Assembly: GCA_918797485.1 (NCBI GenBank)
Contig: CAKKNE010000001.1
Coordinates: 558,001 to 622,000, forward strand
DNA from: Pelagomonas calceolata
Taxonomy: Eukaryota
DNA length: 64,000 nucleotides
Reading direction: 5' to 3'
In this document: piece after piece, positions 1 through 64,000 of the stretch
Layout of the letters: every line of letters begins with the position of its first letter
Position numbering within the stretch: position 1 is the first letter of the stretch
The notes under the pieces: model-generated
The model's database searches: none
The model's input: the letters and a program-made list of their open reading frames with translations, nothing else
Told to the model about the DNA's origin: nothing
Translations under genes and position numbers: made by a program

Positions 1-438
1 TGCTCGCGAGGCGCAATTGTTGCTTAATTCAGCCGGGGGCGCCCCTTTTTCGGCTGGAAAAGCCGCCAGCGCACGCCCCCAGGGACCCTCCAAGCCGCCA
101 GCGCGCGTCCCCAGGGCCAGCGACGCCGTAACGGGCCGATTCGTGGCTCTTGCTTGTGGAGCTCTCCCAGTGAAGCTAGCCGGCCGCGCGGCCAAAGCGA
201 GCTACACCGCGCGTCGAGCAGCAGCTCGAGGCTTCAGGAAGCCCCCCAGCGGCCCAGCTCGGGCGCAGGGTGCCTCCCTAAAGCCCAGAAACCCGGCTTC
301 CGCGAGCGCTAGAATCGGCGGCACCCTCCCAGAGGGAAGCCCCGCCGGAGCGCCGCAGCGCCCATCGAAGCGAGCGAATCCGGCGGCACCCTCGAAGAGG
401 GCAGCTCCGCCGGCGCTCCGCCGTTAACCACGGCGACC

Positions 439-1788
439 ATGAAGACATTACGGTCGAGCTCCCCGGTCGCCACCCGGGCCCGGGAGGGCAAGCCCCCGGC
501 CATCTTGAAAACAACCACCAAAAGCGTGACGCGGCGCACGGTGACGCCGTCCGCGCCTCTAGCGCAGAAGTCGAGCATCGAAGTCGGCTGGACGGGAGTC
601 GTCCAACGGAAGGATTCATCATTGCAGATCGCCGAGGTCGTGGAGTTGGACGCGTCGAAGCGGCGAGTGTATGTCCACTACGTCGCCCACGACCGAAGGA
701 ACGACGAGTGGGTGTCATTGGATAGTCTGCGGCAGCCGTGCGCGACGCCGCCTGGTGCGGCCCATAAGGTGAGGACGCCGACGTCGCCGCGGCAGCAGCC
801 TCGGTCGAGGAAGCGCCAGCGCAAGGCGGACCCGAGGCGAACACCGAGAGGCGGCGGGTTGCACTCGTCGCGAGTGGACCCGTCCGTAGCACATCTACTC
901 GAAGAGGCGCGCCACAAAAAGACGGCCGTGAAGAACATCGAGGCCGTCATCTTCAGCCAGTGGCGCTTAGAACCGTGGTACTGGGCGCCCTTCCCGGAGC
1001 AGTACCACCACCAGGCCCTCTACTTTTGCGACTGGACGCTGCGGTATACTACTTCGCAGATTCTGGCGGTGGAACATCGGACGCAGTACAAGGCGTCCAG
1101 GGCGCCTCGTAGACCTCCAGGCGTACGTTGTTATGGCCCGGACGACGACGACATCTGTCTCTGGGAGGTCGACGGCGAATCGGAGCCTAGGTACTGCCAG
1201 AACCTCTGTTTGCTCGCCAAGCTGTTCTTAGATCACAAGACGCTGTCGTTTGATGCGGAACCGTTTAGATTCTACTGCCTCACCAAAAAGAGTGTGGGTG
1301 ACGACGGCGTCGAGGAGCACGCGCTCATGGGCTACTTTTCCAAGGAGAAGGTCTCGGCCTTGAATTATAATTTGGCCTGTATTCTGACGCTGCCGCAGTT
1401 CCAGAGGCAGGGCGTCGGGACGCTGATGATTAGCTTGTCGTATGCTCTATCGGTACGGGAGCAGAAGGTTGGTTCTCCAGAAAAGCCTCTGTCTGATTTA
1501 GGGAAGTTGAGTTACAGAGCCTACTGGTCCTATATCAGTCTGAAGCTCCTGGAGGACTATGATGGCGACCTGACGCTAAAAGAGTTGGCTCGGACCAAAG
1601 GTCTTTGTTCGGAAGACGTCATCTCGACGCTGGAACATTTAGGGCTGCTGCGCGAGTGGCGCGGCCAGCTCGTGGTCCGCGCGGACCGGAAGGACATCGC
1701 TGCTAAATTAGCCGCGATCAAGCGGCCGCCGCGGCTCTGCGACGAGCGGTTCATGTGCTGGACGCCGCCCGCCGACGACTCGGACTAG
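439..1788 (+). CDS. MYST-family histone acetyltransferase (Esa1/KAT8/HAM-like) with N-terminal chromo-barrel (Tudor-knot) domain
   Basis: YVHY...RRNDEWV Tudor-knot; WYWAPFP; YCQNLCLLAKLFLDHKTL; GYFSKEK; NYNLACILTLPQFQRQGVG; GSPEKPLSDLGKLSYRAYW. Confidence 0.95.
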   Translation: MKTLRSSSPVATRAREGKPPAILKTTTKSVTRRTVTPSAPLAQKSSIEVGWTGVVQRKDSSLQIAEVVELDASKRRVYVHYVAHDRRNDEWVSLDSLRQPCATPPGAAHKVRTPTSPRQQPRSRKRQRKADPRRTPRGGGLHSSRVDPSVAHLLEEARHKKTAVKNIEAVIFSQWRLEPWYWAPFPEQYHHQALYFCDWTLRYTTSQILAVEHRTQYKASRAPRRPPGVRCYGPDDDDICLWEVDGESEPRYCQNLCLLAKLFLDHKTLSFDAEPFRFYCLTKKSVGDDGVEEHALMGYFSKEKVSALNYNLACILTLPQFQRQGVGTLMISLSYALSVREQKVGSPEKPLSDLGKLSYRAYWSYISLKLLEDYDGDLTLKELARTKGLCSEDVISTLEHLGLLREWRGQLVVRADRKDIAAKLAAIKRPPRLCDERFMCWTPPADDSD

Positions 1789-2074
1789 GGTCTTTGGTGG
1801 ATGCCCGAGGCGTTCGCACGACACTTTAATTACTTACTTGACAATGGCTTGTTTTTGGGGGTCTCCGCGTTTCGGCTTGCTCGCGTCGATGGCGTCTCGG
1901 GGCGTGCCTAGGAGTGGGTCTGGATATCTGTCACGAGCCCTGGCCGTGCTGATTCGCGTGCTGGCGCCGCGGGGTCGCCGCAGATCTCCGCAGAGCCGAA
2001 AGTTTTAGAGGCTCCCGCTGATTGGGACATTGTACGCTCATTGCTTGCTGCCCATTCATGAAATCGGCCCGAGC

Positions 2075-3241
2075 ATGGCGCGAGCTCGCCACGGCACGCC
2101 GCGGGGCCGGCCGCCCTTGCTGTCGCCCGAACTTCGGCAACAAGGCTGGTCCATGCAGTCAGAAGAAGGTGAATGGTACTACGTGGGCCGCGTGATAACG
2201 CGGGACCGGCCCAGCCGCGGCTGGCCCGCCGCGCAGCTGCTAGGGCGTGACCAAGCTGACGAATTGTACAAGGAGGCCGTCGCGGTCGCGGTCGCGAAAT
2301 GCGCGAAGGACACGGCGGGCCAGACATGCTACATCTGTTATGGCGAGGGCGATGAAGATGGTCTCGTGCGTGGGTGCGCGTGCCGCGGGGAGTCTGGCAT
2401 CGCGCACATTTCGTGCCTGGCGGAGCAGGCGAGACGTTTAGTCGTGCATGCCGAGGCCGAGGCAAGGGATTTGGATGACGATGCGTTAGATGCGGCGTGG
2501 AAGAGGTGGTGCATTTGTGGCCTGTGCGAGCAAGACTACCACGGGGTCGTATCGTGTGCACTCGGGTGGGCGTGCTGGAAGACGTACCTGGGGCGGCGGG
2601 AGGAGGACGAGGCTCGGAATTTCGCGATGACGGTGCTCGGGAATGGTTTATACGCTGCAAATTACTACGAGGACGCGTTGTCCGTGCAAAAGGCCGAGTT
2701 GTCTATGCGGCAGCGCCTCGGCGATGCAGAAGACAACATTCTCGCCGTGCAGACCAATCTTGCGAACACGTATCGATCACTCGGACGGCTCGAGGAAGCT
2801 CTACGGCTGCGACAAGAGGTATACTCCCGATATTTGAAGCTCAATGGGAAAGAACATGGATCAACCCTCTTGGCAACCAACAACTACGCGGTGTCCCTTA
2901 ATCTTCTAGAGCGCTTCGAAGAAGCCAGGTCACTGCTGCGCCGAACGATTTCCGTGGCGCGGCGCGTTCTCGGAGAGAGTCATGACCTCACGCTCAATAT
3001 GAGGAAGACTTACGCGATAGCGCTCTACTGCGACAAAGGCGCCACGCTCGACGATCTCCGCGAGAGTGTGACGACGCTCGAGGATGCGAAACGGATCGCG
3101 CGGCGCGTACTCGGGGGCGAGCACCCGACTACAACGGAAATTGAGTGGCACCTGCAAGAAGCGCTCCGCGCCCACGAGACGTCAGACGACGAAACCCTGG
3201 ACGTCTCGGCGCAGGAGGACGACGCGGACGACATCGAGTAA
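2075..3241 (+). CDS. RING-CH/RINGv zinc finger followed by TPR-like (kinesin light chain type) helical repeats; member of a multicopy family
   Basis: CYIC...GCACRGESGIAHISCL...W..CGLC; repeats of the type NLANTYRSLGRLEEAL and RRVLGGEHP; start codon uncertain (2075 or 2153). Confidence 0.8.
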   Translation: MARARHGTPRGRPPLLSPELRQQGWSMQSEEGEWYYVGRVITRDRPSRGWPAAQLLGRDQADELYKEAVAVAVAKCAKDTAGQTCYICYGEGDEDGLVRGCACRGESGIAHISCLAEQARRLVVHAEAEARDLDDDALDAAWKRWCICGLCEQDYHGVVSCALGWACWKTYLGRREEDEARNFAMTVLGNGLYAANYYEDALSVQKAELSMRQRLGDAEDNILAVQTNLANTYRSLGRLEEALRLRQEVYSRYLKLNGKEHGSTLLATNNYAVSLNLLERFEEARSLLRRTISVARRVLGESHDLTLNMRKTYAIALYCDKGATLDDLRESVTTLEDAKRIARRVLGGEHPTTTEIEWHLQEALRAHETSDDETLDVSAQEDDADDIE

Positions 3242-3278
3242 GCTAGATATCATATAAAACCTTACGCCAAAAAACGCC

Positions 3279-4973
3279 TCACTCGTCAAACGCCACCTTG
3301 TCCGCCACGTCGACCGTCGCGCCGTCGGGCACGCCAAAATACGACAGCTGCGCGTCGTCATCATCTAAATATGTGGGAGCGCAGCCCTCCTCGGGCACGA
3401 AATATAAAGTGATTTCCGCCGCGTCCACCCCAAACACTCTGGTGGAGATGCGCTTGAGCATCGAGATCTTGGTCGAGCCGGGGAACTTTTTGCGAACCGG
3501 TTCCTTCGTGCACTGCTCGGCGCACATGCATCTCAAGGTGAGCGTGACGAGGTTCGCTCCCAAAGGACCGCCCTGATTCGACGAGGCGAGCTTGGACATG
3601 GGCTCGCCGTGCTCCTCGATGAGTGCCTTCAGTCGCGGGTGGTCCTGCTCCGAGCCACCTTGTTCAATCTTGGCCTTGGCGATGCGGATATATCTCTTTT
3701 CCGCTTCCGTGCGCTCTCTCCGTGAGACTTCCGCACCATTGAGCAAGCGCACCGTCGCCAAGCGCGCCACGAGCAACGCTCGAGCTTCCGACGCGCCCAA
3801 GGCAGAAGTCACGGCGTTGTCGCGGCCGAAGCGTAATCGAGTCAATTGAGGGCAGGACAATGCTAGCGCGTCCACGTCGGACCAGGCCGCGAACCCACAA
3901 CCCGCGCAGCCTAAGGCCGTCAACTTCGAGAACACACATCCGGTGATGTTCGCCAGTAGAGGGTTCTCCGCGGCATGGAGCTCGTCCAGCTTCGGGAGTG
4001 CGGCGAAGGGCGTCGCATCTCTGAGATCCGTACACGCGACGTCCAACAACCGCAACGAGGGGAACGCGTCTTTCACTTCACACTTTCCTGAGCAACAACC
4101 GGCGTTCTTGCCGACATGTAGCACTTCGAGTGAAGGCGCCGCTCTCCCAATAGACAAAATCTCCTCCCAGGATTTGAGACCAACACCGTTCGCCGCGAGG
4201 GACTTGAGATTTCTCAGGGGAGCGAGGTCTTCGCTGCTGGTCAGCTGGAGTCGGTTCCCCGAGACATCTAGGGAAGTCAAATTGGGACACGCCTTGACGA
4301 TGTCTCCCACATCGGTCCAGGCCGCCAGCAGGTTGCACTGCAGGTCCAAAATCGTGAGCGACGCCAGGTGCTCCGTCGACGCTTGGTCCAATGAACCCAG
4401 TCGCGACACGCCGGCACACCTGAGAACAACGCGATCGACGACGCCGTCGTCCAATTGTTGTTCTTTCCGTACATTCAACTCGCCGCAGAACTGGATCGCC
4501 TTCGTGTTACCTCTTTTTGTGTACGCCTTGTGCTCGAAGGTGCCCCGCGTAATTTCCTCCCCGTTCCGCTTCGTCTGTTCCGTAGAACCCTTCAGGAAAT
4601 CTCTGGAATCGGCCTCATTTTTATCGACACCCAGCGGCGCTTCGACGGGCGCGTCCAATCCAACGTACTTCTGTCGCAACGCTTCGACTAAACTGGAACC
4701 TCTGTCGACCTTCTTGGGCTTGACGAAGGAGCCGGCGCCCGCGGGGCACGTGAAGTATCGAATTTCCTGGGAATCCTTCTCGACGGCGCCGTCGTGCTTG
4801 CCGCGCGTCGCGTCGTCCCATTCGACGCCGTACCACGTCGCGTTCGGGTCTTTTGTGGATGTGGCGACGGGTCCCACATATCTAATCGTGCCGCGGAAGT
4901 CGTTGTCGTCCCTGATTCTTGTTCCTACTAACGCTTGTGGGGTCGCATTGGTGGCGTCGAGGAGGGCGCTCAT
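3279..4973 (-). CDS. TBCE: Tubulin-specific chaperone E (CAP-Gly, LRR and C-terminal ubiquitin-like domains)
   Basis: GTIRYVGPV...WYGVEWDDATRGKHDG CAP-Gly motif, LRRs, ERTEAEKRY helix, C-terminal LDDDDAQLSYFGV UBL. Confidence 0.92.
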   Translation of the reverse strand: MSALLDATNATPQALVGTRIRDDNDFRGTIRYVGPVATSTKDPNATWYGVEWDDATRGKHDGAVEKDSQEIRYFTCPAGAGSFVKPKKVDRGSSLVEALRQKYVGLDAPVEAPLGVDKNEADSRDFLKGSTEQTKRNGEEITRGTFEHKAYTKRGNTKAIQFCGELNVRKEQQLDDGVVDRVVLRCAGVSRLGSLDQASTEHLASLTILDLQCNLLAAWTDVGDIVKACPNLTSLDVSGNRLQLTSSEDLAPLRNLKSLAANGVGLKSWEEILSIGRAAPSLEVLHVGKNAGCCSGKCEVKDAFPSLRLLDVACTDLRDATPFAALPKLDELHAAENPLLANITGCVFSKLTALGCAGCGFAAWSDVDALALSCPQLTRLRFGRDNAVTSALGASEARALLVARLATVRLLNGAEVSRRERTEAEKRYIRIAKAKIEQGGSEQDHPRLKALIEEHGEPMSKLASSNQGGPLGANLVTLTLRCMCAEQCTKEPVRKKFPGSTKISMLKRISTRVFGVDAAEITLYFVPEEGCAPTYLDDDDAQLSYFGVPDGATVDVADKVAFDE

Positions 4974-5140
4974 CTTCGTTTGCTGGACGCTGTGCTTGCG
5001 GCACGGAAGCAGCAGGAAGCGCGTGAGCTGACAACAAATTCAAAAGTACGCCTTTTCGACAGCTCTTGCCGTCTCCTGCCGAACGCAGGGCTGCTAACAG
5101 CAAAAAAGACGACGATTTGCTGCCAAAAAAATATAAAGAG

Positions 5141-5162
5141 CTAGCGGCATGTAAGACACTAG
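5141..5162. promoter_or_regulatory. Paired-CTAG motif (CTAGCGGCATGTAAGACACTAG) in the TBCE/SNRNP40 divergent region; representative of about 13 instances
   Basis: Near-identical motif at 38501-38521 and related ones in other upstream regions. Confidence 0.55.
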
Positions 5163-5312
5163 AGCAAAGCGGCAAGCCGGCCTTTTGCCTCGCCGAGAGG
5201 CGGCAGCAGCTCAACGCGGCCGAATAGATCATCTAAAGCCTACCCACACGCCATCGCTGCGATCCATCGCAGCGCCGTCGCCCACCGTCCCTCTGCAGAC
5301 CTCAAACCAGGC

Positions 5313-6365
5313 ATGAGCATCGTCCAAGCCCAAAAGAAGCGCCGCGGCAACAATGAAGTGGCGGTAAGACTGCCGAGTTCGAGCATCGCGACGAGCGGCC
5401 CCGGGAGTGGGTTAAGAGCGCTACAAGAAGAGGACGACGAGGAGCCCCGCACAAGTAACTTGCAAGCCCCGATCATGTTACTGAGCGGCCAGGACGCTCC
5501 CGTCTACGGCGTCAAGTTCTCGCCGACCGGCGACGTCCTCGCGTCGGCGGGCGCCGAGAAGGCGATTTATCTGTGGGAGGTCTACGGGGATTGTGCAAAT
5601 TACAACGTCCTCCGAGGTCATCAAAATGCCATCCTAGACTTATCCTTCTTTCGGGACGGGCGAACTTTGGCGACGGCTTCTGCCGATAAGAGTGGCGCCT
5701 TGTGGGACGCCCATAAAGGTAAAAGGAAGCGGAAATTACCTTGTGCTTCGATAGCGAACGGCTGTTGCGCCGGGTCGATGGACGACCACGTCGCGGTAGC
5801 CTGCGACGATGGTTCGGTATTGTTGTGGGACGCTAGACAACGGAAGCCCGCCAAACAACTACAAACGCAGTACGCGCTATGTGCGGTCGCGTTGGAAGGT
5901 TCGGAGAATCGGGTCTTCGCCGGCGGCCTCGATAATGTGATTAGAGGATGGGACCTGCGGAGCGACGAGGTCGTGCTGGAGTTAAAAGGCCACGGGGACA
6001 CGGTCACGGGTCTAAGCCTGTCGCCGGACGGCTCTCGGTTGCTCTCGAACAGCATGGATAGTACATTAAAAGCGTGGGACGTCGCGCCCTTCAGCCCGTC
6101 CGAGCGGTGCGTCGCGACCTTCGAGGGCCACTCGCACGACTTCCACAAGAATTTATTGCGGTGTTCTTGGTCCCACGACGGCGAAAAGGTCGCCTGCGGC
6201 TCGGCGGACCAGATCGTCCACGTCTGGGACGTCGCCTCGACGGAGGAGTTGTACTACCTTCCGGGACACAAGGGAGCAGTGACCGAGGTCGACTTCCACC
6301 CGAAGGAGCCGATCCTCGCGTCGGCGTCGTCGGACACGACGGTATACCTGGGGGAGATCGCGTAA
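5313..6365 (+). CDS. SNRNP40: U5 snRNP 40 kDa WD40 protein
   Basis: PRTSNLQAPIMLLSG, LLSNSMD, HDFHKNLLRCSWS, YYLPGHKGAV.EVDFHPKEPI, YLGEI terminus. Confidence 0.95.
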   Translation: MSIVQAQKKRRGNNEVAVRLPSSSIATSGPGSGLRALQEEDDEEPRTSNLQAPIMLLSGQDAPVYGVKFSPTGDVLASAGAEKAIYLWEVYGDCANYNVLRGHQNAILDLSFFRDGRTLATASADKSGALWDAHKGKRKRKLPCASIANGCCAGSMDDHVAVACDDGSVLLWDARQRKPAKQLQTQYALCAVALEGSENRVFAGGLDNVIRGWDLRSDEVVLELKGHGDTVTGLSLSPDGSRLLSNSMDSTLKAWDVAPFSPSERCVATFEGHSHDFHKNLLRCSWSHDGEKVACGSADQIVHVWDVASTEELYYLPGHKGAVTEVDFHPKEPILASASSDTTVYLGEIA

Positions 6366-6450
6366 GTAGTCTTTGCCTTTAGAGCTAGCAGTCCACCTAG
6401 GCGCAGGCCTGCGTGACCAGCTGCGCGATCGTACGCCCGGCCCCCAGTAC

Positions 6451-6819
6451 TCATGCGCCGTCGCCCCGAGTGTTCGCTCGGAGGCGGTGGCCTCCACGGC
6501 ACGCCGTCGCCGAGACGACCAGCCGCGGCTTCTTGGGCGCCGGTCCCGGCGAGACGACGCCAGGCGGCGGCGTGATCGTCACCCGCCGCAGGCGCTCCTC
6601 CTTTTGTTGTTTCAGGACCGCGTCGTCGTCCGCTTGCGCGACAGCGCGGCGCAGCGCGAAGTCGTGGAAGATGGCCGGGAAGTCGCCGCCCAGCTGCTCG
6701 GCGCGGTCGGCGAGCGCCGAGCAGACGCTCTTCGGCGACGACGCGTCGGCTTCGAAGAGGCTGACGCCCTCGACGAAGTTCGTCGGCAGCGTCGGCAGCA
6801 GGGGCCGGTCGGAGGCCAT
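6451..6819 (-). CDS. Hypothetical small protein (3' end uncertain, possible frameshift)
   Basis: ATG ORF with coding-like GC3 pattern and basic PAPKKPR segment; no family recognised. Confidence 0.35.
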   Translation of the reverse strand: MASDRPLLPTLPTNFVEGVSLFEADASSPKSVCSALADRAEQLGGDFPAIFHDFALRRAVAQADDDAVLKQQKEERLRRVTITPPPGVVSPGPAPKKPRLVVSATACRGGHRLRANTRGDGA

Positions 6820-7517
6820 TGCGGAGGAGTGGAATTACCTGTTAATCTCCTCGCAGGGTAGGCTTGGAACCTTCCTGATCACCTTCCTGGTGCGCCTGGC
6901 CCTCGTCGAGCGCCGGGAGCCTCTGGTTCCTCAGAGGCCCGCTTTCCGCGTTTGCGGCCGGAACGAGATTATACTCAGACCACGGGGTTTCTTGGGCGCA
7001 GGACGCTTGGAAGGCTCAGAATATTATAGCTTTGGCCTCTGAAGGCGCCGGGACCGCGAGGCGCACTGCAGCGCGCGTTAACTTTGTGTTCTCGGCGCCA
7101 GCCACAAAAAATCGCGTTTCTCGCGGATCCGCGCGCGGTTTCGCGCCAGCTCCCGCCTTAATGTCACTGCGGGAACCTTCCTGAGAGCCACGGGGGCTCG
7201 AGACTGCAAGGGGGCCGAGCGCAGAGCCGACAAAAATGGATATCTCTCTCGCGAATGAAAACCCGGCCCAGGTTTTGAATAACCGAGCCCGTGCCGAGTG
7301 CCGAGCCCGTGGACGCACGCAAACGCCGTCCACCATGAGTCTTCGGATTGATCCTCGCGTAATTGATAGCCAAAGCATCACCGCGCGGTTGCGACTCGGC
7401 GCCGTCGCGCGAGCGAGCAGAGGTCCTGTGACAGAGAAAAGCACCGGCCCCCAAGGCGTCGACGCGACGTCTGTTAATAATAAACCATATTAAACAAACT
7501 CTCAGCGGGAGAAAGAA

Positions 7518-8812
7518 CTAGATGTGTTCAGAACCAGGCGGCCACTCGGGGTCGTCGAGGGCCGTCCGCTTGCACGCGACGTCGCAGATCAGCGCCTCCC
7601 GCAGCGGAAAGAACTGGGCGACGGTCGACGTGATCCGGTACGCCCCGCGGAACGGGTCCGCGATGTCCGTGACCACGGACCCGACGCCCGAGAACACGCC
7701 GATGAGGATCGTGAATAACAGCCGCAGTTGGAGTGACGATAAAAACTGCAAGACCTCCTGGTCCGTCTCGACGAGATACGCGAGCACGATCGACGCGGCG
7801 ATGGCCGTCAGGACCGCGTAGTGGACGGCGGGATACGTCGTCGCGAGGTGGGCCAGGCGCGCTGATCGCCTTTCAGATAACGTGGCGACGAGCGCGTGCA
7901 GGTTGTTCTGGTAGGTCGACGACGCGTCGGCGGCGGTCTCCGACAAGAGGGAGGAGAGCGCGCCGAGCTCGTTGTTCGGGACGGAGACGCTCTCCTCGGA
8001 CCTGCGACGCGACATGGTAACTGCATCTGCTCGATAGCGTGGAGGTTCACGAAGGCCTCCGCAAATATTCTCAGGATAACCGCCGCGGCTCTCTCGCAGC
8101 CCGCGTCGACGGCGCGGCGGTGGTGTAGATGTCAGGGGCGAGACGGCGCAAACAAAGACGCGAGACGGACACAGGCAGCGCACGACCGCCCGCTCGACTC
8201 CTGGATCACCCGCGCCACATATCCTTCCAGCAACAACGCCGCGCGCGCGTCGGCCTCGCGCGCGTTCATCGTCGTGGCTCCCCGAAAATTCGCGTCGAGC
8301 CCGACCCTTAACAGCTGCACCGCCGAGAGCTCCTGGTTCAGCAACACGCGCAGATCCAGCTGCCGCTGCCTCAACGTATTCACGGTCGTGGCCACGAGCG
8401 TACCGAACGATATCGAGAGGGAGGGCATCACAATACCAATGAGAGTAGGGGTAAGTATATTGATCTCGTACTGGCCGCCGTCGACCTCGACATACGGGGC
8501 GTTCTTCACGAGTTCGAAGACCGCTCTAAATGCTGCAGCGACGTAGGGGTAGGCGATGAACGCAAAGCCCGGCGCGACGATCGGTGCCGCTCGTAACGCG
8601 AGGTCAAAGCCGCGCGTCTCCGTGAGCAAGTCGTCGAGCGTCGCACTGATGTCGGCGTCGTCGGGCGGCAGCACGCAAAAGTCGTCGGCGATGGGCGTGG
8701 CTCTTTGTCGCGTTGTGCTGCGCGGTGGCAGTGATGGCAGCAGGGCTGCTGTTTGTGTCAAAGCGATTGCTAACAGCAGCGCTCGCCGTCGTCGTCGCAG
8801 CGTTCGAGGCAT
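7518..8812 (-). CDS. DUF4239/bestrophin-like membrane protein with signal and transit-like presequence; one intron at about 8002-8183
   Basis: Two ORFs join in frame on removing a GT..AG intron; C-terminal TM pair ending DIADPFRGAYRI. Confidence 0.7.
8002..8183 (-). other. Spliceosomal intron (GTGCGC...CGCAG); alternative in-phase donor at 8186
   Basis: Restores frame ...QESSGRS|SEESVSV... Confidence 0.7.
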
Positions 8813-9231
8813 CGCTGCGCCGGCGTAACGCCACGATTATTGCTATCTGCGTACGCGTACAGCAGCTCGGAGCGCCGCGGTGCTGCAGCACCCATCACAA
8901 GTGCTGCCCTTCGGACCTCCCGCGCCGCGAGCGCCTCGAGGGCTCCCCAGGCGCTCCGAGCAGCCGTATTACGACACAAAAAGGGGCATCGGGCCGCTCG
9001 CTGGTGGGCAACCCACTAGCGGCAACTTTGCCCAGCGCCCTCGGTCGACCGCATTTGCCGGGCTGAGGACGCGAGGCTGAGGCTCCGGGCCTACAGAGCT
9101 CGACATAGTTGCTCCGGATCTCGCGGAAGCCAGGGAACCGCTGGCCGCAGCGCAGCCGCGCGCTCACGAACCCAGAGGGCGGGCAGCCTGGGCAGCCCTC
9201 CGCGCGCGCGTCCGCGGCGGGGTAGGAGACC

Positions 9232-9978
9232 ATGGCCGCCACCATGGCCGGCGGCAGCCGCAAGCTGAAGTACGAGAAGATGCTCGAGAAGAAGCGGCAC
9301 CAGCGGGAACTGGAAGAAAAACAGGTCGACGACTGGATGAACAAGTACGATACCGATGGGAATGGCATGATCGAGAAGGGCGAGTTCGAGAAGCTCATCC
9401 AGGGCGTCTACGGGGGCCAGGGCGTCGCCATCGAGCCCGAGGTGATCGCGTCGCTGTTCAAGAAGTGCACCGAGGGCACGGAAAATCCCGACTCCGTACC
9501 GCGAGACAAGCTCCGGGAAACGGTCGTCAAATATAAAGAGTCGTTAGTTCATCACGAGTACCTCAATGCGTTGATGGACCAGTTCGACACGAACAAGGAC
9601 GGGAATCTCGATAGAGATGAAATAAAACGCATGCTCCAGATCATCCTCAGGGACGGCGCTAAACTACAATTGAACTCCAAGGGGCGGGAGTACAAACTCA
9701 GTTCACTCGAAAACCTCTACAACAAGGGTATACTGGATAAGAACAGCTACATGCAGAAGCTTCACAAGGCGCAGGGCGGCGGCGACGACGTCGTCAAGTA
9801 CTCCGAGGTGTCGGACGAAGACGTGGACTTCATCCTCAAGGAGGCCGACGCCGACGGCAACGGCGTGCTGGATCGGGACGAAGTCTTGGCGTCATTGGCG
9901 CTCTGGACGCGGCTGATGAAGATGGCCGAGCCCGAGGAGCCCGCGTCGGGCTTCTCGCAGCTCTGCGCGGTCATGTAG
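9232..9978 (+). CDS. EF-hand calcium-binding protein with SHOCT-like segment and C-terminal CaaX (CAVM)
   Basis: DTDGNGMIEKGE, DTNKDGNLDRDE and DADGNGVLDRDE loops; ends CAVM-stop. Confidence 0.88.
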   Translation: MAATMAGGSRKLKYEKMLEKKRHQRELEEKQVDDWMNKYDTDGNGMIEKGEFEKLIQGVYGGQGVAIEPEVIASLFKKCTEGTENPDSVPRDKLRETVVKYKESLVHHEYLNALMDQFDTNKDGNLDRDEIKRMLQIILRDGAKLQLNSKGREYKLSSLENLYNKGILDKNSYMQKLHKAQGGGDDVVKYSEVSDEDVDFILKEADADGNGVLDRDEVLASLALWTRLMKMAEPEEPASGFSQLCAVM

Positions 9979-10004
9979 GGTTTGACGGGTAACTTCTTTA
10001 CTCA

Positions 10005-11285
10005 CTAGCGCTTGAACCAGCTGCTCGACGCTCTTGTAGAACCGGGCGCGGGCAGGTCCCACGAGTCCGACGGCGCCCGCCGCGTCTGCGCGGAGAGCGC
10101 CTTGACGGCCTTTCGTTTCGACTTCGGGACGCGCTTTAGGGCTGACGGCACGTCCTGTACGAGGCGCGCTATTTGATAATGCATCGCGTCGTATCCACCT
10201 AATCGTCGGCAGCACTGGTGGGCCACGGCGTCCCAGTGCTCTCTACTCAAATAGATCTTGTGGTCGCCGACGACGCCCTTGCGCAGCGCGTCGTCGCCGC
10301 GCGCCGCCGTTTCATCAAAGCTCGCGAAGCGCACGGCCCCGTCGATCTTATCGGAGGTAGCCGGTTTACTGAAGAGGAAGGTATGTATACGTTCCGCCGC
10401 TGAATGAGGATCAGTAGAGAGGTCCTCGTAGTGGAGCCACAACACCCTCTGACCTAACTGTGACGCTAGTGACGCGTACTGCGCGTGCCACTCGTAGTAG
10501 TCGCCGTAGTCGAGCTCGGAGACGTCTTCCGTCGCCGAGCGCTTCCGCGTCTCGTAATGCGCCTCGTCGTCCATGCCGAGCGCGAGCGAGGTCTTTTGAG
10601 AATCAAAATCGTCGTAGCACCGCTCGAGCGTCAGGGCCTCGCAGGCGTCGGCGAGCTCTTTCAGTCGGGCGTCGTGGCACTCCAAGGCCCGGAACTTCTG
10701 GCCCAGTCTCTTGAGCCGGAAGAACGTCGACACCATAGCATCGCGCGGGTCCCGGTCGATGACGATCAGGCGAGCTTTTGATTGTAGGAAGCTCGGCGGT
10801 AAACGTTGTACAGAACAGTGGCCCGACAGCAGCCGCGGGTGCGCCTGGGCCGACACGTCCTGGTGCGTCCATTTTGTGGGGGGCTGATCAGGATAGACCG
10901 GTCCTTTACCGCCTACAATTGTAGTAGGGTCCCGGAACGGCAGCTGGCCACTTTCATTTGAACGTAACAAGTGCCATGACAACGCATGCGCCCAGGACAG
11001 GCCACATCGCGGATAAGAGCAAACAAATACATCATCATCTCTACACCGGAGCATCCGGAACGCCGCCTCGGTCTTTGGGTCCGCGACTAAGGGCGCGCGC
11101 ATGGCTTTAGGGTTCGATGAGATGAACCACTGCCAGGTCTCGCTGCCGTGGGGCGGTAAATCTTCCAAGCTCACATCATTTGAACCCCACAGTAGCAAGT
11201 CGAGGCCACAGGCTAATCTCCCCATCATGGTGGTGGGTGAGCCAGGTGAAGCCCTGCCGGAGGCGGAGGACAGGCAAGAGTCCAT
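10005..11285 (-). CDS. Sulfotransferase (Sulfotransfer_1 family)
   Basis: DDDVFVCSYPRCG, RDPRDAMVS, LHYEDL, LRKGVVGDHK PAPS-binding motifs; start uncertain. Confidence 0.88.
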   Translation of the reverse strand: MDSCLSSASGRASPGSPTTMMGRLACGLDLLLWGSNDVSLEDLPPHGSETWQWFISSNPKAMRAPLVADPKTEAAFRMLRCRDDDVFVCSYPRCGLSWAHALSWHLLRSNESGQLPFRDPTTIVGGKGPVYPDQPPTKWTHQDVSAQAHPRLLSGHCSVQRLPPSFLQSKARLIVIDRDPRDAMVSTFFRLKRLGQKFRALECHDARLKELADACEALTLERCYDDFDSQKTSLALGMDDEAHYETRKRSATEDVSELDYGDYYEWHAQYASLASQLGQRVLWLHYEDLSTDPHSAAERIHTFLFSKPATSDKIDGAVRFASFDETAARGDDALRKGVVGDHKIYLSREHWDAVAHQCCRRLGGYDAMHYQIARLVQDVPSALKRVPKSKRKAVKALSAQTRRAPSDSWDLPAPGSTRASSSWFKR

Positions 11286-11465
11286 CTGGCTGCTGTGCTG
11301 CCCAAATGCGTCGAGAGCGTGGTGCTGCTGCCCGTAAAGCCCCTTGCGTCGAGGATTGCTTCGCGCGCGCGCGATGTCACGCCGATGAAATGAGATCGGG
11401 TTCGGGTTTTGGGCCCGTCTCAAAGACGGGATACATCTGCTCACCCAGGTTGAAAAAGAGCTTAC

Positions 11466-13136
11466 TCAGTAATAACGCTCCGTCGCGCGGTCGTAGCGGC
11501 AGCTGAAGAGCACCTCGGGCTCCCGTTCGTCTCCCGGCACGAGCACTCGAGTCGCCGCCCCGTCGTCCCGCAGGATCTTCGCGACAGCCGAGACCTCCAT
11601 AGAATCCGTGGCGCCGTTCGACCACGCGATCTCGCAGAGTCCGTCCTCTACGGACTCCACGACGCCTTCACACCAGTGGAATTTCGTGCCACCGGTAGGG
11701 AATTTCATGCGGACCCGGCGGCCGACCGCGACGGGCAAGGCTCGAGTGGGCTGCACGGCGACGCGCCCCCCGCGGCGTTCGAGGAGTCGTACGATCTGAT
11801 TGCACACCCCCCGCAGCAGAAGCGTGCCCTCCTGGAACTCCTCGTCGCAGAACCAGCTCAGGCGGTTCAGGCGCGGGCAGCCTTGCACGAGCCTCAAAAC
11901 GTCGCAGGCGCGCAACGCCGTCGGTCGCGGGGCGTACGCGCAGTAGCGGATGCTCACCGTTGTCAACGTCGCCGCCGCGGCGCCTCCCAAAATCGCATCG
12001 ACTATGCCTCGCGTGGCGTCGATGCCGTCGAGCGTGAGGAGCTCGAGGCCTTCGATGCGACACGCCTGGGCGACGCATTCGTCAGTGGCGTCCAGCTCGC
12101 GGATGGCGAGGTTTCTGAGACCAGTGCCGGCGGGGCGCGCGTTCGATAGCCTCGCGAGGTCCCTGTAGAAACCGCGTCCATAAACCATGTAGCCGGGAAT
12201 AGCTAGCGCCCGCAAGCGCGGGAAGCCGCGCATCGCGCAGATCAGGGCGGCGTATTCGAGCCGCGTCGGGCTGGTGCCCTGGGAGAAGCCGAGCCGCTCG
12301 AGGCGGTCGCCGAACGGCGTGCCGACCAGCGCTTCGATGACATCGAGAGTGATGTGGCAGCCGTCGACGTCCATCATTGTCGCGTTCGTGACGAGCGCCG
12401 TCGCGTGGATGGCGTCCAGTCGCGTCGGCCGGTACTCGAGCCAGCCGTTCCGGAAGGATAGGGCTTTGAGGCGCGGGAAGTGGCGCGCCCACGTCTCGGC
12501 GGGACTCAGCGGCTCGTCGCGCCCGTTATTCGTCACGGAGATCCCCTCGATGAGGGGGCACGCTTGCGCGATCGCCTCGACCACGCTGTCTGCGCGGGAA
12601 TGGGGTAGTGAGCAACGAGTCGCGTCGATGTAGAATTAGACAAAGGACGCCGGACACAGACAGGGTATCAGCGCATGCACCGGCGTCCGCAGCTCCTTGA
12701 GGCGCGGACACGCGCGACAGAGCTCCAGGAGCCGGTCCGGCGCGACGTTGGCGCGATACAGCTCCAGCGTTTCGAGGCCGCCGTTCGTCTGCTTGACGAA
12801 GAACTCGAGCGCCGCGACGGCTGGCGCCGCCCGGCCGCACGCCGATAAATGAATGACGCCCTTGCCGAACACCTTGCCGAGCGTCGCGATCGTTAATGAA
12901 GACGCCGCGCACTCCGTGGGCTGCTCGTCGGGCTCCCAGGCGAGCGTCTCCCCGTCTGCCCACCGTGGATAAAAACCAAAGCGGCGGACGGCGCCCGGCC
13001 GCCGCGCGATGGTCCGCTGGACGGCGTCGCGCTCGAACTTGGACGCGGCCCGGAGCGCCAGGAAGGGCGCGCGGTCGGGCACGTACTTGGCAACGTGCCC
13101 ACGGATGTCGTCGGGCACCGAGGGGCCGCTGCCCAT
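11466..13136 (-). CDS. F-box-like/RNI-type LRR protein with C-terminal Tudor/SH3-like segment; one intron near 12590-12665
   Basis: MGSGPSVPDDIRGHV F-box-like start; CPRLKEL and CPRLNRL LRRs; VGRRVRMKF...WCEGVV; the two ORFs are separated by an intron-like segment ending CGCAG. Confidence 0.65.
12590..12665 (-). other. Probable spliceosomal intron (acceptor at 12590; donor not resolved)
   Basis: Frame switch between ORFs 12636..13136 and 11466..12584; pyrimidine-rich CCCGCGCAG acceptor. Confidence 0.5.
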
Positions 13137-13506
13137 GGCTGTCTTCTCCTTTTTTTACACAGCAAAGGTTCCAGGTAGCTAGGCGGCCTAGCTCTAAGCA
13201 AAGCAAAGGTTGTGCTTAGATGCTTTGTAGAGGGCTGCCGAACAGGGGGCTGCCGAAAATCGATGCCGTTCCAAGGTACAGTGTGCGCAACGTGCAGATG
13301 GCTGCCCTGGCTTGCTGGCGCTCACCGCTTTTGCATTCGCATCGCATTGATTGTGCTGGACTTCAACACAGTCCCAGAAGACGAAGAACCAGGCCCTCTG
13401 GAAACGGACTAGAGCCGCGCGGCGCAAGGCCAAGGCCGCGCAGTTCAATTCACAGAAAGTCGAGGACTCCAACGTCACACCGCCGCCGGCGCCGTCCCCA
13501 GCGAAG

Positions 13507-13830
13507 ATGGACCCGAAGACGGCGCGCGCCATTCTAGACGCGGCCTTCGCCCAGTTCAAGGCCAACAAGGACTCTTTAACAAAAACGATCCAAGATATTG
13601 AAAATGCGCCGGGCGACGCGTCCTCGAAGCAGATGCAGAAGATGATGCAACTGCTCCCGAAGGTCCAGCAGCTCATGGCGCCGGCGCTGACGGAGCACGG
13701 CTTCAAGGCCGACGAATTGATGAGCGTGGTCATGAAAATCCAGGCCTGCGCCGCCGACGACCCGACGATCGCGGCGGACACGATGAAGCTCATGAAGGCG
13801 GCGCAGGGGGACATCTCGGGGCTGGTCTAA
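13507..13830 (+). CDS. Small helical protein resembling protein C10 (DUF4511)
   Basis: MMQLLPKVQQLM..ALTEHGF...DDPTIAA pattern. Confidence 0.55.
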   Translation: MDPKTARAILDAAFAQFKANKDSLTKTIQDIENAPGDASSKQMQKMMQLLPKVQQLMAPALTEHGFKADELMSVVMKIQACAADDPTIAADTMKLMKAAQGDISGLV

Positions 13831-13938
13831 GTTTTTAGTTATCCTTCCCCGGCTTCCAGGGCTCCCGCGCTTCGGTAATCCCGTGTGAGAGGGAGAGTCG
13901 CTTATTGAACCCACCTCCAGTACGACCCCGAGCGCTTC

Positions 13939-13967
<29 letters not shown>
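13939..13967. repeat. (GA)n microsatellite
   Basis: About 14 consecutive GA units. Confidence 0.95.
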
Positions 13968-13970
<3 letters not shown>

Positions 13971-14041
13971 TTCATGACAGGTAGTACACCCCGCGTCCAC
14001 TATCGTGTGTGTGTGACCTTTGATGAACTTGTGAATTTTAG

Positions 14042-14330
14042 GCGGCGGCGCTTGCAGTGTGTGAACGATGATTCGACCAGTGATGCATATGGCTATACGT
14101 GCTCGTCGGTTTACGACAGTTATCCTTATCTTTGTGGATTCTACGACGACGAGGATTTCACGGCGAGCGAGCAGTGTTGCGCGTGCGGCGGCGGTGAGGG
14201 CACGTTCGCGCCGACGGTGACGCCCAAGCCGACGGCCGATCCGACGCCTAGGCCTACCGCTGCACCAACGCTTAGACCTACGCCCGCGCCGACGGCGACG
14301 TTCGCGCCCACGTCGCCGACTGCCCGACGC
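14042..14330 (+). pseudogene. Exon fragment of a surface protein: Cys-rich module (C..D...CCACGGG) plus PT-rich stalk
   Basis: RRRLQCVNDD...TASEQCCACGGG then PTxxPT repeats, after a TTTTAG acceptor; no clear start, and it runs into an antisense ORF. Confidence 0.5.
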
Positions 14331-14567
14331 CCTAAGGGCCCACCTTGCGCCGTCGTCACCGTAGTCGGCGTCGCCCAACGCAGCTTTACTCTCCCTCAGC
14401 TTGTCCTCGTTGTCGTCGCGCACTTTCTCGAGTTCATGCAACGCGTCCTCCAGCGCCTCCAGCTTTTTCCGTTTTGATGAAGACAGGTAGCTTTCTTCAC
14501 TACTCTTCGCATCGAGAGGGAGGCATCGAGAAGCAGGCAGGCTAGAGTGCCCATTCGTCCCGAGCAT
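14330..14567 (-). CDS. Hypothetical coiled-coil protein N-terminus, apparently truncated or fused
   Basis: ATG ORF KRKKLEALEDALHELEKVRDDNEDKLRE, continuing into the antisense of the PT-repeat fragment. Confidence 0.35.
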
Positions 14568-14857
14568 GGGTCCAACTGTCGCTACGCGGTGGTTTCGTGG
14601 TTTAAGAGAGTCGTCTTTTTAAAATCCTAGTATGTCAACCGGCTAGATAAATCGAGGGCGTCGTCGTCTTTGCGAGCCTATTGCGCAGATCTGGGCATCC
14701 CGCACGCCTGGACGGACACATTCGCGCATCACTGTCGCCGTTCGCCGCGCCAGCCGCCGCGAGAAGCCCGCTGCCGCGCAGACAAAGCTATCCCAAGCAG
14801 GGGTCGCCACTCGCCGCGCCAGCCGCCACGAGGACGCCCGCATCTCCGAGAGCAACC

Positions 14858-15805
14858 ATGGCCAGCGAGGCCGAGACCGCCAACACAACGGCGACGGAGG
14901 CCGACCTCGCGCGCGTGCTGACGCGACAAGACGAGCCCGAGGACCGAAGCGACGAGATCCGACAACTGCGCGAGGAGAATGCAAGGTTGAGAAAATGGGA
15001 CGAGCTGACAAGGGAGATCGATCGGGACGAACGCAATGAAAAGGACAGCAAACATTATGCGCAAGCTTTGGTACAACATGCGAGGCAACAACGCGCGGCG
15101 AGAGAAGCGCGGGAAGCGAGGGAAGCCGAGAAGGAGTTCAAGGCCGCCGAAGCAGCTTCGTCACTGTGTATCACGGAGCGCGGCGCGGGCCCGCACGATG
15201 CGTTCGTCCGGGCCGTGATCAAGGGCGATAATCCAAAAATCGCAAGGGCACCGAAGAAGAATCCTACGGTGGATATGAGTGAAGCGGAGAAGGCGCGGAA
15301 GGACGGGAACACGGCCATAGCCTTAGGGAACTACCGGAGGGCCTTCTGGCGCTATGCTGATGGGTTGAAGGCTATTCGATATGCAGATAACGACGACGAG
15401 GCCTCGTCCCTACGAGCGACTTTATATGCGAACCGAGCCCAAGCCGGGTTGCATCTGGGCTTCCACCAGGCGGCGTGTAGGGATGCCGCCGCTTCTCTCG
15501 TGGAAGATCCTTCCCGATTAAAGTGCTGGCACCGCCTGGGCACGGCGCTGTTCAACACCGGCGACCACGCCCTGGCCTTGGATGCGTGCCTGCGGGGTTT
15601 GGCGCTCAAGCCGGACCACGCGCCGCTGCGCGCTTTGGAGCTCAAGGCGTCCGCGGCGAAAGCGGCGGACGACGCGGCGACGGCGGCCGCGGCGCCTCCA
15701 GTACCTGCGCCGGCGCCGGCGCCCGTCGTGGAGCCGCCGCCGCCGCCGCCGCCGCCGAAGGCGTTCGAGCATAGTGCGCGCAAGCCGGTGGCCGTGAAGG
15801 CCTAG
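14858..15805 (+). CDS. TPR-domain co-chaperone-like protein
   Basis: AEKARKDGNTA...YRRAFWRYADGL; LYANRAQA; KCWHRLGTA TPR triad; Pro-rich tail. Confidence 0.85.
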   Translation: MASEAETANTTATEADLARVLTRQDEPEDRSDEIRQLREENARLRKWDELTREIDRDERNEKDSKHYAQALVQHARQQRAAREAREAREAEKEFKAAEAASSLCITERGAGPHDAFVRAVIKGDNPKIARAPKKNPTVDMSEAEKARKDGNTAIALGNYRRAFWRYADGLKAIRYADNDDEASSLRATLYANRAQAGLHLGFHQAACRDAAASLVEDPSRLKCWHRLGTALFNTGDHALALDACLRGLALKPDHAPLRALELKASAAKAADDAATAAAAPPVPAPAPAPVVEPPPPPPPPKAFEHSARKPVAVKA

Positions 15806-15947
15806 TATCTAATGTTGCCCGTTTTCCTAATAATCCACGACCGTGACCTACACACTGGCGCCAATGGCATTTATAATGGCACAACAAATACTTAAGGTTG
15901 TTGAAATTGTAATGATGATGAGGCCTAATCAAGGCAAGGGATATTCC

Positions 15948-17780
15948 CTAGTTTCCTTTCGACTCGGACACGCCCTCGTCCTCCTTGGACTCGGCGACGC
16001 CCGTGTCCTTCGCATCGGCGTCGCTCGCCATGAGGCACGAATATTTGGCATAAATGGGCATGTGATCGCTCCACTGGCGATAAAGCTCCTCCCTGACTAT
16101 CGTCCGTAGCCCCAAAGGGACTCCATTTAAGTCTACGATTGCCGCATCTCCGCCGTAAACAATTCGGTGCATAATCGCACAAAGGTCACCGGCCATCAGG
16201 TTTGGCGCTTTGTCCTTCATCTCGTTGTACGCCGCATCAACTTCGGGGACGTCGAGCACGCCGCCTTCGACTTGGCCACGATTGCTAGTGTAGACCCCGT
16301 CATACACATGGCCGTCTGCACCGTTTCCACAGAAGCGGTACATATTCGTAAATTTCGAATTGTCGAGAGCGCTAACAAAGTCGCCGAGTCCGGCTTCCTG
16401 GAACTCGGACACGACGAGGGTCGGAGAAGCATTGAAGTCGCCCACGATAATCACGGTGACCGTCCCGCGCTGCTGCCGCTGAAGCTCCACAACAGCGCGC
16501 CCAAGGACTCGCACGTCTTCCCTTGTCCTGGTGGTGTCGTTGTTTTGGACGGCCTTCAGATGCACGCTAACGATGAGGAGGCGTTCTCCGGTCGGCACAC
16601 CGGGACGGCGTACATCGAAGACGCACCAGCTCGGCGGCCGGTGGAAGCGTTCACTACTACTATCAACTACACAGAGCAGACTGGGGCCGTCAACAAGACT
16701 GAAGGCATCCTCACGCCATGCAAACACGTGACTCTCGCCCATATCCACTTTTCCTTCATATTTAGGCACCTCTCTACTCTCAGCACGCCATTGATCACCA
16801 TCCGAATTTTCCACCAAATTCCGCAGCAACTCATCGAGAAACGTTCCGTTTTTGACGCAGCGGCGCGCGTTGCCGTTAACTTTACCTTTGTTGCGGAGAG
16901 CCGCCCCTGGCGCCTCCTGTACGACAAACATGTCGGCCTCTTCTCTCACAACTAATCGGGCAAAGTTCTTCGCTTTATCGCGCAGAACGCCCTCGAAGAT
17001 ACTGTCACTGTAGTCCAAAGGGTTCATCAGCTTAATGTTACACGAGACGATTTTCTTTGACGTCGCCCGGAACGCGCGAAGTGTGCGCTCGAGCAATTTA
17101 CCACTTTGCGGGGGCGTTTCATCTACGAGTTTATATAAGTTTTCCACCGTCACAAGTTTTTTGCCCGGCTTCGGCCACAATTGCACTTGGCGCAGTGTAG
17201 CATCTAGCGAGTCGTTACCTTGGCTATCCAGTTTACGTAAGGTCTCGGGTCCGAATCCCTTGAGGTCCTTTGCACGGCTATGTCTGTGCACAACGTTACC
17301 CTTGTCTTTTGATAACTCCGCCCTTTGCTCCCAGTACCGCCGCCGGATAGAACCCGGCGGTAGTTGTGCAACAGCTATTATCCCTGGATTCAGTTGGCTC
17401 CGTGCGGAATTGGCATAATTTCCGCTGCCAAAGGCCAGTCCGCGGTACAATTCTACCGCGCGGCCGAGGCGCGTGTCAAGCTTATTGTTCGCTTCCGCCT
17501 CGCACCATTGCGCAATTTCGTTGTCGTTATCGAATGTCTGTGCCTCGCGACCCCACTCCCACGCTTCCTCAAGCCGATCAGCATTGAGGAACGCCAACGC
17601 GAATCTTGCGCACACCTCGGCTACTTTTTGTTTGTTATTGTCAGCATTAATGTCAACGTCCCGTAGCGCCTCGCTTAGCCTAGCAACGCTGTCCACGATG
17701 AACCACGCGTCCGCGCGCGCCGCGACCACACAAGCACCACCACCCTGGAGCCATGACGTCGGCTTTGGCAACGAATCCAT
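15948..17780 (-). CDS. Endonuclease/exonuclease/phosphatase (DNase I-like EEP) domain protein with N-terminal helical/TPR-like region
   Basis: IVSCNI, MFVVQE, SVHLKA, IIVGDFNA, YDGVY, WSDHMPIY catalytic motifs. Confidence 0.8.
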   Translation of the reverse strand: MDSLPKPTSWLQGGGACVVAARADAWFIVDSVARLSEALRDVDINADNNKQKVAEVCARFALAFLNADRLEEAWEWGREAQTFDNDNEIAQWCEAEANNKLDTRLGRAVELYRGLAFGSGNYANSARSQLNPGIIAVAQLPPGSIRRRYWEQRAELSKDKGNVVHRHSRAKDLKGFGPETLRKLDSQGNDSLDATLRQVQLWPKPGKKLVTVENLYKLVDETPPQSGKLLERTLRAFRATSKKIVSCNIKLMNPLDYSDSIFEGVLRDKAKNFARLVVREEADMFVVQEAPGAALRNKGKVNGNARRCVKNGTFLDELLRNLVENSDGDQWRAESREVPKYEGKVDMGESHVFAWREDAFSLVDGPSLLCVVDSSSERFHRPPSWCVFDVRRPGVPTGERLLIVSVHLKAVQNNDTTRTREDVRVLGRAVVELQRQQRGTVTVIIVGDFNASPTLVVSEFQEAGLGDFVSALDNSKFTNMYRFCGNGADGHVYDGVYTSNRGQVEGGVLDVPEVDAAYNEMKDKAPNLMAGDLCAIMHRIVYGGDAAIVDLNGVPLGLRTIVREELYRQWSDHMPIYAKYSCLMASDADAKDTGVAESKEDEGVSESKGN

Positions 17781-17876
17781 CTCCACACCGCCGTTCTCCG
17801 CTGAGAGACCAGCACGCACGTCAATGCACACCGCAGCTGTGCAACCAGGCGCCTACACCACCCTTTTGGCCAGACT

Positions 17877-17938
17877 CGGCCTGCTTGCTAGTGTCTTACA
17901 GGCCGCTAGCGCGCGGCCTGCTTGCTAGTGTCTTACAG
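17877..17938. promoter_or_regulatory. Duplicated 25-bp unit containing CTAGTGTCTTAC in a divergent intergenic region
   Basis: CGGCCTGCTTGCTAGTGTCTTACAG occurs at 17877 and 17914. Confidence 0.55.
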
Positions 17939-18200
17939 CACGCTAGGTCCGCAAAGCTGCGCCTTTGCAGTTTTGGGGCCGTGCTGGGTTAGGATCCGGC
18001 GCAAGCCATTTTCGGCATTCGTTTTGGGCTCCTTTTGACCTGCGCAGTGTAAGCGACACGTATCGGCGTTCGTGGAGCAACACCTCCCAGCAGCGCCGTC
18101 GAAGCAGCGCGGCGCGCCGACGTCAAGAAATAAGGCAAGGCAGCGCGCAGCATCGAAATTAAAACACAGCGCAGCGCGCAGCACCAGTACCTAGAAAAAT

Positions 18201-19445
18201 ATGATGGCGTTCGTCGACAAATACGCCACGGCCTTGCTGGCCGGCGCCGTGACGATTATCGCGATCCTATGCGGGAAGCTCTACGACTATAAGACGCGCC
18301 TCGACGCGGCCGAGGCCAAGGCCGGCGACTACGACGCCCTGAACCGGAGACTGACGGAGGCCAAGTCGCTCTACTACCAGCGGGAACGGACCGTAGCCAT
18401 GGCGCAGAAGGAGCTCGTCGAGTCGGCGAGGAAGCGCAAGGCCGCCGAGGCCAAGGCCGAGAAGCTGCTGCAGGAGCGCGACGCGGCGCGCGAGCTGAGC
18501 AAGGACTTCGCGGCCACCACCCGCGTCGTCGCGGCGATGGAGACCACGACGGCGCGAATGTCGCGCGAACTCGAGGAGGCGGCGCGCAACCAAAAGAAGG
18601 CGGAGGCGGCCGTGCACAAGCTGCGCCAGGAGCGCGACGGCAAGGCGACCGCCGAGCGCGAGCTCCAGAGCAAGCTCGACGAGGCGCAGTCGCGCGTCGA
18701 GTCGGAGGCGTCGCGCGCCGAGGCGACCATCGAGGAGTACAAGGAGGCTCTCAAACTGGCCGCGGCCGGCGAGGTCGAGAAGATGAGGGATGAGCTCGAA
18801 TGTATGCGCGAAGAGCTCGAGGAGGCCAAGAGGGATAGGGAGTTAGCGATCAACTTCGCCGGCGGTGCTGCTGATGATGTCGCGAAGGCGGCCGCCGAGG
18901 AGGCCGAAGCGCTGCGCGAGAAGGCCGCCGCGGCGCGCGAGCGCGCGGCCCAGACGCGCGTCGCGACGCAACTCCGCGCGGTTGTGTCCGATTCCCTCAA
19001 CATCCGCGTCCGCGACGCGACGGGCGAGGAGACGTTCTTCAAGATCAAGAAGACGACGAAGATGTTCAAAGTGTTCAACGCGTGGTGTACACGCAAAGGC
19101 CAGCCTGTGACGGCGTACCGCTTCCTCTTCGACGGCCAGCGCGTTGACGGCGAGCAGACGGCCGAGGACATCGACATGGAGGACGGGGATCAGATCGACT
19201 GTGTCACCGACTTGCTGATGATCACAATCAAGTGGGCGCCGTCCGACGCGACGCGCCCGTTGACGATCCCGGCTACGTCTACGGTGGCTGATTTGCGCAC
19301 GGCGTTAGGCATCGGTGCCGGGCCGCGCTTCATCTTCATGGGGAGAGTGCTTGACGACGACGCCAAGACACTCGTGGAGTACGGCGTCGAGACGGGTCTC
19401 ACGATCATCGCTCAGGGGCGGCCGGAGCACTTGCCCGCGGCCTAG
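18201..19445 (+). CDS. Membrane-anchored coiled-coil protein with tandem SUMO-like and ubiquitin-like domains
   Basis: N-terminal TM; long coiled coil; LNIRVRDATGEETFFKIKKTTKM...RFLFDGQRV...MEDGDQID (SUMO); RFIFMGRVLDDDAKTLVEYGV (UBL). Confidence 0.85.
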   Translation: MMAFVDKYATALLAGAVTIIAILCGKLYDYKTRLDAAEAKAGDYDALNRRLTEAKSLYYQRERTVAMAQKELVESARKRKAAEAKAEKLLQERDAARELSKDFAATTRVVAAMETTTARMSRELEEAARNQKKAEAAVHKLRQERDGKATAERELQSKLDEAQSRVESEASRAEATIEEYKEALKLAAAGEVEKMRDELECMREELEEAKRDRELAINFAGGAADDVAKAAAEEAEALREKAAAARERAAQTRVATQLRAVVSDSLNIRVRDATGEETFFKIKKTTKMFKVFNAWCTRKGQPVTAYRFLFDGQRVDGEQTAEDIDMEDGDQIDCVTDLLMITIKWAPSDATRPLTIPATSTVADLRTALGIGAGPRFIFMGRVLDDDAKTLVEYGVETGLTIIAQGRPEHLPAA

Positions 19446-19534
19446 ACTCGCCGGCCGGCGCGCAGTCGGCGTATTAGGCCTAAGTGAAATTTGTGTTAGC
19501 CGAGGGCAGTGATAAAACATACTTGTTAGAACAA

Positions 19535-20725
19535 CTACTGAATCCCCGGGACGCGCCCCGGCGCCGGAGCGCTGCCGAAGCGCGCCTCGACGCCCGGCAG
19601 CACCCAGCGCACGTCGGGAACGAGCCAGCACAGCAAGAGCCGATACAGCACACTCACGAGGACGTCGTCGCGCGGCGGCACGAGTTGGGCCGACGTGACC
19701 GTCGTCCGCGGGTCGTGGTTCCGCGCGTGCGGGTTCGCCACGGCGAGCGCCGCCGCGGAGCCCGCCGTGATCACCGGAAAGTCGACGTCCGATGGCACGC
19801 GCGCGGCCTGCACGTTCTTCGGATCCACAACAAGTAACGCGGCGCCGCCGTCGCTCTTCGCCCGCGCGACGAGCTCGCGGATGCGCGCGTTCCTTCGGCG
19901 GCGACTGTCGTCTTCAGCGAAGGCAGCAACAAGTAACTTGTGGCGCACGGCCATGCGATCCGCGACCTCGTTCTCCTCCTCCGTGCGCCGCCTTCTTAAG
20001 GCCGCGAGCGTTTTGCGAGTCTTCATGCGTGGTTTTGAGGAAGCATCTCCATTACTATCGAAGGCCGTCCCTCCCCCAACAATGGCGCCCGAGAACAGTC
20101 TAGGCTCGAGGGGCCACCGCGCCTGTCTCGCTTGCTTCGACGCGCGCACGGCATACGCGCCGCCCAGCGCGTAGGTCCCGCCCGACAGCTCCAGGACTCG
20201 TGCGGACGCGTCGAAGTCGGGCACCCAGATGCCGTTGCCCGGTTGCGTGGAGTGGCAGGACTGGCGGTTGTCTATTAATACACCGCGCCGCAACGGCGAG
20301 AAGATGGTCAGAGCTTTCCCGGAAGAGGGCTGGTCCGCTTCGATCTTGTCGAAGAGGTTTGAACCGGCCGCTTCCTCGAGCAGCCTCACCACGTTCGCCG
20401 CGTAGCCCGCGGACGCGGCCGTCGACACGCTCTGGCGGCAGCCCGGTAACGCGTGCAGTACTTTAAGTACTTGCGCCGCGTTCGGCCTTATCGTTGAGAT
20501 GAAGTGCAGCGCGTCGTCGTCGACGTGCTCGCATTCACTGGAAGACAGGCGCAAGATTTGCATGGCCTGGTCCGCGCGCCACTTGTTGTCGATGCGCTCG
20601 GATGAGATTAACGTTTCATCTAAATCCCAGACGACGTGCAGCGGGTAGGCCGTGTTATGTAAAGCGACGCAGCCGACGTAGCCGACGGTGCCGCCCGCGA
20701 GGCGCGATGCTGCCTTACGAAACAT
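19535..20725 (-). CDS. FCP1/SCP-like (NIF) HAD phosphatase domain protein
   Basis: VVWDLDETLISS (DxDxT), IRPNA, LIDNRQ...QPGNGIWVPDF. Confidence 0.8.
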   Translation of the reverse strand: MFRKAASRLAGGTVGYVGCVALHNTAYPLHVVWDLDETLISSERIDNKWRADQAMQILRLSSSECEHVDDDALHFISTIRPNAAQVLKVLHALPGCRQSVSTAASAGYAANVVRLLEEAAGSNLFDKIEADQPSSGKALTIFSPLRRGVLIDNRQSCHSTQPGNGIWVPDFDASARVLELSGGTYALGGAYAVRASKQARQARWPLEPRLFSGAIVGGGTAFDSNGDASSKPRMKTRKTLAALRRRRTEEENEVADRMAVRHKLLVAAFAEDDSRRRRNARIRELVARAKSDGGAALLVVDPKNVQAARVPSDVDFPVITAGSAAALAVANPHARNHDPRTTVTSAQLVPPRDDVLVSVLYRLLLCWLVPDVRWVLPGVEARFGSAPAPGRVPGIQ

Positions 20726-21251
20726 CTTACGTCGCGTCGGCTGCGCTTTGCGACGCGTATGGTGCAGGTGGTGATCTCGGGTGGCCAATGCGCCGCCACT
20801 CGCAATGCAAGCAGTGAAATCGATGCGCCCTCAGCTAAGGCTGCCAGAGGAGGGTGCGAATCAGTGAGGCCGGCCTCTGAGGTGCAGCTATACGGCCACT
20901 ACCGGCGCCGCGCCGTCGAGCTGGCATGCGCAATTCGGGTTTGCGCAGGCATCGTCGCGCGGCACCAGGCGTCTTCTTCAGAGCAGATATATGTGCGAGG
21001 AGTCCCGTAATTCAAAACAGGGCTCCTTCCTCTCGGACGGAAAAACCCGTGCCTGTCGATAATAGCTCGAGACTACACGCCATACGCGACGCAAAGCCAT
21101 CACTGGACAGCGCACGTAGCGGCATAGCACTGCCTGACAGCCATCATCGCGACAAACAAGCAATTTTGGTTCAAAACGGCTCTCCTGGCGTGAACTGAGA
21201 GCAGTGCAAGCATCTCAGTCCGCAGCACGCCATCGACGCGCATCAACACCA

Positions 21252-23123
21252 ATGGCCGACACCATGGACATCCCAAGGGAAGAGGTCCTGTTAGGACGCT
21301 GCTGCGAGTGCGGCATCGGCCTCGATCCGCGGACGCACCCGACGATGACGTGCGTCAATTGCCTGCAGGCGCGCGCGGACATCGCCGAGGGCGTCTGCCC
21401 GAATGGGCAATTATTCAAATGTAGACGGTGTCAACGGTACTGTGGGGGTGCTACTACCTATGTGGCCTGCGAGCCGGAATCCAGGGAACTCATGGCCATA
21501 TGCCTGAAGCGCGTGAGAGGCTTGAAAAGAGTTAGGGTGGCGGACGCGGCCTGGATCTGGACGGAACCCCACTCCATGAGACTGAAAGTTAGATTGACCA
21601 TCCAGAAGGAGGTAGCACCAGGAGCTATACTACAGAAGCCTTTAGATTGCGAGTTTGTGGTCCGGAATCAGCAGTGCACGGACTGCCGCCAGCAGTTCGA
21701 GAACTTCGCCTGGACGGCGGCGGTGCAGGTGCGGCAGCGCGTCAGCCACAAGCGGACCTTCTTCTACCTCGAGCAGGCGATTCTCAAGAAGAACGCGCAG
21801 GCGGCTGCGGTCAAGATCGAACAGTTCCGCGACGGGTTGGACTTCTTCTTCCGCCAGCGTAATGATGCGGTGCGCTTCGTGCAGTTCCTGAAGGATTGTG
21901 TCCCGTGCCGCGTCAAGGAGACGAAAAAACTGGTTTCCGCTGGTGCGATCTCGGCGTCCCGCGGTGCTGCGGCGCCTTCACGCCATCGACGCGACTCGTG
22001 TTCATCAGACGAGGTCGTGGGTGGTTTCTTTTTCGAGTTTGAGGCCATTCGGACCGCGTCGCGAGACCGCGATGCCCCGCGCAGATCCAAAGTCGAACCT
22101 GTTCAACCACCAGTACACGTCTCTGGTTACCTTGGCCGAGGCCTGCAAGGAGGACCTTGTGGTCGTTGACTCTAGAACAGCGTCTCGGCTCGGTTCGTTG
22201 CCGCGCTTGCTATTGGTGCGGTCCGTGAACGCGGTGGTCCGGTTAGTAGATCCGCAGACGGGTCGCATCGCGGAATTGCACACGGAGGGCTACTTCAAGG
22301 CGCCGCCGTCCGTTCGTTTCGGTGTCCTTTGTTCTTCTCATGCGGGGCACCGAGCACGCCGTCGGTGGTCGATGGCTTGCCGGTCGCCGCCTGCTCGACG
22401 CCGCGGTGCGACTACACTCCACCAGCACGCCATCGCCGCGACTCACCACAAATCACACAGGTCGCCCTCTCCGCGTCGCAGCTCGAGCCCTTCGTCGTGC
22501 TAGACGTCGAACGAGTAGAAACGCCGAAAGTAACACAACCGCCGGAGAAGAAGGCGTCTTCCAAAAAACGAAGAAGGCAGGAGGCGCCGACTGGTCCTCG
22601 AGTGATGAAGGGATTTCTGGCAGACGTGACGCTCGCGCGGGAGCGCGATTTAGGTGTCAACGACGACCAGATCACGTGTAGGACGCATCTCGGTGCGTTG
22701 CTGCGGTGCGGCGACCGCGTGCTGGGCTACGACGTGCGAGCCGCGAACTTAGCGTCGTCCGTCGACGGTCTCGGCGGAAATGAACCAGATGTGGTCTTAG
22801 TGAGGAAATGTAGAAAACAGGACCCCGACGGTCCCACACCGAAGCGCCACTGGAAATTAGATACGATGGAAGCGGATGAAGTTCACGATGAGGCGGACCA
22901 TACGGACGACCGGGAAATCTTCCTGTCGCAGCTCGAGACGGACCGCGAGATGCGGTCGCGCGTGAACCTGTATAAAGATGGAGATCACGTAGACGACGAC
23001 GACGAAGAAGGTGTTAGGTTGGAGGAGCTGCTGGACGAGATGAAGGTCGAGGACGAGGTCGAGGAGTGTGCCGAGGACTCGGTGCTGGAAGGAGTGGTGG
23101 TGCGGGGGTCGGGTAAGTCGTAG
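21252..23123 (+). CDS. NMD3: 60S ribosomal export adaptor NMD3; introns 21943-22084 and 22312-22460
   Basis: CCECG, CVNC, ESRELMAICLK, WIWTEPHSMRLKV, AAVQVRQRVSHKRTFFYLEQ, GLDFFF, RTHLGALL, PDVVLVRK. Confidence 0.95.
21943..22084 (+). other. Spliceosomal intron (GTGCGA...CGCAG)
   Basis: Removal gives KKLVSA-D-PKSNLFNHQYT, matching the conserved NMD3 segment. Confidence 0.88.
22312..22460 (+). other. Spliceosomal intron (GTTCGT...CACACAG)
   Basis: Removal gives YFKAPPS|VALSASQLEPFVVLDVE in frame. Confidence 0.85.
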
Positions 23124-23467
23124 GGTTCGTGTATTTCTTGTTTCGGATCCGTGCTTGTCTGTTGCGAGCTGTCTTTGGGAGCTGTCTTGCCTGCCTCGCG
23201 CGTCGCGGCTAGTGATTTTTTGCTCTTTTCCCCTGCAGCTTCCTGTATGTGTGAACAGAGACTCCACGGAGAGCTGATACCTTGCTTCGAAGCCTCTTCT
23301 AGCGCGGCGAAATGTGGGCTGGCGGCGGCCTCGAGCTGACTCGAAGCCGGTCTATATCCAGCTGTCTGGGTGCGAAAGGCATTGATAGCAGGTGCAAAGT
23401 CGTCTGACACCATCAGCTACACCTCAACGCACTACGTACCAATTTGCGCCAGCAAAAACAAGCAAAA

Positions 23468-24502
23468 ATGACGTCAATTAGGAGAACAGCCGTGGCGGCG
23501 CTGCTCCTTGCCACCACGACCGCATTCGTGAGCAAACCCGTTTCCAAACCCCAGTTGCGCCCCGCACGCCAGCCGACGCGCGTCGCACCAAGCGCAGCCC
23601 TGCCGCAAGTGGTCGCCACCGCGGTCGCCGCGATTCCGAAGGCGGTATGCGCGCTGAAGCTGCCGACCATCAGACAACTGGCCGCGGCGCCCGCCCTCTA
23701 CGCGCTGATGTCGATCAACGAGTATTTTACCCATAAATACTACCAGCACGCGGAGTTCAACACGAGCCCGTGGTTCCAATGGTTGGCCCGGACGTTTGTC
23801 TACGGCCCCCTCGGCAAGAAAGTCCCGAAGACGCGGGGCGGCGGCCACGTCGAGCACCACGCCGAGACCTTAGATGACATGACGCTCAAGACCGACGCGA
23901 AGTGGCGATCCACGAAGGTCGCGAAGTCGCTCGACGATGATTTGTACCGAGGCACGGCCTTCACGTGGACGGTGACGGGCATCATGACCTTCCAGATGCT
24001 CTGGACGACGATCCCGACTTTTTGGTTGATGGGTTATAAACTAAAGCACACGTTCATGTGCCTCGCGCCCGGGATGCTGTTGCACGCGGCGGTCTGGAAC
24101 GCCTTACATCCGAACATGCATTCGTTGCCGGACATCCCCATCTCCGACGGCGTGCCGTCGTCGTGGCTCGCCTGGGCGCGGTCGTCGCGGTTCTTCAAAT
24201 TCCTGTACGTGAATCATGAAGGGCACCACGTCATCGGCGGCAAGGGCAACTACAACGTGTGCTGCCCGCTCACCGATCATTTAGTGGGCACGTTCATCCC
24301 CGAGGCGCAGTGGCGGCCGCGCGCGCGCTCTACTTATGCTTCTTGGCACGGCGAGGAATTGAGTGTTGAACAGCAGATCAAAAATCACGTCGCGCGCGAA
24401 TCTTTTGGTTTGGGCGAGGTGAAGATTGCGCCAGGGGCCAAGAAGGGCGACGGAGGCGGCGCAGAGGGCTGGGTCGAGAAAGCCGAGGTCGTCCTCGCGT
24501 AG
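23468..24502 (+). CDS. Plastid-targeted His-box membrane di-iron enzyme (fatty-acid hydroxylase/carotenoid hydroxylase superfamily)
   Basis: Signal peptide ending TTAF-V; His boxes EYFTHKYYQH, HVEHH, LHPNMH, NHEGHH; NYNVCCPLTD. Confidence 0.75.
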   Translation: MTSIRRTAVAALLLATTTAFVSKPVSKPQLRPARQPTRVAPSAALPQVVATAVAAIPKAVCALKLPTIRQLAAAPALYALMSINEYFTHKYYQHAEFNTSPWFQWLARTFVYGPLGKKVPKTRGGGHVEHHAETLDDMTLKTDAKWRSTKVAKSLDDDLYRGTAFTWTVTGIMTFQMLWTTIPTFWLMGYKLKHTFMCLAPGMLLHAAVWNALHPNMHSLPDIPISDGVPSSWLAWARSSRFFKFLYVNHEGHHVIGGKGNYNVCCPLTDHLVGTFIPEAQWRPRARSTYASWHGEELSVEQQIKNHVARESFGLGEVKIAPGAKKGDGGGAEGWVEKAEVVLA

Positions 24503-25207
24503 CTGCCGATCGTTCGTTACTGTTTGTCTAAATATCTTTCGACTATAGTTGCTCGATGTCGAAGCTCTCCGCGGCCCCGGCCGCCTACTACTCTTTCTAC
24601 TCCCCGCGAAGGCGTCGGCCGGGACCCGAATTTGCCAGGCAAACAGGCAGGGCAAACGCTTTGATCTGCGGGACAGTGCGCATCGCGACTCGAACAAAGC
24701 TCGCTCCCGCGTCCGCCGTCGACTTTGCAAGGACTTCATCTACACACACTTGCAATCGCAACCTTCAAACGCGTTTTGCGGCGGAGTTCGAGTGGGCTGG
24801 CCTCGCTTTGGTGCAGCGCGCAAAGGCGCTCGTGGCTCGAGTGAGCTATCCTCGCGCGTCTCGGCCCCGCGGATATCGCTCGATCGCGAGGGAGAGCTGA
24901 GCGCGCCCACGATCGTCCCACAATTAAGAACGCTGCAACGACGCGTCACGCGTCGACGACTCGACGCCGCGTCAGGACCGCGACCCGTCGGACCCTCTGA
25001 TCGGCACCTACCCGCAGATTATCGTCTGCCGACCTTCTCGCCGCAACTTGCGCGGCGCCAAGGCCTAGACGAGCAGCCCGGCGGTGACACTTCCCACGCC
25101 GTCGATCTCTCTTCTTCTCTCTTCCCTTCCACGCGAAACTCCCGCCCTCCACGACCTCTTTTCTTTCCCCACGCGCCTTTTCATAACGAACAACACTTAC
25201 ACCACTA

Positions 25208-27558
25208 CTAGTACGCAGCCGCCCACCGCGTCGTTGCCATGGGAGACGTCACAAGCGAAAGCCCGATCGAAGCATACGAGAACGCGTCCACCTTGACGGG
25301 TAGTACAATCTCAAAAAGCGACGCCGCGGGATCCGGGCCGACAACGAAGCGCGCCATTGATGCCGGGAGCGGCCTCGACGTCGCGGCGGCGGCGTCGGCG
25401 TTGAGCACGGACGCCACGACGGTGGCGCCCGGCGCGAGGCCCGCGTAGTACAGCGAAACGGTGATATTGTCCGCGATCCCTCGCGACGTCGGATTCACGA
25501 GCCCAACAATCGCTCGCAGCGGCTCCGACGGGTCCGCAGTCACGTGTGCCACGGCCTCCAAGAATCGCGCGGTCGGCCGCCGCAGGTGGAGCATTCTACC
25601 CATGCCGAGCAGCCGCGTCCGATGCGCTCGGAAGAAGCCCGTCCAGCGCGTCACCGAGGCCTCGAGCGCCGCCGCGTCTTTATGGAGGGGATCCCACAGC
25701 TGGACGGCGTGGAAGAACGGCTGCGTCCCGAAGAGGTAGAACCCGCCCAGCACGAAATCCACGCATCTCACGAGATCCGCCTGCAGCGGGTCGTCCGTGC
25801 ATCTTCCCACCAAATCATCCACCGTATATTGCCCAGAAGTCGGCACGCGGTCGAACGTCGAGTCGTAGGCGTACATGCGTCCCAGCGTCGACCACTCGAC
25901 GACGTTGTCTATGTGGAAAATGGCCTCGTCCGTGTCGGCCGCGTTCCAGCGGTTGGCCCCGGAAAAGACGTAGGCGTCCGCGCCCGTCTGGTAGAGCCCG
26001 CGCGCCTTCAGTTGATTGTTAAAACGCTGCGTCGCCTTGAGCTGCGCGTCGAAGCTGTTCGCGACGCCGTGGTGGGAATGCGTTGGATCACTACAACTCG
26101 CCCCTTCGAACTGGCCGTCCGTCTCGACGCCGTAGAAGCCCACCTTCGCCGCAAACGCCAAAACGCGCTGGCGATACGACGCGTGCCAGTCCGTCGCGAA
26201 GCAGGCCGTCGGGCCGCGCGAGCCGTCCCGGTTCAGAATTTTGGCATCTTCCGGAATGGGGTCCATGCCCCAGCCGTTGCCCTGCATCAAGGTATAGGCG
26301 GACAACTCTATGTTTTTGGAGCGAGCGTAGCGCACTTCATTCGCGAGCCACGCCGTGAAATTCGCGTCCTCCGTTTGTGCCGAGCAAAAAGCACACCAAC
26401 CCTCGGCACCAAAACCAATGATGCCGAGCTCGTGGCCCGTCTTTGCGGCTTGATCCACGATGCGTCGCAAAGCTGAGAGGTCGGACAACATAAAATTCAC
26501 GGGGGCCTCGGCGAGCTGCGGCGCGAGCGCCTGCGGGGAAACGAACCCGTGAGGAGGTCGCGTCGATGGCGTGGGGCGCCGGCGCTCGCCTTGAGGGTCT
26601 CGCGCACGCCGAGGCCCTGGCGTTCACTCTCGTCCGAATCGTGGAGCACGACCCGCAGCGACGACGAGCTCCTCGACGACCCGGGCGCGAGGACCCAGCC
26701 CGGGCCTGTGCCCCCCCCGAAGCGCACGTCCCGCGTGTACCCGGCCACAAGGTATGTATAAGCCGTGTGGGGCACATGTAATTGTGTATCGTCGCAGCAC
26801 TGGTCGTAGTGGGGGTCGGCGTACCAGTACCGCGGCGACTCCTGGAGGAGCGACTTCGGCACGGCGGGCACCTGCTGGTCATTTGGCACTGGTGCGTTGT
26901 TCCAGTGCTCGGCCAGCGCCGTGATTCTTTGGGGTGAGAAGTTTTGCGCTCTGAACAACTCCACGACGAGCGAATCGACAGTTATTGTATCAGAGCCGTC
27001 GTTTCGAATCGAGACTAGCTTCCGATACGCTGGCACGCCGTCGTACATCTCGTAGTGGACGAAGACGCGCACATTCTGTAAAGAAGCGTGCGCGAACTCG
27101 ACGGTTAAGCGGAGTCCTTTCGGCGGCCACGGTATCGATGGCGCGCCGGACCGCGCGCGCCATTCAAAACCTTTGGACGGTTTCGAGAGCGTGTAGTTGC
27201 GGTAGGCGAACGCATCCGGGTCCTTCGCGAGCGGCCAGCGCTCGGCGTACCAGAACTCGTAGTGGTTCTCCGGCTGGCCGAGGCAGCCACCGATATTAAA
27301 CCGCTGGCCGTTTATCGTAAGATTCGCTTCCGGTGACAGCGCCCGGAAGAAGGACCGGTCGCCCCGTCTCAGGTCGGTCGTGCAGAAGTAGCCTCCCGGC
27401 TGCGCCGCGAAGGCGCGCTCGATCAGCCCGTTCGTGAGCCTGAGACCGCTCGCAGTTTTGAGCAGTCGCGTTTTCGAGTCCTGTCTGTGCACGAGCCAGT
27501 CCTTTTGCTGCGAGACCGCGGCGGCGGTCGCGAGGAGTGCTGCGATGCGGAGCATCAT
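25208..27558 (-). CDS. Secreted glycoside hydrolase, alpha-galactosidase (GH36-like, bacterial-type); GC-AG intron 26531-26589
   Basis: Signal peptide; KDWLV, LTNGLIER.F, RALSPEA, WPPKG, VHYEMYDG; IDQAA..G.E..I.GFG-like TIM barrel region; GVETDG. Confidence 0.65.
26531..26589 (-). other. Non-canonical GC-AG intron (AAG|GCGAGC...CCCCGCAG|GCG)
   Basis: Removal joins ETLK|ALAPQLAEAPVNFM in frame with ORF 25208..26500. Confidence 0.8.
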
Positions 27559-28202
27559 CCTGTCTGTGCAGCACTGCGTACGCGCGCGGCACTGCTCAAG
27601 CCAGTGCTTGTAGTTATTGGAAATGCGCGACGACGGCGTGGCACAAACGAACACAGTGCTGTGGCTATTGTGTTGTAGCGCGGCGACGGCGCGTGAGCGC
27701 AAACTGACACCAGCACGAGGTAAAGCGATTAAAAATAGAATATATCCGAGCACGCGAGCACAGATAGCGGCTTATACGGCTCAATTTGCGCCGATTCCGG
27801 TTTGCTGGTAAAACCCGTTTTCCGAGCCCAAAAAAGGAAGCTGCGCCCCGAGGACTTCTATCACGCGTAGAGAGGAGCTCGGGGACGCTACGGGGCCGTA
27901 GCATCGCGGCCAGGGCTAGGTGTTTTTTGTGTTTTGGGCTGCCCAACCGGCCGCGCCGCGCAGGGCCTAAACCGCCCGCAGAGCCACCGGGGCTGCCTCG
28001 CGGAAGCGCAGGCGGCTTGGTACAAACCAGCACTCGTCGACGTCGAGCGCCGCGCCTCGCGCCGCCCACCGTGCTGTGTGGAAGGCCGCTCCAGAGGAAC
28101 CGGTGAAAGCTGGACTCCTACCCGTCCTTCGGCCAGGAGGAGCACGCGGAAACCAAGGACTTCCTACGGAAGCAGATCGCCCAGTACGAAGCGAGTCTAA
28201 AA

Positions 28203-30530
28203 ATGGACGCGAACGAGGACCTCTACAGCGATTACGACTACGACATCGGCGGCTTCGGGAGCGCCCCGTCGAGCAACCCCTTCCAGCCGAAGACGCCGGG
28301 CTTCCCGGCGTCGCGCATGGGCACCGCCAGTCGTTTAAGGACGGCGGGAGGTACGGAAGTCCGGCCGATGACCTCAACAACAGGTTCAGGCTTCTCGAGC
28401 AAACCTGGTTCTTCACTGGGAAGGCCGGCGAACTTCGATCCCTTGAATCAGGGGAGAGGGCCCGCGCCTCCTCTCGCGAAGCGCGAAGATAACAGCGCGG
28501 AGGACAAGGCGCGCGAATACGAAAAACAAGTTCATGCGCTAGTGGAGGCCTCGGCCGATCTAGCTCTGAAGGGTGATGCGGACGGCGCCCTGGAGAAAGC
28601 TAAAGATGCGGGCAAGCGGGAACGAGCGCTCTGCAAGCACCGCGAAGCGAACGGACTCGTGGATCAGATCAACATTGATTTGACGTATGCCGTATGTTTT
28701 AACTTGGCGCACGCGTATCATGGGGCCCGGATGCATGATGAAGCACTACACACTTATTCGTTGTTGGTTAAAAATAAACAGTATCCCCAATCAGGAAGAC
28801 TACGCGTGAACATGGGCAACATCTACTTCGAGCAGCAGAAGTACCAGACGGCCATCAAGATGTACCGCATGGCGCTGGACCAGATCCCGAACACGGGGAA
28901 GCACATTCGGTTCAAGATTTTTCGGAATATTGGGAACGCGTTCGTGAAGTTGGGGCAGTTTTCGGACGCGGTGCAGTCGTACGAGACGATCATGGGCGGC
29001 GACCCGGACTTCCACACGGGCTTTAACTTGATACTATGCTACTATGCATTGGGTGATGCCGAAAAGATGCGCCGCGGCTTCCAAAAATTAATTTCGATAC
29101 CTCTGGAGGCGAACGACGACGATGCCGACGACTTGGACCGGGCGCTAGGGTCGGAAAGCAAGGAGGAGTTCAAGGAAGAAACGAAGCACGACAAGGAGAC
29201 GGCGGCCGCGAAGGATGGACTAAGGCATGAACTCCTCAAAAGGGAGAAGGAAGCGCGGACGTACATGCTGACTGCAGCTAGACTGATCGCGCCCGAACTG
29301 AGAATTGACGGCGACGACAGCAAGATGGCGGGCTACCAGTTCTGCATCGAGAGTCTCAAGCAGGACCACGAGTCCGTGTCGTCGGAAATGGAAATTGAAA
29401 GGGCTCTCAAATATATGAGGGTCAAGGAGTTCGGGAAGGCCATCGAAGCGTTAAAGGCCTTTGAGAAGCGGGACCAGCACTTGAAGGCCATGGCGGCGAC
29501 GAATTTGAGTTTTATCTACTTCCTGGAGGGCGACATCCGGAGCGCGGACAAGTACGCGGATTTGGCGTATGAACATGATAGGTACAACGCGCGAGCGCTC
29601 GTGAACAAGGGCAACTGTCTGGCCGTGCGCGGTGATTATGATACGGCGAAACAGTTCTACCTGGAAGCGATCGGGGTCGAGGCCGACTGCGTCGAGGCCA
29701 TCTACGACCTTGGGTTAGTGAATCTCAAAATGGAGCTCTGGGCCGAGGCGCTCCAGGCCTTCGAGAAGCTGCATCAGGTCGTGCCGAACAACGCGGAGGT
29801 CATTTACCAGATCGCGGCGCTCCATGAAGCCCAGGGCCAGGTCGACGTGGCTCTCAAATGGTACAACATCCTGATCACGCGCGTGCCGTCCGATCCAGGA
29901 GTACTGTTGAGGATGGGCCAGTTGTGTAATCGCAATGATGATGAAGCGCAGGCTTTTCATTTTCATCTTGAATCGTACAGACATTATCCCGTGTCCCTGG
30001 ACGTCATCAGTTGGCTGGGGGTCTGGTACGTCAAGTCCGAAATGTACGAAAAAGCTATTCATTTTTTTGAACGAGCCGCCCAGATCCAGCCGAAGGAGGT
30101 GAAGTGGAGGTTGATGGTCACGAGTTGTTATCGGAGGATGGGCAACTACCAGCGCGCCTTGGAGCTCTACGAAAAGGTCCACGCGGAACATCCCGAAAAT
30201 GCGGAGTGCTTGCGCTACCTGGTCGCCATCTGCAAGGACCTGGGCCAGCCCTGCGACCACTACCAGGCGAAGCTGTCGCGATTGGACCAACGGACGCAAC
30301 AGCAGTCGCAAGGGCAGCTCACAAGGGCCGCGCCGCAACGGGATCGAACGCCGCCGCGACCGTACTCGCCCGAAAGGCGCGCGTCGCCGCCCCAACAACA
30401 ACACCTAGCAGCACCTAAAGCAAGGGGTTTGGCCGACCAGAACCCGGAGCGGCCGCGGACGGCGGCTAAAAGACCGGACGAGGACGAGTTCGACGACGCG
30501 GACGTCGGCGAGATGCTGCCGGGCATGTAG
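28203..30530 (+). CDS. IFT88: Intraflagellar transport protein 88
   Basis: RPMTS, GRLRVNMGNIY, AIKMYRMALDQIP, AATNLSFIYFLE, DRYNARALVNKGN, VKWRLMVTSCYRRMGNYQ. Confidence 0.97.
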   Translation: MDANEDLYSDYDYDIGGFGSAPSSNPFQPKTPGFPASRMGTASRLRTAGGTEVRPMTSTTGSGFSSKPGSSLGRPANFDPLNQGRGPAPPLAKREDNSAEDKAREYEKQVHALVEASADLALKGDADGALEKAKDAGKRERALCKHREANGLVDQINIDLTYAVCFNLAHAYHGARMHDEALHTYSLLVKNKQYPQSGRLRVNMGNIYFEQQKYQTAIKMYRMALDQIPNTGKHIRFKIFRNIGNAFVKLGQFSDAVQSYETIMGGDPDFHTGFNLILCYYALGDAEKMRRGFQKLISIPLEANDDDADDLDRALGSESKEEFKEETKHDKETAAAKDGLRHELLKREKEARTYMLTAARLIAPELRIDGDDSKMAGYQFCIESLKQDHESVSSEMEIERALKYMRVKEFGKAIEALKAFEKRDQHLKAMAATNLSFIYFLEGDIRSADKYADLAYEHDRYNARALVNKGNCLAVRGDYDTAKQFYLEAIGVEADCVEAIYDLGLVNLKMELWAEALQAFEKLHQVVPNNAEVIYQIAALHEAQGQVDVALKWYNILITRVPSDPGVLLRMGQLCNRNDDEAQAFHFHLESYRHYPVSLDVISWLGVWYVKSEMYEKAIHFFERAAQIQPKEVKWRLMVTSCYRRMGNYQRALELYEKVHAEHPENAECLRYLVAICKDLGQPCDHYQAKLSRLDQRTQQQSQGQLTRAAPQRDRTPPRPYSPERRASPPQQQHLAAPKARGLADQNPERPRTAAKRPDEDEFDDADVGEMLPGM

Positions 30531-30695
30531 GTCTTCCCATCCCTGGACTAAATCACAACAGACTTACACTGCTATTTTTGCAGAGCTTCGCGTCGGCGGG
30601 GCGTTGGTCGGGGTACATTCTAGGGGTACATCCCGTCAGGGTGAGGCCGAGCTCGTGGCCGAGCACGTGGCAAACTCGTCCGTGCAGCCCTGGAG

Positions 30696-32819
30696 CTAAA
30701 TGCCCGTCGTCGCGCGCTCCGACGCCGTCGCGACGACGACGTCCCTCTTCAGCCCGAGCCGCGCGTCGAATTTCTCGTCCGTATACGGCGCCGAGGTCAG
30801 GACGTAGGCCGGGTCGACGCCGGCCGCGAGACACGCCTCGACGCGCGGGCGGTAGCGCCGCTCGAGGCTGTAGCTCGGGATGGCGGGAATTCTGATGATG
30901 TGGTCGCGAAGTTCTGATGAAGAGAGGCCCGTCGCCCGTAGCAAGTAGTCGAGCTTCGGCTTTAAATTATCATCGACGCTGAGGTACAATAAAGGCGGAC
31001 TCGCCACGACGACCCTCGCCAACTGCTTCTCATCCAAACCGAGGCGCCGCTCCAGCCAGGCGCAGTTCGACTCCATGCGCTCTATCCTTAACCCCAGCAG
31101 CGTCGGATACGCCACGACCATCTTCCTCAGTCCCGCGTCGCCCAAGTCGAGCCGCCTCTGGAGCCAGGCGAGGGTCGGCGCGACGTTGTCCACAACACTT
31201 AAACCCAGCAGGGGCGGGAGCGCCAGGACCATCCTCTTCAGCCCCGCGTCGCTGAGTTCGAGGCGCGTCCGTAACCACCCGAGCGTCGGCTTCATGTTGT
31301 CGTCGACGCTGTAGCCCAGCAGCGACTGGGACGTTAGAATCATCTTCTTGAGTTGCGCATCGTCCAGGTCGAGGCGCGTCTGGAGCCAGTCGAGCTTCGG
31401 CGCCAGGTTGTCCTCGACGCGGTAGCCCAGCAGAGCCGGAAACGGCACCACCACCTTCTTCAGCTGCGCCGCGTCCAGGTCGAGGCGTCGCTGGAGCCAG
31501 TCGAGCTTCGGCTCCATGGTGTCCTCGACGCTGTACCCCAGCAGTGGCGGAAGCCTCAGAACCATCTTCCTCAACTGCGCCGCGTCCAGACCGAGGCGGC
31601 GCTGGAGCCAGTCGAGCGTCGGCGCCAGGGTCTCCTCGACGCCTAGATTCAGCAACGACGGATGCGTCACAACCATCCTCTTCAGTTGCCCCGCGTCCAG
31701 CTCGAGGCGCGTCTGGAACCAATCCAGCTTCGGCGCGACGGCAGCTCTCGCTCCCACGAGCAGATGCCGCGCCACCCTTTCCAGCTCCGCCTTAGACAAG
31801 GCGAGCCGCGTCCGTAGCAGGTCGTCCACTTGTGCAGGCTTCGACAGAGTGCCGAACGCCCGGCGTGGTGCGGCGACCGCCGCGTTTTGTCGGGGCCTCG
31901 AAACATCGGTGCTAAACGTCCGTCGCGGCGGCGCCGCGACCGGCGGCCGCGCCGCGTCTCGCTCCGCCTCCGCGGCCTCCCGTCGGAGCCGCGCAGCCTC
32001 TGCAAACAGCGACGCAGCGTCATCGCCGCCGGGGGCCGCGCGATCGTCGCCGCCCCAGAACGCCTCCTCGTCGGCGCGTCTTCTCGACTCAAAGTCCGCG
32101 AGCGCCACGCGCTCCTCCCGCGAGAGCTCGGGATGAAACACGTCGAAGAAGAGCACGACGCGCTCGCGCTCCGAGTCGTTGAAGGCCGCGTGCTCGAAGG
32201 ACGTCTGCAGCGGCGGCGCGAGCGCGCCGCGGGCCCACTCTATTGGAGACGCTTCCCTGGAAGTCGTGAAGAAGAGGCGGCAGTCCTCGGGCACGGCGAC
32301 CCCCAGGTGGCACGTCAACAAGAAGTTCACCATGTCCGAGTGGGGCGGCACGTGCGACTGCGGTCCTTGCCGCGCGAAGAAGGCGAGGCGCGTCGCGCCG
32401 ACGGGGTCTTCACCTGAAACGTGCTCGAGCGCTTTGATCGTTTCCGGGAATTGTTTACGAGCGCCCGGCATAATTTCTCCTTGTTTCGCGATGTCCAAAC
32501 CGGCGTAGTCGTCTCCATAATCTCCGCCAAAATAAGGTGCAAGTTCCACAGTGTTTGACGCGGCGACGTACTCGGCGGCGATAATATCAGCGTGTGCTTC
32601 TAACTCATCGGCCCACGCCGGCCGCGGCCACGCCGGGCGCTCGCTCAGGCCCGGGTAGTCGCCGCGGGCCCGCAACGTCTGGCCCCGCGCGGCGTAGGGC
32701 TCGTCGTCGGATTCGGCCCATTTACGGACGAAGGCCTCGAAGCGCTCCGTCGGTGCTGCTGCGAGTAATGATGTTGCGGTCTTCTGCCGCGCGGCGCGCC
32801 AGGCGGCGGCCGCGGCCAT
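30696..32819 (-). CDS. Aspartyl/asparaginyl beta-hydroxylase-like 2OG dioxygenase domain fused to an mTERF repeat array
   Basis: HVPPHSD, LTCHLG, SFEHAAFN, RVVLFFDVFHPEL; then about 36-aa repeats PKLDWLQ.RLDLD.AQL.KMV...P.LLGYSVE, ending YSLERRYRPR. Confidence 0.82.
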   Translation of the reverse strand: MAAAAAWRAARQKTATSLLAAAPTERFEAFVRKWAESDDEPYAARGQTLRARGDYPGLSERPAWPRPAWADELEAHADIIAAEYVAASNTVELAPYFGGDYGDDYAGLDIAKQGEIMPGARKQFPETIKALEHVSGEDPVGATRLAFFARQGPQSHVPPHSDMVNFLLTCHLGVAVPEDCRLFFTTSREASPIEWARGALAPPLQTSFEHAAFNDSERERVVLFFDVFHPELSREERVALADFESRRRADEEAFWGGDDRAAPGGDDAASLFAEAARLRREAAEAERDAARPPVAAPPRRTFSTDVSRPRQNAAVAAPRRAFGTLSKPAQVDDLLRTRLALSKAELERVARHLLVGARAAVAPKLDWFQTRLELDAGQLKRMVVTHPSLLNLGVEETLAPTLDWLQRRLGLDAAQLRKMVLRLPPLLGYSVEDTMEPKLDWLQRRLDLDAAQLKKVVVPFPALLGYRVEDNLAPKLDWLQTRLDLDDAQLKKMILTSQSLLGYSVDDNMKPTLGWLRTRLELSDAGLKRMVLALPPLLGLSVVDNVAPTLAWLQRRLDLGDAGLRKMVVAYPTLLGLRIERMESNCAWLERRLGLDEKQLARVVVASPPLLYLSVDDNLKPKLDYLLRATGLSSSELRDHIIRIPAIPSYSLERRYRPRVEACLAAGVDPAYVLTSAPYTDEKFDARLGLKRDVVVATASERATTGI

Positions 32820-33276
32820 CGCTTTTTTGCTGCGGTGAGTGCAGGCCAGCGGGCTGCCAGTGAGAGCAGTCTGCAGTGGTCCCCCAATGCTTCGATCCGC
32901 CCCCAGCGCTTCACACCACGTCAAATGCTATACGCACGTGTCGAATTATCAGCCCTAGGCTCGACTAGGCCGGTGCAGCGGACTCCGGCGCTTTGAGCCG
33001 CATACGCGCTAGCGTACATCGACACTAGGATCAACCCAGCTTTTCACAGGGCTTTGTAGGGCCTGCGTAGCGCGCCAGAGGACCGAGGACCGCACACAAA
33101 CTTCCTAGGCGTCGCCTACTACTGGCCAAACGCCCTGCGCCCGCCGCCGCGGCCCCTGCGACCGCCGCCCGAGAGCATCTCTGGCAGCACCCAGAGAGGA
33201 AATAATCGAAATAATCTCCGGCAGCACCTGAGAGGAGCAGAGGAGAGCCAGTTAAGCGGTCACACGGCACCTCATC

Positions 33277-33732
33277 ATGCCTGGAGCCACCCACAGCCCC
33301 ATCACCCCCGAACGGCAGGCGGAGCTCCACGAGGCCTGGAATTTAATTGCCGAGAAGAAGGGCGGCCTCCGCAAAAAGGAGGTCTATAAGGTACTTCGAG
33401 CGCTGGGCATGGCCCCCACGGACGCCGAGTGGCGCGACCTCTGGACGCGCATGGAGCCGGTCCACGGGAAAGTGGAATATCACCAGTTCTCGCATGTTTT
33501 GGAGGAGACCTTGGAGGCGTCATTCAACGTCGATCGCATCAACCAGGCTTTCGAACTGTTCGACACCGATAGGAAGCAGTACTTCGACGCGAACGATCTA
33601 GACAGGGTCATGCGGTCGCTCGGGGAACACTTAACGGAGGAGCAGATCAAGGACATGATCGGCGAGGTCGACTGCCAGGGCGACGCGCGGGTCAATCGCG
33701 ACGAGTTCCTCGAGATGATGTGCAACTTCTAA
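33277..33732 (+). CDS. Calmodulin/centrin-like EF-hand protein
   Basis: LRALGMAPTDAE, AFELFDTDR, VMRSLGEHLTEEQIKDMIGEVD. Confidence 0.9.
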   Translation: MPGATHSPITPERQAELHEAWNLIAEKKGGLRKKEVYKVLRALGMAPTDAEWRDLWTRMEPVHGKVEYHQFSHVLEETLEASFNVDRINQAFELFDTDRKQYFDANDLDRVMRSLGEHLTEEQIKDMIGEVDCQGDARVNRDEFLEMMCNF

Positions 33733-33937
33733 GAGGGTTTTGTGTACTAGTCGTCGCGTCGACGGCGCAGTGCGACGGCACCGCTCGCGGGGCAGACGCC
33801 CGACACCCCAGGGCGTCCCCGGCCCCAAGCACGGATCCGGGGAGCCCGGGATCGGTCCAGAGGCCGCGCGTCACAACGACCCGACTGGTGCGTTCGTGGC
33901 GACGAGGCGCCTCATTTGAGCAGCGCGCTCGAATAGC

Positions 33938-34654
33938 ATGGTGCGCTTCGCGCGGCCGGCCCTCTGGGCGCTGCAGGCGCGCGCCGTCGCCGCGACCACC
34001 GCCGTCCAGAGACGAGGGGCAGCGCGCGCCGCCGCGGCGTATGACCTCCCGCCGCTCCCTGAGGTGACCTCGGCGTCGCTCGCGAAGCACATCTACTATT
34101 CCGGTACGGCGAACTGGCTCCTGCCGGGGCGCGTGTTGCTGGGCGCGAATCCTACGCGCGGGAGCGTGGACGCCGTCGCGCGGAGTTGCGACGCCGCCGT
34201 GAGTCTCCAGGAGCCCCACGAGACAAATGCGGTCTACGACCACGCATTCAGCTCATGGACGTCGTATCCGCTTCCTGATTTGGCGCCGGCGCCGAGCCTC
34301 GACGCGCTCGACGGGATCGTGCAGAAACTCGCCGCGCGAGTGAGAAATGGAGAGATTGTGTACGTGCACTGCGCCTACGGGAGAGGTAGGACGGGCCTCG
34401 TCGCGGCATCATTGTTAGGTGCGCTCTACCCCGACCTGGGCGCCGACGAGGCGCTGGCGCGCGTCGACGCGTACTACCAGACGAGGGGAGAAACCGACGG
34501 CGCGACGTCGCCGGAGACGGAGCCGCAGCGGGAGCAAAAACGCCATTTTTGTGGACAATTTGAACCGCGCGGTGCCACGCCACCATCATTTGCCCACCGC
34601 CCTTCCGTGAAGTCGCCCCAGATGTTCGGCTGGTTTTTGAGGGATTCCCAGTAG
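33938..34654 (+). CDS. Dual-specificity/PTP-like phosphatase (C-terminus atypical, overlapping an antisense gene)
   Basis: NWLLPGRVLLG, VYVHCAYGRGRTG (HCx5R), SPETEPQREQ. Confidence 0.85.
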   Translation: MVRFARPALWALQARAVAATTAVQRRGAARAAAAYDLPPLPEVTSASLAKHIYYSGTANWLLPGRVLLGANPTRGSVDAVARSCDAAVSLQEPHETNAVYDHAFSSWTSYPLPDLAPAPSLDALDGIVQKLAARVRNGEIVYVHCAYGRGRTGLVAASLLGALYPDLGADEALARVDAYYQTRGETDGATSPETEPQREQKRHFCGQFEPRGATPPSFAHRPSVKSPQMFGWFLRDSQ

Positions 34655-35082
34655 TCGGCGTCCGGCTTCTCGGGGTGCGTCGACTCCTCGGGGTAGTCGT
34701 CGTAGGGAAACTCGACGTCGGGCGGGTGCTCGGGGCACGAGCCGTGGTAGCTACAGTGCGTCTCCTCGCACGCCTCGAAGACGCAGTCCCACCACTTGTA
34801 ATATCTATCGAGACACGCCTCGCGCTCCTCGTTCTCCGATGACGTCTCCTCCGGAAAGGTCGTCATGCAGTATTTTACGGTTTTTGGTAGGCGGCCGCAG
34901 CCCGAATACGTGTTCGGCTTCGGGACCAGATGAGCTTTCAAGCAGGCCTGGTAGGGCCCTCCCCTACTGTGCGGGTAGTACGTGTCCTCCTCCCATTGCT
35001 GGTAGGGCGTCTTGGCGTAGGGCGTCTCGGCTGCCGCGCGCAGAGGCAGGAGGAGGAGGGTGGCGTGCCGCCGGCGCGGCAT
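34474..35082 (-). CDS. Secreted Cys-rich hypothetical protein
   Basis: Signal-like TLLLLPLRAAA; multiple Cys; coding-like codon usage. Confidence 0.6.
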   Translation of the reverse strand: MPRRRHATLLLLPLRAAAETPYAKTPYQQWEEDTYYPHSRGGPYQACLKAHLVPKPNTYSGCGRLPKTVKYCMTTFPEETSSENEEREACLDRYYKWWDCVFEACEETHCSYHGSCPEHPPDVEFPYDDYPEESTHPEKPDADYWESLKNQPNIWGDFTEGRWANDGGVAPRGSNCPQKWRFCSRCGSVSGDVAPSVSPLVW

Positions 35083-35187
35083 GATGGCGTTGGCGTTCCG
35101 CCGGCGCGGCATGATGCTGCCAAGGTCTCCTCTTTGTGCACGGTCAACGGCTGCCCGGCGTTTCGTAACGGCTGCCCGGCGTTTCGT
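35059..35187. repeat. Two short local tandem duplications (about 30 bp around the start codon; 21 bp AACGGCTGCCCGGCGTTTCGT x2)
   Basis: GCCGGCGCGGCATGATG appears twice; the 21-mer is directly repeated. Confidence 0.8.
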
Positions 35188-35594
35188 ATCGACTTGTGTG
35201 ATGCAAGATCACTGCCTTTTGCTGCACTCGCTGCCGCGCGTCGCAATGGGAGGCGAAACACACCCACTCAAGTTTTTGCTGCTGGCTGGACCCGCACGTA
35301 ACGCAAGCGGTTTCTTGCTCGCGCTGGTGCTTGTTCAAGGGGTCTTGACGCCTGCTATGGATCCATCGGATGATTCCGCGCGCTGGCTCTCCGGTCCAAC
35401 ACACTGGCACGAGCCCCTGTAGCAGTGGCGAGAAATACGTGCGTGCGTGTTGTCGAAGCCAGTAGGCGCGACTGAGAGTACCTCACAAGTGTCTCAAAGA
35501 GTCGCCGCTGCAGCCGCGCCGTTTTCGCTTCATTCCGAGGCGTTGCAAGCCCGCAGTGTCAGACTGTAGGGGCTCCCGCCGCGCGCCAAGCCGA

Positions 35595-37538
35595 ATGAAA
35601 CTCGTCGGCATGGCCCTCCTGTTGGGCGCATGCCGGGCGCTGCGCCCCGCCGCCCGGCTGACGCGCACGCGCCTCCGCGCGTCGACGACCGTCGCCGAGG
35701 ACACCGTGCCGCCCGTCACCTTACTAAGTGGTTTTCTGGGAGCCGGCAAGACGTCGATGCTCACGTCCATTTTACAGAACCGAGAAGACCTGAAAGTAGC
35801 GGTGGTCGTGAATGATGTGGCCGCGGTGAATGTGGATGGATCTATTGTGAAAAGAGAGTTAGTAGAAACGGACGGCGAGCCCGTCGAACTGTTAGAACTA
35901 CAGAACGGGTGTGTCTGCTGCGGTCCCGAAGCGGGCGAACTCGCGCAGAGCATAAGAGGCATGGTGAAGGGGCGAGGCTTCGACCACGTCGTCGTCGAAC
36001 TGAGCGGCGTCGCGGACCCGTCGGTCGTCAAGGCTAATTTAAAACAAGGAGATGTGGATGTGGAACGAGTGGTCACGTTGGTCGACGCGCCGGCCTTCTG
36101 CGAGCAGTGGATGAGTTATGATGTGATGGAAGATAGGATTAAGGACGACAATGAAGATCCTTACCACCCTACAAGCATGAAGAAGGCTTTGGCATCCAAA
36201 GCTGATCTGGAGGCCGATCCCTGTGCGGCGGGGCAAAAGGTCGCCGCTTTATTAGCGGCGCAGGTCGAGTGCGCTGATGTGATTGCAGTTAACAAAATCG
36301 ACCAGGCTGCTCAAGATACGGAGCAGGCCGTCGTCACGTGCTCGGCGTTGATGCCCGACGCGAAAGTGCTGCGGACGGAATATGGGCGGGCGCCGTTATC
36401 TGAATTATTACCGGAGAAGTGCACTGTGAGCGGTGAAACGTTGTCGACGTGCAGTGAACCGTGCTGCGACGAGGTTTCAGGACACGAGTGGGCGGGCGTG
36501 TTCTCACTGGAAGAGGGTTCATACGAGTGGACGGCGCAGCAAGTAGGTGGTAAATATGCGGATCCGGCCATGCGGATGGTCGTGTTGCGGGCGTCTGGTG
36601 TGACGCGGGACGCTCTTGAGAGTGTAGAAGGGTTGGGCGAGGCGCTGATCAAGAGCGACAAGTGTGTCGACGTCGAAAGTGGCGGTGTTATTACCCCAGG
36701 CAAGTGCTACAACCTCGTCTTCGACCAATCATCTGAGGAGACCAAGTTTACCATAGAAAGTAGTGGTCCAACCGCGATCTTCACGGAGCACTTTCCCACG
36801 GAATTCGAGGCGGATACACATTATTTACGACGGAACGGCGAGGATATCGAACCCGCAGCAGAGTTAGGAGAAAGCGGCCACTCGCACGAGCACGGGCACT
36901 CGCACGACTTGCCGAGCCACGCGACGGACTTCGGCAACTTCGTCTACACGCAGAAGCGGCCCTTCAACTACGATAGATTACTGGGCATGATCTCGCGGTG
37001 GCCGATCCCGCAGAAGACGATGCTCGACGTGCGCGACTTGAAGCCGGGCGGCGCGGGCGTGAAGGGCGTCGAGTCCCCCTGGGAGAGTGTTTTGCGGTCC
37101 AAGGGCACGGTCTGGTTGGATACGCATCCCCGCCGCATGATTCAATGGGCTTATGCCGGAAGGCATTTCGGCCTCGACGACGTGGGGCCCTGGGCCGGCG
37201 ACGAGCAGAAATCGGAGATCGTGATCATCGGCCAGGGGCTGGACGAAGCGACGTTACGGAGCGACTTGGACGAGGCGCTGTGTACGGATGCTGAGTTGGA
37301 CGAGATGGAAAAAAGAGTCGAGGGCGGCGGGGGGTTGCGGTTCGCGGTGGGCACGTCGGTAGAGTGCAACGTCGGCGACGAGACCTGGATGCGCGGCACG
37401 GTAGTAGCTTTAGACTACGTGGAAGAAGGCTGGGACCAGCCCGCGCCGTACCAAGTCGAGCTCGAGGACGGGACGCTCATCTTCGCGCCCATCGACGAGG
37501 ACTGGGTCATCCGCAAACAGCTCGCGGCGAAGGCGTAA
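35595..37538 (+). CDS. COG0523/CobW (ZNG1-like) metallochaperone GTPase with presequence, an inserted domain, His-rich linker, CobW_C and C-terminal SH3-like domain
   Basis: TLLSGFLGAGKT, VAVVVND, ELQNGCVCC, VELSGVADP, NKID, HSHEHGHSH, VLRSKGTVW, LRFAVGTSVECN...PYQVEL. Confidence 0.93.
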   Translation: MKLVGMALLLGACRALRPAARLTRTRLRASTTVAEDTVPPVTLLSGFLGAGKTSMLTSILQNREDLKVAVVVNDVAAVNVDGSIVKRELVETDGEPVELLELQNGCVCCGPEAGELAQSIRGMVKGRGFDHVVVELSGVADPSVVKANLKQGDVDVERVVTLVDAPAFCEQWMSYDVMEDRIKDDNEDPYHPTSMKKALASKADLEADPCAAGQKVAALLAAQVECADVIAVNKIDQAAQDTEQAVVTCSALMPDAKVLRTEYGRAPLSELLPEKCTVSGETLSTCSEPCCDEVSGHEWAGVFSLEEGSYEWTAQQVGGKYADPAMRMVVLRASGVTRDALESVEGLGEALIKSDKCVDVESGGVITPGKCYNLVFDQSSEETKFTIESSGPTAIFTEHFPTEFEADTHYLRRNGEDIEPAAELGESGHSHEHGHSHDLPSHATDFGNFVYTQKRPFNYDRLLGMISRWPIPQKTMLDVRDLKPGGAGVKGVESPWESVLRSKGTVWLDTHPRRMIQWAYAGRHFGLDDVGPWAGDEQKSEIVIIGQGLDEATLRSDLDEALCTDAELDEMEKRVEGGGGLRFAVGTSVECNVGDETWMRGTVVALDYVEEGWDQPAPYQVELEDGTLIFAPIDEDWVIRKQLAAKA

Positions 37539-37571
37539 AGACTACTTTGTACTTATAACACATCAAAAATT

Positions 37572-38303
37572 TCAGCGGGAGAGGGCGCGGTTCAGCGACG
37601 CCTGGCGCATGAGGCCCCGCGGCCGCACGACCACGCCGCTCTCCACGATAACGTCTTCGCTCGATCGCTCCATCGCCTCGACGACGGGGCCCTTCGCGTT
37701 GACGACGACGACGGCCGGCTTCTCCAGTAAACTCTTCGTCATGAACGCGCTGCCCCAGCCCTCGTGGCAGCAGCCGTAGGGCCGGCCGAAGCACACCGTC
37801 ACGAAGCAGCACTCGCAGCACTCGTCGCAGCCGTCCTGGTGGGGTTGCTCCTCGAAACCGAACCGCTGATACAGCCCCTGCGCCCGGTTGCCCCGTAGTA
37901 CCGCGAGCGACATGACGGTGTCGCCTCTCAATACCGCTTGCGCTTCGGCCCACTGAAGAAGCTTCGTGCCGACGCCCTTGCCCCGCGCGTCGGCGCTCAC
38001 GGCCAATTCCTCGACGTAGAGCTCGCCCGGCTTCGGTTTATGTAAATCACATTTCATGCCGTGGCCGCAGCAGTACACGAAGCCCAGGACCTTATCCGTG
38101 GCCTCGTCGACGGCGACGGCGTAGAGCGCTTTGTGCTCGGGCGCCTGCTTCTCGCGCTGCGCGCGCCACTCGCCGAAGCCGCCGCAGCACGACCACGGGA
38201 GCACGCAGCAGAACTTCTTCGAGGACAGGAAGGCGTGTTCTATCTCATAGTTTTCGCGGTACCTCGCTGGGGTCAGGACCTCTATGCGGATGCTGGACGC
38301 CAT
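37572..38303 (-). CDS. GNAT acetyltransferase with Cys-rich motifs
   Basis: ELYVEELAVSADARGKGVGTKLL, NRAQGLYQRFGF. Confidence 0.88.
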   Translation of the reverse strand: MASSIRIEVLTPARYRENYEIEHAFLSSKKFCCVLPWSCCGGFGEWRAQREKQAPEHKALYAVAVDEATDKVLGFVYCCGHGMKCDLHKPKPGELYVEELAVSADARGKGVGTKLLQWAEAQAVLRGDTVMSLAVLRGNRAQGLYQRFGFEEQPHQDGCDECCECCFVTVCFGRPYGCCHEGWGSAFMTKSLLEKPAVVVVNAKGPVVEAMERSSEDVIVESGVVVRPRGLMRQASLNRALSR

Positions 38304-38527
38304 ATCGCTGCGGCGGCGTGCGTGGGACTGTGTCTAGGTGACCCTGATGACCAGATGTGTGATGCAGCGCAGAAAATCTTCTTAGAATCGTAGGGATGGT
38401 TTCGCTGGACAACCAGCTGTACAGGCGCGTCCTGCCGTATTCAAATCCTTAATCAGCTGTGCCGATTCACCGTTCGAGCCTCTCTCGACCCGGCATGGAG
38501 CTAGCGGTAGTAAGACACTAGCAAACA

Positions 38528-39124
38528 TTAGCTCCCCGACTCCTCCGGCGGCGCGAGCTGCTTGTACATCATATCATAGCCCTTGCTTCCGAAGAACAAG
38601 CTAAAACAGCAACAGTCGAGACACTCCTTGCACCAGGACTGTTTCTTCGCCACGTAGCCCAGCCGCTCGTAGAGGCCAAACGAGGGATTCCCGCGCAACA
38701 CGAGCAGAGAGAGCTTCGTCGCCCCTCGCTCGCGAGCCACGCCCTCGACCCAATTCATCAATTGGGTTCCGATACCGCGTCTCCGAAACGCCTTGTCGAC
38801 ACAGATCTCGTCCACGTAAATCTCGCCTTCCTTCGGCGTGTGCATGTCGCACGGATGGCCATAACCAGAGCAGTGGACGAAGCCCACGACTCGATCTGTC
38901 GACGCGTCGATGGCGACGGCACTTAGCGAAAGCTTGTCAACGGGCCATTTTTCGCGCTTCTTCGTCCAGCCCGCTTCGGTTTCTCCAGCGCTCGCGGGAA
39001 TGCAGCAACAACAGCGCTTGTAGGCGAGAAAGTCCAGGATGAGGGGGAACTCCTCGCTGTAGTGTTTGGGAGCCAGTAGTTCGATGCGAACGCTGGCTGG
39101 GCTCGGTTGTGGCGCGGTGCTCAT
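38528..39124 (-). CDS. GNAT acetyltransferase, tandem paralog of 37572-38303
   Basis: EIYVDEICVDKAFRRRGIGTQLM, NPSFGLYERLGY; shares IEL..P..Y, CC and CD.H.PK.GE motifs. Confidence 0.88.
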   Translation of the reverse strand: MSTAPQPSPASVRIELLAPKHYSEEFPLILDFLAYKRCCCCIPASAGETEAGWTKKREKWPVDKLSLSAVAIDASTDRVVGFVHCSGYGHPCDMHTPKEGEIYVDEICVDKAFRRRGIGTQLMNWVEGVARERGATKLSLLVLRGNPSFGLYERLGYVAKKQSWCKECLDCCCFSLFFGSKGYDMMYKQLAPPEESGS

Positions 39125-39383
39125 CGTAGCTGTGGCTGCGAGTGATCGGGCAGCCTTGATCGGCAATTATGGGCTTTTACGACGCTGCCCATGTGGTGCT
39201 AGTGTAGTAACATACTAGCTTTTAGCCGAGGCTGCTGTTGCTTGGGCGAGGCTCAGCGTACACGGGCGTTGTGAGCACACACAGACGTGTAACGGGCTGC
39301 TCAAATCGGTGCGATAGCGATTGCAGCGCTACATCGATTTGTGCCGACTCCAGGTGAGACTGCACACTGCACTGTGACTGCAG

Positions 39384-39998
39384 ATGGCTGCTCAGACCGC
39401 ATCGCTCGACGGCGCCACGGAAGTCCGCGACGTGCACTTGAAAGTCGACACGCGCTTCGCGAACGTGAAAGTAGTCGGCGAGGAGGGCATGGAGGCGAGA
39501 GACAAAAATATGCCGCGCAACCTCCACAACGCCGCCGAGCTCTTCCTGCGCTGCGGTCTTGTCGGAAACGCCGAGAAGCTGCAGGAGACGACGAACGCCA
39601 TGTACGCCGCGGCGTCTCGCGAGGCGCCTTCATGGCTGGTCACGTCTGCTGACGTCGCATCGATGGCGTGAACGTCAACACACAGGTTCAAAATCCTCGC
39701 GTCAGACCCCGACGGCGCGGCGCACTCGCTGGGGCGGGGCGCGGTCTGCTGGTCTTGTGGGTATTGCGGCCTGGCGAAAGACCCGGAAGCGAAGGCACCG
39801 GTCTGCGGCGCCTGCGGCGCCGACGACGCGAATTGGCTCCGCGTCCTCGCCGACAAGAAGCAGGAGGTGCCCTGGATCCAGGCCAAGACGCTGACGCCCG
39901 AAGAAGCCGCGCAGCGCAAGCAGGCGGAAATCGCGGCGAAGCGCGCCGAGGTCGAGGCGAACGTTAAAAAAGCACTAGCAGAACGGAGTAAGTCATGA
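39384..39998 (+). CDS. Hypothetical protein with a zinc-ribbon-like motif (CWSCGYC...CGAC); intron 39602-39685
   Basis: Splicing gives TTNAM-FKILASDPDG...CWSCGYCG...CGACG...LAERSKS-stop. Confidence 0.75.
39602..39685 (+). other. Spliceosomal intron (GTACGC...CACACAG), contains an in-frame stop
   Basis: Canonical ends; removal restores a long ORF. Confidence 0.8.
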
Positions 39999-40017
39999 TG
40001 TGTCAAAATTAGCAAAA

Positions 40018-40944
40018 CTAAAGGCTCGCAGCGAGGACGGCCTCCTCGATGTTCCCGATGCTCAGGGGCCCCGGCTGCGGGCCCTCGTCCGCCTCGGCAA
40101 AAGGCGTGCCGCCCCCTACGATGGTTTGAAAAGCCCGGTCGCCCGCGGCCTCGTCGTCCATGAACTCCACCTTCGCGTGCGTCGCCTCGTCCAATAAGGG
40201 GCGGATGCCGCGCCACGCCGCCGCGAAGAGCGGCGGCGCGCCGATCAGGATCGCCTTCTTGAGCGGGTACTGCCGCGCCACGTCCACCAGGCGCTTCGTG
40301 CACCTTAACGCCACGGGCCGCATGAGCTGCGGCCGGTTCGCGAGCTTGACGAGGATCGTCGGGCCCTCGTAGGCGTCGCCGCCGCCCCGCTCTTCCACAA
40401 GTTTCGCGCAGACCTCGTAGTGGAAGGCCACGTAGCGCTCAAAGGCGTCGACGCACTCGTCCGTCGACCACGCGTCGTAGGTCCAGGGGTGCCAGCGGCG
40501 GCCGTCAAAGAGCATGGCGACGTCGTGCGGTTCTTGCGCTTTCACTATACGTAAAGTGCCGCTCGCGCAGGCCGCGGGCGCCGCGGTCGGTAATGCCAAT
40601 GAAGTCGGCTTGACGCGCGCGAGCCAGGTCACGTGGGCCCTCAAATCATCCACGGGCGCGCCGACGTAGCGTTTCAGGGTCCGCGTCGATAATTGTAAAG
40701 CCGCGTCGTTGCGCGCCTTGCGCACGGCGGGGTCGAGGGCCGCGAGCGCCTCGTCGCGCCGCGCCGCCGGCGTCTTCGCGTCGTCGTCGTCGTCGTACAT
40801 TTCCTCGGCCTCGACGAGCGCGTCGGGCGTGCTCGCGAGGACCTGGAGGAGCTCCAGCGACATGGGGCCGTCGCTGCTGCCCGACGAGTCGCGCGAGACC
40901 TGGGGAACCGCTTCGGCCTCCTTAGATGTGTCCATGGCCGACAT
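40018..40944 (-). CDS. CRAL-TRIO/Sec14-like lipid-binding domain protein
   Basis: QYPLKKAILIGAPPLFAAAWRGIRPLLDEATHAKVEF. Confidence 0.75.
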   Translation of the reverse strand: MSAMDTSKEAEAVPQVSRDSSGSSDGPMSLELLQVLASTPDALVEAEEMYDDDDDAKTPAARRDEALAALDPAVRKARNDAALQLSTRTLKRYVGAPVDDLRAHVTWLARVKPTSLALPTAAPAACASGTLRIVKAQEPHDVAMLFDGRRWHPWTYDAWSTDECVDAFERYVAFHYEVCAKLVEERGGGDAYEGPTILVKLANRPQLMRPVALRCTKRLVDVARQYPLKKAILIGAPPLFAAAWRGIRPLLDEATHAKVEFMDDEAAGDRAFQTIVGGGTPFAEADEGPQPGPLSIGNIEEAVLAASL

Positions 40945-41250
40945 ATTTTGCTATGGATCACTGCGGCAGCGTCGGCGCGGCGCTATAGCGAGTGTGCGGC
41001 CGCGATAGCGTCAGATGTGATTTTTCAATTGAGAGGAGTTGTGGGCCGTCGGCTGCGCAAAAAGCGCCCGAACGTAGCCGAACGTTATCTAATACAGGTA
41101 CAACAGCGCTGGGCAGCAGCAGATGGTGGTGGTGGCTCACGATGGCTTGCGTTGGGTCCAGTCATCGAGGCTAGCGGTAACACACTAGCAATAGCGTACG
41201 AGACCAAGGATAGAAGGTCTTACCCGACGCGCCCTCACCCACAAACGCGC

Positions 41251-42087
41251 CTAGATCGTCCCCAAATTCTGCTGGAAGCGCCACGTCGTCGTCCAGTCGA
41301 TGTAGTCGCAATGGGCGTGCGACTCGTGCTCGACGCGGCCCGCGGCCACGTAAAAGGTATACGTCTCCATCGCGTCGCACGAGAACTCCTTGTCGAGATC
41401 CGCATCAAAATCCCACGTCCGCGTCTGGAACACGAGCCGCGCGGGCCGGCCTTCCATCAAGAGAGCTCTCGGCTGCGCGAACGCGATGAAGTGGCGGCAC
41501 GCGTGGGACCGCGGCTGGTCGGCACAGTTTCTAAAAGCGTCGAGCACGCGCTTCCTATTAAGGACAGGATTCAACTCGTGGTAGTGCCAGTTCCTCCCGC
41601 GCACGCCGTCCGTGTCTTCCGTGACCTGCCTAGAATATCCGGTTTCCGTCTCATAGGTGGTAAACATGCGGAACGCATTTAACGGATAAGCTTCATACCC
41701 AAAGATCCAGTTCCACGAGAAGGCGGCCATGAGCAGGATGCAGAACCGTGCACCTTTCTTCGATGAGGCCGTGCGTCTCTCTCGTAGGAAGCCTTGATCC
41801 TCCTTCTCTCTTAACTCTTTCGTGTTCTCCTCGTAGGCGAGCATGGCCGCCCTTCGCTTGGACGCACCCAGTAGTGGTGGAAAGAGCCCCCAGGGGCCGT
41901 CTCTATCTTGCGCATGGCAGACGGCATGAGCTAAAGCCCACAACGGGATGAACGTCAATAAGTCGGCAAATAAAATATGTTGTAGGATAAAAATGCCAAT
42001 GTGCATCTGCCACATGAGAAATGGAAAGATCATCTTCGACGGGCGCCAGAAGGGCACCAAACCCATCGCCAGCTCGCCGAAGAGGCC
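41251..42087 (-). pseudogene. 5'-truncated membrane protein (HTTM-like C-terminal half)
   Basis: TM segments WQMHIGIFILQHILF and WIFGYEAYPLNAFRMFT; the upstream part of the ORF is the antisense of a TPR-family fragment. Confidence 0.45.
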
Positions 42088-42369
42088 ATCGAAGAAGCCA
42101 AGCCCCTGCTGCGCAGAACGATGCCCATGACGCGACGCGTTATTGGCGAGAATCATGAGGGTACGCTCAAGATACGGTGGACTTACGCGGAGACGCTCTA
42201 CAAAGACCCGGACGCCACGCTCGACGATCTCCGTGAAGCCATGACGACGCTCGAGGAGACGGCACCGATCTCGCGGCGCGTGCTCGGCAGCGCGCACCCG
42301 GTCACGGAAGGGATAGAGGACGAATTGCGACACGCGCTAGCAGCCCTCCGCGCCCGCGAGAGCTCGTAG
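42088..42369 (+). pseudogene. 3' fragment of the RING-CH/TPR family (paralog of 2075-3241)
   Basis: EEAKPLLRRT...ATLDDLREAMTTLEE...RRVLGSAHP matches EEARSLLRRT...ATLDDLRESVTTLED...RRVLGGEHP. Confidence 0.8.
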
Positions 42370-42384
42370 GAATCTAAAGACAAA

Positions 42385-44349
42385 TTACAACAACAAAGAA
42401 GACGACTGCGCCAGTAGCCGCGGCCGCATCGCCTCCACCGTTCCCGCGAACGCCAGCAGCCGCGCGGCGTAGAACTCCGCAGGCACCGTCGCCGCGAGGG
42501 CCTTGGTATCGGGATGAACGAATGCCGTGCGAACAAACGTAGGCTTCGCGCCCGGCGGCGGCGCCGCGACGACGTCGAGGCGCTGCGCGCGGATCTGCGC
42601 AAAGCTGAAATGCACCCGCTCGTCCGTCGGGTCCGCGGGGCAGACGACCGTTCGCCCGCCAGCGCCTGGCGCGATCAGGATCGGCCACGACGCGTCGACG
42701 GGGCGGAAGCCCAGGCTGGTCAGCGCCCGCGCGACGACGGGCTTCGTCTGCGGTCTAGCACGTACATCTGCATCAACTAAAACACCAAGCGCCGCCAGAG
42801 TCCCCAACGCGAGCTTGGCCAGCCCGCGCCCCCGCTGCTCCTCGGCGACCTCGACGCCGCGCACGTGGATTGCCAACTCGTCGACCTCGCAGAGAATGCG
42901 CGCCGCCTTCGCGCCCTTCTTCCTATCATTGCCAAGGATCAGCGAGAACCGCTCGTGGCCGTCGAGTTTATCCCGCAGCAGCGCCACGTCGTAACCCTCA
43001 ACGGTCCCGACGAGGCTCCGGCGCGGCGGTCGCGACGGCCCCGCGTCGGCCGCCAGCGACCGCGCGATGGCGGCGCCCTCCGTCAGCAGCGTGCTGTGCG
43101 CGGCGGCCAGCGCGAGAATGGTTAAGAATCGCGGCACGAGGGGCAGCGTCGCGGTCATCATTTGGTCGTGCTGCGAAAGCTGCGTTTCGAGTCGACCGCG
43201 CCGCGCGAGGTCGGCGTAGGCCGTTTCGAGGAGGTGGGGCTCGTGGTGCTTGTACGACAGCACAGCGGCCGCGCTGGCGGCGTCGTCGAGCACTTGTGGC
43301 GCGGCGAGGCGTGGTGCCGGTGAGAGAGCTACCATTTTGCACGGCGCGACGGCGACGGTGACGTCGGTTTCCTGGGCCGCGCGGAGGGCCGCGAGGGGGA
43401 CGCCGGCGCGCTTGCAGAATTGTTCGTCTGTTGTCGTCGCGCTATTGAGGACTATGGCAGGATCAGCCCCGGCGGCGCGGCAAACTTCGAGTCGGGGCCG
43501 GTATCGTGTTTTGAGGCTGTAGCCCAGACGAGCTGGCGAGGATACTATTGAAGCGCGCACTTCGGATGGAGAGAGACCAAGCTCTTCCTCGAAGAAGCCC
43601 AGCTTTGGCTGTATGTTGGCCTCGACGCTGTAGCTCAGCAGTGCCGGTAGCCGTAGCACCATCATCCTCAGCCCCGCGTCGTCCAGGTGGAAGCGCGTCT
43701 GCAACCACTGAAGCTTCGGCTCCATGTTGTCCTCGACACTTTGATACACCAGCGACGGATTCGTCATAACCATCTTCCTCAGCTGCTCGTCATCCAAGTC
43801 GAGGCGCGTCTGCAACCAATCGAGCTTCGGCTCCATGTTGTCCTCGACGCTGTAGCTCAGCAGTTGTTGTTTTTTCACAACCAGCTTCTTCAGCTGCGCC
43901 GCGTCCAGCTCGAGGCGCGTCTGTAGCCACTCGAGCTTTGGCGCCAGGTTGTCCTCGATACTGCAGCCCAGCAGTTGCGGAAACTTCATCACCATCTTCC
44001 TCAACTGCGCGTCGCCCAGGTCGAGGCGCGTCTGCAGCCAGTCGAGCTTTGGCGCCATGCTGTTGTAGCCCAGTAGTGCTGGGAAACGCATTACCACTTT
44101 CTTCAGCTCCGAGTCGCTCAGCCCAAGCTCGGACTGCAGCCAGCCAAGCCTTTCCTCGGCTTGCGCGCGAGTCAAGCTTTTCGCGCTGCTCGGAATCAGC
44201 TTTCCCTCGACCTTGCTGGCCTCTGCCGCCGTGCAGCCCAAGGCCTGGACGCAGTAATCGTAAGCAGCCCCTCTACACGCCACAGCACCTGATGGCCTGG
44301 AACCCGGCGCCACGAGCGCGGCGGCGCCCGCCACGAGCAATAACATCAT
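42385..44349 (-). CDS. mTERF repeat protein with presequence, continuous in frame with a downstream GNAT-like module (possible second gene from 43335)
   Basis: MMLLLVAGAAAL signal; about 36-aa mTERF repeats; GYSLKTRYRPRL; later VRGVEVAEEQRGRGLA. Confidence 0.8.
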   Translation of the reverse strand: MMLLLVAGAAALVAPGSRPSGAVACRGAAYDYCVQALGCTAAEASKVEGKLIPSSAKSLTRAQAEERLGWLQSELGLSDSELKKVVMRFPALLGYNSMAPKLDWLQTRLDLGDAQLRKMVMKFPQLLGCSIEDNLAPKLEWLQTRLELDAAQLKKLVVKKQQLLSYSVEDNMEPKLDWLQTRLDLDDEQLRKMVMTNPSLVYQSVEDNMEPKLQWLQTRFHLDDAGLRMMVLRLPALLSYSVEANIQPKLGFFEEELGLSPSEVRASIVSSPARLGYSLKTRYRPRLEVCRAAGADPAIVLNSATTTDEQFCKRAGVPLAALRAAQETDVTVAVAPCKMVALSPAPRLAAPQVLDDAASAAAVLSYKHHEPHLLETAYADLARRGRLETQLSQHDQMMTATLPLVPRFLTILALAAAHSTLLTEGAAIARSLAADAGPSRPPRRSLVGTVEGYDVALLRDKLDGHERFSLILGNDRKKGAKAARILCEVDELAIHVRGVEVAEEQRGRGLAKLALGTLAALGVLVDADVRARPQTKPVVARALTSLGFRPVDASWPILIAPGAGGRTVVCPADPTDERVHFSFAQIRAQRLDVVAAPPPGAKPTFVRTAFVHPDTKALAATVPAEFYAARLLAFAGTVEAMRPRLLAQSSSLLL

Positions 44350-44707
44350 CGCTGCGCGTTGGCGATGGCCTGCTCGGCCGCCTTCAATTCGCGCGGAGGC
44401 TCGGAGCAAGGTCTCCTCAGTGCATAAGTCTGCACCAGACCAAAGTCTGCATGCAGCAGGCAGCTGCACTGTAGTCTGTCTATGACCAATAAAATCAATC
44501 AATGAGCTTTCGCAGCTGCACTATGAAGACTTTGTGGCACGTTCGCAGGCTGGGCTAGCGTTGACACACTAGGATTACACTAAGAGCGCTGAACTCTATA
44601 CGTAAAGACCCCCAGAAGCCATCGCTGCCGAGGTTTACGACACGTGGGGACCCCTTTATTAAGCGCCCGACGCAACCCCATCGTCGCCGCGTCGGCAGAG
44701 CTGTGAG

Positions 44708-46108
44708 ATGCCCTCCCCCCGCGCCAGAGGCAGCGCCTCGTCGTCGCCGCGTGCGTCGTCGGGGACGCCCCGCGGCAACGGCAGCCCCCGCGAGGACGAC
44801 GCCGCCTGGGCCGAGGCCTGCGCGCGGCCGCCGCTCTCGCCGCGCACGCAATTGATTCGGGCGGGCGCCGTCGCCGTGAGCCTGTGCGTCCTGGTGATGC
44901 TGCGGCCGGAGCTAGCTTTAGCCTACCGCAAACTCACGCGCTTGCCGGGCCAGAACGACAATCTGAAGCGGTTCCTGCCGCCGTCGCGGCCTGTGTGGAA
45001 ATCAAATTTTACGGCACGTTCGTGCTGAATCGTCGCGTCTCCCTGCACGCCATCGACGCGACGCCTGCTCGATGGCGTGGCGATGCCGGTTCGTCACCGC
45101 TCGACGGAGCCAGCACGGTCACGTCATCGCCGAGAAATGACTTATGCACCCGACACACTGGTTGATTTCCACACAGGTCGCGGCGCCGCGCCGCCGAGCG
45201 CCAGCTCCGCAACCGTTTGGAAAGGGCGGGCCACGCCGACGCGCGCGACGCGACGATAGACCCGGACTGGGCCTGGTTCGCGCCCGACTCCGCCTTAAGC
45301 TTAGATGCGGCGTCGGCGGCTGTGTGGAAATCAACCAGTGCGTCGGGTGCACCCGACAATTCTTCACGAAGTCATTTCGCGGCGATGATGCGGTCGTGCT
45401 GGACCCATCGAGCGGCGAGGAACCGGCATCGCCACGCCATCGAGCAGGCGTCGCGTCGATGGCGTGGAGGACGACGCGATGATTCAGCACGAACGCGCCG
45501 TAAAATTTTGATTTCCACACAGGTCGGCGGCCGCCGCCGCCGCCGTCGAGCACGGCGCGGCCCCCGGGCGGAGGGACTTGGACGTGGAGGCTTCTTATGT
45601 GGGTTGCTTCGGCTCCGAGACGTGGTTCGAAAATAGGACCTACGTCGGGGGGCAACGAGGCGCGAGGTACCGCCTGGCCGTCCGCGACGCCGCGAAGCAA
45701 AAGAAGCGCTATTTTGCGTGCGCGCGGCGCGACGCGGACGGCCACGGCTTCTTGTTTGATGATCTAGTCCCGGACGCGCGAAATGCGTTCCCGTCGGGCG
45801 ACCTCGTCGCCGGCGGCTGCGAGCGCGCGTGCGCCGACGAAGGCGCGAAGCTCTGCGGCTGCGCCGACGAGGCGTGCACGGGCGCCATGGGCGACGACCA
45901 GCCGCACCACCGGCGGTGGGCCGTCTACCGCATGCCCGATCCTCCCTCCACAAACCGTGGGCTGCCCGCGCCCGACGAGGAGGAGTGTGGGGACGCCTGG
46001 ACGCGCGTGGATGAGGCTCAAGCGGAGGCGGAGGTCTTTGAGGGGGCGGAGGCGACGGTGTTCACTCATTTAGGTTTCGCGGACGGCGGCGGGGGTTCGC
46101 CGGAGTAA
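44708..46108 (+). CDS. Type II membrane protein with WSC-like Cys-rich domain; interrupted by two introners
   Basis: Exons 44708-44982, 45177-45311 and 45523-46108 join in frame; YVGCF...CERAC...LCGC...WAVYR. Confidence 0.75.
44991..45176 (-). mobile_element. Introner element copy A (186 bp, reverse orientation); TSD GTCGCGGC; predicted intron 44983-45176
   Basis: TIRs CTGTGTGGAAATCAA/TTGATTTCCACACAG; TSD at 44983-44990 and 45177-45184. Confidence 0.93.
45320..45522 (+). mobile_element. Introner element copy B (203 bp); TSD GTCGGCGG; predicted intron 45312-45522
   Basis: Same TIRs; TSD at 45312-45319 and 45523-45530. Confidence 0.95.
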
Positions 46109-46122
46109 CTGGAACAACAGAA

Positions 46123-46623
46123 TTAAAACCCAACCGTGACCGCAGCGACGGCCACGACGGCTCGATCCGCGGCGTCGCCTAACGCTTCCACGACGCGACC
46201 GGACTGGAAGTCCAGGCCGCCCGCACGCACCTCCACGGGGAGCATCCGACCGTACGGAAACATGGCGCGGATGTCTTCGACGGACACGGAGTCCACGAGG
46301 TCTTCCGGCACTCCGATCTCGACCTTTAGCAACATATCTCCGCGACCGCGCTCGTATCCGCGGTCGCGCAGGAGCGTCTCCATATACGGCAACGCGTTAA
46401 ACTCGATGGCCTGGCGGCATGCACGCGTGGCGGCCTTGCTCGCACCAGCCGTGCCATGCTGGTCGCAGCCCATCCCCGCTTGCACGAACACGATCTCGTT
46501 AAGGGTTGTCTCTGGAGGCGCCCATTGTGCGCCCAAGCCTGCGGCTTTCCATTCCTGCGATGTAGCACCCGTCGTGCTTGCGCGTCGTGAGCGCGCGACA
46601 AGCCGTGCAGCGCGATTCAGCAT
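46123..46623 (-). CDS. Lin0512-family protein
   Basis: VFVQAGMGCDQHG...KAATRACRQAIEFNALP...FPYG...GGL...AVAAVTVGF. Confidence 0.85.
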   Translation of the reverse strand: MLNRAARLVARSRRASTTGATSQEWKAAGLGAQWAPPETTLNEIVFVQAGMGCDQHGTAGASKAATRACRQAIEFNALPYMETLLRDRGYERGRGDMLLKVEIGVPEDLVDSVSVEDIRAMFPYGRMLPVEVRAGGLDFQSGRVVEALGDAADRAVVAVAAVTVGF

Positions 46624-46949
46624 GCTTTCAATCAGTGCACAGCCTGCCAGTGGCTTGCACACCCTGTAGCGATGCGCCGCAGCGATGAATTTTCGTACAG
46701 CGCGTATAATCGATGCAAAAGATACTCTTTGCTAGCTGGGCAGCGCTAGGGCTTGCTCTCGCGTCCGGAAAATCCGCAAACAGGGGGCTAGCGTACTATA
46801 AAGACACTAGTCTCCAGCTTTTTTACGCAGCAGCCTCCTAATCAGCCACTATAGCTGCCAAGAATTCGGCCTGAGATTGTATTTGCATCGCTGCGCTGCC
46901 ACTTTCGATCGCTGTCCATTTCTCGCATCGCTGTGACAAACTGCAGCCA

Positions 46950-48824
46950 ATGTGCGGCATTGCAGCCATCCTTTGGGCGGAGGCAGAGGACGCGCCTACA
47001 GCCGAAGATGCCAAAGCCGCAAAAGCCGCAGTCCTCAAATTAGCCTCCCGCTGCGGCATAGCACGAAGAGGCCCCGACAGCCTCGACGCCTGCGTACCAG
47101 CACCGCACGTCGCTCTCGCCGCGAGCGTTTTAACCATGCGCTCAAAAGGCGACGCGAGGCAACCGGCGACCGACGCCAGCGGCAACGCCCTCTGCTGGAA
47201 CGGCGAGTGGTTCCAGGGCGGTCCGGCGCCGGACGCCGCCGACGCGCCGGCCGTGCTAGCGCTGCTCGCCGAGGCGACGGCGGGCGCGCCCGACGCCGAG
47301 ACGGCGGCGGCGCGCGCCGCGGACGCTCTGGCCGCAAGCGTGCGGGGCCCCTACGCGCTCGCGTTCTACTGCGCGGCGGCGCGGACGCTGCTCTACTGCC
47401 GCGACCCCTTCGGCCGGCGGAGCCTCGTGGTGCGCGGACGAGAGATCGCGTCGACGGCGCCCCGCGACGACGGCGCGGGCTGGACGGAAGTAACCACGGA
47501 GGGCGTGCACTACGTCGGAGGCTGCGCGGCCTGGCACCGGTCCTTCTTCGACGGCGTGGGCTGGCCGCCGGCGGGCCGGCCGTGGCGCGAGGCCGGGCCC
47601 GCGGACGCATCCAAAACGCTTGGAGTGGCCCTCGCGGCGTCCGTAAAGCGGCGTTGCGCCGGCCTCTCGGAGGTCGCGGTGCTATTCTCGGGCGGCCTCG
47701 ACTCGGTCGTGCTCGCGCGGCTCGCGCACGACGCGCTGCCGGCGGACGCGACCATCGACTTGATCAACGTGGCCTTCGGCGAGCGGCGCGGCGACGCGGA
47801 GAAGGCGCCGGACCGCCTCGCGGCGAGATCCGCGCTGCGGGAGCTGCGTACCGCATGTCCCTCCCGCAAGTTCCGCCTGATCGAGGCGACGGCGGCGCCC
47901 GGAGACCTCGCGCGCATCGCCGACGACGTCGCCGCGCTGGCCGCGCCGTGCTCGACGCACATGGATTTCAACATCGCGGCGGCGCTCTACGTGGCGGCGA
48001 AAGGCGAGGGCGTTTTGTACGACGGCTCCGACGCGGACCACGCCGACGGCGGCGATGGTGAGCACCGCCTGCTGCGCTACGCGACGGACGCGCCTCGGGA
48101 AGAACTCCCCGACCTGCGCGCGGACGGAAAATGCCGGACCTGCGGCAAGGCCGCGAAGGCGCGGTGCGTGTCGGGCCTCTGCGGCGGGTGCTGCCGCCGG
48201 AAGGGCCGGAGCGACGCCGCCTACGCGTGCGGCGCGCATCCCAAGCGGTTGACGTACGCCGAGAAGTGCGCGCGGGCGGACGCGCCGCCGGCGCCGCCGC
48301 CCGCCGTCGTAGAAAAGGCGATAGTGAAGACGCGCGCCCGGGCGCTGCTGCTGGGCATGGGCGCCGATGAATTATTAGCGGGCTACGCGCGGCACCGCAC
48401 GGCGTTCAAGCGGGGCGGCCTCGAGGAGTTGGAGCGCGAGGTCGGCGGCGACGTCGCGCGGATCGCCACGCGCAATTTGGGGCGGGACGACCGCGTCACG
48501 GCGGCGTGGGCGCGCGAGGCGCGCTACCCGTTCCTCGACGAGGACGTCGTGCGTTGTGTGAGGATGGACCTGGGTTCGAGCGTCGCGGACCTGGCGCTCC
48601 CTCCCGGTGACGGCTGCAAGCGCGCGCTGCGCTCGCTGGCGCTCAGCCTGGGCCTGCCCCTTACTTCTACGCTCGTCAAGCGGGCGATCCAGTTCGGCAC
48701 GCGCATCGCTCCGTTTTCCAATCGCTTGGCGTTCGGGGCGGCGCGGCGCGGCGACGGGGCGGCGAGCTTTGACGTGGCGAAGCTGGTGGCGGGGGCGCGG
48801 CGCGTCGCCGACGAGGCTTCTTGA
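46950..48824 (+). CDS. ASNSD1: Asparagine synthetase domain-containing protein (ASNSD1-like) with a Cys/His-rich insertion
   Basis: MCGI, RRGPD, LCWNGE, RDPFGRRSL, VLFSGGLDS, IDLINVAF, APDR, GMGADELLAGY, RNLGRDDR, KRAIQFGTR. Confidence 0.9.
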   Translation: MCGIAAILWAEAEDAPTAEDAKAAKAAVLKLASRCGIARRGPDSLDACVPAPHVALAASVLTMRSKGDARQPATDASGNALCWNGEWFQGGPAPDAADAPAVLALLAEATAGAPDAETAAARAADALAASVRGPYALAFYCAAARTLLYCRDPFGRRSLVVRGREIASTAPRDDGAGWTEVTTEGVHYVGGCAAWHRSFFDGVGWPPAGRPWREAGPADASKTLGVALAASVKRRCAGLSEVAVLFSGGLDSVVLARLAHDALPADATIDLINVAFGERRGDAEKAPDRLAARSALRELRTACPSRKFRLIEATAAPGDLARIADDVAALAAPCSTHMDFNIAAALYVAAKGEGVLYDGSDADHADGGDGEHRLLRYATDAPREELPDLRADGKCRTCGKAAKARCVSGLCGGCCRRKGRSDAAYACGAHPKRLTYAEKCARADAPPAPPPAVVEKAIVKTRARALLLGMGADELLAGYARHRTAFKRGGLEELEREVGGDVARIATRNLGRDDRVTAAWAREARYPFLDEDVVRCVRMDLGSSVADLALPPGDGCKRALRSLALSLGLPLTSTLVKRAIQFGTRIAPFSNRLAFGAARRGDGAASFDVAKLVAGARRVADEAS

Positions 48825-48958
48825 TGTTGTGTGGATTGTATGTAATTAACAATTGATCTTAGTACTGAGGGGATCCTGAAGGGACATAAAAATGAAAGGC
48901 GTCGGTCGTGGTGGCTACGCAGTCTAGCTCTAAGCAAAGCAAAGGGAAAAAAACGGAA

Positions 48959-50440
48959 TCACGCCTGTGCCTGGTCCGAGCGCGCGTTCGTCTCGAAATC
49001 AACACGCGTCTCCTGGCGCTGCCGGAGCTTCCACGGTTGGCCGGGCGCCGAGCGGGCGAACGTGTTCACGTTGACCTCGCGGGCAATAGTAACCGGCGAC
49101 TGCGACGCTCGCCAGTCGTCGGACGACGCGCACCAGTCCGCCGTGTTGCGCTCCGTGACGACGACGCGCCCGACGTTCTCCGAGTCAAGGAACACTTCGA
49201 CGTCATCGATCTCGACGAGGTAGGGGTATTTCGGCGGCGTTTGATTCTCGCAATAGTTCCGAAAGTCCCTCGCGTTCTGTTCCTTGCCCCGCGTGTAATT
49301 ATGGGAGTTCCCCATGGTACAGTCGTCGTCGAGGAGTTGCTCCATCAAGTCCGCGTCCTTTCGTCGCACGGCCGAGTAGTAGGCGGCGTTCGCAGCTATG
49401 AGCGACGTTCGTTCGTCGAAGTCCGGGCGCTGCAGCGGCTCGCTACCAAGGGGTGATAGCTGTACCTCGTCGGCATCTGACGCGCCGTAGCGCGAAACAC
49501 GCCCCGCCGCCTCGTTGACGGCCTTGAGTACCTCAAACCCCTTGTCCAACTGCGCCCGCTCCGCCGTGAACGCGTCCAGCGCCTCGGCGAGGCCGTCGTT
49601 GGCAGACGAGGCCGCGTTCCCCCCCTCCGCGTAGTTCAGGCCCTCCAGCGCCTCCGGGTGGCGGAATGCGTGGCGGCAGAAGCTCGTCAGCGTCCACGCG
49701 GCCGGCTTTTCGTCGGCGACCGGCGCAGCGGCTTCGGCGCGCACCCACTTATGATACCGCATGGGGCCTCGGCCGTAGTGCGCGGCCACAACCAATAATT
49801 TGGTTCCCGGCTCCGGCGTCTCCTCGCGCACGAGGACCTTGCGCCGAACGTTCGATTGCGCCTCGTCGCCCGTCCAGCCGTAGGTGTCGCCGTCGTCAAA
49901 GTTCACGAAGACGCCGTCCGGCCCGGCTGGTGTAGCGGCGCCGTCGTAGAAGACGTTGTCGCCGTAGTCGGCGTGCTGCGCAACTACCGGAACGGAGGCT
50001 AACTTGGGCAGCAGTGCGTCCTTGGCCGCGGCGCTGTCGTCGCCGGTCGACTCTCGAATTTCGCCCGCCGGCTTCTGCCACGTCGTCTCGCGCGTCAGGA
50101 GGTCGTAGTAGTACGTGCGGCCCGTGCTTTTGTCGACCGTTGACATCCAGACCTTCTCGGGCGTCGCCGGCGTGGGCGTCACGGTCGCTGACGCGGCAGC
50201 GAAGTCCGCCGGCGCCACGTCGCGGTCATAGACGGCGTGCAGCCGTGGGATGCGGCCGCGCTGGCCGCGTATCTGGACGTTGATCGAGCGGCAGCTCCGG
50301 CCGAGGCCCGCGGAGGCGACCTGCAGCACGTCCACAGGCTGCTTGGAGATTTGGTGCCGCAGGATCACGTCGGCGTCGGCTCTTCGAGCTTGTCTGAGCA
50401 GGTTGCGGTAAAGTGTGCGCACCACGCGCGCTCTGGACAT
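48959..50440 (-). CDS. WW-domain protein with C-terminal SnoaL/NTF2-like domain
   Basis: W...DKSTGRTYYYDLLTRETTWQKP; ANAAYYSAVRRKDADLMEQLL. Confidence 0.75.
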   Translation of the reverse strand: MSRARVVRTLYRNLLRQARRADADVILRHQISKQPVDVLQVASAGLGRSCRSINVQIRGQRGRIPRLHAVYDRDVAPADFAAASATVTPTPATPEKVWMSTVDKSTGRTYYYDLLTRETTWQKPAGEIRESTGDDSAAAKDALLPKLASVPVVAQHADYGDNVFYDGAATPAGPDGVFVNFDDGDTYGWTGDEAQSNVRRKVLVREETPEPGTKLLVVAAHYGRGPMRYHKWVRAEAAAPVADEKPAAWTLTSFCRHAFRHPEALEGLNYAEGGNAASSANDGLAEALDAFTAERAQLDKGFEVLKAVNEAAGRVSRYGASDADEVQLSPLGSEPLQRPDFDERTSLIAANAAYYSAVRRKDADLMEQLLDDDCTMGNSHNYTRGKEQNARDFRNYCENQTPPKYPYLVEIDDVEVFLDSENVGRVVVTERNTADWCASSDDWRASQSPVTIAREVNVNTFARSAPGQPWKLRQRQETRVDFETNARSDQAQA

Positions 50441-50817
50441 GGTCGGCTGCGCACGCGCGCGTGGTACTTTTTTTTTGTGTAGTACGCGAGTCTCCGCTCG
50501 CGAGAATGCAAAAGGGCAGCGAAAACTGCCTTCGGCTTGCTGTATCGGCTCAACTCTCGAGGCAAAATCTCAGCGGTTCTGGGGCAGTTTCCCCAGAACG
50601 TGCGCCTCCCTTGGACTCATACAGCCGTACCCAGGGGCTTTCCCCACGGATAGAGGGATACCCGAGAGCACAACAGCTCACGATGGCCTTACCGCGGCCC
50701 ACGCCGTCGCCGCGAGGCCCGCGCCGCAGCCTCCCCCAACGACGCCGTCGCCGCGACGAATGAATAAACTTCTCTTTATTATCTATAGGGGGGAGGGATG
50801 TAACAACAACAGTCGGT

Positions 50818-51615
50818 CTAGAACGTCGGCGCCGGCGCCTCGGCGAAGTGGCCGCGCATGCGCTTCACGAAGGGCCGCGACGCCTTCAGGAAGCTTTCGA
50901 AGTCGCGGCGCAGGTGCTTGCCCCACCTGTGTCTATCGGCGCCCGCGTCGCCCAACGCGCGGTAGAAGACCTCCCTAGGAGGCAGGAAATCGAAGACCTT
51001 TCTCGCAATAGCTCTGACAACTCGATTGTGGTGGTGTGCATAGGTCTTGTCGTAGGCGTCCCTGCCCGCTTGTCTGATGGCCGCGTTCGCCTCCTTCTCT
51101 TTGTTTGGTGAGGGGTCCAATGTGATGGAGCTCTTCTTTATAACGCCTTCGAGGATGTGCTCGAAGAAGTCCAGGAACAGCAAGGACCAATACGCAGAAG
51201 CGGCGACGGGCCGGTGGCCTCGATACGCCAGGTCCTCCTCGTGGCTCACGAGGTCGTCGAGGTCGACGTGGCTCTGCCTCGAGGTCTCGAGCGTCACTTC
51301 TGCTGCTCTTCTGAGGTTAACACTATCCCTTTGTAGGGGCGTCGTGATGAAGGAGGCCAGTACGGTAATGACGGGCATGAGCGTGTCGAGCGTTTCTGCG
51401 ACCTCTATGACGCTCAGCGAGCTGTTGGACACGTAGATGGCCTGCTCCAAATGCTGCGTGCCCTTCCGGAGGATCGAGGCGCTCGGGTCCACGATGATGG
51501 TGGGGAGTTGCGGCGCGGACCAGAGCGTCGTCCACGGGGCGGTCGAGACGAGGCTGAAGGCGAGCATGAGCTGCAGCTTCGTGAGCGATGGTTCTTTCGG
51601 GCGGTGGCGGCCCAT
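50818..51615 (-). CDS. Glycolipid transfer protein (GLTP) family
   Basis: AYDKTYAHHHNRVVRAIARKVFDFLPPREVFYRAL. Confidence 0.8.
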   Translation of the reverse strand: MGRHRPKEPSLTKLQLMLAFSLVSTAPWTTLWSAPQLPTIIVDPSASILRKGTQHLEQAIYVSNSSLSVIEVAETLDTLMPVITVLASFITTPLQRDSVNLRRAAEVTLETSRQSHVDLDDLVSHEEDLAYRGHRPVAASAYWSLLFLDFFEHILEGVIKKSSITLDPSPNKEKEANAAIRQAGRDAYDKTYAHHHNRVVRAIARKVFDFLPPREVFYRALGDAGADRHRWGKHLRRDFESFLKASRPFVKRMRGHFAEAPAPTF

Positions 51616-51719
51616 GGTTCTTTTTGCGTTCTTCGTGGGCGGCGTGCCGTGCGGCGTTCTTTTGAGGGCGAGTGACTCCTCCGCGTGGTCCGCGAGGATG
51701 TGTTAGTCTCGCCGGGTCT

Positions 51720-51789
51720 TGACCGACTGCTACGAGGCGTCGGCGGCGTCCGGGGGGCTGACCGACTGCTACGAGGCGTCGGCGGCGTC
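51720..51789. repeat. Direct repeat of about 31 bp (TGACCGACTGCTACGAGGCGTCGGCGGCGTC x2)
   Basis: Two identical copies separated by 8 bp. Confidence 0.85.
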
Positions 51790-52234
51790 GGCGGGCCGCT
51801 GCGCTACGCGGTTGTGCGCCGGTGAACAAAAGAGCCTGCTCTGACGACTGGCGCACGAGGGCCGGCTTCGTGAAAAGTGGCGGCGCAGCTCAATTTATCA
51901 CGGCAGGGTGGCCTCGTTGGCGGGTGGAGGTGGCTGGGTGTGTAGCCTCGGCCAAGCCTCGCCCGCGCAATGCGCTGTTTTGGACAGGTGCCAGCGGCTG
52001 ATGATTTGACGAAACCCTCAATTGAAGCCTCCAGGGCTCCTGTGCTGCCCCCTCAGACTCCCCTTTGCAGCAGACGCGTCAAAATTTGAATTGAACCAGC
52101 TAGCGTACAGGGACTCTAGGAGCGAGACTTGACCTCAGCTTTAAGCAGGCTGAGCTCAGGTAAGCAAGCCTCTGCTGCCGTCAAAAGCGCGCAGAGTGCG
52201 GCGCAGCAGTGCTGTCACAGTGCTGCAGGCAAAA

Positions 52235-54877
52235 ATGGCCAAAAAGAATAAGAGCAAGCCGTCCAAAAACGGCACCAAAGCTGCTGCAAGAGATGCCACC
52301 GCACCAAAGCCGTCGCGGAGCAGCATCTACGTCGCAGCCGCCGTCGCAGCGATCGCAGCCGTCGCCGCAGTGTTTCTCAACCGCGACGCGGCCACGGCCC
52401 ACGCGCAGACGATCCTGAAATGCTACGCGAGCAACGACTGTGCCGTGCCACTGCCAAGTTGCGGCGTCGTCACCGCACCAGCGAGCATCGCACCAGCGCT
52501 GCGGGCCAACGACGCCGTCCTGGTCGCCGCCGTAAGAAGCTCCACGACGACGCTCGTGCGCGCCGCGGGCGAGACGCCGCTCGCGACGGGAACGAACGCG
52601 AGCGCGATCGACCGCGCCTTGCTGGCTCTGGACGTCGAGTGCGGCACGAAAATAGCTACGACGACGTCGCCGCGCCTCAAACAGGTGCTCGCGGTCTTCA
52701 AGGAGGTGTCGGGGACGCAGGCGCGCGAGCCGGTGGTCGAGGCTCGGATAGCGCAGCTCCGGAAGCTCCTCAAGGATTCTGATGTTGATGTCAGGGGCGC
52801 GCTCGGCGTGGGCGGCTTCTTCGCGTCGGCGGCTTCAATGGAGACGGCCGACACGCCTCTGCTGCGCGCCGCGCGGAACTGCGACCCGCGGGCCACGATG
52901 GCTCTGCTCCAGCTCGGCGCGAATCCGCGCTTACGAGATGCCCGCGACCTACGCGCATTAGATCTGGCGCTGAAGTGCCAGGACCGCAACGTGTTTGGGG
53001 TGGCCAAGGTGCTTATCGACCACTGCGGCAAACCTTGCATCGACTTTGAGGACGAGACGACGCCCCACGACGGTCTCAATCCGATACACCGCGTGTTACT
53101 CTTGTGGGCGTCGTCGTGGTTTCCCACGCGGCCGGTCCAGAACCCGTCTCGACGCGGCGTCAGTTTCGTGCCTTCATCGACGCGAGAACACATGAGAGCA
53201 CGCGTCGCGCACTCAAACGCAAGGGCAAGCAGGATTTCTACCCTCTACGCCATCGATCGAGCGGACGTCGCGTCGATGGCGTGGGGCCGACGCGTGACGC
53301 GTCGACGGCGTACCCGTTCGTTCGTGATCCACGCGATAACACACGCGTGTGCTGGTGCTCGTGCGCCGTCGCTGGACGAGAGCACGCCACTTAAACGCAA
53401 GGAAAACGACGCGATGCCTCACAGGTGGAACATGATGCTCGCCTGGATGCTCGAGGCCGGCGCCGACGCGACGCAGCCGACGCGCACTCCCTCCAAAGAG
53501 GCGCCCCTGCACATCGCCTGCGCCAAACGAAATGTCAGAGCCTTAGAACTGCTGCTGGATTCATTGGAACGATCCCAGACCTTGCAAGGAGCTTTGACAC
53601 AAAAAGACGCCCTCGGCGGCTTCGCCCCCTTACATGTGTGTGGAGGCTCGTGGAAGATCTGGTCCGTCACGCTCCCGCGATTACTGGCGGGCGCCGGCGA
53701 GCTGAACACGCAGGCCTTGGATTTGGATGAGGCTTGCATTCCCCTCGTGCGGTCCTTGGCGACGAGCGACGGGCAGCCGGCGCTCGCGACCGCCGATGTT
53801 TTAGCGCAGTGCGGATTTTATGGGAGAGCCGTGGCGTTACTTGTCCAGAACGGTGCTCCCGTCGATGCGCGGGATTCTCAAAATAGAACCTTCCTCCACT
53901 TTTTGCACCCGCATTTGGTACGGGACGCGGCGTCGGCACTACCATCTATTGACGTGCCGTACAAGGACGTCATTAGTGGAGCCGTTTCAAAGCATCCGGA
54001 CGCTTTACAACTTCTAGCGGAGTCGCGCTTAGAAAGAGAACGGTGGCACGCACCTAAACAAGAACCCGCGCCGCACACCTCTTTCGACGCTTCTGATCAG
54101 AACTGTGATGAAGTAGTGGCCGTCGCGCATACGGATGATGAGGTACTGGATGCGATCCGCAACCACAGACCGGTGATACGCAGAGACGCGTTGGATGCAT
54201 CATGGAATAAAGCGAGAGAGGACTGGGGCGACCGCGCGCGCTTAGAAGCGTTAGGTGGCGGCGCTTTGGTGAGGAGCGGCCCCATCCCCTACGCGTCGGC
54301 CTTCGCAACCACCGAACGCGTGCTGACACTGCGGGAGGCCATGGCGCGGTCCGCCGACGAGTCGGCAAATGCGGAAACGCAGCGCAGAAAAAAGAAAGAC
54401 GTCGAAGCTCCGTCCTACGTCTTCGAGCAGATCCGGTGGGACGGTGTGAGTACGGACCATCCGCTGTTCGACGTCATCAAGGCGCGCGTCGGGGATTCCC
54501 CTGTCAGTGATATGATTATCCACGACGCGCAGTTCTTCGTCGGCTCGCGCTACAGCGGCGCCCCGGCGCACTACCATAGTCATGCCATGAATTTCCTAGT
54601 AAAAGGCAAGAAGCGGTGGCTGCTCTGGCCGCCGGCGTCGGCGTTATATTCTAGAGTGCCCGCCGTGTCGTGGTTGGACAGGAAGGATGCGAGAGCCTAC
54701 CAGTGCGTGCAGCCGGAGAACGCGTCGCTCTACGTCCCCGCGGGCTGGGGCCACGCCGTGCTCAACCTCGAGGACCACACGGTCGGCGTCGCTTTGGAAT
54801 TTCACGTGGAGGGGGAATTGGCCTGGTCCTTCGAATCTCGAGCGACGGATTTGGTGAGTGCGAGTAGGCGACTGTAA
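52235..54877 (+). CDS. Membrane-anchored ankyrin-repeat plus JmjC (cupin_8) dioxygenase; probable in-frame intron at about 53104-53424
   Basis: DTPLLRAA and EAPLHIAC ankyrins; QFFVGSRYSGAPAHYH, KGKKRWLLWPP, YVPAGWGHAVLNL. Confidence 0.87.
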   Translation: MAKKNKSKPSKNGTKAAARDATAPKPSRSSIYVAAAVAAIAAVAAVFLNRDAATAHAQTILKCYASNDCAVPLPSCGVVTAPASIAPALRANDAVLVAAVRSSTTTLVRAAGETPLATGTNASAIDRALLALDVECGTKIATTTSPRLKQVLAVFKEVSGTQAREPVVEARIAQLRKLLKDSDVDVRGALGVGGFFASAASMETADTPLLRAARNCDPRATMALLQLGANPRLRDARDLRALDLALKCQDRNVFGVAKVLIDHCGKPCIDFEDETTPHDGLNPIHRVLLLWASSWFPTRPVQNPSRRGVSFVPSSTREHMRARVAHSNARASRISTLYAIDRADVASMAWGRRVTRRRRTRSFVIHAITHACAGARAPSLDESTPLKRKENDAMPHRWNMMLAWMLEAGADATQPTRTPSKEAPLHIACAKRNVRALELLLDSLERSQTLQGALTQKDALGGFAPLHVCGGSWKIWSVTLPRLLAGAGELNTQALDLDEACIPLVRSLATSDGQPALATADVLAQCGFYGRAVALLVQNGAPVDARDSQNRTFLHFLHPHLVRDAASALPSIDVPYKDVISGAVSKHPDALQLLAESRLERERWHAPKQEPAPHTSFDASDQNCDEVVAVAHTDDEVLDAIRNHRPVIRRDALDASWNKAREDWGDRARLEALGGGALVRSGPIPYASAFATTERVLTLREAMARSADESANAETQRRKKKDVEAPSYVFEQIRWDGVSTDHPLFDVIKARVGDSPVSDMIIHDAQFFVGSRYSGAPAHYHSHAMNFLVKGKKRWLLWPPASALYSRVPAVSWLDRKDARAYQCVQPENASLYVPAGWGHAVLNLEDHTVGVALEFHVEGELAWSFESRATDLVSASRRL

Positions 54878-54903
54878 GTGTTTAGGCAATGGGTAGGGGA
54901 TTT

Positions 54904-55344
54904 CTAGACGTTCGTGCAGACGAAGACGTCGAACTTGTTGTCGATACTGATGAAGCCGTCGGGCTTCTCGGGCTCCACGGGCTCGGGGGCGGCCGGCGGC
55001 GGCGTCTGGGGGGTGAGGCAGTTGAGGCCCTCCGCGATGAGCGCGAAGGGCGCCGTCGCCGCGATGACGCAGTCGCGCTGGATGAACTCCACGAGCGGCG
55101 GCGCCTCGCGCATCGCGCGGAGCCGGTCTTCCGTCGCCTCCAACAAACTCTCGCAGCCCGTCGCCGCGGCGTCGAGGTGGGTGGAGACGCGGGCGCACGC
55201 GTCTTGGAGTAGAGGCGCGAGCGTCGGGCCGCAGAGGCCCTCGCAGATGCGGCGGCGCGCCGCGGCCTCTTCGGCTTGGAGCTTCTCGAGCTCGGCGTCG
55301 GGGAGCGGCTGCGTCGTGGCGAAGCAGAACTCGTCCCAGAGCAT
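54904..55344 (-). CDS. Hypothetical protein
   Basis: ATG ORF with coding-like codon bias; no family recognised. Confidence 0.55.
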   Translation of the reverse strand: MLWDEFCFATTQPLPDAELEKLQAEEAAARRRICEGLCGPTLAPLLQDACARVSTHLDAAATGCESLLEATEDRLRAMREAPPLVEFIQRDCVIAATAPFALIAEGLNCLTPQTPPPAAPEPVEPEKPDGFISIDNKFDVFVCTNV

Positions 55345-55992
55345 CCTGCGTGGCTTGCGTGGTATGATGCGGTGAAGGCGGCGGGGCAGCTTGCAATGGG
55401 CGGCTCTGACCACCAGAAAGTAGGCGATGCTGCGTCGCGCTACGAGGCGCGACGTCGTCCGGGGCAGCGCGGAAGCAGCCGTGGTAGCACGCGCGTCTTT
55501 GCGCGCCGTTGGGCAGCGCCGCTCGCGTGTTTCGCCTTCGGGTCAAGCTCGCAGCCAGCCACTCAAGTTTCGGCTCGGGTCGTGCCCGGAGATCACCTTC
55601 CCATGATACGAGAACTCTGGAGGTCGCGCTATGAGTGCTGATATACCGGCTCGCAAGGACGGCTCTCGAAACGTTTGCTAGTGTCTTGCAGCTAGCCCAT
55701 GCCTGCTTTTGCACGCTGCTTTTTGGCCAAAGCTCTGCAGGAGACGCATTCTGCACACTCAGGAATCGCGCACGCATCGCATCGATCGCTGCCGGCCGTC
55801 GCGCGCTGCCTGACGCGCTGCAAAGCCACAGCTCTCTGCCAGAGGCTGCAGCAGGCTGCCTCGTGCAGCGCACACGTCGCGTTTGCAAACTACTGCGCCA
55901 GCGCGATGCGCCTACTGCCGAAGCCGCAAAACACAAGTAGCTGGATGCGCTCGGCCCTCGCACGCACCTCATTAATAGGCCTCGCGCGGAGC

Positions 55993-57078
55993 ATGGCCAC
56001 AGCTCCAAAAAGGCGCGTGGCTGCGATGGAAGTCAACTTGGCCATGAATCTGGACGACGCGAAGTTGTATGGCCTCGAGGGCGGCTTCCGCCACGCCGGC
56101 AGCAGCTGCGGGCGCCACGTCGAGAAGCTTTACGTCGAGGGCCGATTGCAGGGCTCGCTGGAACGCGCGGCGACGGCCCTCTTTGACGGGACCGTCAAGC
56201 ACGCGCTCGTCGTGAGCGGCTTCTACGTGCTCCACGATCAATTGGAGGGCGCGACGGGCTCGTGCGAGACCGACGGTCCGCCGGGAGCTCTAGCGGTCGT
56301 GCGGGCCCTCTGCGCGCGCGGCGTGCAAACGTCCTTATACTGCGACGCGCACAACGGGCCCGTCCTGAAAGCGGGCTTCGACGCCATGATAGCGTACTAT
56401 GCAACCACGAGGCCCGCCGTCGCGGATCGATTAAGGAGCCACTGCCGCTGCGTCGACGTCCCCGACGGTGTCGATCATTTAGAGGCGCTCAAAGGCGCCC
56501 TGGAAAAGGCCTGGGAGGCAGCTGGCGAGGTCGACGCGCTCGTCGCCGTCGAGCGCCTGTCCGAGCCCTACCGCAACATCAGAGGACACGACCTCGCGGC
56601 GCACACGGAGCCCGTCGACGTGCTGTGGCCCCACGTCGACGGGTCGTCCTGTGGAGAGGCGCGGCGGAAAGCGGGCATTCGGGAGGACGCCGTCTCCGTC
56701 GGGATTGGGGATGGTGGCAACGAAGTCGGACTGGGGCGGGTCGCCCAGCTCGACGCCGTCGCTTCCTTATCGCCTGGCGAGGACTTCTGCGCGCTGGGCG
56801 TGAACGGCGCGCTGCGGGCCTGCGACCACCCGCTCGTCGCGACGGTGTCGAACTGGGGCGGGTCCGCGCTGGAAGCCGCGGCGCACGCGCTCTTCCCGAC
56901 CGCGTTGGACGATCTCGAGGCGGGCGTCGAGCGCGCGGTCCTCGAGGCCATCTGCGCGGCCGGCTCCGTCGACGGCAAGTACGTCGAGCGGCCGCTGTCG
57001 GTGGACGGCATGGCCTGGGAGCCGGTCCACCGGGAGTTCTACGAGATGCTGTGGGGGCTTGCTAAGGGTGAGTCATGA
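55993..57078 (+). CDS. D-glutamate cyclase-like protein (DUF4392)
   Basis: VVSGF, ETDGPPGA, LVAVER, VGIGDGGNEVGLG, VATVSNWGG, SVDG. Confidence 0.88.
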   Translation: MATAPKRRVAAMEVNLAMNLDDAKLYGLEGGFRHAGSSCGRHVEKLYVEGRLQGSLERAATALFDGTVKHALVVSGFYVLHDQLEGATGSCETDGPPGALAVVRALCARGVQTSLYCDAHNGPVLKAGFDAMIAYYATTRPAVADRLRSHCRCVDVPDGVDHLEALKGALEKAWEAAGEVDALVAVERLSEPYRNIRGHDLAAHTEPVDVLWPHVDGSSCGEARRKAGIREDAVSVGIGDGGNEVGLGRVAQLDAVASLSPGEDFCALGVNGALRACDHPLVATVSNWGGSALEAAAHALFPTALDDLEAGVERAVLEAICAAGSVDGKYVERPLSVDGMAWEPVHREFYEMLWGLAKGES

Positions 57079-57141
57079 CTTAAAGGTTCTAGCGGAATGA
57101 AGCGTCTCAAAGAAATATCTGGTGTGCATGCCGTCGGCTGC

Positions 57142-57807
57142 TCACTTCTTCTTGCCCGCCTTCGCATCCGGTGCGGTGAGAAGAATCGCCGCGACCATGA
57201 GCGCGGCCAAAAACACGAAGTCCCCCAGCATTTCGGGAGACGCCAGTCCGTGCGCGACGAATGTGGCCCATAGGTTCTGAATGCTCATGAGCGAGGCCAC
57301 TGCCCTGAGCACTGCCTTCTTGGTCGCGACGCTGGTCTGCAGCAGGGAAGCCCAGGCGCAGAGCAGCACCAGCGTCAGCGCAAGGTTCTTTCTCATTTCG
57401 ATCAAGAACACGTGTTCATCGAAGACAGGCAGGGAAGCAGCCCATGTTTGACAGGCAGGGGCGTGCTCCATAACGCCGGGAATAAAGCAGGGGAGCCGGA
57501 TCGGGAGGAAGAGACCTCCCGCCACCAGAAGGGAGATGTCGAGGGCGCGTGGCGGCTCCTCATCCTCGTCCTCCACGGGCTGCTCCTCGTCCTCGCGTTC
57601 GTGCTCCGGCACGCGTGTGTAGCGCCCGCTAAGCTCTTCGTACCGCAGGAAGCCGCGCCCGCGCAGCCGCCCGAGAAATCTCCCGATGTCTCGTTTTGAG
57701 TACTGAAGGAACTCTTCGGCGAGGTCATCAAGGCTGTAGCTGCTCTCCGTGTCGAAGTGGTCGTAAATCTGCTGCTGGCCCGGTGGCAATTGGTTGGCCA
57801 CGGGCAT
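57142..57807 (-). CDS. Hypothetical membrane protein with N-terminal winged-helix-like segment
   Basis: YSLDDLAEEF...IGRFLGRLRGRGFL; several C-terminal hydrophobic segments; ends KKK. Confidence 0.6.
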   Translation of the reverse strand: MPVANQLPPGQQQIYDHFDTESSYSLDDLAEEFLQYSKRDIGRFLGRLRGRGFLRYEELSGRYTRVPEHEREDEEQPVEDEDEEPPRALDISLLVAGGLFLPIRLPCFIPGVMEHAPACQTWAASLPVFDEHVFLIEMRKNLALTLVLLCAWASLLQTSVATKKAVLRAVASLMSIQNLWATFVAHGLASPEMLGDFVFLAALMVAAILLTAPDAKAGKKK

Positions 57808-58294
57808 GGTGCGCGTGTTTGGCTGCCCCGGGTGGGATGTTGCGGCTGCGAGTGCAGTGCTGGCACCTGCTGTGTTGCTGCGTGCGATTGCACGTCGGCA
57901 GAAGCAGTGAACTAGTGTACATACATACTAGCTTTCCCGAGGCAAAACCCGTCGGTTAAATTGAGGCTAGGCTAGGAGGCAGAGCCCTACGCTGTGCAGG
58001 CTGAGACGCTGTTTTGCAAAGCCTGTCACTGGCAGGCTGTGCACTGATTGCATAGCGCAGAGGTCGGCGCGCGCGGCGTCGCAAGGACACCAGCAGTAGC
58101 GCACAGCGTCCCAACCACAACAAAACAAAACGCGCCTCCTTCATCAGCATGTTCCACGACTCTACCGTTCGACGGCGCATGGGGTTTTGGCGCGAAGAGC
58201 CGCGCTGCAAAACGCAGCGCACGGCCGCGCGGTCGATCGCCTCTGATTAAAGACGGGGGCCGAGCGCCGCGACGGTCGGACAACACAGGTCGCC

Positions 58295-60838
58295 ATGGGC
58301 ATCAACAACTTCCACAAGTGGGTCGACGCGACGTTTGGGTGCACGCAGAAGGCGTCAAGGGTCGACTGCGAGGACCTGTTGGTGGATATGAATTCGCTCG
58401 TCCACGGCGCCGCCCGCAAAGCGAACACGCCGGCGCAAGCCCACAAGCTCATCCTCAAGCGACTCGAAGGGCTGCTCGACGAGCGGCGGCCGGGCCCCAC
58501 GGTGCGCGCGTCGCAAACGCTCGCTCTCTTCTCCGACGGACCCGCTCCTCTGGCCAAGCTCACGACGCAACGGGCGCGGCGGCTCCGCGGCCGGTCCGCA
58601 GCGCGAGCAGACGGCTACGACGAAGACGTCGTGGACGAGGCCAAGTTCACGACGCTGATGATCAGCCCCGGCACGGCGTTTTCGAGGGCGCTCGCCGAGC
58701 GCCTCGACGCCTGGGCGGCGAAGCGCCTCGCGAAGGGCCGCGGCTTCCGGAGGGTCGTCCTCAGCGACGCGTCCGTCGCCGGCGAGGGCGAATTGAAGGC
58801 CTTCGAGTACGCGGACACGTACGGAGACCGCGACGTCGTCGTGTACGGTGGTGATGCCGACTTAGTGGCCATGGCGCTTTCGCGGTGCCCTGTGTGGAAA
58901 TCAACCAGTGCGTCGGGTGCACCCGAGAATTCTTCACTAAGTCATTTCTCGGCGATGACGCGGCCGTCCTGGCTCGGTCGAGCGGAGAAGAGCCGGCATC
59001 GCCACGCCATCGAGCAGGCATCGCGTCGACGGCGTGGAGGACGACGCGATGATTCAGCACGAACGCGCCGTAAGATTTTGATTTCCACACAGGCGGTGCC
59101 AGCGACGAGGACGCTTGCGCATCCTGGACGAGAACGGGCGGCTCATAGACGTGAAGACTCTAGCGAAGCGCGTCGCGCCGGCGCACCCCTTAGACCTGGC
59201 CGTCTTGGCCATCGCCGGCGGCGGCAACGACTACCTGCCCGGGCTGCAACATTCCGCACCACACCTCTGGAGTGCGTTGAAAAAGAGTAAGGCGGGGCCG
59301 CTCTGGCGCGACGGCGCGCTGGACCGCGCGGCCTTCGCGGCTGTCCTAAAGGCGTTTGGCGAGTCGCGCGAAGGGAAGGGCGAGAGCGGCGATCTGCGGG
59401 AAGCGGCGCTCGGGCGGCGGCGCGCCGACGGCGCGCCGGCAGCTCCGCGGACCGTCATCACCACGTTAGAGCCAAGGCGGGCGGACCTCTGTAACGTCCG
59501 CGTGTTGCCGCCGCGGGACTTCGGTGACGTGGCGCGCGGCGCGGAGACTCTCACGTACCGCGTCCGCTGGCGGCGCGCCAACGGCGGGGCGTGGTGCGCG
59601 GCGCAAGCTTACGAGACCGGCGCGCCGCTCGACGCCGTTCCGCTCGAGACAATCAAACACGGCGTGCCCATCCGCGTGCCCGCCGGCGGCGGCGAGGTCG
59701 AGGTCTGCGCCTGTGTGGAAATCAACCAGTGCGTCGGGTGCACCCGACAATTCTTCACTAAGTCATTTCTCGGCGATGACGCGGCCGCTGAACGCGCCGT
59801 AAAATTTTGATTTCCACACAGGTCTGCGCGAGCGCGAAGAACAGTAAAGGTTGGGGCGCATCGCGTACTCAGAAGCAGCGGCGCGCGAAAAGCTTCTGTA
59901 TGGCGCTGGGCCCCGACGAACACGATGCGCACACGGCCGCGGAAATGAAGCGCCAGCCGGCCGCGGCCGAAACGCCGGCGAACGACGACGCTCCGGCGCC
60001 CGCGATCCCGGCTCCCATGAAGCGCGCCTGGGACGCGGCAGCTTGGTTGGACCAGCTCGAGTGGACCCTGGCCATGTACGTGCGCGGCCGTTGCGTGGAC
60101 TGGCGCCTGCTCTACGCGTACCCCGGCAGGCCGTCCGTCGGGGACCTCGTGCGGGCCTGCGGCGCGCCCGCCCCGAAGTGCGTACCGCGGCCGCCGATCT
60201 CGCCCGTCGCTGCGCTAGCTTGTTTGATTCCAGGGCGGTCCGCTGCGGCCTTATTACCGACGAAGGCGCGATTGCTCCTCGACGACGGCTCGCCCATCGC
60301 CAGTCTTTGGTGGGGGGCGAACGACGCCATCGACGTCGACGCTATTGAAGCCGCCGTCGACGAAGCGGTGCCTCCGGCTTGGGGTACGCCCGTGATCGTC
60401 GACGCCAAGGGCCGCACCGCTGTTAGGCTTCTTGCCGACGGCGCCGCAGCGTATCCGCCTCTGCCCCGAGCGCGTGGCGGCGGCGGCCGGGCGCCGCCGC
60501 CGCGCGGACGGGCACCACCGCCGCGCGGCCACCCTGTTCCGCCGCCGCGCGGTCCGCACGCCGCCGCGCCGTCGTATTCTGCGCCGCCCGTTCTCCATGC
60601 CATCGTTCCGCCACCGCCCGCTCACTTTACCGTCGTTCCACCGCCCGCCCCCTCGCTCGCAAAACGCCCGCCGCCTCGACATGGCCCTCCGCCGCCGCCG
60701 CCTCAACCCAAGCGCGGACGAGGCGGCAAGGGCCGCGGTCGAGGCCGTGGACGCGGCGACGCCGCGGCGGCGTATCGGCCGACGAGTAGCGGCGGCGGGG
60801 CGCGCGTGCCGCGGTCTCGCGGACGCGGCCGTTCGTAG
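58295..60838 (+). CDS. XRN-family 5'-3' exoribonuclease-like protein; interrupted by two introners
   Basis: MGINNFHKW, LVDMNSLVH, DGPAPLAKL..QRARR, ISPGT.F, GEGELK, YGGDADL, GNDYLP, WTLAMY...DW..LY; exons join in frame after introner removal. Confidence 0.9.
58890..59092 (+). mobile_element. Introner element copy C (203 bp); TSD GCGGTGCC; predicted intron 58882 (GC) or 58885 (GT) to 59092
   Basis: Same TIRs; TSD at 58882-58889 and 59093-59100. Confidence 0.95.
59711..59821 (+). mobile_element. Introner element copy D (111 bp, internally deleted); TSD GTCTGCGC; predicted intron 59703-59821
   Basis: Same TIRs; TSD at 59703-59710 and 59822-59829. Confidence 0.95.
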
Positions 60839-61119
60839 TTTGTTTGCTGTTCGTAACGTTTGTGAACGCGACCTGTCCATCTCGTGTTCCCCGCGCGCGG
60901 GAAAATCCCGCGAGCGCGATAGGAACCAATCCCACCGCGTCTGAGTCGCTAGCGAGCCGTGCTTCAGCTTTGGTAGACGTTCGATCTCGTCCGGAATTTC
61001 CGGCATAGCGCATTTCCCAGAGTGGGGGGGTCCTCGATGTGCAGACCCAGCATTCAGCATTCGCATTGCAAACCGGGAGCTCCACACAACCGCACAAGTC
61101 TGTTCAGCCGCCGCTACCA

Positions 61120-61392
61120 ATGGCCCCAACTCTAAAAATACGTACCCGCCTTGGCCCTGAGAGCTTCGGCCGCGCGAGTCGCGCGCCAAAAATACCTGTC
61201 TGCCTGGCCTCACTGCAGTACAAGGACTGGTACAAGGAAGATTGCACGGCGTGCACCGGCCCGTGCCGCACAGACGAAGCGCTCACGACGGACGAGGTGT
61301 ACAACGTCGACGATGGCGAGCCCTGGTCCGACGTCGCCGACGTCGCGCTCGTCCGTGGCACATACGACGGAGAGACGTTCGTCGCGGCCTAG
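61120..61392 (+). CDS. Small hypothetical protein (CxxC motif); 5' structure uncertain
   Basis: 3' half (YKDWYKEDCTACTGPC...) looks coding; start and possible intron unresolved. Confidence 0.35.
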   Translation: MAPTLKIRTRLGPESFGRASRAPKIPVCLASLQYKDWYKEDCTACTGPCRTDEALTTDEVYNVDDGEPWSDVADVALVRGTYDGETFVAA

Positions 61393-61449
61393 CTGCTCAA
61401 ACCTTCACAAGAAATCGCTCCCCCCCCGTCGCATAAGTACCTGGTACGA

Positions 61450-62889
61450 TTAGTTCACATTACCCAGCGCCGCCACCAGCCTCTCGAACGACGGCCGCGC
61501 CGCCGCGTCGCCCTGGAGGCAGTCGTCGGCGACGGCCAAGAGCCGGTCCCGCGTCGCCGCCGCGCCGACGATTCGCGTCGCGACCTCCGCGCACAAGACC
61601 CCGAACGCGCGGACCTCGACGCGCTCGATCAGCCTTTGCGCCGACGGCGCGAGCTCGCCGTAGTAGAACGACGCGCCAAAGTCCCCGAGCTTCGCCGCGC
61701 CCGTCGAATCCAATACGAGCGTGTTGTGGCCGTAGACGTCGCCGTGCGCCACGCGCTTCGAATGCAGGTACCGCAGCGCCTCGGCCAAACCCTTTAGGAG
61801 CGTAATGGAGAAGGCGCTCGAGAAGCGCTCGCCGTCCTCGTAGCGGTCCCGCGTCACTTCTATTATGGTAGGGGGCCTCGCGAGGTCCCTCGCATTCTTC
61901 GTCAGGCGCTCCATGACGACGGCCGGCGGTTCTCGTATGATGGCCAGCGTCTTGATTAATGTGGAAGGCGTCTCCCCAGCAACGCGCTCGTGCACCGCGA
62001 GCTCGTCCCGCGCGGCGCCGTCCGACGACGTCTCGAGCAGCTCCTTGACGGCGCAGGGCGTGCCTTTGAAGGACGCGGACCGCACACTGCCGGAAGCGCC
62101 CTTGCCGAGGGCGACGGCGTCGCTGAAATCGATCCGGGCCATCGTCGTCTCGAGCGCGCTAGCCAGTTGGCCGAAGCCGACGAGCCGCGGGTTCCCGGCC
62201 AGCGCGACCCAAGCTAATCTAGGCGCCCTCAGCACTTCGTCCGGCAGGGACTGCAGGTCGTTGTTCGCGAGGCGCACTAATTCTAGGGATGCTAGGTTTT
62301 TTGAGGGGTTAGTGCCGCCAGTAAACGAAGTGAGCTTGTTGTTCGCCAACATGAGCTTTCTTATAGAAGAGAACTTGCGCCACGCTTCCTCATCGATTGT
62401 CGTAATTTGGTTGTCCGTGAAGATGGCGTGGATTAAGTGCGGGGGTAACGCGTCTCCATGTAACTTGGTGAGGCCGTTGCTCTTGAGTCCCAGGCGCGTC
62501 AGCGACGTCATTCGCGCGAGGACCTTCGGGACACTCTGCATGCGTCTGCTCCCCAGCACGAAGAGGATTTCGAGCCGCGTGCACTTTGCTAACGTCATCG
62601 GTAGGTCCGTGAGGTCGTTGCCTCCTAAATCAAGTTTCTTGAGCGATGCGCACTGGCCGATGGCCGCCGGCAGCTCCGTCAGGCCGCAGTTCCTCAACGA
62701 AAGCTCGACCAAAGAAGGGAGGCGCGGCGCCCAGCGGGGGTTTGTGAGGACGTCGCATGGTATTTCTTCATTATCCTTGGCCTCGTCTTGTCGTGAGAAC
62801 GCGTATAGGACGGCGAACGCTACCAAAGCTCCAGCGAGGGCGACGCGTCGTTGCGAGAGTAGTACGAGCCACGGCTGCGGCTTTGGCAT
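61450..62889 (-). CDS. LRR-containing protein kinase (bacterial/fungal LRR-kinase type) with N-terminal TM
   Basis: LRRs; LGKGASG, AVK, SDG..RDEL, VAHGDVYGHNTL, LGDFGAS, ERVEVRAFG. Confidence 0.9.
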   Translation of the reverse strand: MPKPQPWLVLLSQRRVALAGALVAFAVLYAFSRQDEAKDNEEIPCDVLTNPRWAPRLPSLVELSLRNCGLTELPAAIGQCASLKKLDLGGNDLTDLPMTLAKCTRLEILFVLGSRRMQSVPKVLARMTSLTRLGLKSNGLTKLHGDALPPHLIHAIFTDNQITTIDEEAWRKFSSIRKLMLANNKLTSFTGGTNPSKNLASLELVRLANNDLQSLPDEVLRAPRLAWVALAGNPRLVGFGQLASALETTMARIDFSDAVALGKGASGSVRSASFKGTPCAVKELLETSSDGAARDELAVHERVAGETPSTLIKTLAIIREPPAVVMERLTKNARDLARPPTIIEVTRDRYEDGERFSSAFSITLLKGLAEALRYLHSKRVAHGDVYGHNTLVLDSTGAAKLGDFGASFYYGELAPSAQRLIERVEVRAFGVLCAEVATRIVGAAATRDRLLAVADDCLQGDAAARPSFERLVAALGNVN

Positions 62890-63393
62890 CTTTTTTTTTG
62901 GCAGGCCTTGCTCGGCGGCTGCTAGCTTGTTGCTGCTGCTATTGTTACGGCGCATGCAAGGCTGCAGCTGTCGTGCAGCGCAAGCCCCGTTGCCTTTTCC
63001 TTGTGCGCAAACTGTGTCGTCGGCCACGCAAACTCCACCCGACGACTGTGCGTCAAGGACGGCGCGGCGAATGGTCGTGTGCTCGGGGCGGTTGCTGAGT
63101 AGCAACGCTTGCACACCTGCGCTTGAGCTGTGCAACAATGCGTGCCTGCTCAGCTCTTTTGTGTCGACGCCACGACTAACTAGCGTCGTGTAGACACTAG
63201 CATTTTTTTTGCACAGCCCCGATGAATCGGCGACGCGCGGTGTCTCCCCCCCAGGGACTACGCCCACTAGTCCTAGCACCGTAACATCGTCAAACCGCCA
63301 GGGGTCTGCTGCCCCTTCACGCCATCGAGGCAACGTGGTTCGTAGACGACCCAGTTCATCCAAAAACGAATTGATTACCCCCGCAAAAAACAC

Positions 63394-64000
63394 TCAGTCG
63401 TCGCAGCCGCAGTCGGCGGGCGGGAACGGCGTCGGGTCCTCGTAGAAGAGCAACGGAAACATGCCGAAGACGCAGCCCACGATGATGCCCAGCGCGCCGC
63501 CCAATGCATGGACGCGCGTCGCGCTCGCCGTCGCGCGCTGCGCGGCCGACAGGTTCGCGCACGGCAGCACGGGTCTCAATAAACGCTCGACCGTCCCGCC
63601 GGAGACCTGGCCCGTCGTGTCGGCCACGATGTTGCCCATGGCCGCGCAGGCCATCGCGCTCAAGCCTAGACTCATGCCGAGATGCGCCTCGATCTGCTCG
63701 CCGGCCACCAACATGATGGCGTTGTCCAGAAATCCAAAGGTAAAGCACGGCACCGCCGCCACTAAACCAAGCTTCATCAACTGCGATCTAGATGGAGGCT
63801 CCGTCGCGCGGCTCGCCGACACGGCGAGCAGGGTTGGCGCCCGCCGCCGCCACCAGGCGCTGAGCTCGGCTTCCGTGACGACGCCGTCGTGGTTCAGGTC
63901 CGCCTCCGCAGCTATCGCTTGGCCCGACATATTCGTTTCTTTCTCTAAACGTCTTCCGACGGCCGCGGCGAGCTTCTTGAACTCGGCCTCTGGTAGTGTT
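63394..64000 (-). CDS. TMEM65-like membrane protein with an EF-hand-like loop; 5'-partial at the window edge
   Basis: DLNHDGVVTEAE; AAVPCFTFGFLDNAIMLVAGEQIE...SAMACAAMGN; IIVGCVFGMFPLLF; frame open to 64000. Confidence 0.88.
   Translation of the reverse strand, partial: TLPEAEFKKLAAAVGRRLEKETNMSGQAIAAEADLNHDGVVTEAELSAWWRRRAPTLLAVSASRATEPPSRSQLMKLGLVAAVPCFTFGFLDNAIMLVAGEQIEAHLGMSLGLSAMACAAMGNIVADTTGQVSGGTVERLLRPVLPCANLSAAQRATASATRVHALGGALGIIVGCVFGMFPLLFYEDPTPFPPADCGCDD

What the first reader, a model, noticed from the sequence alone, without database searches (positions are those of the whole stretch)
5141..63200. Recurrent paired-CTAG element upstream of genes: candidate core or bidirectional promoter motif
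Two CTAG tetramers whose starts are 14-19 bp apart, with consensus about CTAGCG-N-(AAG)ACACTAG, occur in intergenic DNA at 5141-5162, 14627-14646, 17888-17909 (half-site duplicated at 17925), 33009-33028, 38501-38521, 39199-39218, 41171-41188, 44555-44572, 46788-46810, 52100-52119, 55678-55695, 57912-57931 and 63180-63200. Ten are between divergently transcribed genes and three are upstream of a single gene. I did not notice it in coding sequence. Inference: a binding site for a general transcription or nucleosome-excluding factor; I know of no description of it.
Basis: partly seen in the sequence, partly recalled or inferred. Interest (0 to 1): 0.7.

Follow-up and report, generated by a model that had tools for sequence, protein, structure and literature searches.

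The report
Paired-CTAG promoter element of Pelagomonas-like alga
A short two-part DNA word sits at about half of the gene starts in this marine alga, right where messenger RNAs begin, is kept in close relatives but missing from a sister lineage, and is likely the landing site of an unidentified protein that opens promoters in both directions.

Summary
Real. All 13 listed sites exist; 17925-17946 is a whole second copy, giving 14. Consensus GCTAGCG(G/T)-N-AAGACA(TA)CTAG: two inward-facing half-sites, CTAG starts 14-19 bp apart. There are 16 such CTAG pairs against about 2 by chance. They lie in 10 of 14 divergent, 3 of 12 tandem and 0 of 15 convergent gaps, none in genes. Stranded RNA switches strand at the element, and four 5'-end piles lie 10-32 nt from it although the 5' UTRs span 61-217 nt; one start is at least 48 nt away. 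Four close relatives keep the half-sites with a changing spacer (13/16 core versus 38/140 flank columns invariant). A syntenic sister pelagophyte has none in 21 kb, and its three orthologous promoters carry AAAACCCG instead. Hairpin and transposon-footprint tests were negative. Best reading: binding site of a general promoter-opening factor in a Pelagomonas-like alga, working like the vertebrate CGCG element or yeast Reb1/Abf1 sites; no protein or chromatin data. Ten literature searches found no description.

The parts
5141..5162 (+). Element between divergent TBCE-like (CAP-Gly/LRR) and SNRNP40-like (WD40) genes
   Evidence: kept in L008, L011, L016, L018; absent at the orthologous place in L010 and L012
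14627..14646 (-). Element (GACATACTAG variant), divergent gap
   Evidence: left gene model has no Pfam match
17888..17909 (-). Element, first copy of a 37-bp tandem duplication, divergent gap
17925..17946 (-). Element, second complete copy; spacer differs, half-sites kept
33009..33028 (+). Element, divergent gap (mTERF gene / EF-hand gene)
38501..38521 (+). Element, tandem gap; RNA 5'-end pile of the left gene at 38471; read pile on the 3' side of the upstream gene at 38519
   Evidence: one run each
39199..39218 (.). Element (near-symmetric variant), divergent gap; left RNA 5'-end pile at 39185, plus-strand RNA to the right
41171..41188 (+). Element, tandem gap; RNA 5' ends of the left gene stop at 41161 in 3 of 3 RNA runs
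44555..44572 (+). Element, divergent gap; RNA strand switch in the bin that holds it
46732..46749 (.). Extra CTAG pair with non-consensus inside, left of the 46756 RNA 5'-end pile; status unclear
   Evidence: (below 12 bits)
46788..46810 (+). Element, divergent gap; left RNA 5'-end pile at 46756
   Evidence: one run
52100..52119 (+). Element (GACTCTAG variant), divergent gap; left RNA extends about 340-440 nt past its ATG toward the element but stops at least 48 nt short
55678..55695 (-). Element, divergent gap; plus-strand RNA starts at about 55729 (bin estimate); left gene barely expressed
57912..57931 (.). Element (near-symmetric variant), divergent gap; both strands begin in the 251-nt bin that holds it; XRN gene has a 5'-UTR intron 58096-58288
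63180..63200 (+). Element, tandem gap upstream of an LRR-kinase gene

Best explanation
The element is a pair of inward-facing GCTAG(C/T)G half-sites that lies next to transcription starts and is likely bound by a sequence-specific general regulatory protein, which would keep a small stretch free of nucleosomes and would let RNA polymerase II start within some 10-70 bp on either side. Shown: the sequence, its place in promoter gaps, its closeness to RNA 5' ends, divergent RNA around it, and conservation of the half-sites in close relatives. Inferred: a protein binds it as a dimer or as two copies with a flexible link (spacing varies over half a helical turn), it excludes nucleosomes, and it is needed for transcription.
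For: Discrete family with inner consensus. 13 of 13 sites intergenic, 13 of 26 promoter-containing gaps, 0 of 15 convergent gaps. RNA 5'-end piles 30, 14, 10 and 32 nt from four elements (SD 10) while the UTRs are 168, 61, 217 and 133 nt (SD 57); at 41161 the stop is seen in 3 of 3 RNA runs. RNA strand switches in or beside the bin of the element at 39199, 44555, 46788, 52100 and 57912. Orthologous promoter in 4 of 4 close relatives that include it: both CTAGs invariant, spacing 17-19, core 13/16 versus flank 38/140 invariant columns, p=4e-5. Eight further distinct copies in pelagophyte-like fragments outside the window all lie 124-370 nt upstream of a likely start codon; two of them were not the search target. 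Flanking genes are of unrelated functions, as for a general factor. Published analogue: the CGCG element lies 20-70 nt upstream of starts on either strand and drives bidirectional transcription (PMC6192621, passages).
Against: No protein, footprint, chromatin or reporter data. RNA ends come from poly(A) RNA-seq of one sample (all raw runs are one sample), not cap mapping; three of the four piles rest on 5-8 molecules in one run; one search was too shallow for piles at elements (its one minus-strand 5' pile, 57683, lies inside a gene). At 52100 the left start is 48-146 nt away. No control promoter without the element was mapped. Half of the promoter gaps lack it. The convergent-gap test is weak by length (P=0.08). 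No whole genome was available, so genome-wide frequency is an extrapolation from 64 kb. Variable spacing is unusual for a rigid dimer.
Confidence: 0.68

Rival explanations
1. It is a basal core-promoter element: either it occupies the TATA/BRE position and is read by the basal machinery, or each palindromic CTAG is an initiator and the pair is two back-to-back start sites.
For: Relative to the RNA piles the element covers -10 to -27 (41161) and -14 to -33 (39185); RNA-seq ends usually fall short of the cap (recalled), which could move true starts to the element's edge. Oomycete promoters lack TATA boxes and use their own core motifs (PMC3599244, abstract).
Against: Distances vary from 10 to at least 48 nt, too loose for a fixed-position element; absent from the sister lineage L010 (0 of 10 promoter gaps), whereas basal elements are expected to be conserved.
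Confidence: 0.15
2. The copies are neutral relics of a transposon (a tiny insert between duplicated CTAG target sites, or fused terminal repeats) that prefers open promoters.
For: Lineage-restricted; inverted-repeat shape; TGT...ACA inside the CTAGs resembles integrase-type ends (recalled); the genome holds active introner transposons.
Against: No decayed copies between 14 and 19 bits; no target duplication outside the element, 0 of 21 perfect at 3-9 bp, one of 21 at 4 bp with the inner boundary; half-sites conserved while spacer and flanks change; no single empty CTAG at the orthologous place in L010; introner ends read CTGTGTGG, not the element.
Confidence: 0.05
3. The site is bound by a protein, but for another chromosome job (insulator between divergent genes, roadblock terminator, replication origin or methylation mark), and sits at promoters because they are open.
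For: Enriched in divergent over tandem gaps (10/14 versus 3/12, p=0.047); a read pile at the 3' side of the upstream gene falls at 38519 inside an element. A giant virus of the related alga Aureococcus methylates CTAG in its own genome (PMC12700378, passages), a lead only.
Against: Tight link to RNA 5' ends; one site per 4.6 kb would be dense for origins; tandem copies lie upstream of the next gene, never in convergent gaps where termination happens.
Confidence: 0.09
4. It works as a DNA cruciform or RNA hairpin.
For: The two halves are nearly complementary.
Against: 8 of 14 copies folded as DNA: z from -1.7 to +1.3, none clearly beyond shuffles; the C/A mismatch is the consensus and outer bases do not co-vary; RNA coverage stops short of the element at 41171.
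Confidence: 0.03

Closest known systems
Vertebrate CGCG element TCTCGCGAGA (PMC6192621, passages read; its factor BANP is recalled, from no call)
   Same: Symmetric promoter word, no fixed distance but within tens of bases of starts on both strands, in divergent and housekeeping promoters.
   Different: Different sequence; contiguous 10-bp palindrome rather than two half-sites with a variable spacer; conserved across vertebrates; activity shown by reporters there, untested here.
Yeast general regulatory factor sites Reb1, Abf1, Cbf1 (PMC2897762, passages read)
   Same: Frequent promoter sites at genes of unrelated function; repertoire changes between lineages (Cbf1 to Reb1 'mediated replacement'), which parallels CTAG-pair versus AAAACCCG here.
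   Different: Different sequences; nucleosome depletion measured there, not here; Abf1's bipartite site has a fixed spacer (recalled).
Drosophila DRE/DREF and human ZBED1 (PMC7471704, passages read)
   Same: Palindromic promoter element read by a self-associating factor; the factor has transposase-derived BED and hATC domains, a precedent for a lineage-born promoter factor.
   Different: TATCGATA, 8 bp contiguous; no factor identified here and no transposase link shown.
Oomycete core elements INR, FPR, DPEP (PMC3599244, abstract only)
   Same: Stramenopile, TATA-less, lineage-specific promoter motifs.
   Different: Lie on or downstream of the start at set positions and are directional; the present element lies upstream and serves either side.

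Membership tests
General regulatory factor site (Reb1/Abf1/CGCG kind) | Enriched in promoters of functionally unrelated genes, absent from coding DNA | tested here: met
   13 of 26 promoter gaps, 0 genic, 0 of 15 convergent
General regulatory factor site (Reb1/Abf1/CGCG kind) | Close to transcription starts at a loose distance, on either strand | tested here: met
   10-32 nt at four sites, 48-146 nt at one, strand switch at five; RNA-seq ends of one sample, not CAGE
General regulatory factor site (Reb1/Abf1/CGCG kind) | Conserved above flanking DNA in relatives | tested here: met
   13/16 versus 38/140 invariant columns at one orthologous promoter in five sequences
General regulatory factor site (Reb1/Abf1/CGCG kind) | Nucleosome-depleted and footprinted in vivo | not testable with these tools
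   no chromatin data; A/T tracts beside the element gave a mixed picture
General regulatory factor site (Reb1/Abf1/CGCG kind) | Bound by an identified factor; mutation lowers transcription | not testable with these tools
   no genome or protein in hand
The named motifs CGCG, DRE, Cbf1 site | Sequence match to TCTCGCGAGA, TATCGATA or CACGTG | tested here: not met
   consensus compared by eye with the motifs printed
Fixed-position core promoter element (TATA/BRE/Inr kind) | Fixed distance to the start site | tested here: inconclusive
   10, 14, 30, 32 and at least 48 nt; RNA-seq ends are imprecise
Fixed-position core promoter element (TATA/BRE/Inr kind) | Fixed orientation to the gene | tested here: inconclusive
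   CTAGCG end faces the downstream gene in 5 of 6 tandem cases (3 window, 2 in L095/L099; L088 likely opposite); both sides transcribed at divergent sites
Transposon relic / MITE | Target-site duplication flanking each copy | tested here: not met
   0 of 21 perfect outside the CTAGs; CTAG itself as a fixed duplication cannot be excluded
Transposon relic / MITE | Spectrum of decayed copies, neutral divergence, empty orthologous sites | tested here: not met
   score gap; selective conservation; no empty site in L010
Structured RNA or DNA hairpin | Stable fold with covariation; Rfam match | tested here: not met
   0 Rfam matches in window and L010

The most novel reading that the evidence does not exclude
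A wholesale swap of promoter code between sister pelagophyte lineages: one uses a flexible two-half-site CTAG element at about half its promoters, the other uses AAAACCCG at the orthologous promoters, and the CTAG element is read by a lineage-born factor, possibly a domesticated transposase, that sets both divergent start sites from 20 bp of DNA.
Probability: 0.25. Interest if true: 0.75.

Novelty: new member of a known kind. Interest (0 to 1): 0.55.

Why it matters
If it holds genome-wide (13 sites in 64 kb), it would be the main promoter signal of one of the most abundant open-ocean picoalgae, and none of my ten searches found a promoter motif described for pelagophytes. It gives a 20-bp bait to pull down the factor, a marker for start sites and missed genes in annotation, and a minimal bidirectional promoter for building genetic tools in this group. 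Its absence from a syntenic sister lineage, with another word at the same promoters, makes turnover of general promoter factors testable outside yeasts.

Tried and rejected
No whole genome is held and the longer metagenome records could not be searched, so no genome-wide count. Viral contigs: 7 matches to a strict pattern, all in phage-like DNA of 38-50% GC inside long ORFs or gene runs; 108 to a looser one, 81 of 108 inside long open frames, 3 of 108 at 56% GC or more, none similar to the window: background. Prokaryote genomes: 14 matches, 8 in prokaryotic DNA (6 inside ORFs) taken as chance, 6 in eukaryote-like fragments. Of the 80 SNRNP40 loci, four matrix hits of 15 bits or more fell in distant eukaryotes (L020, L059 twice, L081), none with two CTAGs. 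Hairpin, target duplication and introner-end identity, Rfam, tRNA and a bacterial promoter scan were negative. Orientation rule: 5 of 6, not significant. A/T tract asymmetry: T-runs right of the element 9 of 21 versus A-runs 1 of 21, but left 6 versus 7: unresolved. Organism B DNA is nearly identical and showed nothing inside elements. Earlier findings of this scan: four look-ups, nothing. The L102 row was one base out of register and was dropped. A paper on linker methylation in small algae could not be opened and is not used. An RFX-like reading of the CTAGCAA extension was dropped: the core differs (recalled motif). Supplements were not opened for any paper; those of the Pelagomonas genome preprint are closed and could mention motifs.
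Full report
Organism and gene map. The window is 62.7% GC, gene-dense and eukaryotic. Its proteins lie on a contig of several megabases. In a tree of 19 SNRNP40 proteins the window falls in a clade with Aureococcus, Aureoumbra, Chrysophaeum and Pelagophyceae CCMP2097 (100/99), sister to the lineage of locus L010 (100/99). It carries about 200-bp introner-like repeats. GC content and introners match the description of Pelagomonas calceolata (10.1101/2021.10.25.465678, passages), so the organism is most likely that species or a close relative; this is inference, as no close hit was named. No whole genome is held.

Observation. All listed sites are present. The copy at 17925-17946 is complete, part of a 37-bp tandem duplication. 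There are 16 CTAG pairs at start spacing 14-19 against null means near 2 and maxima of 7-9 under three null models. The inside is not random: ACA precedes the second CTAG in 12 of 14 copies and in 1 of 89 other CTAGs. A matrix trained on the copies separates them (19-30 bits) from everything else (13.8 at most). Over 22 rows including out-of-window copies, one of them misregistered, the consensus is GCTAGCG(G/T)-N-(GT)AAGACACTAG(C/G)A, with a GACATACTAG variant; spacings are 14 (3), 16 (7), 17 (3), 18 (8), 19 (1). Read inward, both halves are GCTAG(C/T)G.

Position. On a 42-gene map the 13 sites fall in 10 of 14 divergent, 3 of 12 tandem and 0 of 15 convergent gaps, none in genes. The convergent contrast is p=5e-5 by gap count but only P=0.08 by gap length. 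Searching prokaryote genomes gave 14 matches, 6 in eukaryote-like fragments joined into marine MAG contigs; I judge them pelagophyte-like from GC and gene families, not from named hits. With two copies found there by the matrix and one by a second pattern, and counting the L095/L099 duplicate once, there are 8 distinct outside copies; all lie 124-370 nt upstream of a likely start codon on at least one side. Six were selected by sequence pattern, none by position.

RNA. Stranded poly(A) reads of one sample were laid on two stretches holding 8 of the 13 sites. On 37500-47400 (three RNA runs) 5'-end piles of minus-strand genes lie at 38471, 39185, 41140/41151/41161 and 46756, that is 30, 14, 10 and 32 nt from the nearest consensus element, with UTRs of 168, 61, 217 and 133 nt. 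The 41161 stop recurs in 3 of 3 runs; the other three rest on 5-8 molecules in one run; three rows of the table were not shown. Plus-strand RNA appears right of 39199, 44555 and 46788; beside the tandem sites 38501 and 41171 opposite-strand depth is under 1. On 51300-58800 (four runs) depth was low and no pile formed at an element. By bin depth the strand switches at 52100 and 57912, and plus RNA begins near 55729, about 34 nt right of the 55678 element. Against a fixed distance: left of 52100 no read reaches 52053 in 4 of 4 runs, so that start is 48-146 nt away. No promoter without the element was mapped as a control.

Conservation. Of 80 SNRNP40 loci (best 80 of 250), four close relatives include the promoter (L008, L011, L016, L018; 90-98% protein identity apart from an intron read-through in L011). 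All four keep the element with spacings 19, 17, 18, 18. Invariant columns: core 13/16, spacer 2/6, flanks 38/140, p=4e-5; this is one promoter. The syntenic sister locus L010 (63-90% identity over ten orthologous genes) has no hit in 21,047 bases, 0 of 10 promoter gaps against 13 of 26 (p=0.006), including three promoters whose window orthologues carry it. The Aureococcus-type locus L012 also lacks it, but 8.6 kb is weak evidence (P=0.17). Gain on the window's branch is the simplest reading, yet that branch is short (0.025) and L010's long (0.13) in the tree, so loss in L010 is open.

A second word. AAAACCCG ranked first among 8-mers separately in window promoters lacking the element and in L010 promoters. 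L010 has 8 copies, 7 in promoter gaps (null mean 0.22, 0 of 1000), among them all three orthologues of element-bearing promoters; the window has 5, all intergenic, 4 in gaps without and 1 in a gap with the element. The word was chosen from these same data and 4/13 versus 1/13 is not a significant exclusion, so replacement of one site by the other is a lead. It parallels the Cbf1-to-Reb1 shift in yeasts (PMC2897762, passages).

Rivals tested. Hairpin: z between -1.7 and +1.3 for 8 of 14 copies, no covariation. Transposon relic: no flanking duplication in 21 copies, no decayed series, different introner ends. Orientation: the CTAGCG end faces the downstream gene in 5 of 6 tandem cases, unresolved. 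Viral matches are background.

Mechanism. The pattern fits a protein that reads two half-sites with a flexible link and defines a small promoter from which polymerase starts on either side (0.68). Binding, nucleosome exclusion and necessity are inferred. A basal element or initiator pair is the main rival (0.15). It works like the CGCG element and yeast general regulatory sites, with DRE/DREF as precedent for a transposase-derived factor, but it matches none of them in sequence.

Novelty. Ten searches (listings only unless stated) found no description; only 3 papers (2 listed) hold Pelagomonas, motif, upstream and promoter together, neither listed title on this topic, and the genome preprint has no occurrence of 'motif' or 'promoter' in its main text. 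The library lacks most subscription papers and I saw no supplements. Verdict: real, likely functional, a new member of a known kind; interest 0.55.

Noticed in passing
window 7258, 11403, 21042, 27810, 57944; L010 4475, 7752, 9688, 9791, 13123, 13716, 18231, 19321: Second promoter word AAAACCCG, all five window copies intergenic and 7 of 8 in L010; present in the L010 orthologues of CTAG-element promoters.
   Followed up: partly
window 45320-45523, 58890-59093, 59711-59822: Introner-like elements with terminal inverted repeats starting CTGTGTGGAAATC and an 8-bp target duplication; heavily represented in poly(A) reads from other copies.
   Followed up: partly
L011, L016, L017, L018 (SNRNP40 and TBCE genes): Close relatives carry introns in these genes at places where the window has none: intron presence/absence polymorphism.
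   Followed up: no
L088, L089, L093, L095, L096, L099, L102: Marine bacterial and archaeal MAG contigs contain eukaryote-like gene fragments joined to prokaryotic DNA: probable chimeric contigs.
   Followed up: partly
window 38519 and 38535: Read piles at the 3' side of gene 38528-39124 fall at the edge of element 38501-38521, a hint that a bound factor could also stop upstream transcripts.
   Followed up: no
window 30696-32819 and 42385-44349: Two ORFs join an mTERF repeat domain to an unrelated part (Asp/Asn hydroxylase in the first); may be fusions or adjacent genes read through.
   Followed up: no
window 55699: The longest ORF of the glutamate-cyclase-like gene starts 4 nt after the element; RNA appears to begin near 55729, so a later ATG is likely the real start.
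   Followed up: partly
L010 about 3990-4150: A stretch that begins like U1 snRNA (recalled) lies in an intergenic gap; Rfam at gathering score did not report it.
   Followed up: partly
L010 and L012 versus window 439-20725: Gene order is kept over six genes out to an Aureococcus-type genome and over about ten genes in L010.
   Followed up: partly

What the first reader, a model, noticed from the sequence alone, without database searches (positions are those of the whole stretch)
44983..59829. Family of intron-generating mini DNA transposons (introners) that splice out scarlessly
Seen in sequence: four related non-coding elements (44991-45176, 45320-45522, 58890-59092, 59711-59821) sit inside coding regions. 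Each has 15-bp perfect TIRs (CTGTGTGGAAATCAA...TTGATTTCCACACAG) and its own perfect 8-bp TSD (GTCGCGGC, GTCGGCGG, GCGGTGCC, GTCTGCGC). Every TSD starts with GT or GC and every element ends in CAG. Splicing from the first base of the left TSD to the TIR's AG removes the element plus one TSD and restores the pre-insertion CDS. I checked that the frames join in all four cases. Established knowledge: introner elements that take one splice site from the TIR and co-opt the other from an 8-bp TSD are described in the pelagophyte Aureococcus. Inference: this is a recently mobile non-autonomous family, possibly not catalogued for this organism; no transposase is in the window.
Basis: partly seen in the sequence, partly recalled or inferred. 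Interest (0 to 1): 0.92.

Follow-up and report, generated by a model that had tools for sequence, protein, structure and literature searches.

The report
Algal transposons that became introns
Four copies of a small repeat sit inside two genes of the marine alga Pelagomonas calceolata and are cut out of the RNA without changing the protein; they likely arose as jumping DNA, and intron-making elements of this kind were already reported in this species.

Summary
RNA reads join all four flanks, skipping the element plus 8 bases, with GT or GC..AG ends. The spliced proteins match named Pelagomonas calceolata records. Of 101 two-ended relatives from marine metagenomes, 41 have a perfect 8-bp TSD; all 81 that could be oriented start the sense TSD with GT or GC; they lie both ways round (38:43); the acceptor AG is kept 38/38 and the same bases are lost 9/43 on the donor side. 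This is an introner: a MITE-like element whose symmetric TIR gives the acceptor and whose TSD gives the donor. It is not new for this species: Guerin et al. 2022 list 956 putative introner elements with GT/GC donors, AG acceptors and TIRs, and an intron length peak near 210 bp. No transposase was found. Extras: three different interiors share the TIR and a 203-bp length; relic copies; one annotated donor differs from the RNA.

The parts
44983..44990 (+). Left TSD of element 1, intronic copy; supplies the GT donor
   Evidence: joint 44982/45177, 194 skipped, GT..AG
44991..45176 (-). Element 1, 186 bp, family A interior, inserted in reverse orientation; 15-bp TIRs; ends in the AG acceptor on the + strand
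45177..45184 (+). Right TSD of element 1, exonic copy
45312..45319 (+). Left TSD of element 2, intronic copy; GT donor
   Evidence: joint 45311/45523, 211 skipped
45320..45522 (+). Element 2, 203 bp, full-length family A; TIRs pair in the predicted fold; internal hairpin near 45432-45467
45523..45530 (+). Right TSD of element 2, exonic copy
58882..58889 (+). Left TSD of element 3, intronic copy; GC donor at 58882 used in RNA; an in-frame GT lies at 58885
   Evidence: (joint 58881/59093, 211 skipped, GC..AG)
58890..59092 (+). Element 3, 203 bp, full-length family A, 92% to element 2
59093..59100 (+). Right TSD of element 3, exonic copy
59703..59710 (+). Left TSD of element 4, intronic copy; GT donor
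   Evidence: 119 skipped, GT..AG when read as 59702/59822
59711..59821 (+). Element 4, 111 bp, internally deleted family A copy
59822..59829 (+). Right TSD of element 4, exonic copy
44708..46108 (+). Host gene 1, three exons, 331 aa, no Pfam family in the two exons scanned; identical to P. calceolata CAH0364008.1
58295..60838 (+). Host gene 2, three coding exons, 737 aa, XRN 5'-3' exonuclease N-terminal domain (PF03159); matches P. calceolata CAH0364017.1 but for one residue at junction 1

Best explanation
These four elements are spliced out of the RNA together with eight bases of their duplicated target site, leaving the coding sequence unchanged, and they likely spread as non-autonomous cut-and-paste DNA transposons (introners). 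Inferred steps: a transposase encoded elsewhere binds the 15-bp TIRs and inserts the element with an 8-bp staggered cut, duplicating the target. Because both ends are the same sequence, the downstream end always reads CAG and gives an acceptor whichever way the element lands. If the target happens to start with GT or GC on the sense strand, the upstream TSD copy is a donor, and the spliceosome removes that copy plus the element. Insertions at other exonic targets would break the gene and be purged (or the transposase itself prefers such targets; not separated here). Once fixed, copies decay as ordinary introns, keeping only GY and AG.
For: Shown: anatomy. Shown: joined RNA at all four sites in PolyA RNA-Seq raw reads (X21: 2, 4, 3, 7 reads; X24: 2, 1, 8, 1; one sample) and in contigs of X8 and X12. 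Shown: spliced products equal named P. calceolata proteins, one also held as a transcriptome product. Shown in 120 metagenome loci: 101 of 123 anchored ends have a second end, 54-294 bp away; perfect flank duplication at 8 bp in 41 of 101, at any other length 4-12 in at most 2 of 101, all 41 different; where GY marks one strand only and a codon score gave a call, they agree in 70 of 71; 81 of 81 oriented copies have GT (66) or GC (15) at the intronic TSD start against 17% background; orientation 38:43; terminal AG lost 0 of 38 as acceptor and 9 of 43 on the donor side, p=0.003 (20 of 101 dropped: 13 strand unclear, 3 indel ends, 4 with 5 or more TSD mismatches). Homologous proteins run through all four junctions with no residue gained or lost.
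Against: No transposase or long TIR-bounded copy was found: none in 34 window frames, none in 60 frames from 6 loci with an unmatched end (60 of 118 listed frames were sent), no paired TIR in 53 viral loci; the genome itself was not available. Read counts at the joints are low, and 107 further joints were not shown, so minor donors and intron retention at these four sites are unmeasured; depth over the elements is dominated by reads from other copies. The cut cannot be placed within the 8-10 repeated bases from reads alone. No DNA run was laid, so presence of the elements in the RNA samples' own DNA is untested. A few far ends have no matching TSD (for example L079, L111, L122).
Confidence: 0.93

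Rival explanations
1. The elements spread by reverse splicing of an excised intron RNA, as proposed for fungal introner-like elements, and the TIRs are incidental hairpin ends.
For: The intron folds more stably than shuffles (z -3.8); copies are nearly all at splice-compatible genic sites.
Against: Reverse splicing predicts sense-only insertion and a unit equal to the intron; here orientation is 38:43 and the first 8 intron bases differ at each site and copy the next exon. The fold is largely the TIR pairing itself.
Confidence: 0.03
2. The joined RNA comes from empty-site alleles; the insertions are unspliced mutations or assembly features of this window's DNA.
For: No DNA run of the same cultures was laid; X8 and X12 are RNA only by the tool's guess; spliced and empty forms are identical by design.
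Against: The same reads splice an unrelated intron in the same gene (58095/58289); retention would truncate both proteins; AG is under selection only on the acceptor side across wild copies; GY follows the coding strand 70 of 71; introns of this length and form were defined from transcriptome alignments in this species (PMC9481584 Supplementary Note 3).
Confidence: 0.03
3. The GY bias is the transposase's own target preference rather than host selection (a variant of the best reading, not exclusive).
For: All 37 oriented copies with a perfect TSD start with G; the genome is gene-dense so nearly all sampled copies are genic.
Against: A dimeric transposase usually gives a palindromic preference (recalled); here GY sits at the sense-strand start regardless of element orientation, which a transposase cannot see unless coupled to transcription.
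Confidence: 0.15

Closest known systems
Putative introner elements of Pelagomonas calceolata (Guerin et al. 2022, PMC9481584; seen: main-text passages and the text of Supplementary Note 3; Figure S3 is a picture and Table S3 was not seen)
   Same: Same species; repeat-derived introns with GT and GC donors, AG acceptor and conserved TIR; intron length peak near 210 bp (here 211 nt for full-length copies); 956 counted.
   Different: The text seen gives no TIR sequence, no TSD, no orientation data and no family breakdown, so identity of sequence with their logo could not be checked. The 8-bp TSD donor, both orientations and three interiors are added here.
Introner elements of Aureococcus anophagefferens (Huff, Zilberman and Roy 2016; paper not held; seen only through passages in PMC7789003, PMC5647799, PMC10228655, PMC9860276)
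   Same: Pelagophyte host; direct repeats and TIRs of constant length with canonical splice motifs; splice-site co-option; insertion in both orientations; about 210-bp length (as cited by PMC9481584). The 8-bp TSD with one site from the TIR is recalled.
   Different: Other genus; sequence relation of the TIRs not tested (no Aureococcus DNA on hand).
Introner families of Gozashti et al. 2022 (PMC9860276; seen: passages, Fig. 2 legend, supplement rows)
   Same: Fig. 2B type (Symbiodinium): carries the 3' site, co-opts the 5' site from the TSD. Pelagomonas is listed as introner-bearing; four families in one Pelagomonas MAG of 80-186 bp.
   Different: Symbiodinium TSD is 4 bp; the Aureococcus sp. 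family of Fig. 2F has an 8-bp TSD but adds 12 bp; TSD and TIR calls for the Pelagomonas MAG families are '?' in their Table 6.
hAT-superfamily MITEs (recalled: 8-bp TSD, short TIRs)
   Same: 8-bp TSD, 15-bp TIR, no coding capacity, internal deletions.
   Different: No transposase to place it; the TIR does not begin with the recalled hAT start motif; P, Merlin and some Mutator elements also make about 8-bp TSDs (recalled).

Membership tests
Introner (transposon-derived intron family) | Similar intron sequence at unrelated genes, similarity ending at the intron borders | tested here: met
   4 copies in 2 unrelated window genes; 81 of 101 two-ended metagenome copies have at least half their interior like element 2; 41 different perfect TSDs
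Introner (transposon-derived intron family) | Removed from mRNA at spliceosomal GT/GC..AG borders | tested here: met
   All 4 of 4 joints in RNA; involvement of the spliceosome is inferred from the borders
Introner (transposon-derived intron family) | Absent from orthologous sites in relatives (gain, not ancestral intron) | tested here: inconclusive
   Orthologous proteins on 23-81-kb contigs (P0037, P0044, P0065, P0068, P0070, P0019-P0021) read through the junctions, which means empty sites if genes were called without introns; their DNA was not seen
Aureococcus-type MITE introner | TIR of constant length and 8-bp TSD | tested here: met
Aureococcus-type MITE introner | One splice site carried in the TIR, the other co-opted from the TSD; both orientations | tested here: met
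Aureococcus-type MITE introner | Insertion into nucleosome linkers | not testable with these tools
   needs nucleosome maps
Aureococcus-type MITE introner | Sequence homology to the A. anophagefferens families | not testable with these tools
   no Aureococcus DNA or Huff 2016 text held
The 956 putative IEs of P. calceolata | Species, intron overlapping a repeat family, GT/GC..AG, TIR, about 210 nt | tested here: met
The 956 putative IEs of P. calceolata | Same TIR sequence as in Figure S3b / listed in Table S3 | not testable with these tools
   figure pages hold no text
hAT superfamily | Cognate hAT transposase in an autonomous copy | tested here: inconclusive
   none found in the window or in 6 loci; genome not searchable
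hAT superfamily | 8-bp TSD | tested here: met
   not unique to hAT (recalled)

The most novel reading that the evidence does not exclude
One still-unidentified transposase system has driven several introner waves across pelagophyte lineages: three interiors (A, B, and C, which is unrelated to A and B and sits in 72% GC contigs against 63%) carry the same TIR and reach the same 203-bp full length, so length itself is selected, possibly to one nucleosome repeat or to the transposase's end spacing; and relic hairpins show that far more than 956 of this alga's introns descend from it.
Probability: 0.3. Interest if true: 0.55.

Novelty: already known. Interest (0 to 1): 0.27.

Why it matters
Intron gain by transposons is an established route in marine algae, and this species is already on the list. 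The value here is a clean, RNA-checked case with a full rule set (8-bp TSD donor, symmetric TIR acceptor, both orientations) and an age series from perfect copies to relics in an abundant, culturable picoalga with a finished genome. The open question it makes approachable is which transposase moves these elements and why unrelated interiors share one length.

Tried and rejected
Viral origin or carriage: 53 viral loci match one TIR, none has both ends; treated as chance. L081 is a chance match in a bacterial-type locus. Autonomous partner: unmatched ends were read by eye; they are decayed short copies or run off the contig or fetched stretch; L170 has an unfamiliar interior but its contig ends after 165 bases; Pfam found no transposase. 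Records behind loci are not held for further search. Empty sites among the fetched loci: only one overlapping pair, same allele. Branch point inside the TIR: its first five bases vary less on the acceptor side (7 of 190 against 17 of 215) but p=0.09, so not claimed. Drift of the intronic TSD from GC to GT: 4 GT/GC pairs against 0 GC/GT, too few and unpolarised. Rfam: no match over 44900-45600. Earlier scan notes: nothing on this sequence or genome; the 8 listed by words concern other organisms. Literature searches for a fuller Pelagomonas description gave only the papers cited; bioRxiv supplements and picture pages could hold more.
Full report
Observation. The 15-base repeat end occurs eight times exactly, as four facing pairs, far above chance. 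Each pair bounds an element of 186, 203, 203 or 111 bp with a 15-bp perfect TIR and a perfect, site-specific 8-bp duplication. Element 1 lies reversed; element 4 is an internally deleted copy. No other TIR+TSD element of this quality is in the window.

Host and organism. The window is a gene-dense eukaryotic stretch of about 63% GC. Removing each element with one TSD yields a 331-aa and a 737-aa protein. The first is identical over 331 of 331 residues to P0048, named by its sources Pelagomonas calceolata CAH0364008.1 and also held as a transcriptome product. The second, an XRN_N-domain protein, matches P0011, P. calceolata CAH0364017.1, at 737 of 737 aligned residues, the record having one extra arginine at junction 1. 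The species is therefore P. calceolata.

RNA. Four runs were laid on 44500-61000. All four predicted joints appear: 44982/45177 (194 skipped), 45311/45523 (211), 58881/59093 (211, GC..AG) and 59702/59822 (119). Raw PolyA reads: X21 2, 4, 3, 7; X24 2, 1, 8, 1 (one sample); contigs of X8 and X12, RNA by the tool's guess, show each as well. The skip equals element plus 8 in each case; the cut position inside the repeated bases is inferred from the splice signals. The named record's extra arginine corresponds to the GT at 58885; the joint shown uses the GC at 58882, and close homologues P0002, P0013, P0017, P0018 lack the extra residue. 107 lesser joints were not displayed, so minor donor use is unknown. 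The DNA side of this test is open.

The family elsewhere. Of 123 anchored ends, 101 have a second end 54-294 bp away, mode 203; 22 do not (cut contigs, decayed ends, one bacterial chance match). Flank duplication is perfect at 8 bp in 41 of 101 and at other lengths in at most 2; positions 3-8 agree 78% against 30% when shuffled. A codon score trained on window genes, independent of the TSD, agrees with the strand implied by GY in 70 of 71 one-sided cases. After dropping 20 doubtful rows, 81 of 81 start the intronic TSD with GT or GC, orientation is 38:43, and the free TIR keeps its AG in 38 of 38 acceptor positions but loses it in 9 of 43 donor-side positions. Full-length copies have fewer TSD mismatches than shortened ones (p=0.007), an age series. 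Twelve 203-bp family A copies are 86-96% alike pairwise: a past burst, with present activity unproven.

Gain rather than ancestral intron. Orthologues 75-85% identical on contigs of 23-78 kb, and a near-identical one on an 81-kb contig (P0044, with local frame errors at junction 1), read straight through the junctions without gain or loss of residues. If those genes were called without introns, the sites are empty there; the DNA was not seen, so this is inference.

Mechanism. Shown: anatomy, removal of element plus 8 bases, strand rule, selection on the acceptor AG. Inferred: cut-and-paste insertion by a transposase in trans, spliceosomal removal, purging of insertions at non-GY exonic targets. 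No transposase was found in the window, beside unmatched ends or in viral contigs, and the genome could not be searched. Reverse splicing is disfavoured by two-way orientation and site-specific first bases.

What is known. Guerin et al. 2022 (PMC9481584; passages and Supplementary Note 3 read, figure not visible) report an intron peak near 210 bp and 956 putative introner elements with GT and GC donors, AG acceptor and conserved TIR in this species. Gozashti et al. 2022 (PMC9860276; passages and supplement rows) describe the carry-3', co-opt-5' type and list Pelagomonas as introner-bearing, with TSD and TIR undetermined. Huff et al. 2016 was not available; it is cited through others. The finding is thus almost surely part of a published set; the TSD rule and orientation data were not in the Pelagomonas texts that I could read (searches).

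What is left over. Three interiors share the TIR: A (window), B (shares only the hairpin core with A) and C (no similarity to either above shuffles; 5 loci, mean GC 0.72 against 0.63). Full-length A, B and C copies are 203, 203 and 203-207 bp. The hairpin core occurs 10 times in the window against 0.03 expected, 7 of them outside the four elements, one inside an RNA-confirmed 279-nt intron without TIRs. These suggest a shared driver, a length constraint and many older copies, all untested.

Verdict. Real, well explained, known kind in a known host: interest 0.27.

Noticed in passing
L062:560-762, L135, L147, L164 (family B); L151:117-319, L068, L063, L168, L087 (family C): Two further interiors share the same TIR and about 203-bp full length; C is unrelated to A and B and lies in contigs of higher GC, likely another pelagophyte lineage.
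   Followed up: partly
window 53146-53424: A 279-nt GT..AG intron in an ankyrin/cupin-like gene, seen in one RNA contig (X12), holds the element's hairpin core but no TIRs; likely a relic copy.
   Followed up: partly
window 58096-58288: A 193-nt intron just upstream of the XRN start codon, spliced in all four runs; it ends in the same six bases as the TIR and the next exon starts with GT, but it has no other likeness to the elements.
   Followed up: partly
window 8017-8081: 65-bp relic of family B, 86% identical.
   Followed up: no
window 21930-22460: The NMD3 gene appears split by two likely introns ending at 22083 and 22460, each holding the hairpin core; not covered by the RNA lay.
   Followed up: partly
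window 1882, 21226, 26559, 39656: Further copies of the hairpin core, some near gene starts; one at 39656 is followed by a TIR-like intron end at 39685.
   Followed up: no
window 58882-58887: The named record CAH0364017.1 has one more residue than the RNA joint gives, matching the GT donor three bases downstream of the GC donor seen in reads.
   Followed up: yes
window 45051-45601, 58826-59927: PolyA reads pile up on the elements with foreign flanks, so many transcripts from other loci retain family copies (unspliced or in untranslated regions).
   Followed up: no
window 30696-32927 and 42385-44520: Two mTERF genes with 111-bp tandem units, one fused to an Asp/Asn beta-hydroxylase domain.
   Followed up: no
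L170:1-165: A TIR end followed by an unfamiliar interior that runs off the contig; a possible end of a longer element.
   Followed up: partly

Follow-up and report, generated by a model that had tools for sequence, protein, structure and literature searches.

Inverted copies of one short introner, both likely spliced as introns, within a single gene of Pelagomonas calceolata

Can one and the same mobile element become an intron irrespective of the orientation in which it inserts? The question is raised by a plus-strand gene of Pelagomonas calceolata in which two copies of a short element lie in opposite orientations on either side of a small exon. We studied this gene in a window of 64 kb (the whole stretch of DNA analyzed, to which all positions refer), which holds four copies of the element: A, B, C and D (Table 1). 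These are non-coding, 111-203 bp in length and 91-98% identical. Each is bounded by a perfect 15-bp terminal inverted repeat (TIR), CTGTGTGGAAATCAA ... TTGATTTCCACACAG, which ends in CACACAG, and is directly flanked by a perfect 8-bp target-site duplication (TSD) that is separate for each copy. Read on the host strand from its first base, the TSD begins with GT in A, B and D and with GC in C, and the element end reads CAG. We consider it very probable that A and B are inverted copies of one TIR element, which likely arrived by independent DNA-transposase insertions, and that both are likely spliced as ordinary introns. The phenomenon as such is already known: the locus is an instance of a published behavior, in a genome in which introners have been noted before.

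The inverted relationship of the two copies, as proposed in the first-pass annotation, is borne out by alignment: reverse-complemented A and B share 169 identities, with 17 mismatches and 17 gap positions (score 260; about 91% alike), versus a score of -8 for the same-strand alignment. The extent given there for the pair, 44983..45530, coincides exactly with the outer edges of the TSDs. B is 92% identical to C and 96% identical to D, which lie 13-14 kb away, and 91% identical to A. Copies A and D bear internal deletions: D is short of 92 bp, and A, in comparison with B, of 16 bp near its 3' end; the TIRs and clean junctions are kept in both. The ends of elements A and B are separated by 143 bp, a spacing near the size of a nucleosome core, in what is a single case. 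A structure scan of the window for 8-bp direct repeats around 12-bp TIRs, with up to two mismatches allowed, returned five matches, of which four are copies A-D at zero mismatches and one is a GC-rich match with two mismatches. As 50 shuffles gave a mean of 0.06 matches (maximum 1), we rejected a chance repeat. Many further copies are present elsewhere: thousands of RNA reads run from the element into unlike flanks. The TSDs of A (44983-44990) and D (59703-59710) begin with GY on both strands, which is the case in two of the four copies; for these two, a donor and an acceptor are predicted for a transcript of either strand, and they may reflect a symmetric target preference.

Table 1. Coordinates of the host gene, its predicted introns and the four element copies in the window
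Feature	Coordinates	Strand	Evidence or remark
Exon 1, coding part	44708-44982	+	Uncharacterized 331-aa gene; stranded RNA reads
Left TSD of A, GTCGCGGC (right TSD 45177-45184); first GT = predicted 5' splice site	44983-44990	+	Sequence
Intron A (left TSD plus element A), 194 nt, phase 2, GT..CAG	44983-45176	+	Junction as in P0013 and homologues
Introner copy A, 186 bp	44991-45176	-	Opposite orientation to B, C and D; TIRs at 44991-45005 and 45162-45176
3' TIR of A, with acceptor CAG and putative branch motif TTGAT (A at 45165, -12)	45162-45176	+	Branch use inferred
Exon 2, 135 bp, 45 codons, phase 2-2; starts with right TSD of A	45177-45311	+	Stranded reads, depth 1-8
Left TSD of B, GTCGGCGG (right TSD 45523-45530); first GT = predicted 5' splice site	45312-45319	+	Sequence
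Intron B, 211 nt, GT..CAG, phase 2	45312-45522	+	3 raw reads join exon 2 to exon 3 (run X22)
Introner copy B, 203 bp	45320-45522	+	TIRs 45320-45334 and 45508-45522
Candidate branch A of B	45511	+	TTGAT in TIR
Exon 3, coding part to TAA; starts with right TSD of B	45523-46108	+	Region conserved 40-60% in distant homologues
Xrn1 N-terminal-domain gene, holding C and D (both in B orientation)	58295-60838	+	Domain label from search
Copy C, 203 bp, B orientation	58890-59092	+	TSD GCGGTGCC, GC donor; inside Xrn1 N-terminal-domain gene
Copy D, 111 bp, B orientation	59711-59821	+	TSD GTCTGCGC; same Xrn1 N-terminal-domain gene as C

When both predicted introns are cut out, an ORF of 331 aa is obtained, running from 44708 to 46108; the arrangement put forward in the first-pass annotation, namely two copies in one plus-strand gene with a 135-bp exon between them and a restored frame, thus stands. 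Retention of A would end the ORF within a few codons of entering the element, retention of B would shift the frame ahead of the conserved C-terminal region, and skipping of exon 2 would keep the frame (286 aa). The spliced model is identical at 331/331 aa to the Pelagomonas calceolata protein CAH0364008.1 (P0013), the sequence of which is on record both at NCBI, as a gene model, and in the mmetsp transcript source. The nearest cluster of the host protein has 101 members, and our comparison covers the 15 that are listed: none of the other 14 is identical to P0013, and the full-length ones among them differ by 1-4%. Ten of the 15 span both junctions and one more spans that of A only; the predicted junction residues are found in all 11 of these, and the other four are fragments outside the junctions. 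Neither exon skipping nor intron retention was seen among the 11 junction-spanning listed members. Exon 3 used as a query returned 12 proteins of 106-340 aa, and five of five host-family proteins tried gave no match to Pfam families. In the distant homologues P0010-P0012, the conserved C-terminal region follows an apparent oligosaccharyltransferase subunit tail, and P0011 bears an oligosaccharyltransferase subunit name from its source; this context may be a hint at the role of the domain.

The history of the two sites can be read from metagenome loci that encode a relative of the host protein. There are nine of these, and six cover both insertion sites. Elements A and B are absent from all six, and the TIR is absent from all nine. 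The six element-free loci are collinear with the spliced model: their coding sequence is without an indel, and the sites lie 135 bp apart. Hence, both insertions are recent and entered an intronless gene, and removal of the element together with one TSD restores the ancestral sequence. The donor at site A merits separate mention. Its G occupies the silent third position of a proline codon, where this allele has G and the six empty loci all have C; accordingly, GY at site A is missing from each of the six, and GT at site B is present in three of them. As a null insertion has no reason to sit at a donor site, GY at A favors the splicing of A. Here a synonymous third-position base decides whether a donor is present at the site, which is a direct link from silent variation to intron gain.

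RNA reads were drawn from four stranded polyA runs of one sample. The first-pass annotation had made its proposal depend on expression of the host gene, and plus-strand transcription is seen in all four runs: nearly all reads over the exons share one direction, consistent with a plus-strand transcript, and the neighbor beyond 46147 has reads in the opposite direction. Over 44500-46300, the reads are swamped by those of other element copies, and host-gene junctions are absent among the joints listed for that stretch (15 listed, 93 more). In the narrow stretch 45160-45336, three reads of run X22 break off from exon 2 at the TSD of B and match exon 3 exactly from there on; in principle, these may derive from an allele without B. 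No A junction reads are among the joints listed for this narrow stretch, in which the depth at the left edge of exon 2 is 1-2 and the threshold three reads, and in run X21 neither the A nor the B junction is among the joints listed for it. The contigs of runs X17 and X3, in the rows listed, do not reach exon 2 and say nothing on either junction. Stranded reads matching the element, mostly from other loci, run in both directions, indicating that both element orientations are transcribed; 58-62% of them are B-type (two depth bins), a figure that reflects the expression levels of unspliced RNA and should not be read as a copy count.

Splicing of A is likely, on the basis of protein identity with an annotated and a transcript-derived sequence, coupled with the frame logic. 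The opposing view holds that A is spliced hardly or not at all, so that the allele is null and the recorded full-length proteins come from element-free alleles or from gene prediction. It draws on the missing A junction among the joints listed, on the NCBI record being a gene model and on empty alleles being the rule in the wild loci (six of six). Owing to such empty-site alleles, full-length proteins from the wild are weak evidence of splicing, and wild transcripts alone are not proof. However, the transcript-sourced record matches the protein of this very allele at every residue, from which other full-length cluster members depart by 1-4%, all three exons are intact and transcribed, and the GY that the six empty loci lack at site A is as expected if only spliceable insertions survive. 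We therefore consider a largely unspliced A improbable. It is almost inconceivable that the arrangement of A, exon and B arose from one local fold-back or inverted duplication rather than from two insertions: A and B do constitute a long inverted repeat with 143 bp between its arms, but each has a distinct 8-bp TSD of its own, B is at least as near C and D as it is to A, and the intervening exon is ancestral and single-copy.

The inverted arrangement has a further consequence, in that the pre-mRNA is predicted to pair A with B around exon 2. In the predicted fold of 44983-45522 (-405.5 kcal/mol), A and B form 173 pairs with each other and A forms none with itself; the three parts folded alone reach -83.3, -53.7 and -95.0 kcal/mol. 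In mammals, inverted Alu pairs flank circularized or skipped exons. The present case is like these in that an exon is flanked on either side by long inverted repeats, with a predicted pairing in the pre-mRNA; it is unlike them in that the repeats are whole introns including the splice signals, and in that no skipped or circular product was seen. That pairing of this kind loops out the 135-nt exon, with an exon-skipped mRNA or a circular RNA as the main product, is in our estimate highly improbable. The predicted A-B duplex is indeed far more stable than its parts, and a skipped product would stay in frame; yet exon 2 is skipped in none of the ten listed proteins that span both junctions, the 12 matches of 106-340 aa include no 286-aa representative, and the depth of exon 2 is no lower than that of the 3' half of exon 1. 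A back-splice joint is likewise missing among the joints listed, which has little power given a depth of 1-8 and polyA libraries that miss circles. A more general model strikes us as unlikely too: the 15-bp TIR would be a full 3' splice cassette, and head-to-head pairs of introners would zip into a duplex of ~170 bp, giving rise to skipped or circular RNA. Were it true, introners would create alternative splicing and circRNAs in algae, as inverted Alu pairs do in mammals.

If, as we favor, A and B are independent insertions that are both spliced as ordinary introns, the following mechanism would account for them. A transposase encoded elsewhere, making 8-bp duplications, would move the element; the donor would be co-opted from the left TSD and the acceptor carried by the TIR at either end, and the spliceosome would use both. 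The TIR is symmetric, each end reading TTGATTTCCACACAG when it is 3', and either orientation thereby offers an acceptor, in keeping with the earlier suggestion that CACACAG is supplied by either end. Insertions into coding sequence would survive when the target begins with GY, such that the limit on tolerance would be GY at the target start and not orientation. A doubled number of tolerated insertions would then follow logically.

Where the branch point lies bears on how much the element itself would need to be adapted. In all eight copy/orientation cases, YTRAY is matched just once over the last 70 nt, by the TTGAT of the TIR, whose A lies at -12; YTRAY is a consensus that may not be the pelagophyte one, and a match to it is present in 18% of shuffled 40-nt stretches. 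The looser NTNAY is matched at internal positions of the last 70 nt in seven of the eight cases; examples are ATGAC (-37 in A) and ATGAT (-41 in B and C). The first-pass annotation had envisaged a usable branch point on each strand. In that event both introns would be spliced with an internal branch point of their own per orientation, and the element body would be adapted on both strands. We regard this as possible but doubtful. Besides the looser internal candidates, the position -12 speaks for it, being close to the acceptor and covered by the predicted TIR stem: TIR-TIR pairing is predicted with a probability of 0.6-1.0 per pair, and, unless unwound, would mask both the acceptor and the putative branch site. 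On the other side, the distance of the internal candidates is not constant (-37 in A versus -53 in the full-length copies in that orientation), the region of the B-type candidate is deleted in D, and the only strict match falls in the TIR throughout.

A branch adenosine inside the TIR, at the A of TTGAT, is the placement we favor over internal sites, at a probability that we would put a little below even. Its appeal lies in the constant TIR match, the shifting positions of the internal matches, and the deletions that D and A have undergone. With the branch A and the acceptor both in the TIR, the latter would be a complete, symmetric 3' splice cassette, and separate branch points for the two strands may be unnecessary. 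Two-way splicing would then need no adaptation of the body, which would help explain why TIR elements often become introners. Full-text literature searches, with the 2016 primary paper outside their reach, brought up no work on where introners have their branch points or on introner pairs in inverted arrangement, although such work may exist. The locus is a compact test case, as it presents both orientations in one host context, for the branch site and for the relative splicing of the two orientations.

Comparable systems are described in the accessible text of several earlier reports. Aureococcus introners make introns in either orientation (bioRxiv 2020.10.14.339549; PMC10228655), and according to the latter, insertion in both orientations was reported by Huff et al. 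2016. A class of introners that brings its own 3' splice site and borrows the 5' one from the TSD is described in bioRxiv 2022.06.06.494994, and constant DRs and TIRs of Aureococcus IEs in PMC7789003. As so described, the introners of Aureococcus anophagefferens share with A and B a short non-autonomous TIR element, an 8-nt TSD starting with G, one splice site that is carried and another that comes from the TSD, and introns formed either way; this is a different species, and the likeness is one of described architecture. In Polarella glacialis, the introner-like classes 6, 8 and 10 have an 8-nt TSD (GHN6) and make introns in either orientation, biased to one (bioRxiv 2020.10.14.339549). The host there is a dinoflagellate that also has GA donors, and the resemblance is again by description only. 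For P. calceolata itself, Guerin et al. 2022 (PMC9481584) reported 956 putative IEs with GT/GC donors, an AG acceptor and conserved TIRs, and intron lengths that peak near 210 bp; introns B and C, at 211 nt, compare with this peak in the same species. The text and text supplements of PMC9481584 that were searched make no mention of introner orientation; Figure S3b and Supplementary Data 3, outside this scope, may bear on it. The TIR strings had no matches in the same searched supplement text, and the likeness to the P. calceolata IEs is by description. On orientation, the text available from PMC11282704, PMC12130899 and bioRxiv 2024.10.30.620910 adds nothing.

A search of viral contigs for an autonomous partner with the TIR of the element gave 53 matches, all of them single 15-mers; the longest alignment to the element is 29 nt, and we took them as chance. 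In prokaryote genomes, a search that used the TIR plus further element sequence gave one match (L063:1464-1523), at the end of a contig of 64% GC in a bacterial metagenome bin; this element fragment is probably algal contamination of the bin. We also rejected reading the window as prokaryotic DNA.

Several other features of the window touch on the element. In the TSD of copy C, GC at base 1 and GT at base 4 are both possible in-frame donors, 3 nt apart. The NCBI model, P0057, is one residue longer at C, as the GT donor would give; the eight other homologues spanning this site match the GC cut or the empty allele. A plus-strand gene at 21264-23100, which from its CCxCG start we take to be NMD3-like, has apparent frame-shifting introns near 21944-22084 and 22310-22460. 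These carry a 17-nt motif of the element body, and the second ends in CACACAG; they are without a clean TSD or TIR and may be decayed introners in the A orientation. The internal element motif, at up to two mismatches, occurs at 12 places in the window on both strands, several of them outside the TIR-bounded copies (sites include 1880, 12400, 21226, 26557, 39654, 53267 and 63318), and 53256-53294 matches B over 40 nt at 90%. Such stray sites are possibly relics of older insertions.

The window also holds repeats of other kinds. Two minus-strand genes, at 31057-31800 and 43487-44119, consist of 111-bp tandem repeats encoding 37-aa units and presumably resemble mTERF-like repeat proteins. A 220-nt direct repeat with 76% identity (2908-3127 and 42081-42300, 39 kb apart) is probably paralogous coding sequence. 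In lower-GC DNA, there are an intergenic 36-nt repeat with 89% identity (13174-13209 and 48910-48945) and a 33-nt tandem pair with 94% identity (17877-17946).
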